Shown: piece after piece, positions 1 through 64,000 of the stretch
Layout of the letters: every line of letters begins with the position of its first letter
How positions within the stretch are numbered: the first letter of the stretch is position 1
NCBI GenBank assembly: GCA_965644495.1
Contig: CBFFSA010000001.1
Location: 124,001 to 188,000 of the forward strand
Source of the DNA: Perkinsela sp. CCAP 1560/9
Taxonomy: Eukaryota > Protista > Euglenozoa: Kinetoplastea
DNA: 64,000 bases
Reading direction: 5' to 3'
Translations under genes and position numbers: made by a program
Notes under the pieces: generated by a model
Told to the model about the DNA's origin: nothing
What the model saw: only the letters and a program-made list of their open reading frames with translations
The model's database searches: none

Positions 1-69
1 TCAATACCTAGACGCTCAGACAGCAACCCAGAAAGTCGCGCTGAATTTGTTGAGTCTCACTATAAGGAG

Positions 70-801
70 GTGGAGGCTGGAAAGCGGGTATACAAGCGGG
101 TGTATGAATGTCAACTCTGCAATGCACCGGACAAGCGGAAATTTTTTTGCGAAAAAGGTATTCGCACGTCATACTCTTCTGCCCTGAGCCATATAGAAAA
201 GATTCATAAAAAAACATTCGAAGCATGGCTGCAGGAGAAGCGAGCCAGAAAGCGCGAGACGGAAAATACTGTTGACAGATTGATGTCAAGTCCAATAAAG
301 CTTTCGAAGGTGTTCGAAAAGATAATCAAATGGAAGTGTGATCATGGAGTGTCGAAAGCGGCCATTCAGGATCCACTTTTCAAATGGTTGATGAACGTGG
401 GTTCGTCCTTTGTACCTTGTGAGAAAACAATGAACAGTTTCACGCTCCAAGTAAAAGACAACTGCCGCGCTGAAATGAGCGCTCTCCTTCGTAATTTTGT
501 AACAATTGCTGCAGACACTGGTACTTCCCATGGTCGAACAACGTGTTCAGTATGCGTTCTGAGTTCGGGAAATGCCACAAGCTGGAGTCTCGCGGACCTC
601 TGCGGAAGAATTCAAAATAAAACAAACCGATACCGAGTTGTGCACCGAAATACGAGATACTATCATCCCAAGATGGGGACGTGTGAAATTAACGGTATTA
701 AACAAATAAAGTGCAAAAGCTCGACTGCTGAGATGGCGCGTGAAATTGTGCTGGATGTGGCAGCAATTCACTCGGACTTTCGTCTAGAAAGTGCGCAGTA
801 A
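70..801 (+). mobile_element. hAT-like transposase relic (BED zinc finger plus first catalytic Asp region), truncated
   Basis: CQLC...HIEKIH BED-type finger; 'FVTIAADTGTSHGR' resembles the hAT first-D motif; sequence after it loses similarity; GTG start near the window edge. Confidence 0.55.
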
Positions 802-1005
802 AAAGAACGAGCCGTGGCAGAGCCTTCTTTGGTAAAAAACTATGTAACCTGAGATTTTGAGTCTGTGCGCATTTTTTTTCGTTTTATTTTTAGCTTCTGA
901 CATTTTTGCATTCTGACTTTCGCCTAGAAAGCGAACAGTAAAATGAGCGAGCTGTGCGCAGAGCCTTCTTTGATTAAAATATTGTAACCTGAGATGTTGC
1001 GTTTC
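765..1005. repeat. Imperfect direct repeat, period about 140 bp
   Basis: GACTTTCGYCTAGAAAG...CAGAGCCTTCTTTG...TGTAACCTGAGAT occurs at ~776-855 and again at ~915-994. Confidence 0.7.
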
Positions 1006-1800
1006 AATAAATTTCGTCACTCATCCATACAACAAGAGGTATACGTATATACCTGTTTTTAACCTTATCGTGAGCAAATAAATATGTATCTTTGCTTATG
1101 GTAAAATGCTGTTGTTTTAGATGACCAGTCAATAATAATAAATTTCTTACTCTTCCTTTTGATAACATTGACTAATCTCTTCTTACACCTTCTCTATACT
1201 TTTGATGCGCATGGCTTGTCAACGATGATTAGAGCAGGCCTGGAACGCCTGAAGTGTTTTCCACATCTGATGCTGATGAAACTTGATCGTCATGTTCTGC
1301 CTGAAAACTATAGCTCTGCAAGATTTTTTCTATATATATTTTAGGTAAGCAGAAAAACCATTCCCTCCAACAAGGCATACTCTCCCCGATCCGAGCACCC
1401 AGATTGCACAGATTTCCCACCCGAATTTCACAAAAAGTCGACCTCTAAAAATATAGGTACATAAAGCTTTAAAGGTACTATAGGTATTTTATAGTAACTA
1501 TATTTATTTTTTCTACCTATATATAAACTATATAAAGTTATTCGGACCCCTGCTATAATTATAATTATAAATTCAAAGAAGTTATAATTTATACTTATAA
1601 TTACTTATGGAGGGGGGAGTACCTACAGTGTAGGCGAGATCATTTAGTAATGTGTATTGTAACTTCATTAAAGCCAAGTGTCTGTCTTGGTTGTATACCT
1701 TAGCTTTTATTTGCTAGTAAACAACGATAAAAAGAAGAGATAATAGTAAAAAAGAAGGGAGCAAGAATAATTACGCGCGTTATTTTTTTCTGCCTGTATA

Positions 1801-2787
1801 ATGAAGCGAGCTCGTTTATCTCACGGAACTTCTTCGATTCGAGCGAAGTCGAGGAAGCGGAGCAAAAATGAATTTGGGGATACAAAACTCATTGAAAACG
1901 AGAACAGCGTTAACAGCGGTTTGGTCTACAATAAGGGCCACGGTCAACATATTTTGAAGAATCCTTTAGTTTTACAAGCGATTGTGGATAAGGCGGGTAT
2001 CAAACCTACTGACGTTGTACTTGAAATTGGGCCAGGCACAGGAAACCTTACCGAGAAGCTTTTAGGAGTTGCGAAAAAAGTTATCGCTTTTGAAATAGAT
2101 AGCAGAATGGTTGCCGAACTGAGGAAGCGCTTTCAGAGTGCAACAATAGGAAGAAAATTAGAGGTCATTGAAGGGGATTGCCTACGACAGAATTTTCCCT
2201 ATTTCGACAAGTGCGTAGCCAATACGCCTTATGCAATAAGTAGCGCGCTGGTTTTTAAGCTACTTCGAGGTAGCACGAGTGGCGCTTTCAGAGCCGCCGT
2301 GCTAATGTTTCAAAAGGAATTCGCACAGAGGCTGGTAGCGAAACCAGGAGATGAACAATACAGCCGATTAAGCGTCAATACGCAGCTACTTGCGAAGTGT
2401 TCTCACTTGATGAAAATCAGTAAAAACAGCTTTGACCCACCTCCCCAAGTGGAGAGCTCGGTCGTGAGGTTAGAGCCGCGGCGTCCAGCTCCTAAAGTAG
2501 ACTTTGATGAATGGGACGGCCTAATGAAATTGCTTTTTAACCGCAAGAACAGGAAAGTTTGCTCTCTCTTGTCGTCTAAAAATATTCGAAGTAATTTGTA
2601 CCGCATACATCGAAGTCATAGCACGATGAAGGAAAGCGCCCCTATTGACGAAGATGTGTTCAATAGAAGAATCTCCGTTTTACTCTCGGGACCTTCGCTA
2701 TGTAATCTTCGAGCCCGGCGCATGACACAAGACGATTTCGCCATGCTTCTTGCAAAATTTCATGAACAGCACGTTTATTTTTCTTAA
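1801..2787 (+). CDS. DIM1: 18S rRNA dimethyladenosine transferase (Dim1/KsgA family)
   Basis: GQHILKNP, VLEIGPGTG SAM motif, CVANTPY, MFQKEFAQRL, YSRLSVN, PPPQVESSVVR. Confidence 0.97.
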   Translation: MKRARLSHGTSSIRAKSRKRSKNEFGDTKLIENENSVNSGLVYNKGHGQHILKNPLVLQAIVDKAGIKPTDVVLEIGPGTGNLTEKLLGVAKKVIAFEIDSRMVAELRKRFQSATIGRKLEVIEGDCLRQNFPYFDKCVANTPYAISSALVFKLLRGSTSGAFRAAVLMFQKEFAQRLVAKPGDEQYSRLSVNTQLLAKCSHLMKISKNSFDPPPQVESSVVRLEPRRPAPKVDFDEWDGLMKLLFNRKNRKVCSLLSSKNIRSNLYRIHRSHSTMKESAPIDEDVFNRRISVLLSGPSLCNLRARRMTQDDFAMLLAKFHEQHVYFS

Positions 2788-2996
2788 AACTTGTTTTTAC
2801 CTTTTTTGGTTAATTGCCTTCGAAAAAGCATACCTTGGTTCACGAACCAATGAAACTGGTATCACTTTTTAAAAGTGATGAGCACCACCTACACATAAAA
2901 TGTGATACAACTGTCACAGTTGATACACAGTCAGTGTATCAACCACATGCTTAGTGTAGTACTGTTAACTATTTCGTTTTCGCATTGTAACCATTT

Positions 2997-4244
2997 GGTA
3001 AATTGAACAAGAATTCGTTTTCTTTATATTTTTTAAAAATTTCTTCTATTTATGCAAGAAAGAAAGTTGCTTCATACACTTGTTTCGCCGCACCTCTCAC
3101 GTGCTTACTCGTGCTTTTCCGACTTTCTCACACCTCTTTGTGTAGCCAATATATTAAACATCAATAGTTTCACCGAAATACCGAAGATTTTCCAGCATAC
3201 GAGGTAAAACGTCGGTACCATTTTTCCTCAACTTTCCATTTCTTTTCTCAGCTAAAGTTCGTACTCGACTGCCTCGCTTTTCATCCACCCGACCGAGTAC
3301 GCCCCTTTCACGTTTGAGCGTCTTCTTCACAAGTGAATTGGCCGATTCAACTGTGTTTGTATGAACGCCTTCTTGGGTTACCAACCCGCGTCGGTGCACC
3401 ACCTTTTTCCACTTGTATCCTTGCAGTTGCAGATTATGACGTGCTGAGTCAGTCCAGATCCTAGTTCTGAACCCCGCTGTCAGAGCTTCGATGTTTGGAA
3501 TAAGTGAGGCTGTGCTTCGATCAGGGACAACGTCCATAAGTATTTCAGAGATTTTATTTTGTCTGGTCATTTCAACTATAGTTTAAGCGACTTGCGACCC
3601 ATCACGTCTGACACGTCGAGTGCAATTGCTGTCTCCCCGCTTCCTCATTGAGAAGACTGTTTCATCGCACTGTATGGAGTTCAATGTTCCGTGGCGACGA
3701 ATTCTTGGGGGTACGTGTATTGTCCCGATCAATGATCATCATAAAATCCAACGCTTCGCGCAGCCTGACCATGATCGTCACACTTAAGCCCGTCTCCTCC
3801 GCTGATACTGCATGTGGCTCGCCACGGGAACACAAAATAATAAATTTCAGAATTTGTTGTGCAGTGCGTTTCGCATTCCCTGGAACCAGAGACTCAAGAA
3901 TGTCGTACACCCTTGTACACCTTTTAGTACACCGCCACTTCCCGTCGCTCAATCGCATTTCCAATGGCGAGGAGTGACTTCGCTTGTTGCGTGTCACGTT
4001 CCTTACAACAAGATCATGGCATTTAACCGGTGTCTACATTGAGTCTCTGACCACTTTGCCACCTTACTAATACTCAGCTTCCGACGGCACGCGTATCCCC
4101 GACACTCCCGACACAACCATGTGAGGAATTCAGAAAAACGTAAATTTTTTTTCCTAAAAAGTGCACGGATATTTTCCGTTTTTCCTCGTTTTTCTCAATA
4201 TTTGTGACCAAATTTTTGAAAAGCGAATTCTCGTTCAATTTCCC
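2997..4244 (-). mobile_element. Degenerate Merlin/IS1595-family DNA transposon with ~24-bp imperfect TIRs
   Basis: TIRs GGTAAATTGAACAAGAATTCGTTT / AAGCGAATTCTCGTTCAATTTCCC; minus-strand fragments 3662-3997 and 3154-3570 contain WTDS and GVHTNTVES motifs of IS1595-type transposases; ORF broken; no clean TSD. Confidence 0.85.
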
Positions 4245-4287
4245 CTAACTTTTCAATACCTGTTTTAATGTTTATGATGTTGCTTTA

Positions 4288-5520
4288 ATGAGTATTTGGT
4301 TGGATGAACAGTGTGTTTCGTACGATTGGCGTAACAGAATTCGTGCTTTTAGCCGAGAGGACTTTCCATCATTTTGTGAAACCATATTCAGAATGGGTGA
4401 GCATGTTTCCGATTCGTCAAAATGTGATAATGTGCTTTTAGGTACGGTTCAGAAGAACTATTTTCTGGCGTTTTTCTTTAGGAAGTGGCGACAAAGTGGG
4501 TTTCCGCGTCATCTACGATTACCAGTACCAGAGATACGGCAAAGATTAAATTGCATGCTCGAAGGGAATCTAACTCACCTTGCTCGTATGGAATTCGAAC
4601 TATTCGCTAGAGATGTTGAACATCATCGTGTTCGGCGAATCAAGGAGTTCTGCACCGCAGCATCTTGGAATCGTGCAGAAGTGAAAAATACCATTTTATC
4701 TTATCCAATTTCCATTAGACCTGAGAAAAATTCGAGTGCATCTTATATTGCAGAATGGGTGACAAAATATTTAGAGGATCGGTCTGCAGAAGAGTGCCAA
4801 ATATCTCAAATCAGTTTCAGTTTACGTGACCCACTTACTCGCAAGCGTATTGATGTCGCAGTGAGAAGCCTCTCTTGTGCTCACATGCAACCGTTTGACT
4901 TAGACACTTTTCTTGCGTACTACGAACGTAGTCAGGCTTTGCAAACGGAACATCAGAATACTCATTGCGCATGTCCCGTGTGCAACAAAGTGATTTTATT
5001 GACCGATGTGCATCACGAGCCTATTCTTGATTTTCTTATTGAAGATCTGCACGAGGACGGCGATTTTGTATTGGTCAATAAAAATGGATATTTCAGTATA
5101 TCTGGGCTCACTGCAACTTACAATATTGATAAAGTTGAGTGCGAAAACAAAGAAAATGGGAATGCACAGGCTAACTTGGCTACGGCGACTGCTTCCAGTC
5201 ACATTATCAGTTGTCATAATCCCGGTCTCCAGGACATAGAAGAAAACGACGAGAAATGCCTAGAAAAGGAACCCTCTGAAATTGCTTGCATTCAAGAAGA
5301 AATGAGTCTGAGTCAAGCAAATGTTATACAAGCGTATAGTCAACATGCAATAAAAACAAATGCCAACTTGTTGGACCACACGTATCTTGACGTTTCCACA
5401 AAGGATCATGAGGTGGAATCAATAGCGAAAAAACATGTGGATGAACTAGAACATTCGGAGCTTTCCCCTATAAAAACGGCAGAGTCAGTGGGGTGTGGAA
5501 GGAAAAGGCATAGAAAATAG
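4288..5520 (+). CDS. SP-RING (MIZ) zinc-finger protein, SIZ/PIAS-type SUMO E3 ligase
   Basis: SFSLRDPLTRKRIDVAVRSLSCAHMQPFDL...CPVCNK matches the zf-MIZ pattern. Confidence 0.85.
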   Translation: MSIWLDEQCVSYDWRNRIRAFSREDFPSFCETIFRMGEHVSDSSKCDNVLLGTVQKNYFLAFFFRKWRQSGFPRHLRLPVPEIRQRLNCMLEGNLTHLARMEFELFARDVEHHRVRRIKEFCTAASWNRAEVKNTILSYPISIRPEKNSSASYIAEWVTKYLEDRSAEECQISQISFSLRDPLTRKRIDVAVRSLSCAHMQPFDLDTFLAYYERSQALQTEHQNTHCACPVCNKVILLTDVHHEPILDFLIEDLHEDGDFVLVNKNGYFSISGLTATYNIDKVECENKENGNAQANLATATASSHIISCHNPGLQDIEENDEKCLEKEPSEIACIQEEMSLSQANVIQAYSQHAIKTNANLLDHTYLDVSTKDHEVESIAKKHVDELEHSELSPIKTAESVGCGRKRHRK

Positions 5521-6096
5521 TGAATTCGCAGGAAACGGATGCCGCGGTGCGCGTGAATTCGTACTGCGAAGCATCTTTTGTTGCAACGGAACACAGTAGA
5601 TCGGTAAAATATTTCACCTTCTACAATCTTCACGTCGTAACTGAAAAGGAATGAATTCGAACGCCCACGTACGTGTACTTTGAGCACGAATCATCATCAG
5701 TCAATACGTTTGTGTCATCGCGACCTCCTCAAGATGACACAGATTTTGAGTGTTCCAAATGGAATGTAGGGGTGGTTCGGTTTAAATATTTTTACAAGGG
5801 TCTGAAAATATATTTTTTTATATTTTCAGACCCTTTTTATATTTTACTGTCCCCCCCTACTTATGCGCAACCGTTTGACCCGGCCACTTAAGCGCAATTT
5901 TGACGCATCGTTCAGAATAACAGCGCCGCAAAGCGGCGCGATTTTTTTTTGGGGGGTACGAATTTTTGTACAGATTTTCGCCGCTATTGAAATGGAGAGT
6001 GCAAGTAGTCCCTTTGGGGCGTTCGAGAATTATCTTCATCGATCTCTAGAGATCTCTGATCCACACTGACCACCGATCTGTACGGTGAGTCTGCAT

Positions 6097-6296
6097 NNNN
6101 NNNNNNNNNNNNNNNNNNNNNNNNNNNNNNNNNNNNNNNNNNNNNNNNNNNNNNNNNNNNNNNNNNNNNNNNNNNNNNNNNNNNNNNNNNNNNNNNNNNN
6201 NNNNNNNNNNNNNNNNNNNNNNNNNNNNNNNNNNNNNNNNNNNNNNNNNNNNNNNNNNNNNNNNNNNNNNNNNNNNNNNNNNNNNNNNNNNNNNNN
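6097..6296. other. Assembly gap (200 N)
   Basis: Run of N. Confidence 1.
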
Positions 6297-6537
6297 ATTT
6301 TCGTGCTGTTTTCATGATGTAAACGTAACACTATAAGGGCATTGCAGTACACTAACTCTTTTACTATAAATCTTTATTATTGAGTTCATGTAGAGTATCC
6401 CGATTATCCTTGCAAATGTTCTAATGATTCATATATCTCGACTTACACGTGCTTGGCATTACATACACCCTAAATCAGGAAAGCCCGTTAAGCAACCCAG
6501 ACAACACGGCGACCCTAGGTATATCAATAATGAAGCT
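6297..6537 (+). repeat. 241-bp identical copy of 23127-23367 (upstream region and 5' end of the uL16m gene)
   Basis: Direct comparison; identity ends at ...AATGAAGCT. Confidence 0.95.
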
Positions 6538-7559
6538 ACCTTGGCGACCCTTGATAAAAACTTCTTCTAACTTCACGCGGAATACATCCGAAACTTTGGC
6601 TTTTGGAATGGCCGCGGTTCCAACCCATTCATGTACCTCAGACACTATCGCGCCACATAAATCATTCTTATACATGCAACGACCCGTGTCAGAAGAATGG
6701 GACATCGCTTTTGATATCGACTTTTGAGGACCGTAGAGGAAGAAGGGGGAGAAAGGCACAAAGCAGAAAGCGGATTGCTAGGGGGGATAGTATATAAAAA
6801 GCAACCCCGAAGGGTACCCCGCGTATATAACTCATGATAGAAACACGCGTCGCGAAGCGGCGCGAATTTATTTTTTCACTCTTTTTTGACCCGGCTACTT
6901 ATGCGCAATTTTAGGCCAAAACCTGGTTGCGTTTAAGTGGGGGGGGGGACAGTATATTGTATGCTGTCCCTCCCTGTTTACACTTCAAAGGGGTGAAACC
7001 CCCCTTTATACTAACATCATCCAGACGATGCAAAAATATACCATTTCGCCGGAATCCGCGGACGGATACGCCAAGTTTTTTTTCATACTACTGCCGCAAT
7101 AGCAGTATTTGCATTCTACGTGATGTCACTTCAAACAAGCATATATTCGACTCAAAAATGAAAACAATTTATTGCACTGATCTTTTTACGTTTGGTATTG
7201 CACGCAATCAAAAAGAAGAGTCCTAAAATTCATTATGTCTTCCCTAGGCATTTTTCAAAACAAATTTAGCAGAAGAAGAACCATTTTTTCTTATCTCGAG
7301 CTCGAAAAAGAATCAAGTCAATTGTCTACCGTTACGAAAAAAACTCGTGGTGTAATATACACTCGAAAAAAACTCGTTGTGTATTTCTTATGGATACTTT
7401 TTTCTAATATGAACATGTAAAGAATTATAGATTTTGATATACACTAGCAATCGGCTATACGCCTCCCCCTCGAATTTTGAAAAAGTGAAAAAAACACATG
7501 TACAGTGTATGTGAGGTACGACAAGATAAAAAGATGACTGTTTTTCAATTTCAGTAGTC

Positions 7560-8972
7560 ATGCATCTCTGGTTTTTACTAGTTTGGCTTGTATGGAAATG
7601 TCCACAAAGGTCACTGCTTCTCACTGGGCTCTTAACTAGCGTAGAAGAAAATACTCGAAATCGATTATCGGATCAAGACCACCTAAAGAAAGAGTTAGAG
7701 AATGTCACCACTATCACGTTCGGAAGTTGTAATCGTCCAGACAAAGCTCAATTAATATGGCACGCTGTGTTACAAGATTCCCCAACAGCATGGATGTGGC
7801 TTGGGGATGCAGTCTATGCTGACACGAGAAAATGGTTATTTCGTTTCCAGCCCAGTTCACTGGATCACATGGCGCGTGTATATGAAAAGCAAAAAATGAG
7901 CAAGGAGTATCAAGAACTTTTGAGGAGCAATATTTCGATATTTGGGGTCTGGGATGACCATGACTATGGAATCAATGATGGTGACAGAACATTTTTCAAC
8001 AAAGACGCTTCTCAGAGTCTGTTCTTAGACTTTCTCGACACTCCTATGGATCATCCTATTAGAAGACAAAATGGAGTGTATCGTTTCTACTCACTTGCTC
8101 AGGGGCGCGTGCTGATTATTCTTTTGGACGTGCGCTACTTCAAGGATCCGTATGGTACGTCGGATGGGGATTTCTTGGGAGAAACCCAGTGGGCGTGGCT
8201 ATCCCGTGTTCTAAATGACCAGCCCGGGGATATTGTTCTTATCGGTTCCGGCGTACAAATCATAAGCGATAACAGGCCCACAGAGCACTGGGGTCGCTTT
8301 CCTCGTGCCAGGAAGAGGCTTGTCTCTATTGTAGCGTCCAGCGGTAGGGGTGGCATCCTTTTCCTATCCGGTGACATTCACTTTTCAGAGGTGCATCGCC
8401 TAAACTGCTCACCTTTAGGATATCCTGTGTATGAATTTACATCGAGTGGGATTACTCACCACGTCCCGTCGTGGTTAAGTGCTCTTGTACCTTCTTTGCC
8501 TACACGAATTGCGAGTTACTTCGGTTTGAATTACGGGAAGATTACCATTAAGTGGGAAGAAGGAGAAATTCTACTCGAAATTAAAGATGTAAAGGGATTC
8601 ATCCGGTGGAGTCATACAATTCCCTTTAGTGAACTACATGTTGGACAGCACACAACTAGTGCATGTTTCCGAGAAAGAGATTTGGAAAGACCAAATTTAG
8701 TTTGTGATTTACCTGAGCATTCGCCTCACATACTTCTGTGGGTTATGCAAATACTAGAACGCTCTCGATTTCGACACTTCTGTCCGCCTCGAGAACTCCT
8801 TGCCTGGCTTGTCATAACCATTATTTCGACGGCGCTTTTACTTTTTGGGACAATATTCTATTTTTATAAGAAATCATTTTCTTGCTCACGGGTGGAGTCT
8901 TCCACGCCAATTGAAAGCACGAGACAAGTTACAAGAAAGATGTTGCTGCAACCACGGACTGGTACTGATTAG
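7560..8972 (+). CDS. PhoD-like alkaline phosphatase, signal peptide plus C-terminal TM helix
   Basis: FGSCN, WLGDAVYAD, VWDDHDYG, LLDVRY, LGETQWAWL, LSGDIH, YEFTSSG motifs. Confidence 0.92.
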   Translation: MHLWFLLVWLVWKCPQRSLLLTGLLTSVEENTRNRLSDQDHLKKELENVTTITFGSCNRPDKAQLIWHAVLQDSPTAWMWLGDAVYADTRKWLFRFQPSSLDHMARVYEKQKMSKEYQELLRSNISIFGVWDDHDYGINDGDRTFFNKDASQSLFLDFLDTPMDHPIRRQNGVYRFYSLAQGRVLIILLDVRYFKDPYGTSDGDFLGETQWAWLSRVLNDQPGDIVLIGSGVQIISDNRPTEHWGRFPRARKRLVSIVASSGRGGILFLSGDIHFSEVHRLNCSPLGYPVYEFTSSGITHHVPSWLSALVPSLPTRIASYFGLNYGKITIKWEEGEILLEIKDVKGFIRWSHTIPFSELHVGQHTTSACFRERDLERPNLVCDLPEHSPHILLWVMQILERSRFRHFCPPRELLAWLVITIISTALLLFGTIFYFYKKSFSCSRVESSTPIESTRQVTRKMLLQPRTGTD

Positions 8973-9255
8973 GAGCATACGTCGTCTTCTTGTAAATTGA
9001 AGATGAAAAAGAGTGCTTTTTGATGTGATGTTCGCAGTAGAGGTCAGTAGCGAGTAATTGAACATTCGTCGGAGGGAACATGAGGTCGCCAAATTTCCTC
9101 TTAAGCGACCAACATAGTGGTTTTGTCTTATCCAATCATCATGATAACCCTTTTCCACAATTCTCTATAGGACACTTTTTCTGACGACCATAGGACGGCG
9201 ATGGTGTCGCCAACCTGACTCTCGGCTATTAACCTCGCAATGCGAGAGTCAGAGA

Positions 9256-10323
9256 GTGGGGGAAGCTCATTCATTATGCATTTTGCTGAATAACATTTGC
9301 CAAACGACCTTGAAGCCCTACGAAGAGTCACCGTGCTTTCTTTTCAAAAAAGCGTTCAGTCAGTCCTTTTATTCAGGAGGACGAGCGAGTGCAGCAAAAG
9401 GGAAATACAAGGGAGTTGCTCTGGATCTCGCTCTGGCTCGCTTCGATCAGGGAGTTCTGAAGGCGGAAGAAACCTTCCGTCAATCGTACCATGGCCTTGG
9501 GGAGGATGCCCCAGTTTTCTGCCGTCAACAACTACAATCTACTCTAATCGGATGCCTCGAAAAGCTGAAGGAGGTATCTCCGGACATGTCCAATTCTCTA
9601 ATTGCCACACTGTCATGCAATGTCACGTCATGGTACGAGAAGCATCGCCAGCTTCTTGCTCAGGGACCGAAATTGATTAGTGCTTTGCAAGTAGCGCGTG
9701 AAACTGAGGGTGACGAAACTCCGAGGCTCGGAGGTGTGACGCGCTGGTGTCAGGATAAGTTTACATGTATGCAATTTTTGGCGAAGAATATGGACACAGT
9801 ATCGGCATTTGTGTACAGCGAAAGTGAAAAGGCACGGGCGTCAAAGTCCATTATTAAGTGTAAGCGTTTGCTGGACCGGTACGGAGCTTTGGAAATTAAA
9901 GCAAGCTGCTTTACATTTCTTGAACAATGCAGCGTTTTGCATTCAGCATTGAACAAATTTTCAGACATGTTGGGGAAACCGATGGCAACTCATGTCGGAA
10001 CTACGCTGCAGCTCTTGTTCGAACATAGCGAAAGTGACGAAGCGCCCTCGCGAATGCGGGAAGCACTTCTTTATCACAAGACTCGTCTACAAAAAAATCA
10101 TAATATGCGCTTTTGGAACGATGTTCTCTGGTTCCGTCCCGGATGGATCGTTCAGTTCGCTCGTCCTTGTGGTCTTCTCCCCATCTCGGTAGCTCGAGCA
10201 AATAATGTTTTTGACAAAAAAAAGGGTGGTTGGACGATCTCAAAACGAGATTACGAGGGATTAGCATTAACTGATCCCCTCTGTATCTCTTCACATTCCT
10301 CTTCATCATCACTTAAAAGTTAG
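9256..10323 (+). CDS. Hypothetical protein, possibly hAT-transposase-derived
   Basis: 355-codon ORF with GTG start; 'LGGVTRWC..F.CMQFL..N' resembles the hAT TRW motif; otherwise unrecognised. Confidence 0.35.
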   Translation: MGEAHSLCILLNNICQTTLKPYEESPCFLFKKAFSQSFYSGGRASAAKGKYKGVALDLALARFDQGVLKAEETFRQSYHGLGEDAPVFCRQQLQSTLIGCLEKLKEVSPDMSNSLIATLSCNVTSWYEKHRQLLAQGPKLISALQVARETEGDETPRLGGVTRWCQDKFTCMQFLAKNMDTVSAFVYSESEKARASKSIIKCKRLLDRYGALEIKASCFTFLEQCSVLHSALNKFSDMLGKPMATHVGTTLQLLFEHSESDEAPSRMREALLYHKTRLQKNHNMRFWNDVLWFRPGWIVQFARPCGLLPISVARANNVFDKKKGGWTISKRDYEGLALTDPLCISSHSSSSSLKS

Positions 10324-10544
10324 CTTTCGAGAGATTTACGCATCGTACAAGAGTATTGCGGTGCATCGTTTCAACCCTCAATTGGAATTTGATTTGTTAC
10401 GTTGAGTTGTTGGGCGAAGTCAATCGACGCGCGCACGTACTGTGTTCCTTCATTTGCACACCACCCTTACTCTTTTCTCCTTTCCAGAGCTCTATTTCTC
10501 CCTCCTTTCTCCCTCTCTTTATTTTGCTCTTCTCCCCCCACCCC

Positions 10545-12218
10545 ATGTCCTCCCTCCTCCTCCCTCTCCTCCTCCTCTCCTCCCTCCTCCTTCCCCCTCC
10601 CTCCCCCCTCCCCATTTCCCTCACGGACAACCCCCACACCCACACGACCGCTCCCACCACCCGTCGACACAAACCCCTCCCCCCTACCCTCCCCCCTACC
10701 ACCACGAAAACCACCACCACGACACGTCGTGTCGGTACGCTCCCCGGTCCACCCCCTTCCTCTTCCTCTTCTTCTTCTTCTTCCTCCCACCCCCCTCCCC
10801 GTCCCCTCCTGCACAAACCCCCCGACGCGCCCTTATTCCAGGAACGTTCCCGTCTCTCCACCCACCCCTCCGCGGCCCCAAGTCGGCTCACCCCGATCAC
10901 CCCCGTCCGTGGTCGGCACCCCTCCCCCTCTTCGTCCTCGATGCGTAGCTCCCGCTCTTCTTCTTCTTCATCGTCTTCCTCTTCCTCTTCCCCCCACACC
11001 ACCGAGGAGGATATCATTCACCATTTAGTAGAGCTACTCGATCTCAACCTTAGCCGCATCCAAGAGCCCTACAGCCCCTGGGAGGCCCCCTCCGGGGTCC
11101 CCATGCGCATTGACGTGTTCGACCGCAGCAGCTGGTGGGACCTGGTCGCGGGGCGACGGAAGGTGTGTGTGCCGCGACCGGTGCTGCTGAAGATCCGTTT
11201 ACAGAGACGCTCCGAGAATGGACACGTGACCTGGGCCGACCCGTTTGAGGAGCAGGGGGTGGAGGTGAACACGGGGAGGCTGCGACGGGAGTTGCACTGG
11301 TTCGCACGGAGCTGGAAGACGCGTGCGGAGGCGGTGCTGGGGGATTGGGTGACGGCGCTGGTCGCGGGGGCGGTACGGAAGTATATCCGGCATGCGTTTT
11401 TTACGGTTCACTCGGAGTGTTTGGCGTGTGATGTGCTGCAGCTGCAGTGGTTTCATCAGGATAGTGTGATTTTGATTAGTGACGTGGACGGGTCGCAGAT
11501 TACGGATGTGGCGAAGTTCACCAATGGGCTGTTTCCCCAGCTGGATGGGATGGATACCACAGCGGATGCCACCACTGTGAACAACTTCCTCCACATGTAC
11601 GAGACCGTGATGGCCGGAGACGCGATCCGGGACTTTCGCTATCCTGCCTCCCGGGTACCACGTCCCGCGCTGGACTACGTCTATGCCTTTAACGCGCTGT
11701 TCTCTTCCTTCACCGCAGGGGATGTGCCGCGTCCGGCGTATGAGGACGACACCCCGGCGGCGTACCTCCCGTTTGAGCCCACCCTGCTGCCGATTCAAGT
11801 CGACCACCCGGGGGCTGTGGACGTGTTATGGTGTCCCAGTCGGCCGCACCCTACCCCATGCAAAGGTGCACTCCCACTGAGCTATGCGGTCTACAACGAG
11901 GAGTGCTTCGTGCTGGTAGACACCGGGAAGGCTGAGGGGCTGGGGATCCTCCGGCACCAGACCGGGGAGGTGTTCAGCGTGCGTGAGCGAGGTCGGTTTC
12001 TCCAGCGGTACGGGGAGGAGCCGTGCGCGCTCACGATCACGGACCCCGCCAAGCAGGTCTACCACCTGTCGCTGGAGGAGGGTGCGATTCTGCATTGCCT
12101 CCCCGTCAGTGAGAGCCACACAACGGAGCCCTTCCAGGAGGTGGCTCAGGAATGGGTGTATAACAATGTGAAGTTTATGGGCGGAGGTATGTGTGCAGTA
12201 GGCATACGGGGGGACTAA
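10545..12218 (+). CDS. Hypothetical secreted protein with Pro/Thr/Ser low-complexity N-terminus
   Basis: ATG at 10545 followed by a hydrophobic leader (MSSLLLPLLLLSSLLL); long open frame with a globular-looking C-terminal part. Confidence 0.7.
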   Translation: MSSLLLPLLLLSSLLLPPPSPLPISLTDNPHTHTTAPTTRRHKPLPPTLPPTTTKTTTTTRRVGTLPGPPPSSSSSSSSSSHPPPRPLLHKPPDAPLFQERSRLSTHPSAAPSRLTPITPVRGRHPSPSSSSMRSSRSSSSSSSSSSSSPHTTEEDIIHHLVELLDLNLSRIQEPYSPWEAPSGVPMRIDVFDRSSWWDLVAGRRKVCVPRPVLLKIRLQRRSENGHVTWADPFEEQGVEVNTGRLRRELHWFARSWKTRAEAVLGDWVTALVAGAVRKYIRHAFFTVHSECLACDVLQLQWFHQDSVILISDVDGSQITDVAKFTNGLFPQLDGMDTTADATTVNNFLHMYETVMAGDAIRDFRYPASRVPRPALDYVYAFNALFSSFTAGDVPRPAYEDDTPAAYLPFEPTLLPIQVDHPGAVDVLWCPSRPHPTPCKGALPLSYAVYNEECFVLVDTGKAEGLGILRHQTGEVFSVRERGRFLQRYGEEPCALTITDPAKQVYHLSLEEGAILHCLPVSESHTTEPFQEVAQEWVYNNVKFMGGGMCAVGIRGD

Positions 12219-12534
12219 GTGTATGTGTGTGTTAGGATTCGAGACGATGTTATAGCGCGGCATTTATAGATTGGGAGCACTGTTTTGTTGTCACGTTCCA
12301 TGTTAAAATACCAAAACACTAACTAGCTCCTTACAGCATATATTTTTGTATTTAGTCGCTGAGCCGGATTATTCATTACGGAGTTTTGGCTCCCAGATGA
12401 GGTTTCATTTGTAGTGTTAGTTCTAGTAAAAAAGCTTCTGAAACTTTCAGTCAACAGTACTTATTCGTTTACACCATCTCAAAGGCTTTACACCTCTTCA
12501 CTTTACTTTGTTTTACTTTGCTTTACTTGGGATC

Positions 12535-13005
12535 ATGCCCTTAAACTATTTCCGTGGGATTAGGCTCTCCGGCGCGGCGTCAGAAGGAAGTGCTTCAGGC
12601 TCGCAGAACATTTCGAATTCCAATGCTTTGGCGGGAGACCATCAAGGTTCCGATTTTTCACGAGGTTCTGACTTTGACCAACGTTCCGAACGCAATTCCC
12701 CTTTCAAAACGGAAGTTGAGAGAAGTATGACTTCTGGTCTACTCACCCCAAGTGAGATAACATTTCTCTCTGATCAGTCTCGCCGCGGCTTGCTGAAAGG
12801 ACCCAATCCAGTACGACGATATCTCAAGTTGAGAGCCGATAATGAAAAACCGTCTGCGCACCCTTTCGCAGGTTCCACCTTTGAAAACAGTGCTCCACGA
12901 CCTGAGGAGTTTTCGCCTCCGCCTGAATCGTGGATGGACAGTTTTGATCGTGCTTCACCCGTTCCTATGCCTGGGGACGCTCGACGGCGGTCTGTATCGC
13001 ACTAG
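12535..13005 (+). CDS. Hypothetical protein (disordered)
   Basis: ORF on the coding strand between two genes; first ATG at 12535. Confidence 0.5.
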   Translation: MPLNYFRGIRLSGAASEGSASGSQNISNSNALAGDHQGSDFSRGSDFDQRSERNSPFKTEVERSMTSGLLTPSEITFLSDQSRRGLLKGPNPVRRYLKLRADNEKPSAHPFAGSTFENSAPRPEEFSPPPESWMDSFDRASPVPMPGDARRRSVSH

Positions 13006-13168
13006 TACAATTTACAAAAAATGGGGGTTTGTGTCCTCTGTAGTTCGTTTAGTGTGTTTGCTTAACACTTTTTTTGCTCTAATTGTATGAAAGCACCAAT
13101 TATCAAATCATTGTCTTATTGAAGTGTTTAATGTATTTTATTCTTCTCGCCTCTCGAGTCTTCACAAA

Positions 13169-14629
13169 ATGCCACTTGATATAAATCTCTTTCGCATTGA
13201 GAAAGGCGGCAATCCAAATCTCGTACGTGAAAGCCAACGTCGCCGATGGAGCAATGTTAAACTGGTGGATGAGGTCATTGAGCTTGATACCCAATGGAGA
13301 CACGCCCAGCACTCCCTCGAAGGCATGAACAAATCCGTTGGACTGTGCAGCAAGAAAATCGCAACCGAAATGAAAAAATCCAAGAACACAGCGCCCTCTC
13401 TTGAGTCCCTGACGCTCACAACCGAACCGATCGAGCTCCCCCACGAGCTCCTCGAGTCCTGTCGCACCGGGAAGCTCATGATGGACAGCCTTGACTCCTT
13501 GACGGTACCAAAACTCAAAGCCCTCTCCAAGCACATCTCGTCCCATCTCGTCCCACAGGAGATGGAGCGTGCGAAGACGCTTGAGGCGGCACGAGACCGC
13601 GTACTCGCAGCCATCGGGAATATTGTCCACGAGTTTGCCCCGGTCCACGAGAGTGAGGAGCACAACGCTGTGCTGCGCACCCGCGGGGACTGTACCACAC
13701 GTAAACCCCAGCACCATGTGGACCTCATGGAGGCGCTCGGGGTGATGGACTGCAGCGAGCGCGTCACCCGGATGTCCGGGGGCCGGGCCTACGTGCTCCA
13801 CGGGGATCTGGTGCTCCTCCATGTCGCGTTGCTGCATTACGGGATGAGTTTTCTGGCAAAACGGGGCTATATGCCGTTCTACCCGCCGGTTTTTATGACC
13901 AAGGAGTGTATGGGGGAGGTCGCCCAGTTGTCGGATTTTGACGAGCAGCTCTACAAAGTCACCGGGGAGGGGGAGGATAAATATCTGATTGCCACCTCCG
14001 AGCAACCGCTATGTGCGTACCACCGCAACCGGTGGTACAATGAGGAGGACCTGCGGGTCCCGAAACGGTATGCGGGTTACTCCTCGTGTTACCGTAAAGA
14101 GGCCGGCAGTCACGGCCGCGACACCCTTGGTATCTTTCGTGTGCACCAGTTTGATAAAATCGAGCAGTTTGTGGTGTGTAGTCCCCGGGATGAAATCTCG
14201 TGGGCCGTCCATGAGGAGATGATGAAATGTGCGGAGGAGTTTTACACGAGTCTTGGGATTCCCTACCGGGTGGTGGATATAGCCTCCGGCGCGCTGAACA
14301 ACGCCGCTGCCCGGAAGTGGGATCTTGAGGCGTGGTTTCCTGGAAGTGGCAAGTTTCGTGAGCTTGTGAGTTGTTCAAACTGCACGGACTACCAGTCCCG
14401 TAGTATTGGGTGCCGGTATGGTCCCACCACCCGTGGGACACTGGCCTCCGCGCTGAAGGAACATCCACACATGCTCAACTCGACGCTTTGTGCAATACCA
14501 CGTACGATTTGTTGTCTTGTGGAGAATTATCAAACAGAGACTGGGGTGATGATACCAGAAGTGCTTCGTCCGTTCCTGCCCACTGTGAATGAAGAAATGA
14601 AATTCGTAACGAAAACGACGCAGGAATAG
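13169..14629 (+). CDS. SerRS: Seryl-tRNA synthetase (cytosolic type)
   Basis: MPLDINLFR...GGNP..VRESQRRR, YLIATSEQPL, CYRKEAGSHGRDTLGIFRVHQF, ELVSCSNCTDYQSR, HMLNSTLCA. Confidence 0.98.
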   Translation: MPLDINLFRIEKGGNPNLVRESQRRRWSNVKLVDEVIELDTQWRHAQHSLEGMNKSVGLCSKKIATEMKKSKNTAPSLESLTLTTEPIELPHELLESCRTGKLMMDSLDSLTVPKLKALSKHISSHLVPQEMERAKTLEAARDRVLAAIGNIVHEFAPVHESEEHNAVLRTRGDCTTRKPQHHVDLMEALGVMDCSERVTRMSGGRAYVLHGDLVLLHVALLHYGMSFLAKRGYMPFYPPVFMTKECMGEVAQLSDFDEQLYKVTGEGEDKYLIATSEQPLCAYHRNRWYNEEDLRVPKRYAGYSSCYRKEAGSHGRDTLGIFRVHQFDKIEQFVVCSPRDEISWAVHEEMMKCAEEFYTSLGIPYRVVDIASGALNNAAARKWDLEAWFPGSGKFRELVSCSNCTDYQSRSIGCRYGPTTRGTLASALKEHPHMLNSTLCAIPRTICCLVENYQTETGVMIPEVLRPFLPTVNEEMKFVTKTTQE

Positions 14630-14963
14630 ATGGTGCTTTACACTGCAATACTGGATCTAGAAGTTGCTGCAGATTCTAGATGCAGTCATGTTCGCAATTC
14701 AAAGATGTGAGTTGGGAATTCAGCTTGATACATTAAATTAAAGAAATAATCATAGCTGTCGTTCGACGTCGAATTCGACGTCGTTCGACGGTCGAAAGGT
14801 CGAAACATTTTGAGTGCTTGGGTGGTTTCTGAAAGAATTTTTTTTTAGCAGAATATATGTTTATAAAATGTTTAAAAAATGTATTTGCAATCAGTCTTCT
14901 ACTTTTTAGTGTTAAGTTACTTGTTTTTTCACAATACACACCTCTGTTCGAGGAAGGGGGCGC

Positions 14964-15539
14964 ATGATTCCTATCCGCGTACCTTCTCCCCCAGCTCTTT
15001 CATCAGATGCAATCGTGCCAACTTTAGCTGAAGCAAATTCTTCCGAATCTTTTTCATCTACTACTCCTTCAGTTACTTCGGTTCGTGCCAAGAGAACCAA
15101 TTTGGCGAAGAAGAATAGAACTGCCATGCAGCGAGATGCTTCCACGGAAGCAGCAGATGGTCCCACCCACAGCAGATTTGAAATTTCCGATAACGTTCCG
15201 TCAGGGAGTTATGTTCCTGTCTCAGTACGACGAGAGTGTACCGCGAGGCTCGAAGAGGAAATGTCGTCCTCTCCATCACAACAGGCAAGCTCTGTAAGGC
15301 AAGTAGTTCGAAAACAGCTTGTACAGGACCCAATGCGGTTTCCCCGTATTTTGACAAAATTCTTTCGTGAGCGCTGCTTGGGAATGGATACCCCGACTGG
15401 TAGAACGAAAGATTTGGAGAAGAAAAACAAAGAGTGTCGTGAATACGCCGAGAAATATCCTCGGTCCCATCACGTGAATAGGCCAGCGGACTCACATAAA
15501 ATGTCGCGACTGACCGTCGTGGAGTCATTCGCTCCATAA
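14964..15539 (+). CDS. Hypothetical protein
   Basis: ATG-started 191-aa ORF on the coding strand. Confidence 0.6.
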   Translation: MIPIRVPSPPALSSDAIVPTLAEANSSESFSSTTPSVTSVRAKRTNLAKKNRTAMQRDASTEAADGPTHSRFEISDNVPSGSYVPVSVRRECTARLEEEMSSSPSQQASSVRQVVRKQLVQDPMRFPRILTKFFRERCLGMDTPTGRTKDLEKKNKECREYAEKYPRSHHVNRPADSHKMSRLTVVESFAP

Positions 15540-16101
15540 CAACCATTACTATCACCATATCAATCACACTTGTTTAGTGCGCGAGGGACAGAGAATCGCA
15601 CCCGAACCGGAACTTTTTTCACTGACCCCGAACGACAATTCAATGAGTGTAAATGTTTTTGTCCGTCGCTGCGTTCCCTGTTTTGTGGCAAAGACGAACT
15701 TGTCATGCAAAGCAGCATACGCTTTACTTCGTAACTATGAACAATTACGCCCCAAGGGAGCAAATACTGAAGAAATTCTCAATGCACTTGGCAACAATCA
15801 CAGGATCATGCGTGATTGGGAGAAGGACTTGGCCAACGAAATATGGGAAAAAATGATTTCAAAAAGCGATATTATAATATTATTATTATAATACGAAAAT
15901 GACCTTCCGTTTTAGAAGAAATAGAACGAAAATTAGAGAGGTTATTTCGAACCTTTCATACATTTCTAAAAAGTATACGTAGTCCTACATTCTATCTATC
16001 GAGACGTGCATTGTAATGATTAATTACATGCCGGATATACTAGTACGTTTTCGTTTTTTACTTCCTCAGTTTTAATTATCAGTATCTATTTCCCTTGTTC
16101 A

Positions 16102-16293
16102 ATGCCTTCCAAACAAGGAGGAAAGCAGAAGCCCTTGAAACAACCCAAAAAACAAACGAATGAAGTAGACGATGATGATGTGGCATTTCAGAAGAAAAAA
16201 CAAGAGGAGGCAAAGAAAATTGCAGAGCTGGCTCAGAAGGTAAAGTCGAAGGGAGGTCCCCTTTCACAAGGAGGAATCAAAAAGAGTAAATAG
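16102..16293 (+). CDS. TMA7: Translation machinery-associated protein 7
   Basis: MPSKQGGKQKPLKQPKK...DDDDVAFQKKKQEE..K...GPL..GGIKKS. Confidence 0.93.
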   Translation: MPSKQGGKQKPLKQPKKQTNEVDDDDVAFQKKKQEEAKKIAELAQKVKSKGGPLSQGGIKKSK

Positions 16294-16661
16294 CTTTGTA
16301 CAATGCGCTATTACCCCATCAGACATATTGTGTGCCAGAGTATGATGAGCAATAGGTGTCATTTTGTCCTCTATAAAGGGTTGAGGTAGAATCTACGCCA
16401 CCTATTCGTTTGATGTATAGTTTGATGTTCCATATCGTATGCTTTGATTTTTACATTGTTTATGTACGTACAACACCATTCATAGGTATAAGCGCATTCC
16501 ACATAAATTTAATATCATTGCGCTATGTTATTTCATTGTTACCCCGTAAATTTATGCACACGAATGAGAAAAAGAGATAGGAATAGTATCAAACGCAGGA
16601 TTTTTGGATTATTTCTGCTTTTTAAGCATTCGGATATTTCAGAGACTTAATTTTTTCGTAA

Positions 16662-17207
16662 ATGGGAAACTCATCGAGCTCGGCTACTGCGGATGAGCAA
16701 AACAAGGATATAGTCGTTACCACAAGAACACACTCATCTCCTCTAGATGTACGTAATGATATTTCAATTCCTCGGCCTGATGTAACGCCGGACCGGAATA
16801 AGAGTCTAGCAACCTTAAGTGTTGGTCCTCAGATCGTTGCTCGGGAAGATCAAGCTGCGATTAACAAAGTAATTCAGAACATGGAAGGGCTTGATATTGG
16901 TCAGAGGCGACGGCGAGAACTTTCTGAACAGTGGAAATTTTACCTTGGTAGTGAACCTTTTCAGCGTGGAATTGACGCTGGACTGGTTCTAGGAGGTTTC
17001 GCTGTCGTAGGGATGTGTTTTTGGCCAAAAAACCGTGTACCCCAGCGTCTCATTCCGGTTTGGTGTGCGGGATTTGCGATCGGAATGATTTCATACCCGC
17101 TTTACATCATGTATAATGAAATAAATAATGAGGCACGCATGATGCATAGAGAAAAAACGATGTTTGCAAAACAGCGAGCGGAATACTTGGAAAAATTGAA
17201 ATCATAA
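16662..17207 (+). CDS. Hypothetical two-TM membrane protein with possible N-myristoylation (MGNSSS)
   Basis: Two hydrophobic segments and a C-terminal coiled region. Confidence 0.7.
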   Translation: MGNSSSSATADEQNKDIVVTTRTHSSPLDVRNDISIPRPDVTPDRNKSLATLSVGPQIVAREDQAAINKVIQNMEGLDIGQRRRRELSEQWKFYLGSEPFQRGIDAGLVLGGFAVVGMCFWPKNRVPQRLIPVWCAGFAIGMISYPLYIMYNEINNEARMMHREKTMFAKQRAEYLEKLKS

Positions 17208-17624
17208 CACTTATTGCGCTCTGACCCAGGATGTCTTTTTGGACTCCATTTCACCAAACAGTGTGGTAGCAACTATAACTCACATCTCATTAAGGAGTAA
17301 TAAGATTATAGGATTCTGGCACAAGGCAGTCTCCAGTCTTACGAAACATACCAAGCAGTGTATTATGTCAAGAAAGAGTCTTTTTAAATGTCTTTTTCCA
17401 GATTGCATACACTTCGTTTCGTCTAACCTATAGATTATGTAAGTCTTCTAATCCTATCTTATTAAGGTAGATACACGTAGATCATGTAGGCAGAGAAACA
17501 TGTAGGACAGGTAGACCTTGCATTTTTTTGTATATTTCAAATATACGAACAAAATATACAAACAATTCAAATATAACATTCGTACGTTTGTTGTAATTAC
17601 ATGGGTACCACTGTATAAGATATC

Positions 17625-18230
17625 ATGCCATACGAACACGTAGACCACACAGCAGACCTAATGTTGCACTGCTGGTCATATAATCTTGTCTCACTTTTGG
17701 AAGAATCAATACTATCCCTTTCCTCTGTGCTTCTGGGTGAATCCAGCGTACGTAACGTGACTATTTCGGACACTCATAGTAACGATAAACCTCAAGGTTT
17801 AGAGTTTAAAAGTACCTCACTGATTAAAGACATATTTTCTTCCGCACCTGATGAAACATCTATCTTGTACGATCTTCTTGAGCAATATTTGCACATATCC
17901 GCAACAAAAAGAGTAACCTGCTCCACTGTAAGAGTATTCCTTTTGGATAATATTATTGATTTACCTAAAAATACAAACAAGTCCTTTACTGATTTAGTTC
18001 AATCTCCCACTGACGTAAGTATCTCTCGACACAAATCGCAAATTCAGTGTGGCGCACGGTTATGGTGCATATCAAACAATGGAAATACTCCGGCTGGGGG
18101 CGAAGTCAAAGCGATAACAAAACACCGACTTGCTATATGGAAAGGCCCGAATACGTCCATACTAAATCGTACTGAGTTGATCACACCTTTAGAATCCTCG
18201 TATCACGCAACATTTGTTCTTGATGTATAA
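17625..18230 (+). CDS. Archease (RtcB tRNA-ligase cofactor)
   Basis: N-terminal YEHVDHTAD, EVKAITKH and C-terminal VLDV signature. Confidence 0.88.
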   Translation: MPYEHVDHTADLMLHCWSYNLVSLLEESILSLSSVLLGESSVRNVTISDTHSNDKPQGLEFKSTSLIKDIFSSAPDETSILYDLLEQYLHISATKRVTCSTVRVFLLDNIIDLPKNTNKSFTDLVQSPTDVSISRHKSQIQCGARLWCISNNGNTPAGGEVKAITKHRLAIWKGPNTSILNRTELITPLESSYHATFVLDV

Positions 18231-18396
18231 ATTTCAACCAGTTGTGTGTTTCCTTTATACGGCGTGTAATCCTTTATACGGCGAATCTTGCTCGTGTGTC
18301 CTTGTGTTTATATCGTATCTTCCTTCCGCCCGTATTTATTCCACAACGAATTGATATTTCGCACTCTTATTAAAAGTAACATTAAGGATTTATTTC

Positions 18397-20259
18397 ATGT
18401 CTGACGACGTAGAAACTCAAACGCCTGAGAAAAATCACGGCACCGAAGAAGCTGATGGGGATCGACGAAGCACACGCATACGGAGGGATGCAGTTTACTT
18501 TAGTCCGACGGCCGCGACACCAGTGCGCAAAGTGACGTATGAAGTCCCCGTAGACGGCAGTGGCGTACCTCTTAAAGTTTTCCCTGAATGGAAGAAAATA
18601 TTGCCTACAGATTGCACTCCTCTATACCGGATACTTGTTGGACGTCCCGGACTAAAGCAATCGCGAAAAAGAGAATTAATGAACTTCCGTGGCTTTCTGG
18701 GATCTAGTTCAACTAGAGGGATTACGGCTTCCCACTTAACTAAAGCGATTGAATCACAAACTCGTAAGGAACTTAAACCTATTCTAAAGACTTTCAGAAT
18801 TTTAGGGAAAACTGTAGCGGAGCAAAATCAACATTTGAGTGAGTTTTTGATGAGTCCTGTACTATCTCTTGATGCGCAAAAAAAGGAAAAGAGAACCGTG
18901 ACAAAGAAGAAAAGGAAAACTCGGAAAACCAATAAAAAGCTAAAAACTGTTTCCCGAATTAAAAGTGCCAAGGGACGATCTACGAAAACGCCCGCCAAGT
19001 CTGGCAAATCGGCCACAGCGAAGTCAAAGAAAACGGATACATCTCAAAAAAAGAAAGAACGTCCCACCAAACGAGGTAGAAGTGATAGCAAAAAGGAAGA
19101 GACACCACAGCCACCTGCCAAACGGCAACGCCAAGTTAAAGAAAAAAAGAGTGTGGTAGTTGAAGAAGTTATACCGCCTAATAATGAAATTCAGAACTTT
19201 ATAAGCACTATGATGCGTACTACCTCGGTTGAGGACGCCGAATCTCTTTCCCTAACGGCTGTCCGTTCTCGTATAGAGGCGCACTACAACCTTGCACAGG
19301 GCTCGCTCAAAGAGAAAGCCAATGAAATTCGTTCATTTATTGAACTTGCATTCGCAGAACTGGAAAAAATAGAGCATGGCGCAAGCGATTCTGCAACAAC
19401 CGCCGTGGCAATGCAAGAAATAGAAGAAGCAAGTCCTTTGAGTGAAACTCCGGCCGTAGAGCGAACTGTGGCGGAAGCCAGTGCTCCACCCGAGAAGACA
19501 CCGGAGTCCACTTCAGAAGAAATTGCATCATCTACTGTTGACAACATTATCGTAGCGCACCCACCCAGTACGCACTCCACTCCCATAAAGTCTCAAACAA
19601 AAGCGCCATCCGAACAGTCAACTCCGATTCGAGAGGCACCACTTACCCCCGAGCAAGCGCTCTCCGCACTGGCAACTCCCGCACGTGAAACGGCCACACC
19701 TGTGACAACTACTCCTTCACACCTCTCGAGTCCAGTGGTTCAGATCACTGCAGCTGTCACCCCGGAAACCACAAGCCGCAGGGCTCAAAGCACGGAGGCA
19801 CTCAGTTCGGTAAGTCCTGCGAAATCACCAGCTGCGTGTTCTCAACCGCTAGCCACTTCGGAGCCAACCGAAAGCGTTGTGGAAAACACGTCTGAGGTAT
19901 TAGGCGTTCCATCTGAAGCTGGACAGGATATGCAGGAAGAAGAAGTACAGAGCCGCTCTGGAGGGATGGCAGATCCTCTCAAGGAAGGAAAGGATGCCCC
20001 TGAGAATGCAGCGGTTGTGGATATAGCCGCGGTGAAGGTCAGTGTACCCGAGGTCAACGAGGAGAAAGCAATCCCACAAGAAGTAAGCACTCCCGTGGAG
20101 TTCACCCATGCTGTGACAGAAGAAACGACTCCTAACGAACCGTCTGATAGTGCAGATGAAGTCAATGTCTCAAAACCTCAGGTAGAGACGAGTACTCCAA
20201 CAGATTCCTCCCCTGAGAAATATCTTCCGGAAATTTATAGTCCAGACGAGGAAAATTAG
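18397..20259 (+). CDS. DEK-like chromatin protein with DEK-C domain and long S/T/P/E tail
   Basis: GSGVPLK...LYRILVGRPG....KRELMNFRGF (DEK core-like); PPNNEIQNFI...LSLTAVRSRIEAHY...LKEKANEIRSFI (DEK_C-like). Confidence 0.72.
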   Translation: MSDDVETQTPEKNHGTEEADGDRRSTRIRRDAVYFSPTAATPVRKVTYEVPVDGSGVPLKVFPEWKKILPTDCTPLYRILVGRPGLKQSRKRELMNFRGFLGSSSTRGITASHLTKAIESQTRKELKPILKTFRILGKTVAEQNQHLSEFLMSPVLSLDAQKKEKRTVTKKKRKTRKTNKKLKTVSRIKSAKGRSTKTPAKSGKSATAKSKKTDTSQKKKERPTKRGRSDSKKEETPQPPAKRQRQVKEKKSVVVEEVIPPNNEIQNFISTMMRTTSVEDAESLSLTAVRSRIEAHYNLAQGSLKEKANEIRSFIELAFAELEKIEHGASDSATTAVAMQEIEEASPLSETPAVERTVAEASAPPEKTPESTSEEIASSTVDNIIVAHPPSTHSTPIKSQTKAPSEQSTPIREAPLTPEQALSALATPARETATPVTTTPSHLSSPVVQITAAVTPETTSRRAQSTEALSSVSPAKSPAACSQPLATSEPTESVVENTSEVLGVPSEAGQDMQEEEVQSRSGGMADPLKEGKDAPENAAVVDIAAVKVSVPEVNEEKAIPQEVSTPVEFTHAVTEETTPNEPSDSADEVNVSKPQVETSTPTDSSPEKYLPEIYSPDEEN

Positions 20260-20819
20260 TCATCAATCTATGGTAGAATACCTTTGGATTTGAGAATTTC
20301 CGACATGCGGAATTGTGTCTATCAAAAATAATTTTAAGTATAAAGTTGTAGGAAGCGTGAGGATCACTGAGTATATCACAATACTTAGGTCTTTGTATAC
20401 AAAAATGTGTTCAAAGTACTCTTTGAACACAGCTGTAGCTTCCTAAAGTAGTTTTTTTAGCCAATATCTCTTTTGAAGGCTTTGTGAAGAATAGAGTGTG
20501 TATTAAATTTTGTCTTCAAAAAAATAGTTTGTATGGCATTAAAAATTCGGTTTTACAGAACGTTGTGTACACGCACTCCTCCTTTTTTAACTACTTTGCA
20601 ACTCACTTCAATGCGCACTCAACAGTAAAATAGTTCAGAATAGCATTTAACCTTGTGCTTCTATAGAGTAGGTTTTTAAATCCTACATGTGTATTCAAAA
20701 AAGTAGCGTTTTGCGGAGACATATTGTTTTGTATTTTTGTATTAATAAAAAAAATAACCTGTTGATCCATTCTTTTGATTTCCATCTCCTTACTAAAATT
20801 AATATACGGACAATAAATC

Positions 20820-21077
20820 ATGACATATATTTCCCAAGGCCGCCTCTCGGATTCACGACCTTGGTCGGTGGAAATCCATGATGGAATAGCGCTACTATTT
20901 TCTCTGGTAGCTCTTTTCCTTCAAACACTCTTCACCACTGCTCCGGTACGAGAGCACGTGGACAATTTTCGTCATCGAGGTCCCGGCGACAACTCAGATA
21001 ACAGGGCCCCAAGAGGACCGCGTATTTCCTGCCTACCGAAACCCGCACAGTTTGGTGGTGCCGGAGGCTGAGGATAG
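20820..21077 (+). CDS. SELENOK: Selenoprotein K (UGA 21069-21071 read as Sec; ends AGG-U-G-stop)
   Basis: MTYISQG...PWS...LFLQTLF...GP...RISCL...AGG-TGA-GGA-TAG mirrors SelK's C-terminal GGUG; downstream SECIS candidate. Confidence 0.9.
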
Positions 21078-21166
21078 GCGCAAGGTGAGACATCGTACTA
21101 TTTCATTATTTCCGCAGTGCTCACCTTGCGCTTCGTTCTTGCCATCTTTGGCGAAATCTGTTTACT

Positions 21167-21228
21167 GTGAATCATCGGGTTGCATTTTTATGCTCGAAAC
21201 TGTTAGCCAGCAGTCGCCCGATGAGGAT
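21167..21228 (+). promoter_or_regulatory. SECIS element (type II, GUGA core) with a 15-nt inserted side hairpin
   Basis: GUGAA/GGAU core; helix UCAUCGGG+CGA pairs with UCG+CCCGAUGA; unpaired AA; apical CUGUU-AGCC-AGCAG mini-stem. Confidence 0.75.
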
Positions 21229-21433
21229 ACCTCTCTTTCCAGACCACCTCAATCTTTTTATGTTTTTATCTGTTATGCATCCTCTAAATTATTCAAATTT
21301 TTTTGCAGTATAATTAGTAAATATTTTGCAGTTATTATTTAGCTAACTACTTTCTGTTTTTTATCTACCTTGGGACAGATTACCATACTACTTTTGACCA
21401 CTGCGCTATAACATTTTTGTAATTATGAATTGA

Positions 21434-23059
21434 ATGTTGGAGCACCTCTTGGAGTTTCCTTATAATGAAGATCGCTTTATTATCCATGTCGATCTTGATT
21501 GCTTCTACTGTCAAGTGGAGCAGCTACGGCTTCAGATACCCCATGATGTCCCTTGCGTAGTTCAACAATGGGGCAGTCTCATAGCTGTGAACTACGCTGC
21601 AAGGGCTCGTGGCGTGACACGATTTATGCATCTCTCGGAAGCTTTGAGAGTATGTCCCGATGTACGGGCCGTTCACACGGCGACCTACGCTCTCGGAAGT
21701 GTGAATTATGAATACCACTCGAACCCGTCAAAATCTACCCACAAAGTAAGCTTGGAACCTTATCGCCAAGCCTCGCGGCGGATACATAGTCTGATTCAGC
21801 GTGTGGCGGGATCTCTGTGTATTTACGAAAGGGCTGGTATTGATGAAGCTTATATAGACGTCACTCGAGAAGTTTACTTGCGATTGCGAGAGGATGGGAA
21901 CAATTATGTACCGGACATCTCCCAATGGCTTACTGGATTCGGTACTGTTTTACGCAATTCAGCTGCGGACGACACACACAATATCAAACATTTTTACCTT
22001 GCGGCAGAAGTCGCGCACGAAATCCGACAAGCTGTCTTTCAGGAATTGAAATATCGTCTTAGTGCTGGAATTGCATCCACGAAGCCTCTCGCAAAATATG
22101 CCTCTTCAAAGTACAAGCCCAACCAACAAGCTGTTCTGCTGGACTCCGGAGTTTCTGATTTTATGAAAGACATTGAAGTACGTAAGCTAAGGGGCTATGG
22201 CGGCGATTTCGGTAAAAAAGTCACATCTTTACTTGGTGTGCGGACGGCATCTGAACTGTGGGAACATGATTTTGATGCGGTTCACTTGTATTTTGATCTC
22301 TCTACCACAGACTGTATATTGCGCTCGGCTCGAGGTTACTCAGATGCCTCAGTTATTCAAAGAACGCTTCCGAAAAGCATAGTTGCAGCGAAAGAGATCC
22401 CGCCAACGACAAACTTGTTACCCTGGTTGCAAATGTTGTGCGCAGAGGTGGTACATAGGGTGGAAGATCTTGTTGATCTACAAGATGACCGTAGATACCG
22501 GGTTGATCACGACATACACTTTGGTGCATGCCGTAGTACCTTTTACCCGAAGCGCATCACATTAGTGCTACGCTGTGTCCCGGAATGCGGCAACTTGACA
22601 AGGACTAGTTCATATCCTGCGGGCGCAAACGTAAAGGATACGGATGATTCTACGGCATTAGTAGATGCCCTCTTGTCGGACCTTGTTTCACATGTTCCGA
22701 AGAGTAGTACTGAAAACCCATACTGTTTTAGCTTTGTATCGATAAACGCTCATGGATTTGAACATTACAAATACTCAGATCGCGTGAAAGAAATGCAGCG
22801 TAAATCAATTACCCGATATTTTCCGTATAGTGGTAAAAAGATCTGCAGTTCCTTTGCTGGTAGCGATGAGGTGGTGTCCACAGACTCTGAACGTATTGGT
22901 GAACATGGAAATTCCTTAGCTTCATTAAGAAAGAGAAAACTTGAAAAACTAGACACACCTCACTTAGTACGTGGCACCAATGTAGTGGACACGGATTGTA
23001 CGAGTCACACAAATTCGAAAGCAACCAAAAGTAATAGCGAATGTATAATCATAGATTAG
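21434..23059 (+). CDS. POLH: Y-family DNA polymerase eta
   Basis: IIHVDLDCFYCQVE, VQQWGSLIAVNYAAR, VSLEPYR, AGIDEAYIDVT, KPNQQ; PIP-like QRKSITRYF. Confidence 0.92.
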   Translation: MLEHLLEFPYNEDRFIIHVDLDCFYCQVEQLRLQIPHDVPCVVQQWGSLIAVNYAARARGVTRFMHLSEALRVCPDVRAVHTATYALGSVNYEYHSNPSKSTHKVSLEPYRQASRRIHSLIQRVAGSLCIYERAGIDEAYIDVTREVYLRLREDGNNYVPDISQWLTGFGTVLRNSAADDTHNIKHFYLAAEVAHEIRQAVFQELKYRLSAGIASTKPLAKYASSKYKPNQQAVLLDSGVSDFMKDIEVRKLRGYGGDFGKKVTSLLGVRTASELWEHDFDAVHLYFDLSTTDCILRSARGYSDASVIQRTLPKSIVAAKEIPPTTNLLPWLQMLCAEVVHRVEDLVDLQDDRRYRVDHDIHFGACRSTFYPKRITLVLRCVPECGNLTRTSSYPAGANVKDTDDSTALVDALLSDLVSHVPKSSTENPYCFSFVSINAHGFEHYKYSDRVKEMQRKSITRYFPYSGKKICSSFAGSDEVVSTDSERIGEHGNSLASLRKRKLEKLDTPHLVRGTNVVDTDCTSHTNSKATKSNSECIIID

Positions 23060-23253
23060 AGACAACAGTTCAGACTTGTGTGCAAGTTGCAATTCTTTTT
23101 GTCCAGAAGAATCCGACTTCAAATTTATTTTCGTGCTGTTTTCATGATGTAAACGTAACACTATAAGGGCATTGCAGTACACTAACTCTTTTACTATAAA
23201 TCTTTATTATTGAGTTCATGTAGAGTATCCCGATTATCCTTGCAAATGTTCTA

Positions 23254-23772
23254 ATGATTCATATATCTCGACTTACACGTGCTTGGCATTACATACACCC
23301 TAAATCAGGAAAGCCCGTTAAGCAACCCAGACAACACGGCGACCCTAGGTATATCAATAATGAAGCTGCCATGATTCGCGGCATATGGGGTCTCATAACA
23401 ACAGATTTTGGGTGTATTACAATGTCTCAAATGGAAGAGGCACGATTGGCAATTCTCCAGCGTTTGCCCTCGTCCGGGTTCTTTCAGCTCCACATGCACT
23501 CTGACCGGGAAGAAATACCGATAGGGTACAAGCCAACCGAGGCAAGAATGGGGAAAGGGAAGACAGCTATTCATCATTACGTATTTAAAGTCACCACGGG
23601 TGTGCCACTCTTTGAGATTGTTCTACATCCCGATCGAACAGATCCCACGAGAAGGATAATGATGTCTCGAGCTGAAGCTGAGGTTATTTTTCTGAAGGGG
23701 AGAGTCTGTCTCCCGATAGAAACCATTGTAGTTCCTCAGGGCAGAGTAGATGAATATCGCATCTTTAAATAG
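23254..23772 (+). CDS. Mitochondrial ribosomal protein uL16m-like
   Basis: GIWGL...G.IT..QMEEAR.AI, KP.EARMGKGK..I.HYV, LFEI. Confidence 0.85.
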   Translation: MIHISRLTRAWHYIHPKSGKPVKQPRQHGDPRYINNEAAMIRGIWGLITTDFGCITMSQMEEARLAILQRLPSSGFFQLHMHSDREEIPIGYKPTEARMGKGKTAIHHYVFKVTTGVPLFEIVLHPDRTDPTRRIMMSRAEAEVIFLKGRVCLPIETIVVPQGRVDEYRIFK

Positions 23773-23957
23773 CCGGTGAACAGAGATAAGAAAATGCGTT
23801 GGTGATTTAAAGATTCACTGTAAATATTTTACCATAATTTTCAACAGAAAACACGAGCATAATGAAAATCGGTGATTTGTTTACATTCATCTACATTCCT
23901 TAGTTTTTACGTGGGCATTTTTGTTTGCCCTTGCTTCAATAAATTAAATAGTAAGAC

Positions 23958-25352
23958 ATGTCCGCGGTTCATCTTCCGAATGGTTGTCAGCCCATAGAGG
24001 ACAAGCACACCTGTTACCACCCGCTTAGGGCAGTTAAAAAGGCCACAGTGCTTGAGATTCGTAGAGCACATCCCGAACGACCTCGACCTCCGCCTTCTCC
24101 CCGACATCGCGCAACGAGGGCTCTCATGATTGCACTCTGCCTCTGCTTTGGATTTATGATTCTTGAGTTCTTCGGAGGAATTTATGGTCATAGTCTTGCC
24201 TTGCTTACAGACGCTGCTCATCTGCTCACGGATGTGGGAGCATTGTCGGTTGCACTCCTGTCCGTTCGTCTGGCTTCTCGAAAGAGCACATCGAAATACA
24301 CTTACGGGTGGCACAGGGCAGAAGTTGTGGGAGCCTTAATATCAGTTCTCACAATATGGGCTCTAGTTGCGCTTATTCTAATAGAGAGTGCACAAAGAAT
24401 GTATCGATTCGGCAAGTGCCGGCGCAGCATAGGAAGAAAAGTGTCTTTTGCTACCGATCTTAACGATACATACTTTTGGAATCCCTTTCAAGAATCTACT
24501 CCCGAATCCCATCAAGCGGTTTCTTACTCGAAAGATTATTGTACGGAAGTCGACGCTCGTATGATGACCATATTAGGCATAGTGGGTCTCCTTGTAAATA
24601 TTTCCGTCGCTTTGATTCTTCACTTTGCTTCTCGTGAAAGGAAAACATCATGCACATCAAGTCTCATGCCGTATTCGGCGGACTTTAATACTCTTTCAGA
24701 GCCGCAAGTCGAAGCTTCCGTTGGAAGCTCTACTCCCCAACAGGGGGAAGCTCAACTCAATGATGAGAGTAATTCAAAATCAAGCGCCACAAAGGAGATT
24801 TTCGCACAGGAGCCACTGTTAAATTCGCAACCTGCACACGTAAATTTAAATATCCGAGGCGCCTTTTTGCACGCCTTGGGTGACTGTCTGCAGTCCATTG
24901 GGGTTATTCTCGCCGGGATGTCGATATGGATAGGGGGAATTGGTCCGTGCTCAAAATACAACATTGCTGATCCATTATCTTCATTAGTGTTTGCTGCCGC
25001 CACATTGTACTCTACAAAAAATTTATTTCGAGACCTCTGGGGTATATTACTCGAGTCGTGTCCCCCATCAGTGTCTTATGCTGATGTCTATGATGATTTA
25101 CTCAATCTTCCTCATGTGAGACAAGTCGACGACATGCACTTATGGTCACTCAGCAATGAGCATAAATGTGCAACGGTCCGGTTAATTATTGACAGCCAGG
25201 CGGGAGAGGGTCGAGGGAGATATTCTCGAGCCGTACAAGATGCGAAGCAAATTTTTATCTCGTACGGTATAACACATAGCACTGTTGAAATAATGTTGGT
25301 CGATTTTATTGCTGATCCCGCAGTGAACTATGGCACAGAGTTGTTAACTTGA
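23958..25352 (+). CDS. Cation diffusion facilitator (ZnT-type zinc transporter)
   Basis: SLALLTDAAHLLTD, TYGWHRAEVVGAL, NIRGAFLHALGD, DDMHLWSL. Confidence 0.95.
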   Translation: MSAVHLPNGCQPIEDKHTCYHPLRAVKKATVLEIRRAHPERPRPPPSPRHRATRALMIALCLCFGFMILEFFGGIYGHSLALLTDAAHLLTDVGALSVALLSVRLASRKSTSKYTYGWHRAEVVGALISVLTIWALVALILIESAQRMYRFGKCRRSIGRKVSFATDLNDTYFWNPFQESTPESHQAVSYSKDYCTEVDARMMTILGIVGLLVNISVALILHFASRERKTSCTSSLMPYSADFNTLSEPQVEASVGSSTPQQGEAQLNDESNSKSSATKEIFAQEPLLNSQPAHVNLNIRGAFLHALGDCLQSIGVILAGMSIWIGGIGPCSKYNIADPLSSLVFAAATLYSTKNLFRDLWGILLESCPPSVSYADVYDDLLNLPHVRQVDDMHLWSLSNEHKCATVRLIIDSQAGEGRGRYSRAVQDAKQIFISYGITHSTVEIMLVDFIADPAVNYGTELLT

Positions 25353-25794
25353 TGTTGGGGAAAGGCTTTGAGCACATTATCCAACCCTTCTGTATTATTT
25401 ATACAAGACATATTATTGACACAACAATACATGTTTATGTATTGTGAGAGTAAGCAACCAAGGAAACGTTGCCCCTTTTTCCCCTGCGTTACTGTGATTT
25501 TTTCCTTCGGGTGAGTCGTCATACATGTACTGGATACACTGTATCGTACAGTGCACGTACAGTATGTAAACAGTATACGTATGAATATGTCTATGAGTAT
25601 ACTGAATACTCTTGTTTTTTCCGGTTTCAAGCAAAAAATAATATAGACGTGCTCTGAAAATTAGCATTCAAAAAGTGTTTACATCTCAAATAATTTACAA
25701 GTTACGTTCTCGATTTCCAGACTTTAGCATAACTATCACAGGGTGTTTACGTTGTTGATTTTCAATGTAATTAGGGTTTTTTAGCACATCTTAA

Positions 25795-26718
25795 ATGAGA
25801 AAGGGTTCTGGCGGAATTCTCTGTTCCATTCATCCAAGAAATGAAGGCTTGGCGAGAAAAGAATGTGAACAGATCGTGGAAGAATGCCTTAATTCTGTTT
25901 CACATGCCTCTAGTTCTGATCAAATAGTGCCCAGCAGTTCAGCATCGCTTTTGGAATCTTTTCTCAATGAACTTATAGAATTACAAGATATCCAAAGGCG
26001 CAAAAGTGAAAAACACGTGAGAAAGGCGAGACGCATTGTAGCTCCGAGTGTGCGGGGCTATCTTTTTGCACGAATAGAAACCCGTCCTCCAGGCAGAGAC
26101 GATATGAATGATGAAAAATTGGAAACGATGGGAATGATAAAAACTTCGAATGATGACACTCAAGGCATCACAAGTGATACATCCAGCACCAATGGCTTTC
26201 CTTTTGGATTATCAGCGCCTTTCGCAGTCTGGACCTGGATTCGCAAAAGGAAATTACATCCTCGCAATGTATACCATATTTATCCTGTGACCCACATTTG
26301 TCGCTCCAAAGTGAGCGAAATTCTACATACGAGCTATAGTGTCATAAGTGAGGCGCTCGCCATGATCCATTGGCTAGAAAAAACACTGCCTCCTCATGCT
26401 TCTTCGGATTTACCACCGCTTTACGTTACTGTAGATATTAAGGTTCGATCACATACTAGGCTTTCTGCTGAATGTAGTAATCTTAAATGTGCTCTCCTGA
26501 ACCACTGTTGGGAAATTTCTAACCGCTTCATTTACGAAGACCGGCATAGCAGTAAAAAAGGGGAAGAGAGTGTCATTAATATGAAACGAAATGCTCCACA
26601 GTCGGTATTATTTTTTATTTTCGTGCTTCATCAAGAGGCTTATCTGGGATATTGCTTAGACTACAATCTCCTCGGACAATACAATTTACATTTTAATGTC
26701 GAAGGAAAGCTTGGGTAA
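25795..26718 (+). CDS. Divergent THUMP-domain protein (Tan1/THUMPD1-like)
   Basis: N-terminal GILCS....NE..A.KE, 'NELIELQ' and C-terminal 'YNL' resemble Tan1/THUMPD1. Confidence 0.55.
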   Translation: MRKGSGGILCSIHPRNEGLARKECEQIVEECLNSVSHASSSDQIVPSSSASLLESFLNELIELQDIQRRKSEKHVRKARRIVAPSVRGYLFARIETRPPGRDDMNDEKLETMGMIKTSNDDTQGITSDTSSTNGFPFGLSAPFAVWTWIRKRKLHPRNVYHIYPVTHICRSKVSEILHTSYSVISEALAMIHWLEKTLPPHASSDLPPLYVTVDIKVRSHTRLSAECSNLKCALLNHCWEISNRFIYEDRHSSKKGEESVINMKRNAPQSVLFFIFVLHQEAYLGYCLDYNLLGQYNLHFNVEGKLG

Positions 26719-26883
26719 AAATTCGCGGTACATTACACTTACATCACTATAGATTTTGATACTAAAGTGTCGGGCATGTGTATTGAAGTTTAAGGTTTAA
26801 CAATTACACTTGTATTTCTAATCGTAACATTCTTCTCGTCCGCAGAACTTTTCACGTTTTTACTCCACGGTATTTAAGATATC

Positions 26884-28047
26884 ATGATTTCAAATGGACG
26901 CTCTAGAATACATGTTTTCTGCATAATAGCGTTTATTGCTTCGAACATTTTGGGGGTGCACAGCTGGCCCTTTGCTCCGCAGAATCAGGAAGAAATTACG
27001 GATCCGGATTATTACGGAGTTCTAGAACTGAATGCAGGAGAAGATAGCTCAGTCAAAGACATTAAAAGGCAGTTTCGATTGTTAAGCAAGAAATACCACC
27101 CCGACCATAATACTACCGATGAGGCGCGTGATAGGTACACAAAAATTCAAAGAGCTCATGAGATTCTTTCCAACCGAAAAAAAAGAAAAGTGTACGATAT
27201 GAAGGGCGAAGCTGGTATTAAAATGTTTGAAACACAAGAAAAGGCCGGGGGTACTCCTGGACATGATCTATTGACAAAACTTTTTGGGGGGAACGTTGAT
27301 GCAACACATGGGCCTCATTTGCAACTTGCCGCAATGGTTAATCTCACAGATATTTACAATGGCGCCAATCACGAGGTGGTGATCAGAAAGCAAAAAGTGT
27401 GTAAGGAATGTAAAGGTACGGGTGCTGAAACTCCGGATGACCTTAAGGCCTGCGTTACGTGTCAGGGACAGGGTATTGTGCTCCAAAGAGTAAGTCTTGG
27501 ACCTGGTATGGTACAACAAGTTCAGAGCCAGTGTCCATCTTGCCACGGAATGGGTAAAAGTATTGTGCGAAAATGTCCTCGTTGCAAAGGCAAGAAAACG
27601 TACAAAACGAATTTCACGCTCGAATTTGAAATTGAGAAAGGCATTCCGGACGGATATAAAATCGTTTTTGACCTCGAAGCAGATGAGAGTCCTGACACGC
27701 TTCCGGGCGATATTATATTGCGAATCATCAACGCAGAGCATCCAGTATTTACGCGACACAAATCTAAGCCAGAAGATCTGGTCGCGATGCAAACTCTTTC
27801 TTTATTCGAGAGCTTAACTGGTTTTCAGCGAATTCTACCACATTTAGACGGTCACGAAATACACATATTCAGGGACGCATCAAAAATAACGGCACACAAT
27901 GAAACCATTACCATGAAAGGGGAGGGTTTGCCCCTTCAAAATGTACCCAGTGAAATGGGTGATTTGCAAGTTCGATTCAACGTACAATGGCCCCAAACAT
28001 CCTTTTCTGCGGAACAGAAAGAAACTCTACGGAGGCTCCTAAAGTAA
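26884..28047 (+). CDS. ER-lumenal type I DnaJ/Hsp40 (Scj1/ERdj3-like)
   Basis: Signal peptide, J-domain with HPD, four CxxCxGxG-type repeats, DnaJ_C. Confidence 0.93.
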   Translation: MISNGRSRIHVFCIIAFIASNILGVHSWPFAPQNQEEITDPDYYGVLELNAGEDSSVKDIKRQFRLLSKKYHPDHNTTDEARDRYTKIQRAHEILSNRKKRKVYDMKGEAGIKMFETQEKAGGTPGHDLLTKLFGGNVDATHGPHLQLAAMVNLTDIYNGANHEVVIRKQKVCKECKGTGAETPDDLKACVTCQGQGIVLQRVSLGPGMVQQVQSQCPSCHGMGKSIVRKCPRCKGKKTYKTNFTLEFEIEKGIPDGYKIVFDLEADESPDTLPGDIILRIINAEHPVFTRHKSKPEDLVAMQTLSLFESLTGFQRILPHLDGHEIHIFRDASKITAHNETITMKGEGLPLQNVPSEMGDLQVRFNVQWPQTSFSAEQKETLRRLLK

Positions 28048-28329
28048 AAGCCTCTGAGTGCAGCGCCATACGTGTTGGGTGAGCTTATCCGTGTTGGATT
28101 GTTTCTCTACGCAAAACAATGAGGTGGTCTGGTAGTGGCAGAAGGTAAATTTTAAATTTAGTTTGCTATTTTCCATATTCTATGTAATGGGAATAAATCT
28201 TTTATGGGAAGAAACAAAGGTTGTACCAAATATTTAATCTATTTTAAGACCTGGCTATATTTACACAAACATTTTACACCCATTTTACTATCCCGTGTTT
28301 TGCCGCACGGAGAGCAACAATAGTTCAGT

Positions 28330-29433
28330 ATGCGAAAAGAAAGAAGAAAACCTACGGGACTGACACTAGCGGAGGGTATGTGCCCTACTGAGGCAGAATC
28401 TCACCTCGGACTACGGATTACGGACACCCTTACACTTCAGATCGATCTCCCGCTAGCTAGAGAAGGAAATGGGGAGGATAGTCCCACACCTCATACCCAA
28501 GTGCGCGTAAAGCGGGATGGCGTAAAAAGAGATACCGAAAGCGCCACACAAAAGATACGATTCGAGGATTTGAAAATTGGCCAAGTTATCGGAGAAGGAT
28601 CACAAGCGAAAGTCCGCAAAGTACTTCACCCCGCAAGTGGCACCATATACGCCCTCAAACAACTAACCTTCAGCGATGACCGCGACGCCATGCGCAAAGT
28701 CCTCCAAACCGAACTCCGCAGTGTCGTCCTCATGCCCCCCCACCCCCACCTCGTGAAATCCTTCGAGGCCTTCTTCCGCAACGGGGTCCTCATGATCCTC
28801 CTCGAGCACATGCCCTACGGCACCCTCTGTGACATCTACCACCACACCACCACCATCCCCGAACCCCCGCTCTCCGTCATCGCCGCCCACCTCCTCTCCG
28901 GTCTCGTCTTCCTGCGCCACCAAAAAGTCGTCCACCGGGACATCAAACCCACCAACCTGCTCGTCTCCCCCACCGGGGTCACCAAGATCTCCGACTTCGG
29001 GGTCAGTGCCTACGTGCAGCCCAGCCGCCTCGACCTTACCCTGGCCCCCGTGGGGTCGACCCCGTACATGTCCCCCGAGCGGGCCCGCGGGGACCCGTAC
29101 TCGTACCCCAGCGACGTGTGGAGCGCGGGGGTGACCATCGCGGAGTGCGCCCTCGGGGCCTACCCCTTCGGCGCCCCCCTCAAGGCGATGGCCTTTGAGC
29201 TCAGCGCGGCGATCGCGGAGGCCCGGGTGGTGGTGGGGTGGGGGGAGACGGGGCCCTCGGAGGCGCTGCGGTCGTTCGTGGGGCTGTGCCTGACGCCGGA
29301 CCCCCGGGAGAGGCCCTCGGCGGAGACACTGCTGTCGCACCCGTTTGTGGTGGCGGGGAGGGGGGAGGAGGGGAGGGTGGAGGCGTGGTTGAGGGGGGTG
29401 TATGGGAGGGGGCAGGGGAGAGAGAGAGGGTAA
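28330..29433 (+). CDS. MAP kinase kinase (STE7 family)
   Basis: IGEGSQAKV, YALK, HRDIKPTN, ISDFGVS, VGSTPYMSPER, SDVWSAG. Confidence 0.9.
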   Translation: MRKERRKPTGLTLAEGMCPTEAESHLGLRITDTLTLQIDLPLAREGNGEDSPTPHTQVRVKRDGVKRDTESATQKIRFEDLKIGQVIGEGSQAKVRKVLHPASGTIYALKQLTFSDDRDAMRKVLQTELRSVVLMPPHPHLVKSFEAFFRNGVLMILLEHMPYGTLCDIYHHTTTIPEPPLSVIAAHLLSGLVFLRHQKVVHRDIKPTNLLVSPTGVTKISDFGVSAYVQPSRLDLTLAPVGSTPYMSPERARGDPYSYPSDVWSAGVTIAECALGAYPFGAPLKAMAFELSAAIAEARVVVGWGETGPSEALRSFVGLCLTPDPRERPSAETLLSHPFVVAGRGEEGRVEAWLRGVYGRGQGRERG

Positions 29434-29851
29434 GGTGTCGCAATGTTGTGAGCGGGGATGAAGGGTTGGGATGAGGGTGGGGGAGAGGGGTGAAGTTGCG
29501 GCCGTAGGTCAGGGTTGGGGCAACAACCTGGCGTTGTGGTGTTGTACGAAAACCGTAGCGGAACAATCAAGAAGCGGAACACGCTGTTCGTGCTTGTGGT
29601 CGGGTAGGAGAAATCGCTACATTGGTGTCGACCTAAATGCTCAAATTCCCCCGCAGTGAGCTTATGTTTTGTTTGGGCCTCATCGAGGGATACCTCGCTT
29701 CGGAAAAACCATAAAGGAGATTTTCCAAGTTCACAATTAGTGCCTTGTGCAGTTGTTGCGTTTTTTTAACATTTTTAACATGAAGTATTAAAATTCTCTG
29801 CGAAAAAATTAGTCTTTTTTTCAAGAAACAGTGCTCATAAACGGACATGTA

Positions 29852-30619
29852 CACTATCGTTCAGCTATAAGTCCCCCCCCTTTATTTTTGGGTCGCGCGT
29901 CCGTTTGACTTAATTCCAGCGGCAAACGAGAGATCTCGATCTCTAGCCTATCTTTGCCGGTCTTCGTTTTTTGTAAGAACTTAATATACGCTTTTGGCAC
30001 TCAAAATATTGGTCAAAAATGGCATTTTCCAATGTACAGTCAAATTTTCCCTTTTTTTCTCATTGACACTACCCGTTTTATACCCATGGTGAGGAACCAC
30101 AGGTCGAGTTACCTCAACTCGGAGCGTACGATGCTCGCAATGGGCATTTCGTTTGTTATTGAACGAAAATGCGGTGCTTCCACCACTTCCATCTCTAAAA
30201 AATATAAAGTTGATAAAAAAAATGGTACGAAAATGGGTAAAAATGTACAATGAGAAAAAAATGTGTTCAGAGTACTTAAAACATACACCTTCTTGTATGA
30301 ACAAGGTGTTGGAGAGCGGGGGTTGGAATATTGGATATTAAGCTTGTCTTTGCGTAATCTTCTCTTCCTGCAGTGATTGCATTTATGGGGTTTTACCTGG
30401 TAAATATATCAAAAAAAGGGAGCATTTTTGTAAAAAAAATCATTTGTTCGGCTCATTTTTTTCAAAAAATACTTCGACCCTAATGAGTCGAGAAAAACCA
30501 GTTTAAACGTCGGGAAACGCACTTACGTAAAATTCTCTACACGTTCAAAAAAAGGATGATAAAAAACAGACCTGTTTTTCAAAATTCGAGGGGGGGGGGC
30601 TTATAGCTGATTGTTAGTG
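29852..30619. mobile_element. MITE / non-autonomous DNA transposon, CACTA...TAGTG termini, TA flanks
   Basis: TA|CACTATCGTTCAGCTATAAGTCCCCCCCC vs reverse complement of the right end CACTAACAATCAGCTATAAGCCCCCCCCC; AT-rich noncoding interior. Confidence 0.8.
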
Positions 30620-30712
30620 TATATGCGGCATACCCACTTTAATTGTATTACTTGTGCTTCTTACTTTAATTGTATTACTTTTGCTAAATAATCAGTATTA
30701 TCTAAAGGAATA

Positions 30713-30931
30713 ATGACATTTTCCAGCTTCTTCCAGCGTGCATTCAAAAGTATTCAACTTACAGCAAGTCATCCTTACCGTGGTCAGCTGGTGACGCTCA
30801 GCTTTCTGACTCTTAGTGTCGTTACTATATGGGTACATCGAGACCAGCATGATAAATCATGGAAGCACGTTCAGCGAGAGTTTACTTCGACAAGAGGCAA
30901 GGATGCATCGGTATGGAAAAATGGCTTCTGA
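30713..30931 (+). CDS. Small single-TM hypothetical protein
   Basis: 72-aa ATG ORF with one hydrophobic segment. Confidence 0.5.
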   Translation: MTFSSFFQRAFKSIQLTASHPYRGQLVTLSFLTLSVVTIWVHRDQHDKSWKHVQREFTSTRGKDASVWKNGF

Positions 30932-31552
30932 CGCAGTTGAGCTCGTTGGCCCGAACTGCCATCTAAGTTTGATGGCGCATGGTATAAATCAGTTGAGGTT
31001 TTCCTATGAAGTTGGATATAAGTCGTAACTAATTTTTCAATACTTTACCTCGAGATGCCTCCGTCTTACTGCATCCACGTGCCCCCCATCTTGGTGTACC
31101 AGTGAACTATGATTTCAACGCGGCTCTTAAAAACGTAGTAATTGTTCGCGCTCTTTCCCTGTCGTCAATGTAGAAGGCAGGGGGAGGCACAGATGGCAAA
31201 GGGGGTGTCAGAGAGTCTTTATTAATGGGGGTCACAGATTACAGTGGTTCTCTAGTCAAGGGGGTTAAAGGGGAGTTCACAGCCCTACTAGTTTAATTTA
31301 CTAACTAAAGTACGTTTTGCTAGAGAGAAATGATTTTTTCTGCGAATTCAAGCAAATTAAAATTGTTGAAAATTTTACTCAAGTGGTAATGAGCTTACAT
31401 ATTATTCTTCAACTTCGTAATTTCTTCGACTCGTAATAAGCCTATCTTATTCTTATTTTATGGTAAAGTGATATGTGCAGACCCAAAAAGAATTGAATTC
31501 ACTAAATGATTTACAATATATTGAAAATGTGAATTGCGAACCTATTCATTCA

Positions 31553-34090
31553 ATGACCCTGAACGCGGATCTACAAGAGGATTTGGCTAGCGTTTCTACT
31601 GCAAACATTGAAATATTGGACGTGGGAATATCCGACAGTTCAGAAGAGACACCTGAACAAATAATCATAAAACGGAAAATGCAGCTTAAGCGAGTGGAGC
31701 AGCATCAAAAAAAGGTTATGGTTGAAAAACAGGCTGAAATCCTTAGCGTAGTGTCCGGGGTTCAAAACATGCTTGAAAAAATAAAATCTATTCGAAAGAT
31801 TATCGTGAAATTTGGAAATCAACTGGAACACGTTAAACTCCTTACCTCGCTTCAGAAGCAGATAGCAAAGCAAGCTGGTAGGCTAAATAATACACGACGA
31901 GTTATTGAAGTAATGCGAAACATAACTCGCTTAGTTGATGCTACAGAAAAAGTAGAACGCAACATTCGTGAAAGGAAGTTCGCAGATGCAATTTCACTCT
32001 TTGAAAACTTTGAAGTTTCGCCTAATATTATGCGCTTGACATTTCTTACTGAAATTGCCCTAAAATGGCATCATATAACATCCGATTCGTTTCTTGCTTC
32101 GCAAGTTGAAACCTCGATAATACCAGAAGATCTGCTGTTCGATTCCGATTTTCAAGAGGAAAGTATTCAATCATGGTTCTGGCTATTGAGCAGACGAACA
32201 GGTTTTCATAGCAAAACGATCGCCGATGACTACGGAAAAAAATTGCACGCTTCCCTGAAAGCTGTTCTCAGAGATATAGAAAATGTTTCGTCCGACAGAT
32301 CTTTCAAAGATCATAATTTAAAATTTTCTACTGAGCACACCTTTACGGTATGCAGTTCTGCAATTGAAAAATATTTCCTAATTTTGAAATACGTTTCAGA
32401 ACTAGTTCAGTGGTACGAGCATTATGATCCTAGAACACCAAAGTTTTTATCGGAGAAGAAGAAAGAATACGAAATGTGCATATGCTCGCTACGCAAGTGC
32501 ATCCAGGTAAGTAAAAAACTTTATGTTCAAGAAGTGGTCACTGCTCTTTTACAAGCTTACAAGAGCTGTGAACAAACATCTATTGATCCCATCAATTTAC
32601 TTTTCCTAGGCTCGGCCGTGTTGTCATGTGTTGAATACGCCAAAGAGATTTCAGGGGTTGCACGTTCCTTTGTACTTGAAGCTGAAACCATGTTACATTC
32701 GACATTCTATGAGAGAATTCACGTCCTTCACCAGGTAAGTTTATGGAGGGCTTTAGCTAACGAAAGTTTTCAAAATATTCTACCAAGCAGTGTATTGGTC
32801 ATACTGCCCGAAGCACTGGGACATTGGAAACTGCAGCAATTCAAAAACGAACTTCATAGGCGTATTAAATCCAATCCACGATCTACCATTTTTTCCCTTT
32901 TAAAGATATTGGGTATCGAAAAGGAGCGAAAGAGGCGAGAAACGAAGAAACTGATTTGGACGAAATATATTCCTGCAAGCTCAAGTGAAACTCAAGAAAA
33001 TTTTGTTGTAGGTTTAAGTTGCTTAAGTAGTGCATTCGCAATCGGTACAACTTTGGCGCACTATATGTGCGATTGTGTTGGAAATTGTCCCTTTATTGCG
33101 AAAGGAGTTCTTTTGGGGGGTATGGAATTACTGTGTAGCACGTTTTATTTTATACTGCACACGTGCTACGTGCGTAAGAAATCGAGTTCATTTCTTTTTT
33201 CGCCAATAAAGCAACGGTCTGTGGAGGAAGATGCAGAACTTTCAAGTAGAGCTCGTAAGATCATAGTTCATGCAAAAAAAGCAGCAAATATTTCGCTACC
33301 CTCAAGCCACAGCTTTCCGATGCGTGTCTGTAGGCAGACTGACTCTGCATTACGTTCTGAAGAAACGCAGTATGGTGTTGCTTATCGATTGAATGCTTTT
33401 TGCTCCCTTGACAACTCATTTGAAACGTGTTTTCATGTTCAACAGAATTTGATTGTCCTTGATTTTCCAGAATCTATAGATGCACGCAACCTTCTTAAGG
33501 AAATGAGGAATGCGAAACAGGAAGTTCTAAACCTAGTGCTAAAGCGTATATGCATTTTAATGCTGCCCAAAAAACTATTTCGGGAAGAAGGCGCTGAATG
33601 TTTATACTTTAGGCGTGCGAGAGTAAAGCTGCACGACATTTGGAAACGTTGCACGGAGACGGAACGCAAATTCCCTAATAAAGAATCACATCAACTCTTT
33701 CTTCGTTGCACTATTCTTCATTTTTTCACATGCGTTTTAGATGGGGTAGTCAAGCAGAGGGGTACCCAAGTTGAGACCAGGGTCGTAGAAAGCCTTCTTG
33801 ATGACGAAGAAAACCTCATATACACGGAATTCAACTACACGATTCCAAGCGGAATTATGTTTTTTGCGAAGAATTACTTGTCAGCTGTACGATTAGATGC
33901 CAGAGGCATTCTAGAATGGGTGGAACAATGGCATCATTTGTACACCAAATCTCAGCTCCTTGCCATCCTTGCCTGCTGTTGTAATAAAACCGATGCTTTA
34001 CATCCTGTTGAATGGCAGACAACAAACATGAAAAGGATATTAAGCGAAGGCGGGCATCAAGATATATCAGTTTTTGATGTTTTTCTCTAG
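31553..34090 (+). CDS. VPS50: VPS50/syndetin-like (EARP complex) subunit
   Basis: N-terminal coiled coil (Vps54_N-like); C-terminal 'KNYLSA...ILEWV....H.YTKSQLLAIL' resembles the syndetin C-terminus; frame is open from 31475 (GTG), first ATG at 31553. Confidence 0.6.
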   Translation: MTLNADLQEDLASVSTANIEILDVGISDSSEETPEQIIIKRKMQLKRVEQHQKKVMVEKQAEILSVVSGVQNMLEKIKSIRKIIVKFGNQLEHVKLLTSLQKQIAKQAGRLNNTRRVIEVMRNITRLVDATEKVERNIRERKFADAISLFENFEVSPNIMRLTFLTEIALKWHHITSDSFLASQVETSIIPEDLLFDSDFQEESIQSWFWLLSRRTGFHSKTIADDYGKKLHASLKAVLRDIENVSSDRSFKDHNLKFSTEHTFTVCSSAIEKYFLILKYVSELVQWYEHYDPRTPKFLSEKKKEYEMCICSLRKCIQVSKKLYVQEVVTALLQAYKSCEQTSIDPINLLFLGSAVLSCVEYAKEISGVARSFVLEAETMLHSTFYERIHVLHQVSLWRALANESFQNILPSSVLVILPEALGHWKLQQFKNELHRRIKSNPRSTIFSLLKILGIEKERKRRETKKLIWTKYIPASSSETQENFVVGLSCLSSAFAIGTTLAHYMCDCVGNCPFIAKGVLLGGMELLCSTFYFILHTCYVRKKSSSFLFSPIKQRSVEEDAELSSRARKIIVHAKKAANISLPSSHSFPMRVCRQTDSALRSEETQYGVAYRLNAFCSLDNSFETCFHVQQNLIVLDFPESIDARNLLKEMRNAKQEVLNLVLKRICILMLPKKLFREEGAECLYFRRARVKLHDIWKRCTETERKFPNKESHQLFLRCTILHFFTCVLDGVVKQRGTQVETRVVESLLDDEENLIYTEFNYTIPSGIMFFAKNYLSAVRLDARGILEWVEQWHHLYTKSQLLAILACCCNKTDALHPVEWQTTNMKRILSEGGHQDISVFDVFL

Positions 34091-35247
34091 TAAGTGGTGT
34101 TTCGCGACATGTCCCCCCTACATACCACCGATATGATATTGGTATGATGTTTAGCTTGTACTAGGATATAAATGGTACATATCCTGTGAGAATTAAACTA
34201 CTTGCATACAATATTCATTATTCAATATCTGGACGTTTAAGACAAAAATAATCGTAGAACAACACGTTACCTTGGAATTTCCGTCTTTGATCATTAATAC
34301 GTGATATGTTTAGCATCGTTCTTAGTACTAGACAGGGAATTCTTTTTCTTATTCCGGCATACAGGACTACCGCTTTTGTACCCTACCTGACCTCCGCAAG
34401 TGAAACAAAACGTTTTGATTCTGCACGCGGCCGCAAAATGACCAACAAGTCCGCTGTTATAACATCGATTTTCGCGCAGGCGCTTTCGTTGGGGCAAACC
34501 CGACCCGAATGAATTATTCTTGAACAGTGTTTTCTTTACTCAGTAAAGCAAGCCTCAGTAATACTGAGGCAATGTGTGAATGTTCTTCTAAATATATTTT
34601 ACCTGCAGGTGAGCGCAGACGAGCTGTTGCTGCCATGACTTTACTTCCTTGTTCAATCGCTGAGCGAAGTGCTAACGCTGCCTCGTCTCCATCAAGCACC
34701 GTCTCGTTCGCGCTGATGGCAGTAAAGTCTACTTGGGCGCCACGATTTTTTGCCAGCTGTGTTAAAACAACAGCAGCCACCCTTTTCAATAGGTTCCACA
34801 CCATGCGATGCACCCTTAGTTCCATATATTTTTGTGGGAGTGGTCCTGGTCCTTCAAGAGTGATCACTTGGAACAGCTCACCGTCTGCTTCTTCAATCAA
34901 AATCTATTTTCTGTTGCATTGGACCCCCTGCAACTTGGTGTCTTTTTTGGGTCCATCCGGGTCCACTCGGGGCCACAGTGGCCTACTAGGGGGCATGGTG
35001 GGCCACTGCTACTGATGCTTGTTGATCATTTTGTATGTCGTCATTTTGTTTGTCGTTTCACTAGTCGGAGGCTAAATTCATGTTTTTTTAAGAAATCGAG
35101 CAATCCAACTTTCGCTTACGGCGGTAATGAAGCCATTCGAAGATTCAATGAGGTGTTCCTGAAGACAAAGGTTCGCTTCGTTGTACATAGACTCGAATGT
35201 TACTATCCTATGAGCGCTGCGTGCGCCTCGAATAAAAGCATCCACTA

Positions 35248-35950
35248 CAGAGGGGAAAAAGTTATGTCAACAAAAGTCGAGGCAACAAAAGTTGTGTCAA
35301 CAACTTTAATGCTTAATGCGAAAACGTGGTGAGGAACAAAAGTATGTTAAAAAACAGAATGGTTCTTTACTTTTGGTAAAATGGGTGCATACTCGCTCTT
35401 TTCCCTTGGAGCGAAGGTCACTTGACCATCGAGAGTGCGGTTTCAGGGGTATTACGTGACGCTCTAGCACTACCATCTCACTGATGGAGGGGACAAAAGT
35501 TGTGGCAACATAAGTTGTGTCACCAAAAGTCGTGTTACACCCCAGCCAAAAAGTATTGTAATTTATTAGTATTGACCACGAATTTTTGGTCGATACTAAT
35601 AAATACAATACTTTTTGTCGATTTCCACGAGTTGCCACTGGCCTCCAAAAAGTTGGACATTATCATATCGGATCTGTGTAAACGTATAGTGAAACATAAA
35701 AATAGGAGAGAAATCACTCAGCTTCTCTCGAGATGATCAAGTGGCCGCGTACATCAGAACTCATTATGCTAATTTCCTGAAAATTCGAAAAACAAAAAAC
35801 TAAAGTTCAGGTCAAAACTCAAAAAAATGGTCGATACTAACAAATACAATACTTTTTCTGTCGGCCTTTTTTGTGAACAATACTTTTTGGCGGGGGTGTA
35901 ATCCAAAAAATTAACACGACTTTTGGTGAAACAACTTAATTTCCCCCCTG
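35248..35950. mobile_element. MITE with TA flanks and ~15-bp subterminal repeats (CAACAAAAGTTGTGT)
   Basis: TA|CAGAGGGGAAAAAGTT ... AACTTAATTTCCCCCCTG|TA; CACCAAAAGTCGTGTTA / TAACACGACTTTTGGTG internal inverted repeat. Confidence 0.75.
35538..35898. mobile_element. Nested MITE inserted at a TA inside the 35248-35950 element
   Basis: TA|CACCCCAGCCAAAAAGTATTGT ... ACAATACTTTTTGGCGGGGGTG|TA (one mismatch). Confidence 0.85.
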
Positions 35951-36499
35951 TATACCTTTCAAATCTGAAAGCGGATGTTTTGTCCGCACCGAATGTCAAT
36001 TCGGTGGTAAGATTTTATGAGACCTTCCGTCTTCGGCCTTTAATCGCGATACTCATCTCTACTGCGACGGTGGCTTACGGCACCAACATTTGCTTTGTCG
36101 CTTTCAGAGCTTGGTTTGACGCTTTCTGCTTCAAGAACGCCGAATGTACTACTGCGTGATGCGATGCTCGGAGTTTCTGATGTAGCCTCCAAGGCAATCG
36201 AAACGGACGTTTCTTCTTATTCCCCAGCTTCTCCGAGGCGTGTGCTACCACTTCCCCTAACTCAATTTTGAAAATCAAATATATTTGTTTTTGCTAAAAA
36301 TATCTTTATAATTTCACTGTTTTTGTTCACTTTTTTTCCATAATCGAGGGTAGAACGGTAGTTATACAACCACCACAATAAGGTTTCATTATGAAGCTTT
36401 CATACCGCAATACACCATTGCCCCCTTCTTATGGGGTTTCAAGGAATATTCTCCTATGGAAATTCATATTTTTTTTTCGTGCTATCTACACTTTGCACT

Positions 36500-36796
36500 A
36501 TGAGTAGGTGCGTGCTTCCACTTCTACACGTATGCCAGAACTATTGCTCAACACGAAATGCGTACTGCAACTGTCGTAGGGCTTTTACAACTAAGAATAA
36601 TGGGACTCGATCTCTTTATGCTCCAAACTACACGCCGTTAGCAAATCTTGACACGCCAAATAGCAATGATATAATTAGCAAATTGGCAAAATCTTTCGTG
36701 AAGTTGAGCTTAGTTGAACTCGCTGAATTTTATAGAGCAGTAGACAATCCGCGGTTATTGGAACACCTGAAGTCTTCTTCGCAGAAAAATACATAA
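36500..36796 (+). CDS. Small mitochondrial-targeted protein resembling the bL12 N-terminal dimerisation domain
   Basis: Presequence-like N-terminus; IISKLAKSFVKLSLVELAEF resembles the L7/L12 'LTLLEAAEL' helix. Confidence 0.45.
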   Translation: MSRCVLPLLHVCQNYCSTRNAYCNCRRAFTTKNNGTRSLYAPNYTPLANLDTPNSNDIISKLAKSFVKLSLVELAEFYRAVDNPRLLEHLKSSSQKNT

Positions 36797-37057
36797 TACA
36801 CTTCTGATAATACAACTGTACATACTTCTGTATAAGCCCCCCGTATACATGTACATGTATGTACCGGTATGGTGTGTACCTGTGTGTTGGCCAGTGCCGT
36901 TTTGTTTATAGATTTCGAAGTGTAGTATGAGAACCACGCAATAACTGTGTTTTTGGGCGTGAAGATTTACCGCGGCCGTGTGAACACGAAGTTGATTTAT
37001 CTCAAAGCACTATAGAAATATTTTTCCACCCATTTTTTTTTCCTTATTTTTAATAAG

Positions 37058-37633
37058 ATGTTGCGTCGAGAATCCTTGTGTCTTGGACAGTATCCTCTAT
37101 ACAGCCAAAAGGCTTTGCCGCTTACATCACGACGCAAGTGGTGGGGAAATTGGGGTTACAAACGTTTTATGCATCGGCCTACCATGACACAGGCTGTTGG
37201 ACCTCATGTAAATATCATGAACGTAGACCGTGAATGGATGCATTACGCAATGGAGACAGGCGTACGCCAATGGGTGATGTATCGCAGAGTCTCATGGGGG
37301 GCTTCTCATGACCGTGCCAAGGCGGATACAATATTTTATCGCTCGCGTCGCGCAAAGTTGCTTAATAGAAATTTCAATGCATACATGCATTTTCGTATTC
37401 GCAAACTTCTTGAAGAGCAGGCTAATCTCTCTAACAAATACGGTCAGGCTGCCGTAAATCAGGCATTAGGCTCAGAACTTTCTGACCTAAAACAGAGCAC
37501 TGAGAAAAAGAAATGGGAGAACATTCGCTTTCGGATCCAAAAGCTTCCACCCTCACGACCGGTGACGAAACATATCATTACAATGAGACAAATTCACAAT
37601 GACCGTTTTAACAAAATATTCCGACAATATTAA
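37058..37633 (+). CDS. Basic mitochondrial protein (MLRR presequence), possibly a kinetoplastid mitoribosomal protein
   Basis: MLRR N-terminus typical of kinetoplastid mitochondrial targeting; highly basic, Trp/Arg rich. Confidence 0.65.
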   Translation: MLRRESLCLGQYPLYSQKALPLTSRRKWWGNWGYKRFMHRPTMTQAVGPHVNIMNVDREWMHYAMETGVRQWVMYRRVSWGASHDRAKADTIFYRSRRAKLLNRNFNAYMHFRIRKLLEEQANLSNKYGQAAVNQALGSELSDLKQSTEKKKWENIRFRIQKLPPSRPVTKHIITMRQIHNDRFNKIFRQY

Positions 37634-38287
37634 TGGCAAGAAGCACTTACTGTATGTACACGTATCGTGAGACAGGATTTATCAGTAACGGCAAGGAAAG
37701 TACTAATGCGCTTCGTTTGTGACTCCACCCTCAGCCAGACCTGGTCAATATGAAGCCTCATTCACCTCTATTGGCTCATACGAGCTGTGAAATCTTGTTG
37801 CTACCTGCCTCCCTCATCCTGTTCGTAATCATTCGAATCGGCGCGCTGAGGAACGATGGGGTAATACGACATAATGCGACGTTGCTGAGCATTATGCCGG
37901 ATTTGGATCGCGCTCTCGACGCGTACGGCCAAAAGCAGGTTATGTGAAATGCTTTTTGCAGCCTCACATACTGCTTGATAGTCTAGGTCTTTTTTCTGCT
38001 ATCTTTACGTTGTAGTGTTGACGGAAGTACCAACAGAAAAGTGAATTGTATCCTCAAAATTAGCAACACGAATTCCTTTTTTGCTCGCAATCAGGTTCTT
38101 ACTGATTGGTCTTTCTCCCCATTGACTACTCAGTAATCTCTCGCATTTAAAGAATTTGTAAACTTATAAAAGTTAAGTACATGTATTGTCGATACTTACT
38201 ACTCTACTTAAAATGCAATACATACATAGTGTAGCATGTTTCATCAAAAAAGAAACGTTACATTCTACAGCGTATGAGCGTCTCGCT

Positions 38288-39646
38288 ATGAACGAAACAA
38301 TTGAAAAAGCTCTCTTGGTTAGATTAGCACATGAACTGAAATGTCCTGTATGCACGAATGTGTTTTTAGATGCTCCATATTGTTTTCTTTGCGGACATTC
38401 GTTTTGCAAGACGTGCGGCGATCGCTGCATAGATATCTCAGGGGAATGTCCGCTTTGTCGAATTAAAGTCACGCGGCGTTCCGTATGTGCAGTACCCTTG
38501 CTGGGAAATATTGCGAAAAGTATTCGTCACGAGGCAACGACCCACCAATGGACAGAACTTGCCACTCAATTTAACTTTTCACCAAACCCACGTGTTAGTG
38601 AGCAAGTATCTAAAAAGGAATCCATTTCCCGTTTTTCGCCGAACCTTTCTCTTCCTCCCACGGACCAGTTAAGTGCGCCGTCCTATCACTGTGAATGTGC
38701 ACAGCGATCCTTATTTCAGATATACCCTAACAACGGTCTTCCAGACGACCCTTCAATGTTTTCTACAAGTTCTCACACGGGAAATATTTTGCTCATGTCT
38801 CAACAGGTAATGGGTTTAAAGGCGCGACAAGCATTTGAGCTGAAAGTTTCTTCAGAGGAAGATCAATCAGACGACGATAAAAGGGATACAGACTTGCAAG
38901 GAACGAGTTTGTTAAGGAGCTCTTCCCCTTCCTTATTGACTCGTTCCCAAAAGGATAATGTCTTTCCATTAAATAAGGAAAATGAAGTGCAGGTTGATAC
39001 AACTCGCGTAGACGAGCACAACATGGTTGAACGGGTAGAAACTTCGTCCGAGAATCACGCTAGGAACACTGTCCCCACTTGCGCGCTCTGCCAAATTCGG
39101 TTTGAAAACCATGAGGAGTTCAATGCATTCTTTGAGAGACTTCAAGTGTTAGGTTGCTTGAAGCACGCTGTGTTGAACTCTTCTTCTAAATCAACCCAAA
39201 TAAGCATAGAATCGATATTCAGTAAGGTGGAAGGCCCATTTCACATAAAATTGAAGTCATCAATGGCAAAGAACGAATTCCTCGCGGCTAGCACTCCGCC
39301 CAAAAAATATCACTCCGATTCTCACGTTACCATATTTAAACATAAGCTAGCTTGGAATACAAAAAGTGGATACGTAGATCTGTACGCACATCATTTTTGC
39401 CTTTTATGGTCGTCTCAAGTAGGTGTACGGAATGGGAATCTCACCAAATGTGAAAGAGCGCTTTCAAAGGGTTGTGTTACGAAATGTAAAGTGTGTGGTG
39501 AGTTTGGCGCTACTGCACGCTGCACAGTGAAAGGCTGTACAAAATATTTCCACGCAACATGCGCTCACTTCAGCACCCAAGCAACATGTCTAACCGGTGA
39601 AAACAAATACGAATTAAAGTGTCTGTTACACGGAGAAAAATGCTAA
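38288..39646 (+). CDS. RING plus extended PHD (zf-HC5HC2H) protein, BRCA1/BARD1-like architecture without BRCT
   Basis: C3HC4 RING CPVC...CGHSFC..C...CPLC; C-terminal CALC...HHFCLLWS...CKVC...GATARC...C.KYFH..CA...C..H; alternative ATG at 38213. Confidence 0.8.
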   Translation: MNETIEKALLVRLAHELKCPVCTNVFLDAPYCFLCGHSFCKTCGDRCIDISGECPLCRIKVTRRSVCAVPLLGNIAKSIRHEATTHQWTELATQFNFSPNPRVSEQVSKKESISRFSPNLSLPPTDQLSAPSYHCECAQRSLFQIYPNNGLPDDPSMFSTSSHTGNILLMSQQVMGLKARQAFELKVSSEEDQSDDDKRDTDLQGTSLLRSSSPSLLTRSQKDNVFPLNKENEVQVDTTRVDEHNMVERVETSSENHARNTVPTCALCQIRFENHEEFNAFFERLQVLGCLKHAVLNSSSKSTQISIESIFSKVEGPFHIKLKSSMAKNEFLAASTPPKKYHSDSHVTIFKHKLAWNTKSGYVDLYAHHFCLLWSSQVGVRNGNLTKCERALSKGCVTKCKVCGEFGATARCTVKGCTKYFHATCAHFSTQATCLTGENKYELKCLLHGEKC

Positions 39647-40107
39647 GAACACTATCTTTACTTGTAGAGAAACAAAGAATTGCTAGCATATCGTTCTGCG
39701 CACAGGTCCTACTCATTTCTGAAAGGAAATGTAGGCAGAAAACAGTAAATCTAGTATGTAATAGTTCAACTACACTTGGTCTGATAATAGAGTTTAACTA
39801 CAACCGCTATGTATCACTGTTTAACTACAATGGGTACACAATGGATGTACACTGCTGGCGAACGATAGGTTGAGCTAAATAGGTTGAAGAGTTCACATTC
39901 GCTAACGAGTTGGATCACCTTGCCTACTCTTGCTTGCTTGAGTATTTTTTAAATTTTGTCAGCATTTAGCGTGGCCCCTGACAAAAGAAACAAAGGGGCA
40001 TATTTTCGTGCACCCGCCCTGGATTTGTAGTCTTCAAAATAAAACATAATGATGATGCTATTGAATAGTACAATATACATTCGATGATTCGACCGTTAAA
40101 AAATGTT

Positions 40108-41327
40108 GGTCAAAGTCAAGCATTATTTCACACTTTCAGAAAAATCTCATATTGACTGGTCATATTGACTTTTATAAAATTTGTAGCACCTTAAACCTCT
40201 CTTCGAGTTATCTTAAACGCTAGCTTAAACTTATTCTAGAACGATTTCCACGTTCTCGCAATACCACTTCACGTCTTGAAACAGGCGACGGAGGGCATGA
40301 CCGTCTTGTTCTCCTCTTTTCAGCTTGCCGTTTACAACTTCTCCGGCGAACTTCAGCCGGTTGTCTCGCGCTTCTACTCCACTACCAAGTGTGCCGTTGC
40401 CCCGCATGCGGACTTCTTTTTTCAACATCCCGTTCATGCGCTAAGCAGTCTGAGTATGCACCCCGGTGACAGGATCAACCCAGTGAAGGCGATGGTTTAC
40501 TGTTCCATGGTTGAGTCTGTTGCCCAAGGCATTGCTGCCTCTCCATCCATCCGTGTGAACAATGGTACGTTCGCTTGCGGCCAGTGCAAACACAGGGTCA
40601 TTAGTCGAGGAACTACGGCGGTCTTCCAGCGTGCTTACAAATATCTGCTCAGCTTTCCGAGAACGAGAGGTCTGTGTCAGGACGTTTGCCCAGGTTGATC
40701 CCCCCTGGCGAATGCGGGCTGGTCGGTTATTACCCCCCCTTTTTGGCTTAGAAAAGCAAGTTTCGTCCTTCTGCATGATAGTAACAGTGCCTCGTGCAGC
40801 CGCAGTTCGCATTTCATGAACGGAAGCAACAATACGTTCCAACTTTTTTGTCAATTCTGTGACAGTTTGACTACTTAAAAGTGTTTCCAGAGTCAATTGA
40901 TCACGACCATTGCCGTTCGCCATACCATATAGAACTTGAAGAATTTGGCTTGGTGTTCGGCGACCGAAGGAACTTAAGAGTGGCTCCATGTGGTATGTAC
41001 GACTCCGACACAAACGATCAGGGCAGACCCAATGATCGCCTTTCCGCACGCAAATGCGAGTTTCATGCCGCTTGCTACAGCTGACGCTCTGGAAAACAAG
41101 TTTGTGGCCTTTCAACCACTCGACAATATCAGTTTCGGGGGCGCGGGCGAGCACACTATAGCTAATACTGTCTGTACATTGGAAATTGGGGCAAAACGAG
41201 CAATCCATCGAGAATAGTGTAGAAATATGCGAAAAATATCCTAAAAAACACTTTGTAAGTAAAATATGATCAAATGAGAACATCAACAAAAAAGTTTTTT
41301 TTTGTGAAATAATGCTTGACTTTCACC
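40108..41327 (-). mobile_element. Complete Merlin/IS1595 DNA transposon: 25-bp TIRs, 8-bp TSD AAAATGTT, transposase with a nonsense codon
   Basis: GGTCAAAGTCAAGCATTATTTCACA / TGTGAAATAATGCTTGACTTTCACC (24/25); AAAATGTT on both sides; ORF 41289-40441 (KDETCF, HTDGWRG, VNH, GVHTQTA-TAG) continues in frame as 40437-40231. Confidence 0.95.
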
Positions 41328-41379
41328 AAAATGTTTTAATAGTATTGCGTAGAATTTTATGTGGTAAAGATAAACTATT

Positions 41380-41808
41380 ATGAGTGACGAAGAATATTCT
41401 AATCCTCGGGCCGCTGGCCATGAAGAGGAATCTTCTGAGCCAATGAGTGCTCATTCTGGTCCCCCCACTACGGAGCCAAATACCGAGCAAATGCCTGGAG
41501 AGGACAGAAGCGGGCAAACACCCACTGTTAAGAGAGAAGCTTCGCCCACCGATTCCACTTATCAACTCTCTCTGAAAGTCGTCAACGCAGAGGGAGCTGA
41601 GGTTTTCTTTAAAATTCGTCGTCAGACGCAACTCCGAAAGCTGATGGATGCGTATTGCAAAAAGCAAGGAATGGCTCGTACATCCGTACGCTTTCTCTAT
41701 GACGGGAATCTCATAGCCGAGGACAGCACACCAGAGGACTTGTCTATGGAAGACGATGACGTAATCGATGCCATGGTAGAACAGATAGGTGGGATGAACT
41801 ACATGTAA
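41380..41808 (+). CDS. SUMO: Small ubiquitin-like modifier precursor
   Basis: LKVVNAEGAEVFFKIRRQTQLRKLMDAYC...RFLYDG...TPEDLSMEDDDVIDAMVEQIGG|MNYM. Confidence 0.97.
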   Translation: MSDEEYSNPRAAGHEEESSEPMSAHSGPPTTEPNTEQMPGEDRSGQTPTVKREASPTDSTYQLSLKVVNAEGAEVFFKIRRQTQLRKLMDAYCKKQGMARTSVRFLYDGNLIAEDSTPEDLSMEDDDVIDAMVEQIGGMNYM

Positions 41809-42164
41809 CTTGAATAATTATTCCGTTACTTCGTCTCGATTATGGGCTACACCTGGAAGCATGCCTGGACTATGTGTTTTGATGTTCGTTTCTCGATAGA
41901 TCGATCGGTAAACTGGATAACAGAGAACTGGAGACGGTGTCAAATGTAATAGTCTACTAAAAATAAGAATTCCTCATGAATACGGATTTTTCTTAAAGTA
42001 GTTTAACGTGAAACTTAATGTGAAATTGTAATGCAAGGTTTTTCAAGATTTTTTCAAACATTTTTCACAAACATTAAGTCTTTGTATGTCTCCATAGAGT
42101 TTTTTTCTTCTGCAAAAGTCGTTTTTGAGCTTTCTTGTCTCACTTCTTAGGTGCCTTTTATCTT

Positions 42165-43469
42165 ATGAGCCGAAATGCCGATGTACACTCCGGAAACAAA
42201 GAGCCGTCTTTGGAAGAATATCGCGAGAAAGAGCGACGTTTTGCGGAGAGTCAACACAATCCATTGTCATGTCATCACTTCACCCCGCACGAATTCTATT
42301 TCGTGCCTCCAAAATTTTCGAAGAAAGAGAATAGCAAAGTAGATTTAACTACAGACGAATTTGTACAAGTCATAAATGCAGTGGTTCATGAACACTTACC
42401 TCCTTGTATACCCCAACAAGTCAGTATCGGAAGTCAGCTCAATGAGATCGAATCAGATAGACCCAATGAAGACAAAACGGTGTACGCAATACTATCGAGT
42501 GCATATGCTAGCTTTTTTTACCGTGCCTCTGCAGAAGGCTCAGTACCATTTGAAGCCGTGCCTTCTAATGAAGAATTTTCTAAGAAAGAGCAATGTAATA
42601 TTGATGATCAGCTTTGGTCGAGGTTACAGGAGAACCTAAAATACTCCACACGAGAAACTAAATTTTATGCCGAATTATATTCTATTCCGCGTGTCTTGAA
42701 TTTCATCGAAAGAAACGTAAAGTCCATCAATGCTTTCAACAAGCAAGAAGGAAGTGTATTCATGACCCTAGTGCTAAAACTGTTTTTGCTGCGGCTCACT
42801 AAAAAGGGGTTACGAAAACTGTTGAAACACTCCAATCCCTACGTCGTTGCCTCAGGTCTCGTTCTTGCACGGTACGTTCTTTCACCCGAAGACCTTGATG
42901 ACTTGTTAATTCAACCACACCTCTTACTCACCCCGCAGGATGCCTCTCATACGGTTACTACAGTAAAAGGGGAATCAATGACCATCGCGGAACTAACACG
43001 TCGTTTAGTAGAGGAAGACGAGCTCCTTGAGGCGTGGTTCCCTACCTATCCCACCCATATTCTCTCAACGTTACGAACTCACGTGGGTGAGGTACTAAAA
43101 GGAGAAAGGAAAAGTCCCGTTGCGTATGATAGGAAAGGAACGGACGCGTATATCCAGTGTTCACTGGTTCAAGGATTCGAAAGTGTTGGAAGTTTGGTGC
43201 ACTACGTCAACACAAATGCGAAGTCCGAGGGGGATGTTGTTCCTGGAGCTGATGGATGCTTTGTCGTTCCGCCGACTCCTTCCATGTATCAAATGAATCA
43301 GAAACGCACCAAAGAAGCTTCATTGAGCAGCAAGGAATCTCGAAAGAAAACAAAACGGGAGGTTCCCCCAATAAGAATTCACGGCGTATCTTCAATCGAT
43401 GAAGAATTAGCTAAGACACAGAATAAGTCAAAGAAAAAGCATCCTATCAGCAGCACGCCCTATTTGTAA
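42165..43469 (+). CDS. PRP38-family splicing factor (PRP38B-like)
   Basis: F..LVLKLF.LRLTKK.LR.LL.H.NPYV...GL...RY...P.DL motif. Confidence 0.75.
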   Translation: MSRNADVHSGNKEPSLEEYREKERRFAESQHNPLSCHHFTPHEFYFVPPKFSKKENSKVDLTTDEFVQVINAVVHEHLPPCIPQQVSIGSQLNEIESDRPNEDKTVYAILSSAYASFFYRASAEGSVPFEAVPSNEEFSKKEQCNIDDQLWSRLQENLKYSTRETKFYAELYSIPRVLNFIERNVKSINAFNKQEGSVFMTLVLKLFLLRLTKKGLRKLLKHSNPYVVASGLVLARYVLSPEDLDDLLIQPHLLLTPQDASHTVTTVKGESMTIAELTRRLVEEDELLEAWFPTYPTHILSTLRTHVGEVLKGERKSPVAYDRKGTDAYIQCSLVQGFESVGSLVHYVNTNAKSEGDVVPGADGCFVVPPTPSMYQMNQKRTKEASLSSKESRKKTKREVPPIRIHGVSSIDEELAKTQNKSKKKHPISSTPYL

Positions 43470-43728
43470 TGCTTATGCAAGGGGGGTGTATAGGCTCTCT
43501 ACGCATCGCTACAATAACGATGCCGAAAACTAGTTAACTTCAACTTCTTCCGCTCATTGTACCATTGTCACTTAGAACGGTAAACAGTGAGAAACAGATT
43601 TGCTAAAAAATTGTTTCGTCAATGGCACAACATTCTAAAATACTCAAGATTTTATTTTATCCTGCCTTATCCCAAATCTGTTTTTGTTAGAGTTTATTAG
43701 CCTCTATTTCACTCTTACTCGGAACCTA

Positions 43729-43944
43729 ATGTCTGAGGAGCCTGTGGATATCAAACCCGAACTAGATGAGCAGTGTCTTAAGACTGATGAATGTCTGGCC
43801 AAAATTTTAGAGTATGAAAAATGTATGGAGCGTATTAAGGATATTGAACCTATTCGTGAGCCACATTGTTGGGGTCAATACTTCGAAATTGTACATTGTG
43901 TAGACGTCTGCACTCACCCTAAATTATGGCCCACGTTAAAGTAA
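43729..43944 (+). CDS. QCR6: Cytochrome bc1 hinge protein
   Basis: EEPVDIKPELDEQC...C....EYEKC.ERI......HC.GQYF....CVDVC..PKLW..LK. Confidence 0.9.
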   Translation: MSEEPVDIKPELDEQCLKTDECLAKILEYEKCMERIKDIEPIREPHCWGQYFEIVHCVDVCTHPKLWPTLK

Positions 43945-44329
43945 GCTTCTATCTACGAATTTATGCTTATTTACGAGTAACAAAAAATCTTCGTGCAGTA
44001 TCTTGACAAGACTTATTTTAATATTGAAGGGCGTCTCCGCAGCTGCTCACTATTTCGCACCGTCCACGTTCTTTACACATGATCCCACTTAACTTTATAC
44101 GACCAAAATCTTGTTTGCCACAAAATATATACATGTACATTTCACCATACATGTATGTACATTTTACCATTGTAGTAATACGATAAGAACTGGTGGAAAG
44201 TGAATATAAAAAAATTCGTACGATCATATATTTTTTTGAAACATTAATTGTTAGTTTAGCACAGGTACCAAAGACTGGCATAGTATGTTTACTGATGTGA
44301 AGCTCTTCCATGCTCACTGAGGACGCCAT

Positions 44330-45440
44330 TCATGACAGGGTGTGTATCACGAAATCGGGTGATATATGCCGGTTTGACACCAATGAATCAGCGACTGCTC
44401 CATTTGGTTTCCGTTATGGTCAGCGTGTCTGTACTCCTTTAGGCCCTGCCACAGTTATAGGCGTGCGAGAGGATCAGCTGTGGTTTCAGATTGATGGGTG
44501 TCCGGGTCTGTCCTACTGGGGGTCCTGCCGCAACGAGCTTGACTTTAGTGCTAAGGGGGTCCTTAAGGCCTTGCCTCAATCGAGCAAGGCTCGCGTATCG
44601 CAAAACAGTGAGTTTTCCTATTGTATTGTGAGGCTAAGTTTTATTGCAGATGTTTCCACTGTTTGCCAAGATATCATCAATCCTTTGAATGCCACCTTAC
44701 CTGTTCCTAATATTCTAGAGCCCAATACCCAAGTGGTATTAGTTGCTCTGGTCAATACAATCATACTACAGGGGAGGATGAAGATACACGAAATTACTTC
44801 TTCACAGAGTTTTGTTGACGGCTTTGCATTGGAAAGATTCTTTATTTATTATTTGCGCAATCGATTGATTGTCATCGTAGAGAGATATCAAGGTTTCTCT
44901 TCTCTTGATGGATGTTCTCTCTACAAAAGGCTTCAAGAGTATCATAGAAATGCTAAAAAGGGTTTATGTGCGATTTCTCCTTTTCTTGGCGCTGTGCTTC
45001 AAAATGAGCAACTTTTTACATTTGAATGCGACAAGTTATTGGGTGATCTGCATGGATCCATCAATCGGCTTTCTCGATTCTTTCCCAATACATTCGATGA
45101 AGTTAGCGAGAGTTGTAATACGGAGCTATTGCTCTTTGCAATTCTTGAAATCCCCCTCGTTTCAGCGTCATGCCTTGATGTTGTCACTAATGTTTCCCAA
45201 TACTCAAACTCTCGTTCAGCAAGTTATGTTATTGATTACATTACGGGTATAAAACCGGAATTTGGACGAAACCTTCGCGACCAAATGCAACAAGCTAATT
45301 GTGTACTGCTTCATCTAAGCAGTCGTTACTATACGGTTCTGAAAAAAGATGAAAAATTGTACACTCTTGCTCCACACAGCCATCAAGAATACATCTTATA
45401 TGAGATACCACAACATCCATCTGACCGTGTTACACAATAA
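44330..45440 (+). CDS. Hypothetical protein with an N-terminal 'FDTS..A..PFGF..GQRV...G.ATVIGVR...LWF' module
   Basis: Long ORF; the N-terminal motif resembles a module I associate with euglenozoan proteins (recollection, not verified). Confidence 0.7.
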
Positions 45441-45868
45441 ACCACACATGCCACACATTAGTTTTAGTCCACAATACAACAAAAAAACAAACATTTGGTA
45501 GATAGACAAAAAAACATCAAGCCTTCACTTTCCCTCTCTAAACCTTACACCAACCCCACCCCTCATGCCTATGTGTTCTATGATCACCTTTTTATGTTCA
45601 TTCAACACATAAAACACATTTAACACTTTTCGTGGAGGTGCATTTCTCATCACCAATTACATAATCTTTTGTTTAGCGCATAGCCAAGTGATTCACTACT
45701 GTATTTTAAAAAATCTTTTTAGTCTTCCTGTCTTTTTCCCTTTCTCCGAGTGGAAAAAAGGAAACAGAAGGGTAAGTTCCATTAAATGCCAAAACGTATT
45801 TACTTTTTCTTATCCTTCTTTACTTGCAAAGAAGTTTTCCTTACCTTTCACATTTTTGGTGGAATTAA

Positions 45869-46150
45869 CCCAATATTGCACAAAAAATATTTTTGTCGCC
45901 CCCGAAAAAGAATATTTGAGGACATACAATACTTCTGTTCTGAGATACAGGGGTGAAAACCTCGTGGTGGGGGGGGTCTAAAATTTGTAAAAATTGTTTA
46001 ATTTTGGTAAATAATAGCGCATTCGAGAGCTCTCGCAGAGTTGTATGTTTTAGCACTGATCTTTGTGTTTAGCACTGTATCTTTGTGTTGGGAAATTTAT
46101 GGCATCGAAAATTATAAAATACATTTTTTTTGAAAGTGTGCAATATTGGG
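45869..46150. mobile_element. piggyBac-type MITE (TTAA TSD, CCC...GGG ends, perfect 14-bp TIR)
   Basis: TTAA|CCCAATATTGCACA ... TGTGCAATATTGGG|TTAA; 282 bp, noncoding. Confidence 0.82.
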
Positions 46151-46304
46151 TTAATCTGACCCCCTTTTTTACTACCTTACCCTATTTTACTCACAAAGAA
46201 ACTATCCTTTCCTTTCCCTTATCTCTCCCCTCTCCCTCATCCTTTTTCACTTCCAAAACACTTTTTCTTTCCTCTCTCTTTCCCTTTCCCCTGTCCCCCC
46301 CTCC

Positions 46305-46877
46305 ATGTCCGTCCCCCCCGACACCGTCGCCCTCTCCAACCTCCACCCCCGGGTCGACGAGTCCCTTCTCTGGGAGCTCGCCACCCAGGCCGGCCCCGTG
46401 CTCGCCCTCGCCCTCCCCCGCGACCCCCTCGAGGGCACCCACCGCGCCCTCGCCTTCGTCACCTTCCGCACCCCCCGGGACGCCGCCTACGCCTGTGTCG
46501 TCCTCAACGGCACGCGGCTCTACGACCAGGCCCTACGGGTGGCCCCGAGGGGGGGGCCCGCGGAGGGGGCCGGGGGGGTGGGGGGTGAGGGGGTCAAGGG
46601 GGGGGGCTCCGGGGAGGTCTCCTATATCCATATCACGGGGTTGGACCCTGGGGTGGATGAGGCGGTCCTGGCGGAGACGTTCCGCGGGTTTGGGGGGTTG
46701 GTGGAGCTCCCGGTGGTGTATCGGGATGGGGTGACGGGGAGGAGTCGGGGGACGGCGTTGGTGGGGTATGGGAGTGTGGGGGAGGCGGAGCGGGCGATAG
46801 CGGCGATGGACGAGCAGTATTTTCATAATCGAGTGATACGGGTGGAGAGGAGTACGAGGAATGTGGTGAAAGGGTAG
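46305..46877 (+). CDS. Two-RRM protein, SF3B4/Hsh49-like splicing factor
   Basis: NLHPRVDESLLWELATQAGPV....PRD....H...AFV.F....DAAYA..VLNG.RLY; second RRM GLDP.VDE..L..TF..FG. Confidence 0.82.
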   Translation: MSVPPDTVALSNLHPRVDESLLWELATQAGPVLALALPRDPLEGTHRALAFVTFRTPRDAAYACVVLNGTRLYDQALRVAPRGGPAEGAGGVGGEGVKGGGSGEVSYIHITGLDPGVDEAVLAETFRGFGGLVELPVVYRDGVTGRSRGTALVGYGSVGEAERAIAAMDEQYFHNRVIRVERSTRNVVKG

Positions 46878-47138
46878 GGGGGAGGAAAGGGGGTTGAGAA
46901 AACCTCGTGGTTGTATTCTTTTTTGTGAGGGTTAGATTCCTGAGTCCCGTATGATATGTCAAGAGGTACGTTGCTGTTGTGAGGTGTTTTCTTTATCATG
47001 CTTCTATTTTTTTATGCTAGGTTAGGCACTATTTTCGTCATTTTCTATGAGGAACGTTCTTGGCTACGTCTGCGGAACTAAATTTTACTGTCTGACTCGA
47101 TAAGGGGGTTGTTGTCTACCACCGCTTTTCTACTCCTT

Positions 47139-48026
47139 ATGCAGGGTTCAGATTTCTCAGGCAGTGACATCCCCATAGAAGTCAAATCTCTGCCTTTAGC
47201 GGATTCCTTACCTGTCATCTGGCGAGGTAATATAACGTCGAAATCTGCAACTGTAGAACAAGAACCAGTTAGAAGTCAGATATCCACAGCATTTGTTTCG
47301 AATTATGACACCCCACAGCTCTCCAAACGGCGGCCGAGACGTCTCCCTTCGGGAGCCCCATCTTTTGCAAAAGCGGAAAAAGACTTTGATCCCGAAACAG
47401 GGAGTACATGTATGTCCCATATTTCAAACTTGAGCTCTGTTCTACCGAATGGCTTGCCTGTACCTTCTATACCACGTATAAGACCAGACAATACACGGGC
47501 GGGCATCAAGAATGGCAAAATTTCTCCGAATAGATCTCCATCCTCTAATGCGCTCTCCGTGTTGGTTGTTACCCCAGAAAGCAAAAAAGTTTATAACTTA
47601 TCAATGCGAGAGGACCCTTCTCGGCTATCATCACGAATGCTTAAAATGGCCATGCAGTCAATTACGGGGCACAAGGTTTCCTCGATGGCCTTGTTCCTCA
47701 ACGGAGAATTAGTTACCGATGAAAGGATGCCTTGCCAATTAGGGATCAACACGGAGTCTCTCTTGAAGATTGTGATTTTGGCATCGGGTCCTTCCAACAC
47801 TTCGGACTTCTCTGCAGGAAGATGTTGCAGGTCTGGTATAGAGAATGAGTCACAGAAATCGCACGATGTTCCGTTTCTACTACAACTGTTTGGCGAGAAC
47901 ATTCAGACGAAAACGTTCGTTTCCCTACCGCAAGAGGATAGAAAGGAAATCGTACGACGATTAGAAAAAGACTTACATGAGGCGGAACAGCACATCAGCA
48001 TGTTGAAAAATTACGTAAGCGATTAA
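47139..48026 (+). CDS. Hypothetical protein with a ubiquitin-like domain and C-terminal coiled coil
   Basis: LSVLV....K.Y.L.......LK......TG..V..M.LFLNGELV.DE....QLGI..ES.L.IV. Confidence 0.65.
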   Translation: MQGSDFSGSDIPIEVKSLPLADSLPVIWRGNITSKSATVEQEPVRSQISTAFVSNYDTPQLSKRRPRRLPSGAPSFAKAEKDFDPETGSTCMSHISNLSSVLPNGLPVPSIPRIRPDNTRAGIKNGKISPNRSPSSNALSVLVVTPESKKVYNLSMREDPSRLSSRMLKMAMQSITGHKVSSMALFLNGELVTDERMPCQLGINTESLLKIVILASGPSNTSDFSAGRCCRSGIENESQKSHDVPFLLQLFGENIQTKTFVSLPQEDRKEIVRRLEKDLHEAEQHISMLKNYVSD

Positions 48027-48174
48027 ACGTGGGAATCTAGAAATAATTCAACGACGCTACTTTTTATTTGATCAGCAAGTACTATGTAAAAGATTCTTCA
48101 CAAAGGTACGAACATCATTCTCTTTGTTGTTCCTTGTTCCCTTCGGTCTTGATTTTTGGCCAAATTAATGTTAC

Positions 48175-49542
48175 ATGCTTCAAGTTTATCTCAATTGTAG
48201 TGGTTTCCACGTTTTTTATCGAATGTTTGAAAATGATTCCAAAGGCACTGAGTTCAGAAAATGCACTAAGAGTATAACAAGCGATAGAATTCACATTCTG
48301 GAGGATATACTGCTAAATAGCGCGCCAAAGACCCATTTTTCTGCGTACTGCACTAATACAATTCGAGAATTCCGTCAGTGGGTATCTCATCCTATATATT
48401 GCGGATCGTTCTACGAAGCAGTATTACAAAGTTTAAAGGACTCTCAATCTGATACGCGCGAACAGTACCTAGCCTCTTCGGAACGAGACAAAAATGATCG
48501 CGATGAATCAATTTCTGAGCACTGCAACAAAGAACCGAATTTACGAATAGAGGCTAAAAGCTTTTCTTACTTACGTTCTTATTGTCAATCACTAACGCTG
48601 AGTATTGAGGAAGGTAGAGAATATGCCCTTCATACAAGTCTTTGTAACGTGCTTACTCTGTTGACGTGGGCCCTGGACATTCAGCACCCTCCTACACGTC
48701 AAATCAAAGTATTATGGGAATTCTCGACGTTCCTTAGACATTTTGCAGAAGAGGCAGCATGCTCTCAGTCCGGTGATTTTCTTTCAATTATAAACCTCTT
48801 TCGAAGTAATGTTGAAAGCCATATGAGAAATTTAACACCATTATCTCTTCTAGTATGCATTGAAACTCATTGTCTGGACCTCATAGGAAAACAAAAGCGA
48901 AGTTCACCGATTCGGTGGTCGATTGTATCGGGGAGTCTGTCGTTAAATGATAAATCTAAACCTTTAGAAAACAAAATATCTAAAGAATCGTGTGAAAATC
49001 TCACAGAGAAGGGAATAGAGTATAGTGCGACGCAATATGAATGCGATATGGGCATTACTTCACCCAAAGACAGAATAAAACCTTTGACGGAAACACCGCA
49101 AAGCATTAGTCAGGTAGTTGAGAATGAGTGTACACGTCTCCATGCTGCACTGCACAGCGAAAACAAAATTCACGTTCTTCTGCGTGAGTGGGAGACGATA
49201 TGTCTTCAGAAACTACGTGAAGATGCAGACCCTTCTTACTTCACGGTATTTTTGAATGCAGGTTTGCGCCTTTACTTGCTTTCAAAGGAAGAACTTTCTG
49301 TGGTACTGCGCGATGTGCGAAATATTGTTTGCGACATCGTACACTTGGTGTGCACCGATTTGAAATTCGTAAAAGTCATGACAAGCGCACAATGGCATAA
49401 CATTTCAGTTTGTCTTATTATGCTATTTACACCATTACATCTTCCGGAGCAATTACGCGGCGACCTCACAGAATGCGATGTTACTGGAATTTGGAATTAC
49501 GAAATTGTGCTACGTTTATTACGCCAATTGAACCGTGCGTGA
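48175..49542 (+). CDS. Hypothetical protein
   Basis: 455-aa ATG ORF on the coding strand; no recognised motif. Confidence 0.65.
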   Translation: MLQVYLNCSGFHVFYRMFENDSKGTEFRKCTKSITSDRIHILEDILLNSAPKTHFSAYCTNTIREFRQWVSHPIYCGSFYEAVLQSLKDSQSDTREQYLASSERDKNDRDESISEHCNKEPNLRIEAKSFSYLRSYCQSLTLSIEEGREYALHTSLCNVLTLLTWALDIQHPPTRQIKVLWEFSTFLRHFAEEAACSQSGDFLSIINLFRSNVESHMRNLTPLSLLVCIETHCLDLIGKQKRSSPIRWSIVSGSLSLNDKSKPLENKISKESCENLTEKGIEYSATQYECDMGITSPKDRIKPLTETPQSISQVVENECTRLHAALHSENKIHVLLREWETICLQKLREDADPSYFTVFLNAGLRLYLLSKEELSVVLRDVRNIVCDIVHLVCTDLKFVKVMTSAQWHNISVCLIMLFTPLHLPEQLRGDLTECDVTGIWNYEIVLRLLRQLNRA

Positions 49543-49849
49543 CGTGTTTGTACATACAGTCCAGGCCCCCCAGGCCATGGAGAGCACCGTAAGAGTTTTT
49601 GGCCTAATACCTTCGCCATACGACAGATCTCGAAAAAGTTTTCGCTGTTTTTTTCATCCGCAGTAGTGACCAGAGGGAGACCCCCTTTGTAGAAATCCGT
49701 GGACTGTGTATCGTACACGTTGAGATAGTTGTGGCATTTGCTTATTTACTGTTTCACAAGTGGGTATACGAACGTCTGCCACTATAGTAACACGAATACG
49801 TATGTGTAGAAGATATAGTACTGTGAAGAAGATAAGTAGAAGATATGTA

Positions 49850-51150
49850 CTGTGACCCCCCCTTTAATTTAGACAGGGGGGATCCCCCCCCTTACTATGG
49901 ACAAATCCGACCGGCCGCCGCGGAGCGGCGCCACTTTTTTTGTCACTTTTTTTTCGTCTTTTTTTCTGTTTTTTAGGGTATCTGTAGCTAGGTAATTTCG
50001 TCAGCTTTCACATCACACAAAGGAGAAAACACCGTCCTATCAATCCAAACACCGTCCTATCAATCACTTTTTGTGGCAATCTACACCGCTCGTTTTTTTA
50101 CACAGGGTATGAAAGAAGGCTTATCCGACGGAGCAAGTTCGTCCACGGCCACTTGGACCATGTACCATACATTTTCTATGGGGGAAAGATCTGGTGAATT
50201 GGGAGGCCAATGCTTTAAAATTTCTTTCATTCGGCTTTTAAGAAAGAAAAACGTACCTTTTGGACGACTCGAGACCCCGCCTTCGGAAGCGATTTGCAAA
50301 CCCCATTTTGCCACATATGCTTTTTTCAACTGGAAGTGTGGGATACGCAAGGCCGTAGAGGAAGGAGGAGGCGCAAGGCCAAAAGCAGAAGGTGGAGCCT
50401 TTTTGCCGCAGCGACGACGACTTCCGCGCGTGGGAAGCTCTAAGGAGTCCTAGGGAACATGTTTTTACTGTGTAACCCAGGGTAAAGTGGACGAGGGAGA
50501 TACCAACTGAAATATCAGTGTTATTGTTGTTGTTGTTGTTGTTGTTGGGAGATACCAATAGTGTAGGTGCGGCAGTTTCCACAGAAAAAACAGTATCTCC
50601 CTTATGGCATGAAGACAGGCGCCTAAAAAGGTGGAGACACTGTTTTTTCTGTGGAAATTGCCGTACCTACACTGTTGGTATCTCCCTCGTCCACTTTACC
50701 TTGGGTTGTTAGTATCAAAAATTCGTGTATCTAATATTTTTTCGTCTGAAAATATGACACGCTCAGTTTCCTGATCATAATTTAAAGCAACTTGTACTCT
50801 TTTTGTTTGTTGTAATTCGGTTCCTTTTAGTTTAACTCGTTAAACTGGAAGGGGTACTCCTTATCCTGCTCGTCAGACCACACACCCCACAGCTTCAGCC
50901 CTTCCTTCCGAATCTTTTCCTCGACCATCTGCGTGGGCTCGTTGGGCTCGTCTTTCGGACGAAAAACCGCACTCCTTCCACTGGTCGTTCGCCTGTCGCA
51001 ATCATCAATTTTTTTCTAACGATTGTAGACAAATGTTTTAAAGCTTGGGTGGGCAACGTCTCGGTAGGCGCGATGTCGTCTGCCCCTGGTGTTACACTTC
51101 AAGGATTACGCAAGGATCCTCGTCCGCCCTCGTGGCCATGCATTTTACAG
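49850..51150 (-). mobile_element. Decayed Tc1/mariner-type transposon relic
   Basis: Minus strand: RVIFSDEKILD (~50729-50761) and HWPPNSPDLSPIENVW (within 50081-50350); one terminus TA|CTGTGACCCCCCC at 49850; other end not found, so the right coordinate is approximate. Confidence 0.75.
50474..50707. mobile_element. Foldback MITE (GGGAGATAC family) inserted in the Tc1 relic
   Basis: 34-bp terminal IR AACCCARGGTAAAGTGGACGAGGGAGATACCAAC (33/34), internal IRs and a (TTG)n tract; GT on both flanks. Confidence 0.8.
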
Positions 51151-51172
51151 TCTAGATTTTTTTGCCGTATTA

Positions 51173-53340
51173 CTGTCCCCCCCACTTATGCGCAACCGTT
51201 TGACACGTCTACTTAAGCGCAATATTGAGGCATGACGAACACCTTTTTTTTAGAGGATGGTTTTATACTTGGTCATTTTATGGGTAGTATATATTGTTTT
51301 ATATTTTTTTATGGCATGTACGATTTTTTGTTCATCGACTCATTACACTCTGGCTAGCTTTTTTTTATTTCTTTGGTTTTTTCCATCATGGTTCTCTCTC
51401 CACCTTCAGCTCAATCCTCAGAAGAGAATGTCACCCCCCCTATTCAACCCCCTTCATTGCGCTCCCCACCCTCAGCTCAATCCTCAGCACAAACTAGAAA
51501 ATTGACTAACTGGGTACGGATACAGGAGCCACATCCCCGTATCGGTCAATTGGCGAACTGTCATGTCGCGTCAGCTCCAGCAGCACCATCGCTTCCAAGT
51601 ACTCCAGAAGTTCGCCCCACTTCTCAGCGTAGTTTGACAATGCAAGAGAAGGTTTCGATTTGTAGATCTTCTTGCTCAAACAAAAAGCTTGCAAAAAAGT
51701 ATGGGACCGCGTTATCGACCATTACAAGGATTCGAAAGAATGGTGTACAACACTATCAGAAGCATTTGAATCGAGGTGGTGCATCAAGGAAAAGAGAACA
51801 TGGTTTCAACGCAGAGCGCCAGGGCGCTATGGAATTAGTTCATAGGGATTTACTGGCGTTGCAAAACGGCATGTTTCATATTTCAAAAGATCACGTCTTT
51901 GATCTAATGAATAAACACTCTGTTTTTCCTGAAGAAGTGACGGAACGGAGACGTGAACGTGTCTACCAACACTTCAGATATGTGTTCGGATGGACTTGGC
52001 AGAGAATTGGGAGAATGCATTATGTTGCACCAACAGACACTTTTCGGCGCATACATGGATGGTCCCGTCAGTTCTTTGCACAACATAGTATTCGCAAATA
52101 CTCGTATGTCTTCTTCGGAGATGAAACCGCAGTATTTGTCGATGGCGAAATGCGTGGTATTACGCTTGCGCAAATTGGAACGAAAACTCCCAAAATTGCT
52201 GAAACTAACGGTAAAGAAACCGTCGCTGTTTTCTTGGCAGGCTTATTTGATGTTAATTCTAAAAGCGTTGTGCCACTACCACCCGCGATTGTCTTCGAAT
52301 CGAAGGCTAAATCGCAGGCTTCATCTCGTATTCTCTCTGAGGCTACTCGTGCTTCCACTGGATTATCGAACGCAGTGTACGTTTTTGTATCGGACTCAGG
52401 ATGGGTCAAAAAAGATATATTCTCTAAAATTCTACAACGGTACATGGGAAGTTTTAATGACTCCTGTTTACCTACTGCTATCGTAGTCGATGATTTTACG
52501 GCTCATCGAATCATTTCTTATGTACCCTGCGAGCAACAGGCTCCCGGTGAAAATAATTGCGCTATTCACGTCGTGAACAACTTGTACCGTTCTTTGTTCA
52601 ACAATGACGCGAAAGATGTCTTGACCGGGAAAACGTTGAGCCCGGAGTGGTTTCCTACGGATCCGGACCCTCCTTTTTCTGATACCGAGTCGGATGTCAG
52701 TGTTATGGTCGAAGAACTTGGGACATTGTGTGTAGAAAAGGAAGCTACAGATTGAGATTATTCGCATTGAGTATAATTTTATGTCATTTGTACTTAGGGT
52801 ACATCTATGGGCGCCGTGATACTATATTGAGAACGATGTGCTGTTATGATATTACGTTCCGCTGTGTACTACTACAGCCTTCTACTGCATCATACACAAA
52901 TATACATGGATATACATGTATAAATTTATTACTCGGCCTACAAAAGTTGTTAAAAAATAAGTTACAAGCAGTCTCCTTTTTAGAGTAACTTCACTTTTAG
53001 TCATTTTCCGTTTCTTTTAACGAATCATAGCTACAATAAGCAAATGCACAGAATCGTCAAACATGTTGCATCCCATCCCATCCCATCCCCCCCGCACTTA
53101 CCGAGGACACGAAGGTGAGGAACAGCTTGAAGACGGCACCGATTAGAAGATGACTCACGAAACATAAGTAGACAACATAAATACTAAAAGGCACAGATGA
53201 TAGCCGCGCCGCGAAGCGGCGCGACTTTTTTTATGTTTTTTTTGTCCGAAATATCTTTTCCCCTTGAGATATTTCTGACCCGGCTACTTAAGCGCAATTT
53301 TCGGCGAAAACCCGGTTGCGCTTAAGTGGGGGGGGGGCAG
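51173..53340 (+). mobile_element. pogo/Tigger-like DNA transposon with TA TSD and TIRs
   Basis: TA|CTGTCCCCCCCACTTATGCGCAACCG ... CGGTTGCGCTTAAGTG(n)CAG|TA; contains a transposase ORF. Confidence 0.9.
51388..52755 (+). CDS. pogo-family (CENP-B HTH + DDE_1) transposase, apparently lacking the third catalytic Asp
   Basis: SLTMQEKVSIC...LAKKYG...STITRIRK (psq/CENP-B HTH), FFGDETAVF, SGWV, IVVDDFTAH; no QPLD motif afterwards. Confidence 0.8.
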   Translation: MVLSPPSAQSSEENVTPPIQPPSLRSPPSAQSSAQTRKLTNWVRIQEPHPRIGQLANCHVASAPAAPSLPSTPEVRPTSQRSLTMQEKVSICRSSCSNKKLAKKYGTALSTITRIRKNGVQHYQKHLNRGGASRKREHGFNAERQGAMELVHRDLLALQNGMFHISKDHVFDLMNKHSVFPEEVTERRRERVYQHFRYVFGWTWQRIGRMHYVAPTDTFRRIHGWSRQFFAQHSIRKYSYVFFGDETAVFVDGEMRGITLAQIGTKTPKIAETNGKETVAVFLAGLFDVNSKSVVPLPPAIVFESKAKSQASSRILSEATRASTGLSNAVYVFVSDSGWVKKDIFSKILQRYMGSFNDSCLPTAIVVDDFTAHRIISYVPCEQQAPGENNCAIHVVNNLYRSLFNNDAKDVLTGKTLSPEWFPTDPDPPFSDTESDVSVMVEELGTLCVEKEATD

Positions 53341-53423
53341 TATACTTACATGCCCTATTCTGTACGTTTCTCGTATATTGTTAACACCTAGATAGTACCA
53401 CTTGTTTTGTTTTTCACTCTAAA

Positions 53424-54608
53424 ATGGAAATAGATCCGGATTTGGAACTTGAGGAAAACAAAGTAAACGTCGATCACACCATTGTGCTCATGCAGTTGCG
53501 ATACGAGTATCAAAGTTCGTACACGTTCTACTCAGATAAAGCCTCTGTCAAGGAACACATGCTTGCGGTCATTCAGCAACACAACATGGCTCCGTATTAT
53601 GCTGCAGCCTGTAAGTGTCTTGGATGGGAATTCAACTCTGAGATGTTTGAAAACATGCAAAAGAGAAATACTGCAGAAGAAGAAGCACTGCTAAAAGATG
53701 TATCGGATGCTAAAGAAAATATGGGAGAAAGCGATGTTCGCGACGCGCTACAAAAGGTTTGTGATTTCTATGCGAGTATTGGCAATCTCACTATGTGTGA
53801 AGAGTATAGCACGGAATGCTTTGATCGTACTTTGGGTAAAAGCCCGAAGCTTGATCTTCTTTTTCAACGGATACGACTTGGCCTTGCTGCGTGTGATTTG
53901 CAACTCGTGAGGACCAAAATTGATGCTGCAAAAGAAATTTTAAAGTCTCATGGAGACTGGGAGCGACGAAACCGGCTTAAAGTGTACGAGGCACTTTATT
54001 TCGTATCTGTACGTAAATTCTCACTTGCAAGTCCACTGTTACTAGATTCGATATCAACCTTTAGCGCACATGAGGTAATGGAATATAAGGATTTTCTTTT
54101 GGTCGCGATTATTGTAAGTCTCGTGATTTTGGACAGACCCACCTTACGGAAGCACATTACGGAGTGCAGCGACATCGTGGCTCACTTCCCTGAGCTCCCA
54201 GCGTGCGAGGAGGTGCTTACTGCTCTGCACAACTGCAACTACCGCTGCATCTTTTCCGGACTCGATGCTCTGTGTCACTCCGTGCAGCGTAGTGTTTTGC
54301 TAAACCCTCACGTGGATTATATTTACCGTGAGCTGCGCATACGTGCTATCTCACAGTTTCTTGAATCCTACCGAAGCGTCACGCTTTCTTCTATGGCCTC
54401 CGCCTTTTTCATTTCAGAAGACGCAATGGAAAAACAATTATGTTCCTTTATTGCGAGTGGGAGGTTGCACTGCAAAATAGATAAACTGAATGGAAGTGTT
54501 ACGGCCACAAAGAAGAATCCCGTCACTGAATATTACCGAAAGATTATGGAGAAAGGGGATGCTTTGATGCACCGCGTTCAGAAACTTAGCCGTGCTGTGG
54601 GGAACTAA
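53424..54608 (+). CDS. RPN7: 26S proteasome regulatory subunit RPN7
   Basis: NMAPYY, GDWERRNRLKVYE, QFLESYRSVTLSSMASAF, GRLHCKIDK PCI domain. Confidence 0.97.
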   Translation: MEIDPDLELEENKVNVDHTIVLMQLRYEYQSSYTFYSDKASVKEHMLAVIQQHNMAPYYAAACKCLGWEFNSEMFENMQKRNTAEEEALLKDVSDAKENMGESDVRDALQKVCDFYASIGNLTMCEEYSTECFDRTLGKSPKLDLLFQRIRLGLAACDLQLVRTKIDAAKEILKSHGDWERRNRLKVYEALYFVSVRKFSLASPLLLDSISTFSAHEVMEYKDFLLVAIIVSLVILDRPTLRKHITECSDIVAHFPELPACEEVLTALHNCNYRCIFSGLDALCHSVQRSVLLNPHVDYIYRELRIRAISQFLESYRSVTLSSMASAFFISEDAMEKQLCSFIASGRLHCKIDKLNGSVTATKKNPVTEYYRKIMEKGDALMHRVQKLSRAVGN

Positions 54609-54922
54609 TTCCCGATTCTGGAGCATCCGTCAAATACTGCTTTCTATTTCTTATGCCCTGGAGAACTCGTTTTATCCAGAAGTTTTGATGACTATGTAAA
54701 AGGGGTGGAAATTAGCGTTCGATGATTACAAAATAGGACGCAAAACAAAATAAAACTGAGACAAAATTGATTTAATAACAATTAGTTTTTTGATGCTCGC
54801 AGTAACACTCAAGATTTCCGATCTTCACCAAAAACGTTGCTTGATCATTGGTCTCTGATATCTCTTAGATTCACGTATCTAGGTCCCTCTCATTTTTTCA
54901 GTCAAATATATTTTCTTCATCA

Positions 54923-57463
54923 ATGAGCAGAGTGGCTGACGGTCTATGGCGTTCGGAGGATATGGTATACGTACGGCTACAAATGCAACGTGAGACGGCG
55001 CATGAAACTATAAAACGTATTGGTCTTTTGGGTGTGGCAGAATTCATTGATCTGGAAAAGAACACCTCATGCCTCTCTCGAAAGTTTTCTTTAGAACTAC
55101 GACGCTGTGAGGAACTGGAGAGAAGGGTTGACTACTTGATAAGCCAGACCGATCAGATTGAATCTCCTGAGGATCACGGTTCTTGCATTCTCCCGCTTGG
55201 CCTTACTCAGGCAGCACCCACGCTGGACTCCTTGGATGCCAAACTAGAGGAGTACGAAAAGGACGTCCGGGACCTCAACGCAAAGTTCGAACAAATGAAC
55301 GCCGAGATGAATCGTAACCGCGAGTTCCACGAGGTGCTTCGCCGAGAGACTGCCTTCTTCCACGGCGGGGATGAGGAACTCACCAACCGCTCCGTTGAAC
55401 TCGCCTCTCGTGAGCTCCGAGAGCCCGAACGCGGGCTAAGTCTCCTTACCGGGGTGCTGGAGGACGACAAACTCCACGACCTGGAGAAACTCATCTACCG
55501 TGCCACCAAAGGGAACTCCTTTGTGCGGTTCGACCCCATTGAGGACACCTTCCTCGAGGGCCCAGGCCACTCCCCCCAACACAAAACCGTCTTTGCCGTG
55601 TTCTTCTCCGCTCCCCGGATTCACCAACGCCTCATGAAAGTGTGTCAAACCCTGGAGGCCAACCTCTACCCCTACCGTGAGGGGATGAGTGCCGCGATCC
55701 GCGCCCAGCTCACCAAACAGATCAGCGCACTGCGCCAAGCCCTGGCCGAGACCCAGCGCTGTCGGGACCAGACCCTCGCGGACGTCCAGCGCGAGATCCA
55801 CACCTGGAAGGCGTTGGTGCAGACCAAACGCGCAGTGTACCAAACACTCAACAAAATCACCTTTGCCGGGATGACCTGCGTCGCGGAGGCCTGGGTCCCG
55901 AAAGCGGAGCTCGGGGCGCTGCGTCGGGTCGTCACCGAGGCCGAGGTCGCGACCGGGGTGATGGCGAGTACGGTGGTGCAGGTGGCGCCCCCCGGGGCGG
56001 GGAGAACCCCCCCGACGTTCTTTAGGGTGGATAAGTACACCGAGACGTTCCAGGGGATTGTGGAGAGCTACGGGGTGGCGCGGTATAAGGAGGTGAACCC
56101 GGCGGTGCTTTCCGTGGTGACGTTTCCGTACCTTTTTGGGGTGATGTATGGAGATGTGGGCCATGGGGTGATGCTGACAGCTGTGGCGGTGTATCTGATT
56201 GCGCGGGAACGGTATTTTTTGCGTAACTCGCAAGGGGAGATGTTTGATATGATTTTCGGGGCTCGATATTTGCTCGTGTTGATGGGCGTCTTTGCGACTT
56301 ATATCGGGATGCTGTATAATGACACGTTTGGGCTTGTGCTTGGGGCTTTTCCCTCGGGTTACCAGTGGCTTCGAGGAGAAGGGCACGATTTTTTGTCTCA
56401 CGAGGAGTCGGATCTGTCTCCCACGCAAGGGTTCGTGACGTGGTTTGGGGTGGACTCCGCATGGGCAGAGACGGAGAACAAGCTGGAGTTTATGAACTCG
56501 TTGAAAATGAAAGGAGCAATTATTATTGGTGTACTTCAGATGTTCGCCGGGCTGTTCTTGGGGTTGTTAAATCATTTGTACTTCCGCGACTGGAAGCGAG
56601 TGTGGTTCGAATTTGTGCCAGAAGCTGTGTTTCTGATGTGTACCTTTGGTTACATGGCTATACTTATTCTATTGAAGTGGTGTACCGCTTTCGGTTCTAC
56701 GCATGACGCACCGTCCTTGCTAGAGACCATGACGAATTTCTTCTTGGCGCCAGGCACCGTACTACAGCCTCTGTATGCGGGACAAGCTGGGATGCAAGTT
56801 TTCCTTTTACTAGTGGCGTTTCTTATGATTCCCACGATGTTGTTTCCAATTCCTTACCTGGAGTGGCGAGCGCACAAGAAGCGGTGCTCCGAGGCAGCCG
56901 AAAAGGCACGCACTCTTCCCGTCACCGTTCGATCATGCACGCCTCAACCAGGTTCGCAGAACGTGTATGCCAGCGATAATACGGAACCTTTTATAGATGG
57001 CGACAAATCTCGAATGCCTATCCACGAAGTTGATACGGATGACGGTGGTGCGCACGATCTTGAGACTGTTTCCGTCCCCGCGTTTGACCTCAGTGAAGTG
57101 GTCATCCACCAAATGATTCACACGATTGAATTTGTTCTGGGTTGTGTGTCGAATACTGCAAGTTATCTTCGTCTCTGGGCGCTCTCCCTGGCACATGCAG
57201 AACTCAGTGAAGTTTTCTGGAATTTTGCCTTCTTGAAGGCATTAGACATGGATTCTGGAAATGGTGTGATCGTGTTCGTGGGGTTCGGAGTGTGGCTTAC
57301 CGTCACCATTGGTGTTCTTCTGATGATGGAAGGGCTTTCAGCGTTTCTTCATGCGCTACGTCTTCACTGGGTAGAATTTCAAAACAAATTTTATCTTGCA
57401 GATGGGAAGAAATTTTCACCGTTCGTAATCAGTGATGCAGCTTTATATGAGAGCTGTACTTAA
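54923..57463 (+). CDS. VPH1: V-type ATPase V0 subunit a
   Basis: RSEDM, PPTFF, YGVARYKEVNP, FPYLFGVMYGDVGHG, NSLKMK, HQMIHTIEFVLGCVSNTASYLRLWALSLAH, LRLHWVEFQNKFY. Confidence 0.97.
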   Translation: MSRVADGLWRSEDMVYVRLQMQRETAHETIKRIGLLGVAEFIDLEKNTSCLSRKFSLELRRCEELERRVDYLISQTDQIESPEDHGSCILPLGLTQAAPTLDSLDAKLEEYEKDVRDLNAKFEQMNAEMNRNREFHEVLRRETAFFHGGDEELTNRSVELASRELREPERGLSLLTGVLEDDKLHDLEKLIYRATKGNSFVRFDPIEDTFLEGPGHSPQHKTVFAVFFSAPRIHQRLMKVCQTLEANLYPYREGMSAAIRAQLTKQISALRQALAETQRCRDQTLADVQREIHTWKALVQTKRAVYQTLNKITFAGMTCVAEAWVPKAELGALRRVVTEAEVATGVMASTVVQVAPPGAGRTPPTFFRVDKYTETFQGIVESYGVARYKEVNPAVLSVVTFPYLFGVMYGDVGHGVMLTAVAVYLIARERYFLRNSQGEMFDMIFGARYLLVLMGVFATYIGMLYNDTFGLVLGAFPSGYQWLRGEGHDFLSHEESDLSPTQGFVTWFGVDSAWAETENKLEFMNSLKMKGAIIIGVLQMFAGLFLGLLNHLYFRDWKRVWFEFVPEAVFLMCTFGYMAILILLKWCTAFGSTHDAPSLLETMTNFFLAPGTVLQPLYAGQAGMQVFLLLVAFLMIPTMLFPIPYLEWRAHKKRCSEAAEKARTLPVTVRSCTPQPGSQNVYASDNTEPFIDGDKSRMPIHEVDTDDGGAHDLETVSVPAFDLSEVVIHQMIHTIEFVLGCVSNTASYLRLWALSLAHAELSEVFWNFAFLKALDMDSGNGVIVFVGFGVWLTVTIGVLLMMEGLSAFLHALRLHWVEFQNKFYLADGKKFSPFVISDAALYESCT

Positions 57464-57745
57464 GTAGCTTTGTACTGGAGCGCACGAACTATTATGTGCT
57501 TGTATGTACTCTGAGGTTACTCAAAATCTAAGACTGTTTTTGATATCCGGCGCATCCGAAATCGGATATGGGTAGCATTTGATTTGACGCAGCTTTCAAC
57601 CCTCTTATTGAGCAACCTTTTTTGCTGAAAACTGTCCTTTGGAAACGCTCAAATCATATAGATAATTTTGCGTTGTACATCCTTATTTACATTTACATTC
57701 TACATTCCACTAAAGACTTTTACTTTTAAAAAGACTCGTTTCTAC

Positions 57746-60700
57746 ATGTCTGCAGACAGGGGACGTGGCACAAGGGGTCGGGGATCTAAGGCTATGGCTA
57801 CTCCCACGCCGGCGCGTAACGTACACTCCGCGATACCTCCGCGAACCGTCTCGGCTCCGAATGACATCGGAAACCTTGCTCGAGCAGCACTTGTAGAACA
57901 GTCTTCCCGAGCCTCCCAAGGGAAGCCCATTCCCCCTGTTCGAGGTCCAAATCAACGTGACCCTCCTCCGAAACCGAAGTCAGGCAAGGGAGAAAAAGTA
58001 GAAGTCGTAGATAGCGGAGCACGAAAGAGCACAGCGGAAACCCAACCCGGACCACCTTTCTCCAGCCGTCCCAGAAAACCCGTCCTACACGAACCCACCG
58101 GACCAGCTGCGAGATATCCCGAAACCACCTACACCAACCCCCCACCACCATTCGTCGATCGCAGACACCCTCAGCACCCCCAACCGATTGGCTACTACGA
58201 CCATCCCCACCCCGAGGTTCCCCGCATGCACGCCTCCCAGCCGATGCAGCCTGTCATGCACTACGCTCCTCACTACGCTTCCCATCACTTTCCGCATGAC
58301 CCCTACGGGGGTACGCACGCGATCCCTGCAGGGTACGCCATGACCTATGGGGTTCGAGGCCCAGAAGAAATACGACACCCCGGGACTACTGGGGTTTTTT
58401 ACCCCCCGATGAGAATACCCCAACCCTCACCGGCATATCATAGGGATATGCCGGTCAAGGATGACACCTCTTTAGAAAGCGCTTCTGTACCGGCGATGCA
58501 GCCTGTCATGCACTACGCTCCTCACTACGCTTCCCATCACTTTCCGCATGACCCCTACGGGGGTACGCACGCGATCCCTGCAGGGTACGCCATGACCTAT
58601 GGGGTTCGAGGCCCAGAAGAAATACGACACCCCGGGACTACTGGGGTTTTTTACCCCCCGATGAGAATACCCCAACCCTCACCGGCATATCATAGGGATA
58701 TGCCGGTCAAGGATGACACCTCTTTAGAAAGCGCTTCTGTACCGGCGCCTGTGAGCGAACCACTGCAGCCTGTTTTGGATATCGTTATCACGGATGCCAG
58801 TGGGAGACGTCACGATCTGCAGGACTGGGTCGCGACCTCGGAACACAATAAAGAGGAGGAAGTAAGGGTTTCGGCAGAGGAAACGGACAAGACGTTGGAT
58901 GGGGAAGAAACGGGACTATCCAAGGATAGTGTTCCGAGCTCAGCGGAGGAAAAACACGGAGGTGAGGAAAAGGAAGATGAAAAAATATCTCATGATTCAG
59001 CTGAAAGGTCTGAAAAAGAGGGGGATATCACGGATTCTTCAAGGACACAAGATGTTTCACAGCATAAACAAGAAGAGAACAACGACGTTACACCCTCCAG
59101 CTCAGATGATATCTCAGAATCTATGGCTAACCTTAATATCTTATCAGCTCAGGAAACGCAATTATCCTCGAAGGAAGAAGTCGATACACAGGATCTTGTG
59201 GAAGAGCAAACGAGCTCTGCACAAAGGACACATAATGCAGGTACGGATGTATCCCCAGTGGATGCCATATTCGAGATGTTCTTGCGACATCGCAAAGCAT
59301 GGAATCCCGAGACATGTCCTCCGTTTCCCGGAGTCCTTGAAGTAAGACAATCTATAGAAATGTATAACAAGCGTGAAATGAAAGATAATGTTCTTGTGTA
59401 CCACGAACCTTCTCGCGAGGAGCATGCGATCATATTCGGAACCGAGGTAAACAGAGCGCACAGTGTACGAGATATATTCACAAACAAATCCGAGAATCCT
59501 TTTACACATCGCAATAGAAATCGAGAATCCGAATCTGAGGCAACTAAAAAGCATCTCCAGAGCATATTAAACAAGCTGTCCGAAGCGAATTACCGTTCGC
59601 TATGCACCGAACTGCTAAATACTAAATTTAATGCTCTATGTCGAGAACCCGAGTTTATGAAGGACGTTGTAAACATGTTCTTTGATAAAGCTATTAACGA
59701 AACAGCCTTTGCGCCTCTTTATGCACAATTTTGTCAGGACATTTATGCACACTGGAAAAGACAAGCGGTGGAGGATCGCTCTGATCCGACAGACAAAAGT
59801 ACACACCAATCTACGACGTTTCGCCGACAGCTCCTTGAACATTGCAGAGAAGCCTTCATGAGCGGCTCTCATGTGCAGAGCGATCCCCTTAGCGAGGTCA
59901 AGGAGGTCCCAGCAATGGACGATCCAGTCCACTGGAAACGCACCGTCGGAACTGTGAAATTTATAGGTGAGCTTTTCAAACTTCGACTCATAGCGAAAGG
60001 CATTATGCATGAAATCTCTTACAAAATGCTTTTTAGTCCTCTTACTGATAGAATGAGGGATAATTCTTTACTCCTTTTTTGTGAGCTGATGGAATCTATT
60101 GGTCCGCTTCTTGAAAACTCTGAGTCGGAAGTAGGGAATATGCACATTTACTTCGAGAATGTTTGTGTACTCTCCGCTACCTATCCCAACATTCGCGTCC
60201 GATTTAAGCTTCTCAATTTATTGGAACTTCGACAACGTGACTGGGCAGGAGTTTCCAGCACAGCGCTGAGTAAAACATATGGTCCGTACTCCCAGGCTAT
60301 GCCATCACAAGAGATTTCGTCGAAATCCGTCATGAGTTCCTCCGCTTCTCGGCCCGTACCGCCCCACTCCACGGGCAACTATGCCCGGCCTTCCTTGCGC
60401 GGAAGTCGAAGAGAGAACGAATCCCCTAGTCGTGGTAGCTACGCTGAACGTATGGTATCACCACTGGCGCCTAACACTGCGAAATCTTTTCCTGCCGTCC
60501 GATGCGTCCTGTCGAGGACCTCCAGCGAACGATCGGATCTCTCGGCAATGAAACTACCAACGAGGTCCTCGTCTTCCGATTTGGATTCTGTACTCAATAC
60601 ACCCGACATTAACGCTAGACTTTCGAATTTGGGCTCAGCGACTACCGACCAGATTACACAAAAACTCGAGGAGAAAGCTATGATGGCATTACAGGAAAGT

Positions 60701-61579
60701 ATTCCTTATGCCATTGAAATCGTGGAAGTGTTTAAAATTAACGACTACAACCTTTTCCTTCAAAAGTGCATTGATACGCTGTGCAGCTCTGTCCAAAGAT
60801 TTGGTGATGCGAGGTGTGCGTTTGGAAGCTTCTCAAAATCGATCCTCAAAAATACAGACGCGAAATCAGAACTTTCCATTGCTCTTAACTCAGTTATCCG
60901 AAATTGGATTTCTCGGGAGCAATATACTGATGCGCCAAAGCTCTGGGTGACTTTTGCGGAGATCGTTTCGTCACTTATAGAAAGTGGGCTACTTCTGAGG
61001 GGATATTGGAATGACGCCTTACAGATTGTGCTACAAGCCGGGGAAGCCGACATGAACTTAAAAGGTTACATTGAAGCTGTTCATCTTAAAACAGACACGT
61101 CAGATATCACTGGCATCGCAAAGGATGTAACAAATATTCCGTATCTTCGAACAATGTCTGTCGCGGAGTGGCCTGAAAGCTTCGAATTATTAGTCAACGC
61201 AGATGTTGAAGAGTCCGCACTTAAGGAGTACAAGGCTATAAGGAAAGTGAAGTGGGTTTTTCCTTCAAAACGTTACGATGCTTTGTGGGCCAGCCGATGC
61301 GCTTCCGTTCTTTTTACATTTATGCTAAAAGAAAAAATTTCATATGAATCGGAGATGTGTGCACGGTTATTGGATTTTGCCGCTTTTATCGCCGACGGTC
61401 GTTCTGTAAAAGAAAGAGCACGAAACGAATTAATACTGCTAATTGAGTTGAATCATTCTGCACACGCTTTAGATATGAAAGAGGACGTACAAGTGCTTAC
61501 TGATATTTTGGTGCAGAGCAAGATAATATCGACAGAGACAGTCACAGAGTGTAAAAATCTACTAAAACTTATACCTTAA
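57746..61579 (+). CDS. eIF4G-family MIF4G-domain protein
   Basis: LQSILNKLSEANY, FDKAINETAFAPLYAQFC, FRRQLLEHC...F, GTVKFIGELFK, RVRFKLLNLLELR..W. Confidence 0.9.
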   Translation: MSADRGRGTRGRGSKAMATPTPARNVHSAIPPRTVSAPNDIGNLARAALVEQSSRASQGKPIPPVRGPNQRDPPPKPKSGKGEKVEVVDSGARKSTAETQPGPPFSSRPRKPVLHEPTGPAARYPETTYTNPPPPFVDRRHPQHPQPIGYYDHPHPEVPRMHASQPMQPVMHYAPHYASHHFPHDPYGGTHAIPAGYAMTYGVRGPEEIRHPGTTGVFYPPMRIPQPSPAYHRDMPVKDDTSLESASVPAMQPVMHYAPHYASHHFPHDPYGGTHAIPAGYAMTYGVRGPEEIRHPGTTGVFYPPMRIPQPSPAYHRDMPVKDDTSLESASVPAPVSEPLQPVLDIVITDASGRRHDLQDWVATSEHNKEEEVRVSAEETDKTLDGEETGLSKDSVPSSAEEKHGGEEKEDEKISHDSAERSEKEGDITDSSRTQDVSQHKQEENNDVTPSSSDDISESMANLNILSAQETQLSSKEEVDTQDLVEEQTSSAQRTHNAGTDVSPVDAIFEMFLRHRKAWNPETCPPFPGVLEVRQSIEMYNKREMKDNVLVYHEPSREEHAIIFGTEVNRAHSVRDIFTNKSENPFTHRNRNRESESEATKKHLQSILNKLSEANYRSLCTELLNTKFNALCREPEFMKDVVNMFFDKAINETAFAPLYAQFCQDIYAHWKRQAVEDRSDPTDKSTHQSTTFRRQLLEHCREAFMSGSHVQSDPLSEVKEVPAMDDPVHWKRTVGTVKFIGELFKLRLIAKGIMHEISYKMLFSPLTDRMRDNSLLLFCELMESIGPLLENSESEVGNMHIYFENVCVLSATYPNIRVRFKLLNLLELRQRDWAGVSSTALSKTYGPYSQAMPSQEISSKSVMSSSASRPVPPHSTGNYARPSLRGSRRENESPSRGSYAERMVSPLAPNTAKSFPAVRCVLSRTSSERSDLSAMKLPTRSSSSDLDSVLNTPDINARLSNLGSATTDQITQKLEEKAMMALQESIPYAIEIVEVFKINDYNLFLQKCIDTLCSSVQRFGDARCAFGSFSKSILKNTDAKSELSIALNSVIRNWISREQYTDAPKLWVTFAEIVSSLIESGLLLRGYWNDALQIVLQAGEADMNLKGYIEAVHLKTDTSDITGIAKDVTNIPYLRTMSVAEWPESFELLVNADVEESALKEYKAIRKVKWVFPSKRYDALWASRCASVLFTFMLKEKISYESEMCARLLDFAAFIADGRSVKERARNELILLIELNHSAHALDMKEDVQVLTDILVQSKIISTETVTECKNLLKLIP
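58242..58747 (+). repeat. Perfect 252-bp in-frame tandem duplication (84 aa) in the eIF4G N-terminus
   Basis: CGATGCAGCCTGTC... starts at 58242 and 58494; copies look identical. Confidence 0.95.
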
Positions 61580-62246
61580 AGATACTCTTCTAAAAGCTCG
61601 CTTCTTCACTTCGCTTCAATCGTTTTTAAGATTGCATTTCGAGTTCTACCATTGTGAGTGGCCGAGGTATAATATTTTTTCCGAGGATGCTGGGATTGCA
61701 TTCTGATATGCAGGCACAGTAAACCATATTTTAAGCTTTCCGAAAAAGCTACCAAGTAATCCTGAGAAAATAAATTTTAAGCTTAATAAAAGACTTAGTC
61801 TGGACATTGATACAATATTAATTCATTGACAACCTAAATTTTTTGGAGGGTTCTTGAGCTTAGTAATACTGTTTTATTAAGTTAATAGCTATTAAGATAA
61901 ATAGCTTAAGGTTCTTTTGAAAGAAGAGAAAATAAGCGAATAAGAAAACTTTTTGAACTCTGAATAGGGTAGTGTTACTTCGTACACTTTCAATGAATGC
62001 GTAATTTCGTCTCTCTATCGTAACCCTTTGGGAACTGAAGTTCCTTGTGCAAATCATGGCGGTTCAAGATGCGAATAGTCTGTACAAAGTATTGGAAAAA
62101 GGCGACTTCACACTAGAGGCTTTGTTACATTTCGATGAATTTCCCTTCCGTGTTCGGGAGCGACACCCTTCCTTGATGGAAAAATGGTGTCGAAAAATGG
62201 TTCACTACTAGTGAACGTATAGTGGGGACACTTTCTCTGCACACAA

Positions 62247-62756
62247 GTGGTCCCTCAGGTTGCACTTCAAAGACAACCACTTGGGCGGATATGTTCTCCC
62301 AGAAAAACTGTAAGTTCGAGGGATTCAGAAGGGTTAATTGCTCATCAATCTCCGAAAAACGCTGAAAGTCACATTGGAGAACCATTTTCAAGTGGCAGTC
62401 CCATACAGAAAAACGAAGATAGCAGAATACCTAATGTGAACCAAGACACCGACGTGCTTGATACCGACGAGGAACATTTGCTTCGAACAGACCCACATGC
62501 AACGTTAGGATTTGACTCTCCCGATGCTGTTGATGTATCACTTAGGAGAGATTTATGGACTCTAAATCCTTTTCCTCACTCCACTGAGGTTACACAATCA
62601 AGTCACCACTCGCCACGTTCTAGTTACCCCGCGCGCCACAGTCCTCTACTGGGGTCCGTAGCCCCACTGGGTGGAGTATCTGACTCTCCTGATACGTCAA
62701 GAGAGATTTTTGATGAGGAGTTGGCACCTGCTGTCTTCAACGCTTTCAATTATTAG
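62247..62756 (+). CDS. Possible disordered hypothetical protein or relic
   Basis: 169-codon ORF with GTG start and no in-frame ATG. Confidence 0.25.
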   Translation: MVPQVALQRQPLGRICSPRKTVSSRDSEGLIAHQSPKNAESHIGEPFSSGSPIQKNEDSRIPNVNQDTDVLDTDEEHLLRTDPHATLGFDSPDAVDVSLRRDLWTLNPFPHSTEVTQSSHHSPRSSYPARHSPLLGSVAPLGGVSDSPDTSREIFDEELAPAVFNAFNY

Positions 62757-63369
62757 AAACTACGGACATAGATGTTAGAATAGAAAGATTCTCTTACGAA
62801 ATAGTGGAAAGGTAAATAAGACGCGAGGCAAAAAAATGTAGAGCACCGAAATTACAACCTACAACGTTTTTATTTATTTAACTTCAGCACTGTTTTCTAT
62901 TTTCCTTCATGGAAACGAACTACAGTGCACACAATTATTTGTGTAACAATATTGAGGGAGATACGGTGAGTATCTAACTCGCTTACTATGGTTAATTCCA
63001 CGAGGCCAAAATCGGCATAAAACGAGCACAAAAACATTTTTTTCGAAATTTTAAAAACAGAGGTATGGCTCATCAATCAACACAATCTCTGTAATTCTCC
63101 AAAAATGAAAAAAATCGAGTACAGTCCACGGTTTTTAGAACGCTTTTACCAAAAATGAGACTCGGAATGCGGCTCAGAAACGGACATTTCAAATCCGAAA
63201 AAAACGCGAAGATCCTCGATTATGTTCCCAAATTGACAGACTACAGCTGTTTCAAAGTTTGGGGAATATTTTTGAGCTCCTTAACTAACTTCCAGAAATA
63301 TCTTTTTTTTGAAACGCATTTCACTCGTCGACGGCATAACAAATGAACGAAAAAAAGGTACGATTTTAT

Positions 63370-63666
63370 CGGCCATGAAAAACTGGCCAGCTGGCCACCC
63401 CCTGAAACAATTTTGAGCTAGTCACTTCCTGGAAAACTGGCCAGATGGCTACCAAAAACTGCAGTTTGCATTTCGTATGCGTAAGATGAATCGCGACGTC
63501 CAAAAAAAGTCGCAAGCTGCCCACCTCCTGCATGAAAGGGCAGCTGGTCACTTTTTCAGGGGGTGGCCAGGTGGCCACTTTTTCAAGGGGTGGCCAGCTG
63601 GCCACTTTTTCAAGGGGTGGCCAATTGGCCACTTTTTCAAGGGGTAGTCAGCTGACTACTTTTTAG
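63370..63666. repeat. 27-bp unit repeat (core palindrome TGGCCAGCTGGCCA), ~4.5 tandem copies plus inverted degenerate copies
   Basis: CAGCTGGCCACTTTTTCAAGGGGTGGC repeated at 63541-63666; reverse-orientation copies at 63370-63460. Confidence 0.85.
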
Positions 63667-63751
63667 AAGAAGATTGGCATTGTTTTGTCAATTCTTACTG
63701 CCATGATGCCCACGAATTTTCCTGATTGATACGACGAAACTATTTTTGTAG

Positions 63752-63960
63752 AATCCAGGTATATAGAGTCGAGGGAGATACGAAGCAACAGATGTAGCAA
63801 ATTCCCACTGAAAAGAAATCGTATCTCCCTGCACGAAGTTGGCTCCAAGCTAGCAAGCGCATAGGTAGGCAGTTCTCGTGCAGGGAGATACGATTTCTTT
63901 TCAGTGGGAATCTGCTACATATGTTGCTTCGTATCTCCCTCGCCCCTTTATACCTGGATT
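63752..63960. mobile_element. Foldback MITE (GGGAGATAC family), ~85-bp inverted arms
   Basis: AATCCAGGTATA..CGAGGGAGATACGAAGCAACA...GTATCTCCCTGCACGA mirrored by TCGTGCAGGGAGATAC...TATACCTGGATT. Confidence 0.85.
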
Positions 63961-64000
63961 TGTAAAACAAAAATTAGTAAATTTTTAATTAGTTAAACAC

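Follow-up and report, generated by a model that had tools for sequence, protein, structure and literature searches.

Which process turns the coding strand of a gene from C-rich to G-rich at a sharp point within its reading frame? This question is raised by the 64,000-nucleotide stretch of DNA analysed here (the window), taken from a 21-Mb prokinetoplastid host genome that is close to the amoeba symbiont Perkinsela. GC-rich islands are found in it, each about 1.1 kb in length and lying in one gene around a central zone of 200-300 bp.

Islands of the window

For each island, a flip test was performed with 200 within-gene shuffles of the letters at fourfold-degenerate (4D) sites. The four strong islands (at about 11150, 29150, 46540 and 55900) exceeded 200 of 200 shuffles, with D values of 0.82-1.42 against null maxima of 0.54-0.78, and the GC content of their 4D sites is 0.75-0.98, compared with a background of 0.41 (Table 1). 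At these four switches, the skew reported in the preliminary description is thus kept at silent sites, whereas those placed near 13740 and 58600 proved to be weak. A separate switch at 11890 has no 4D flip of its own and belongs to the GC-rich tail of the 11150 island, and the weak island suspected at 19800 lacks a 4D signal and lies outside the island system.

Table 1. Coordinates of the islands and related features of the window (p values from the flip test)
Feature	Position	Centre	Gene (strand)	4D sites
Strong island	10545..11500	~11115-11190	Hypothetical ORF 10545-12218 (+)	left C61/G13, right G56/C10; p<=0.005
GC-rich tail of the 11150 island	11500..12218			profile 34 34 35 25 35 (tenths C, G)
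GC-rich, weakly polarised island		~13650-13740	Seryl-tRNA synthetase (SerRS) 13169..14629 (+), Pfam	GC4 0.8; p=0.13
Supposed weak island at 19800	19350..20100			amino-acid composition only; p=0.98
Strong island	28550..29530	~29105-29215	Protein kinase 28330-29433 (+), Pkinase	GC4 0.98; p<=0.005
Strong island, filling its gene	46150..46900	~46515-46560	Two-RRM gene 46305-46877 (+), RRM_1 match with two stretches	left C47/G4, right G57/C13
Strong island	55250..56450	~55840-55945	V-ATPase subunit a 54923-57463 (+), Pfam	p<=0.005
Weak island	57950..58900		MIF4G (eIF4G-like) 57746-61579 (+)	p=0.06

The G-rich arm of the protein kinase island extends about 100 bp beyond the stop, and the island in the gene for V-ATPase subunit a stops mid-gene. 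In the arms of the latter, 25% of the conserved residues were changed, compared with 11% in the rest of the gene (p=0.001); no excess of changed conserved residues was found in the SerRS island. A homologue of the C-terminal part of the hypothetical ORF is present in a syntenic locus (L025), and a tandem duplication of 252 bp, perfect in sequence, spans 58242-58747 inside the weak MIF4G island. The stretch 10811-14780 is identical in contigs of the runs X1 and X3 and mostly covered by X2, and the contigs of these three independent runs match the first island from 10811 onward, which rules out an assembly artefact for this one stretch that was tested. The samples are near-identical, X4 differing by only four G-to-A/T changes within or beside island genes, which are too few sites to judge from polymorphism whether the allele-frequency spectrum is biased. 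In agreement with the earlier claim that the islands share no sequence, there were no cross matches among those of the window, which rules out a repeat family or mobile element, and inspection of k-mers revealed no common centre motif. No non-coding RNA or tRNA was found here.

Composition of the two arms

At 4D sites, the strand that runs outward 5' to 3' from the centre has gained G and lost A, T and C. In the frame of this strand, the letters of the right arm are G.60, C.17, A.12 and T.11, those of the left arm are G.61, C.15, A.16 and T.08, and the odds of G are raised about 4-10-fold, identically on either side of the centre. A and T are both reduced to about 0.05-0.2 on both arms, with no T/A flip at 4D sites, so that of the change from C/A to G/T that had been described only the C-to-G part stands. 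Skew at 4D sites is also absent beyond about 1.5 kb, without any long-range sawtooth between islands; thus the classic origin signature that had been invoked is not borne out. The effects of sequence context are mirrored, although one arm is sense and the other antisense: G at position -2 raises G (OR 1.8 and 2.0 on the two arms), and C at +1/+2 reduces it (OR 0.64/0.40 and 0.31/0.67). At twofold pyrimidine sites, C on the right arm equals the background (0.41 versus 0.41), twofold G on the left arm is only 0.55 versus 0.38, and amino acids are shifted in the islands as well as silent sites. Mirror-image arms in which A and T are both depleted are at odds with C/A-versus-G/T deamination and with symmetric GC-biased conversion alike, and cytosine deamination on single strands is ruled out by the missing rise of T at 4D sites. 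The 4D composition does support the earlier proposal of strand-asymmetric substitution with GC gain at fixed sites.

G4 motifs cluster in the islands and, as had been noted, occupy opposite strands: 21 of 22 plus-strand motifs sit 5-347 bp to the right of a centre, and most minus-strand motifs just to the left of one. Once it enters non-coding DNA, the skew dies away within about 150 bp, which, together with the intragenic centres described below, contradicts the claim that it ignores gene boundaries. A faint GC-skew tail in non-coding DNA reaches 1.5 kb (p=0.003) and perhaps 4 kb (p=0.05). A process entering from the spacers is ruled out, because the adjoining DNA has no opposite skew at 0.9-1.5 kb. 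Very probably, a strand-polarised process running outward from the centre underlies the islands.

Genome-wide distribution, relatives and the fungal precedent

In the 258 kb examined, 16 strong islands were found, and all 16 centres lie within CDS, at least 250 bp from either end; island centres favour gene middles (P=0.001), a preference that is partly detection bias. The gaps between them range from 1.2 to 48 kb (CV 0.7), which rules out periodic spacing such as the 17-18 kb noted before between the three strongest centres, and the island density is one per 16-35 kb. Genome-wide, a codon-periodic pattern matched 4064 times in the C-to-G and 328 times in the G-to-C direction, so that the polarity holds for the genome as a whole, and extrapolation gives a total of roughly 600 islands. 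This pattern was used instead of the homopolymer pattern C6..G6, which is weak (784 versus 498) and swamped by intergenic repeats, and raw counts of C-to-G versus G-to-C steps mislead and are uninformative because G-to-C steps arise at island edges. A test of polarity on the minus strand is empty, since C-left/G-right is its own reverse complement; the three minus-strand ORFs that were checked are transposons, and there is no true strand-switch region among the DNA examined. A search of the kinetoplastid literature did not yield the pattern, but absence there is no proof that it is undescribed.

In two Perkinsela-like metagenome assemblies, the same C-to-G polarity is spread, in a weaker form, over whole genes: the gradient is present in 10 of 10 genes of contig L024 (p=4e-30), and gene-long C-to-G skew was found in L030 (p=9e-9) and, at p values of about 1e-4 to 4e-4, in L021 and L031. 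The genes with gradients include orthologues of the island genes SerRS, eIF5, BOP1 and, partly, RPL18, and the SerRS orthologues of two assemblies have the gradient along the entire gene. In the genome studied here, 59 non-island genes have no end skew, the islands of BOP1 and V-ATPase lie mid-gene with background on either side, and conserved housekeeping genes are common among those with islands.

In unicellular fungi, opposite GC skews have been reported at gene ends, and deamination was argued against (McLean and Tirosh 2011, PMC3315797). Like the islands, the fungal skew runs from C to G on the coding strand, is seen at 4D sites, in amino acids and at the edges of UTRs, and hardly involves A/T. 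However, many genes carry it and its anchor points are the gene ends, whereas the islands are compact, occur in a minority of genes, have a large GC gain and, in long genes, bear no relation to the ends, other genes being flat. Judged from the 59 flat genes and the internal islands, anchoring at start and stop is thus absent here; it is present in the Perkinsela-like contigs. As composition changes from C to G along genes in fungi and in these assemblies, the earlier statement that transcription of one strand cannot produce a change of sign was too strong.

Possible replication initiation and its rivals

The process running outward from the centre may be replication initiation, the likeliest of the readings considered, although we regard it as possible rather than probable. 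A DNA-level process would start at fixed intragenic sites and work about 0.5 kb outward in both directions, fading at AT-rich spacers. An error or repair regime of its own would govern the first stretch of each fork as it is synthesised or exposed, the source of G being either misinsertion of G on the new leading strand or insertion of C across from lesions of the exposed lagging template, and the site may in turn be strengthened by the G4 motifs that result on the outward strands. The mirrored composition and context effects of the arms count in favour of replication initiation, as does the faint non-coding tail, and the upward jump of G skew with G4 motifs on outward strands is that expected of an origin defined by skew. 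The observed density is also plausible for origins. The L. major origin sites marked by AcH3, base J and KKT1 share the local switch of G skew from negative to positive and the G4 layout (reverse strand upstream, forward strand downstream), head-to-tail regions included (Damasceno 2020, PMC7511235). However, those sites occur once per chromosome, between transcription units and with T skew, whereas the islands number hundreds, all in CDS and without T skew; this difference in number and location counts against replication initiation, and a skew-defined origin would not be expected to lack T skew and 4D skew beyond about 1.5 kb. The T. brucei origins located with stranded SNS-seq are, like the islands, local and flanked by strand-specific G4 motifs, but they are intergenic, have poly(dA)/poly(dT) and show the opposite G4 polarity (PMC13179062). 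Their location and polarity are a further argument against initiation, and they are closer to the spacers of the Perkinsela-like assemblies than to the islands. Gene-middle centres and the gene-long version in the relatives also speak against it, as they tie the pattern to gene units, and we know of no origin footprint with a strong GC gain.

Recurrent hotspots of double-strand breaks or gene conversion, meiotic or mitotic, are somewhat unlikely as the source. Repair synthesis could refill a resected tract on the outward-running strands, adding G, or heteroduplex repair could be biased towards G on the donor-derived strand, in effect GC-biased conversion that is polarised by strand. An extent of about 1 kb, the GC4 of up to 0.98 and the overwritten amino acids are hallmarks of conversion-driven fixation, and, as in a gBGC hotspot, the kilobase GC peak overrides protein constraint in V-ATPase, though not in SerRS. 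Judged by family matches, the genome probably encodes three Y-family polymerases and, as putative machinery for meiotic breaks, a Spo11/TopoVI-A family gene (TP6A_N) and Mnd1. The meiotic hotspots of mammals, where gBGC and asymmetric mutagenesis occur, resemble the islands in kilobase scale, mirror-asymmetric substitutions and GC gain, the asymmetric mutation of human hotspots lying within 2 kb (PMC7615360). However, ordinary gBGC is strand-symmetric, whereas the GC gain of the islands is almost all polarised, and the background level of twofold-site C on the right arm argues against a strand-symmetric weak-to-strong gain. From the geometry of resection, damage to resected single strands should yield the opposite polarity, and hotspots without PRDM9 usually occupy open intergenic chromatin.

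A skew linked to transcription is unlikely in our estimate; it could be the fungal 5'-C/3'-G gradient in a compressed and strengthened form that some genes have, or it could arise when bidirectional internal initiation or R-loops turn each non-template strand G-rich. The fungal precedent, the gene-long skew of the four Perkinsela-like contigs and the confinement of islands to CDS argue for it. In addition, G-rich coding strands work as promoters in T. brucei, where the G-rich strand of GT-rich promoters runs along transcription and a divergent pair gives C-to-G (PMC5579346). These points are countered by the missing end skew of the 59 genes, by the mid-gene islands of BOP1 and V-ATPase and by the mirrored context effects, which one-way transcription does not predict. 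Moreover, kinetoplastid genes are not individually initiated. Trypanosome GT-rich promoters differ from the islands in being non-coding, rich in G and T and few per chromosome. A trypanosome transcription start region would be GT-rich, marked by H2A.Z and located between transcription units; in the DNA examined, 16 of 16 island centres fall within CDS and are not rich in T. Selection, whether for G4-forming DNA as a chromatin signal, for codon use or for a hairpin formed in the mRNA by pairing of the C and G arms, is very unlikely, in spite of the clustering of G4 motifs in islands and the many conserved housekeeping genes among their hosts: the folding energies of six islands, with z of -1.2 to +1.9 relative to local synonymous shuffles, are no better than theirs and leave the hairpin unsupported, a hairpin would tolerate either polarity, codon preference cannot reverse mid-gene, and the arms lose conserved residues.

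It is a serious possibility, if somewhat short of probable, that initiation or breakage occurs in this lineage at hundreds of fixed sites within genes, where a hitherto undescribed, strand-polarised process of N-to-G mutation or conversion rewrites codons and amino acids and builds its own G4 flanks. If true, sequence by itself would suffice to locate origins (or hotspots), and a diffuse form of the same process might account for the 5'-C/3'-G gene skew that is so far unexplained in fungi and related symbionts. How kinetoplastids specify their origins and recombination sites is not settled, published origin maps differing even on G4 polarity, and several hundred sharply marked sites provide direct coordinates to set against maps of origins, breaks and RNA starts. 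A G-gaining, strand-polarised process of such strength is explained by neither deamination nor ordinary gBGC, and its practical effects for the lineage are distorted codon statistics, long false antisense ORFs and biased protein phylogenies.

Intragenic islands with a fixed polarity

Sixteen strong islands, that is, GC-rich tracts of about 1 kb that are C-rich left of the centre and G-rich right of it, were found in the 258 kb surveyed (C1:1-258000, which includes the window at C1:124001-188000) of the 21.0-Mb, 110-contig assembly from which the window was taken. The affected genes include those for BOP1, RPL18, eIF5, DnaJ, a flippase, an AAA ATPase, a RING protein and others. All centres lie within coding sequence (chance expectation about 1e-4), at least 250 bp from both CDS ends and biased toward gene middles; detection at fourfold-degenerate (4D) sites requires coding sequence on both sides of a centre, and the same strong centres were recovered by an all-site scan. 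A codon-periodic pattern yielded 109 C-to-G versus 0 G-to-C matches locally, and 4064 versus 328 genome-wide. By extrapolation from its local hit rate, the genome would hold about 600 strong islands.

In the window, where the identified genes are on the + strand with uninterrupted reading frames, GC peaks at 0.6-0.75 in sliding windows, with skew negative to the left (about -0.2 to -0.8) and positive to the right (+0.3 to +0.6). The preliminary description had proposed eight switch points, and those near 11120, 29180, 46545 and 55900 hold, with 4D flips at ~11115, 29215, 46515 and 55943 that beat every within-gene shuffle. The SerRS island at 13740 has a high GC content and flips weakly (p=0.13), the flip at 58600 is marginal (p=0.06), the switch at 11890 is the tail of the first island with no flip of its own, and the weak island at 19800 carries no silent-site signal. 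The spacing of 17-18 kb proposed for the three strongest centres gives way to irregular gaps across the 258 kb, and the view that the islands have no common sequence was borne out, as neither a shared motif nor similarity was detected among them. Contigs from independent runs reproduce window 10811-14780, one sample showing four differences in or beside island genes.

Outward-strand gain of G

The 4D background is C.20, G.21, A.28 and T.32. At 150-300 bp from the centre, the mean over the 16 islands is C.65 on the left and G.68 on the right, the two crossing over in a zone of 200-300 bp rather than at a single point. The fixed C-left/G-right polarity claimed earlier stands, but its A-left/T-right counterpart does not, since A and T both drop to.05-.09 in the core. 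All four bases are back at background by ~900 bp. Nor does the skew ignore gene boundaries: besides the coding location of all strong centres, non-coding DNA is less affected at equal distance (G.39 versus.62 at 250-400 bp) and is close to background by 400 bp.

Both arms are equal in composition and neighbour effects on the strand leading outward, one arm being sense and the other antisense, and twofold sites on that strand gain G and gain little C over T. Therefore, the change is from any base to G on the strand leading outward, which fits neither a C/A-versus-G/T deamination skew nor a GC bias equal on both strands. From equilibrium composition alone, faster G gain cannot be told apart from slower loss or fixation bias. 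G4 motifs track the arms, and folding revealed no advantage for island sequence. The proteins are marked as well: Pro is 11.2% in left versus 4.5% in right arms and Gly 4.3 versus 11.1%, with Leu accompanying Pro and Val accompanying Gly. In V-ATPase, 25% of conserved residues are lost in arms versus 11% elsewhere (p=0.001); SerRS showed no excess loss of conserved residues.

Relatives and repeats

SerRS shares 60-65% identity with PhM-4, Perkinsela and unnamed sequences, and in its tree it groups within Prokinetoplastina, in a clade with Perkinsela (support 97/97). L025, the nearest sequence, shares synteny with window 11682-23770 and has no islands in that stretch, and skew in Perkinsela CCAP 1560/4 is nearly flat. 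Two Perkinsela-like long-read assemblies have the same polarity, but extended along whole genes: every gene of the metagenome contig sequence L024 shifts from C to G (p=4e-30), L030, L021 and L031 show similar trends, and the spacers of all four run G to C. L024 and L030 belong to ctg31362 of ENA assembly ERZ25074155, and L021 and L031 to ctg580673 of ERZ25071330. This gene-long 5'-C/3'-G skew is much weaker in L026 and L027, which are other contigs from the same samples. Orthologues of the island genes SerRS, eIF5, BOP1 and RPL18 are GC-high in these assemblies and most are polarised, four genes being too few to test conservation; BOP1 skew is gene-long there versus a compact mid-gene island here.

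Strong islands adjoin two of the three MITE-like spacer elements listed below. The mobile-element matches comprise DDE transposases of Tc1/mariner-like and pogo-like type, a reverse transcriptase of non-LTR type and a weak match to CENP-B_N, and a DDE_3 gene lies in L030; DNA transposons are seldom reported in kinetoplastids (PMC8101967). The two JBP/TET-family genes indicate that base J synthesis is probably present. The gene at 23254 is ribosomal L16 by its L025 homologue, and the inverted copy of its start, beside a 200-N gap, is possibly an assembly duplication.

Repeats, mobile elements and JBP/TET-family genes (L-numbers, further sequences; C1 and C5, contigs of the window's genome, G000)
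Feature	Location	Observation
MITE-like spacer element	window:45864-46155	inverted arms 19 nt
MITE-like spacer element	window:29846-30625	inverted arms 35 nt
MITE-like spacer element	window:35504-35945	inverted arms 34 nt
Mobile-element gene	L010:2566-3651 (-)	
Mobile-element gene	L002:2218-4275 (-)	
Mobile-element gene	L018:2412-7253 (-)	
Candidate mobile-element gene	window:51388-52755	
JBP/TET-family gene	G000:C1:1182247	
JBP/TET-family gene	G000:C5:179371	
Multi-copy element, ~1.1 kb	window:14760-15870	contig depth ~5x flanks; copies ~3% diverged; palindromic left end; no Pfam match for its ORFs
Inverted copies of the start of the gene at 23254	window:6297-6543 and 23127-23373	99% identical
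27-bp tandem repeat family	window:63376-63664; L019:3200-3900; near C1:241.2-241.9 kb	array near C1:241.2-241.9 kb larger
Non-coding repeat unit	L013:300-1200	recurs every ~550 bp; G- and C-rich blocks; no Rfam match
Tandem duplication, 252 bp	window:58242-58747	perfect, in frame, in MIF4G gene; recent event or assembly artefact

Candidate processes

The geometry narrows the candidates to an origin, a repaired break or two-way transcription; the G-gaining strand would be the new leading strand (and exposed lagging template) in the first case, the newly filled strand in the second and the non-template strand in the third. A resected overhang in that role is ruled out by the geometry. Replication initiation at island centres is ranked first, as a tentative reading, because Leishmania major origins share the polarity and G4 layout of the islands (PMC7511235). 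However, a long-range skew gradient is absent around the islands, and Trypanosoma brucei origins, which are intergenic and of opposite polarity (PMC13179062), also count against it.

Polarised break repair or conversion would account for how wide and how strong the islands are, and the genome has Spo11-family, Mnd1 and Y-family genes, but it requires a strand bias of an undescribed kind and appears somewhat unlikely. A transcription-linked origin of the skew, which has a fungal precedent (PMC3315797) and the gene-long skew of the relatives in its favour, would not predict the mirrored context and internal position of the islands, and is less probable still. Selection is an improbable explanation.

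Since C-to-G skew along genes has been published for fungi (PMC3315797), and Leishmania origins are reported to flip locally from C to G (PMC7511235), the pattern is not categorically new. One literature search found no report of such islands in kinetoplastids. The form seen here is compact, intragenic and mirror-symmetric, gains GC and recurs hundreds of times; it departs from each known class on a defining test, and the island pattern is real and surprising.
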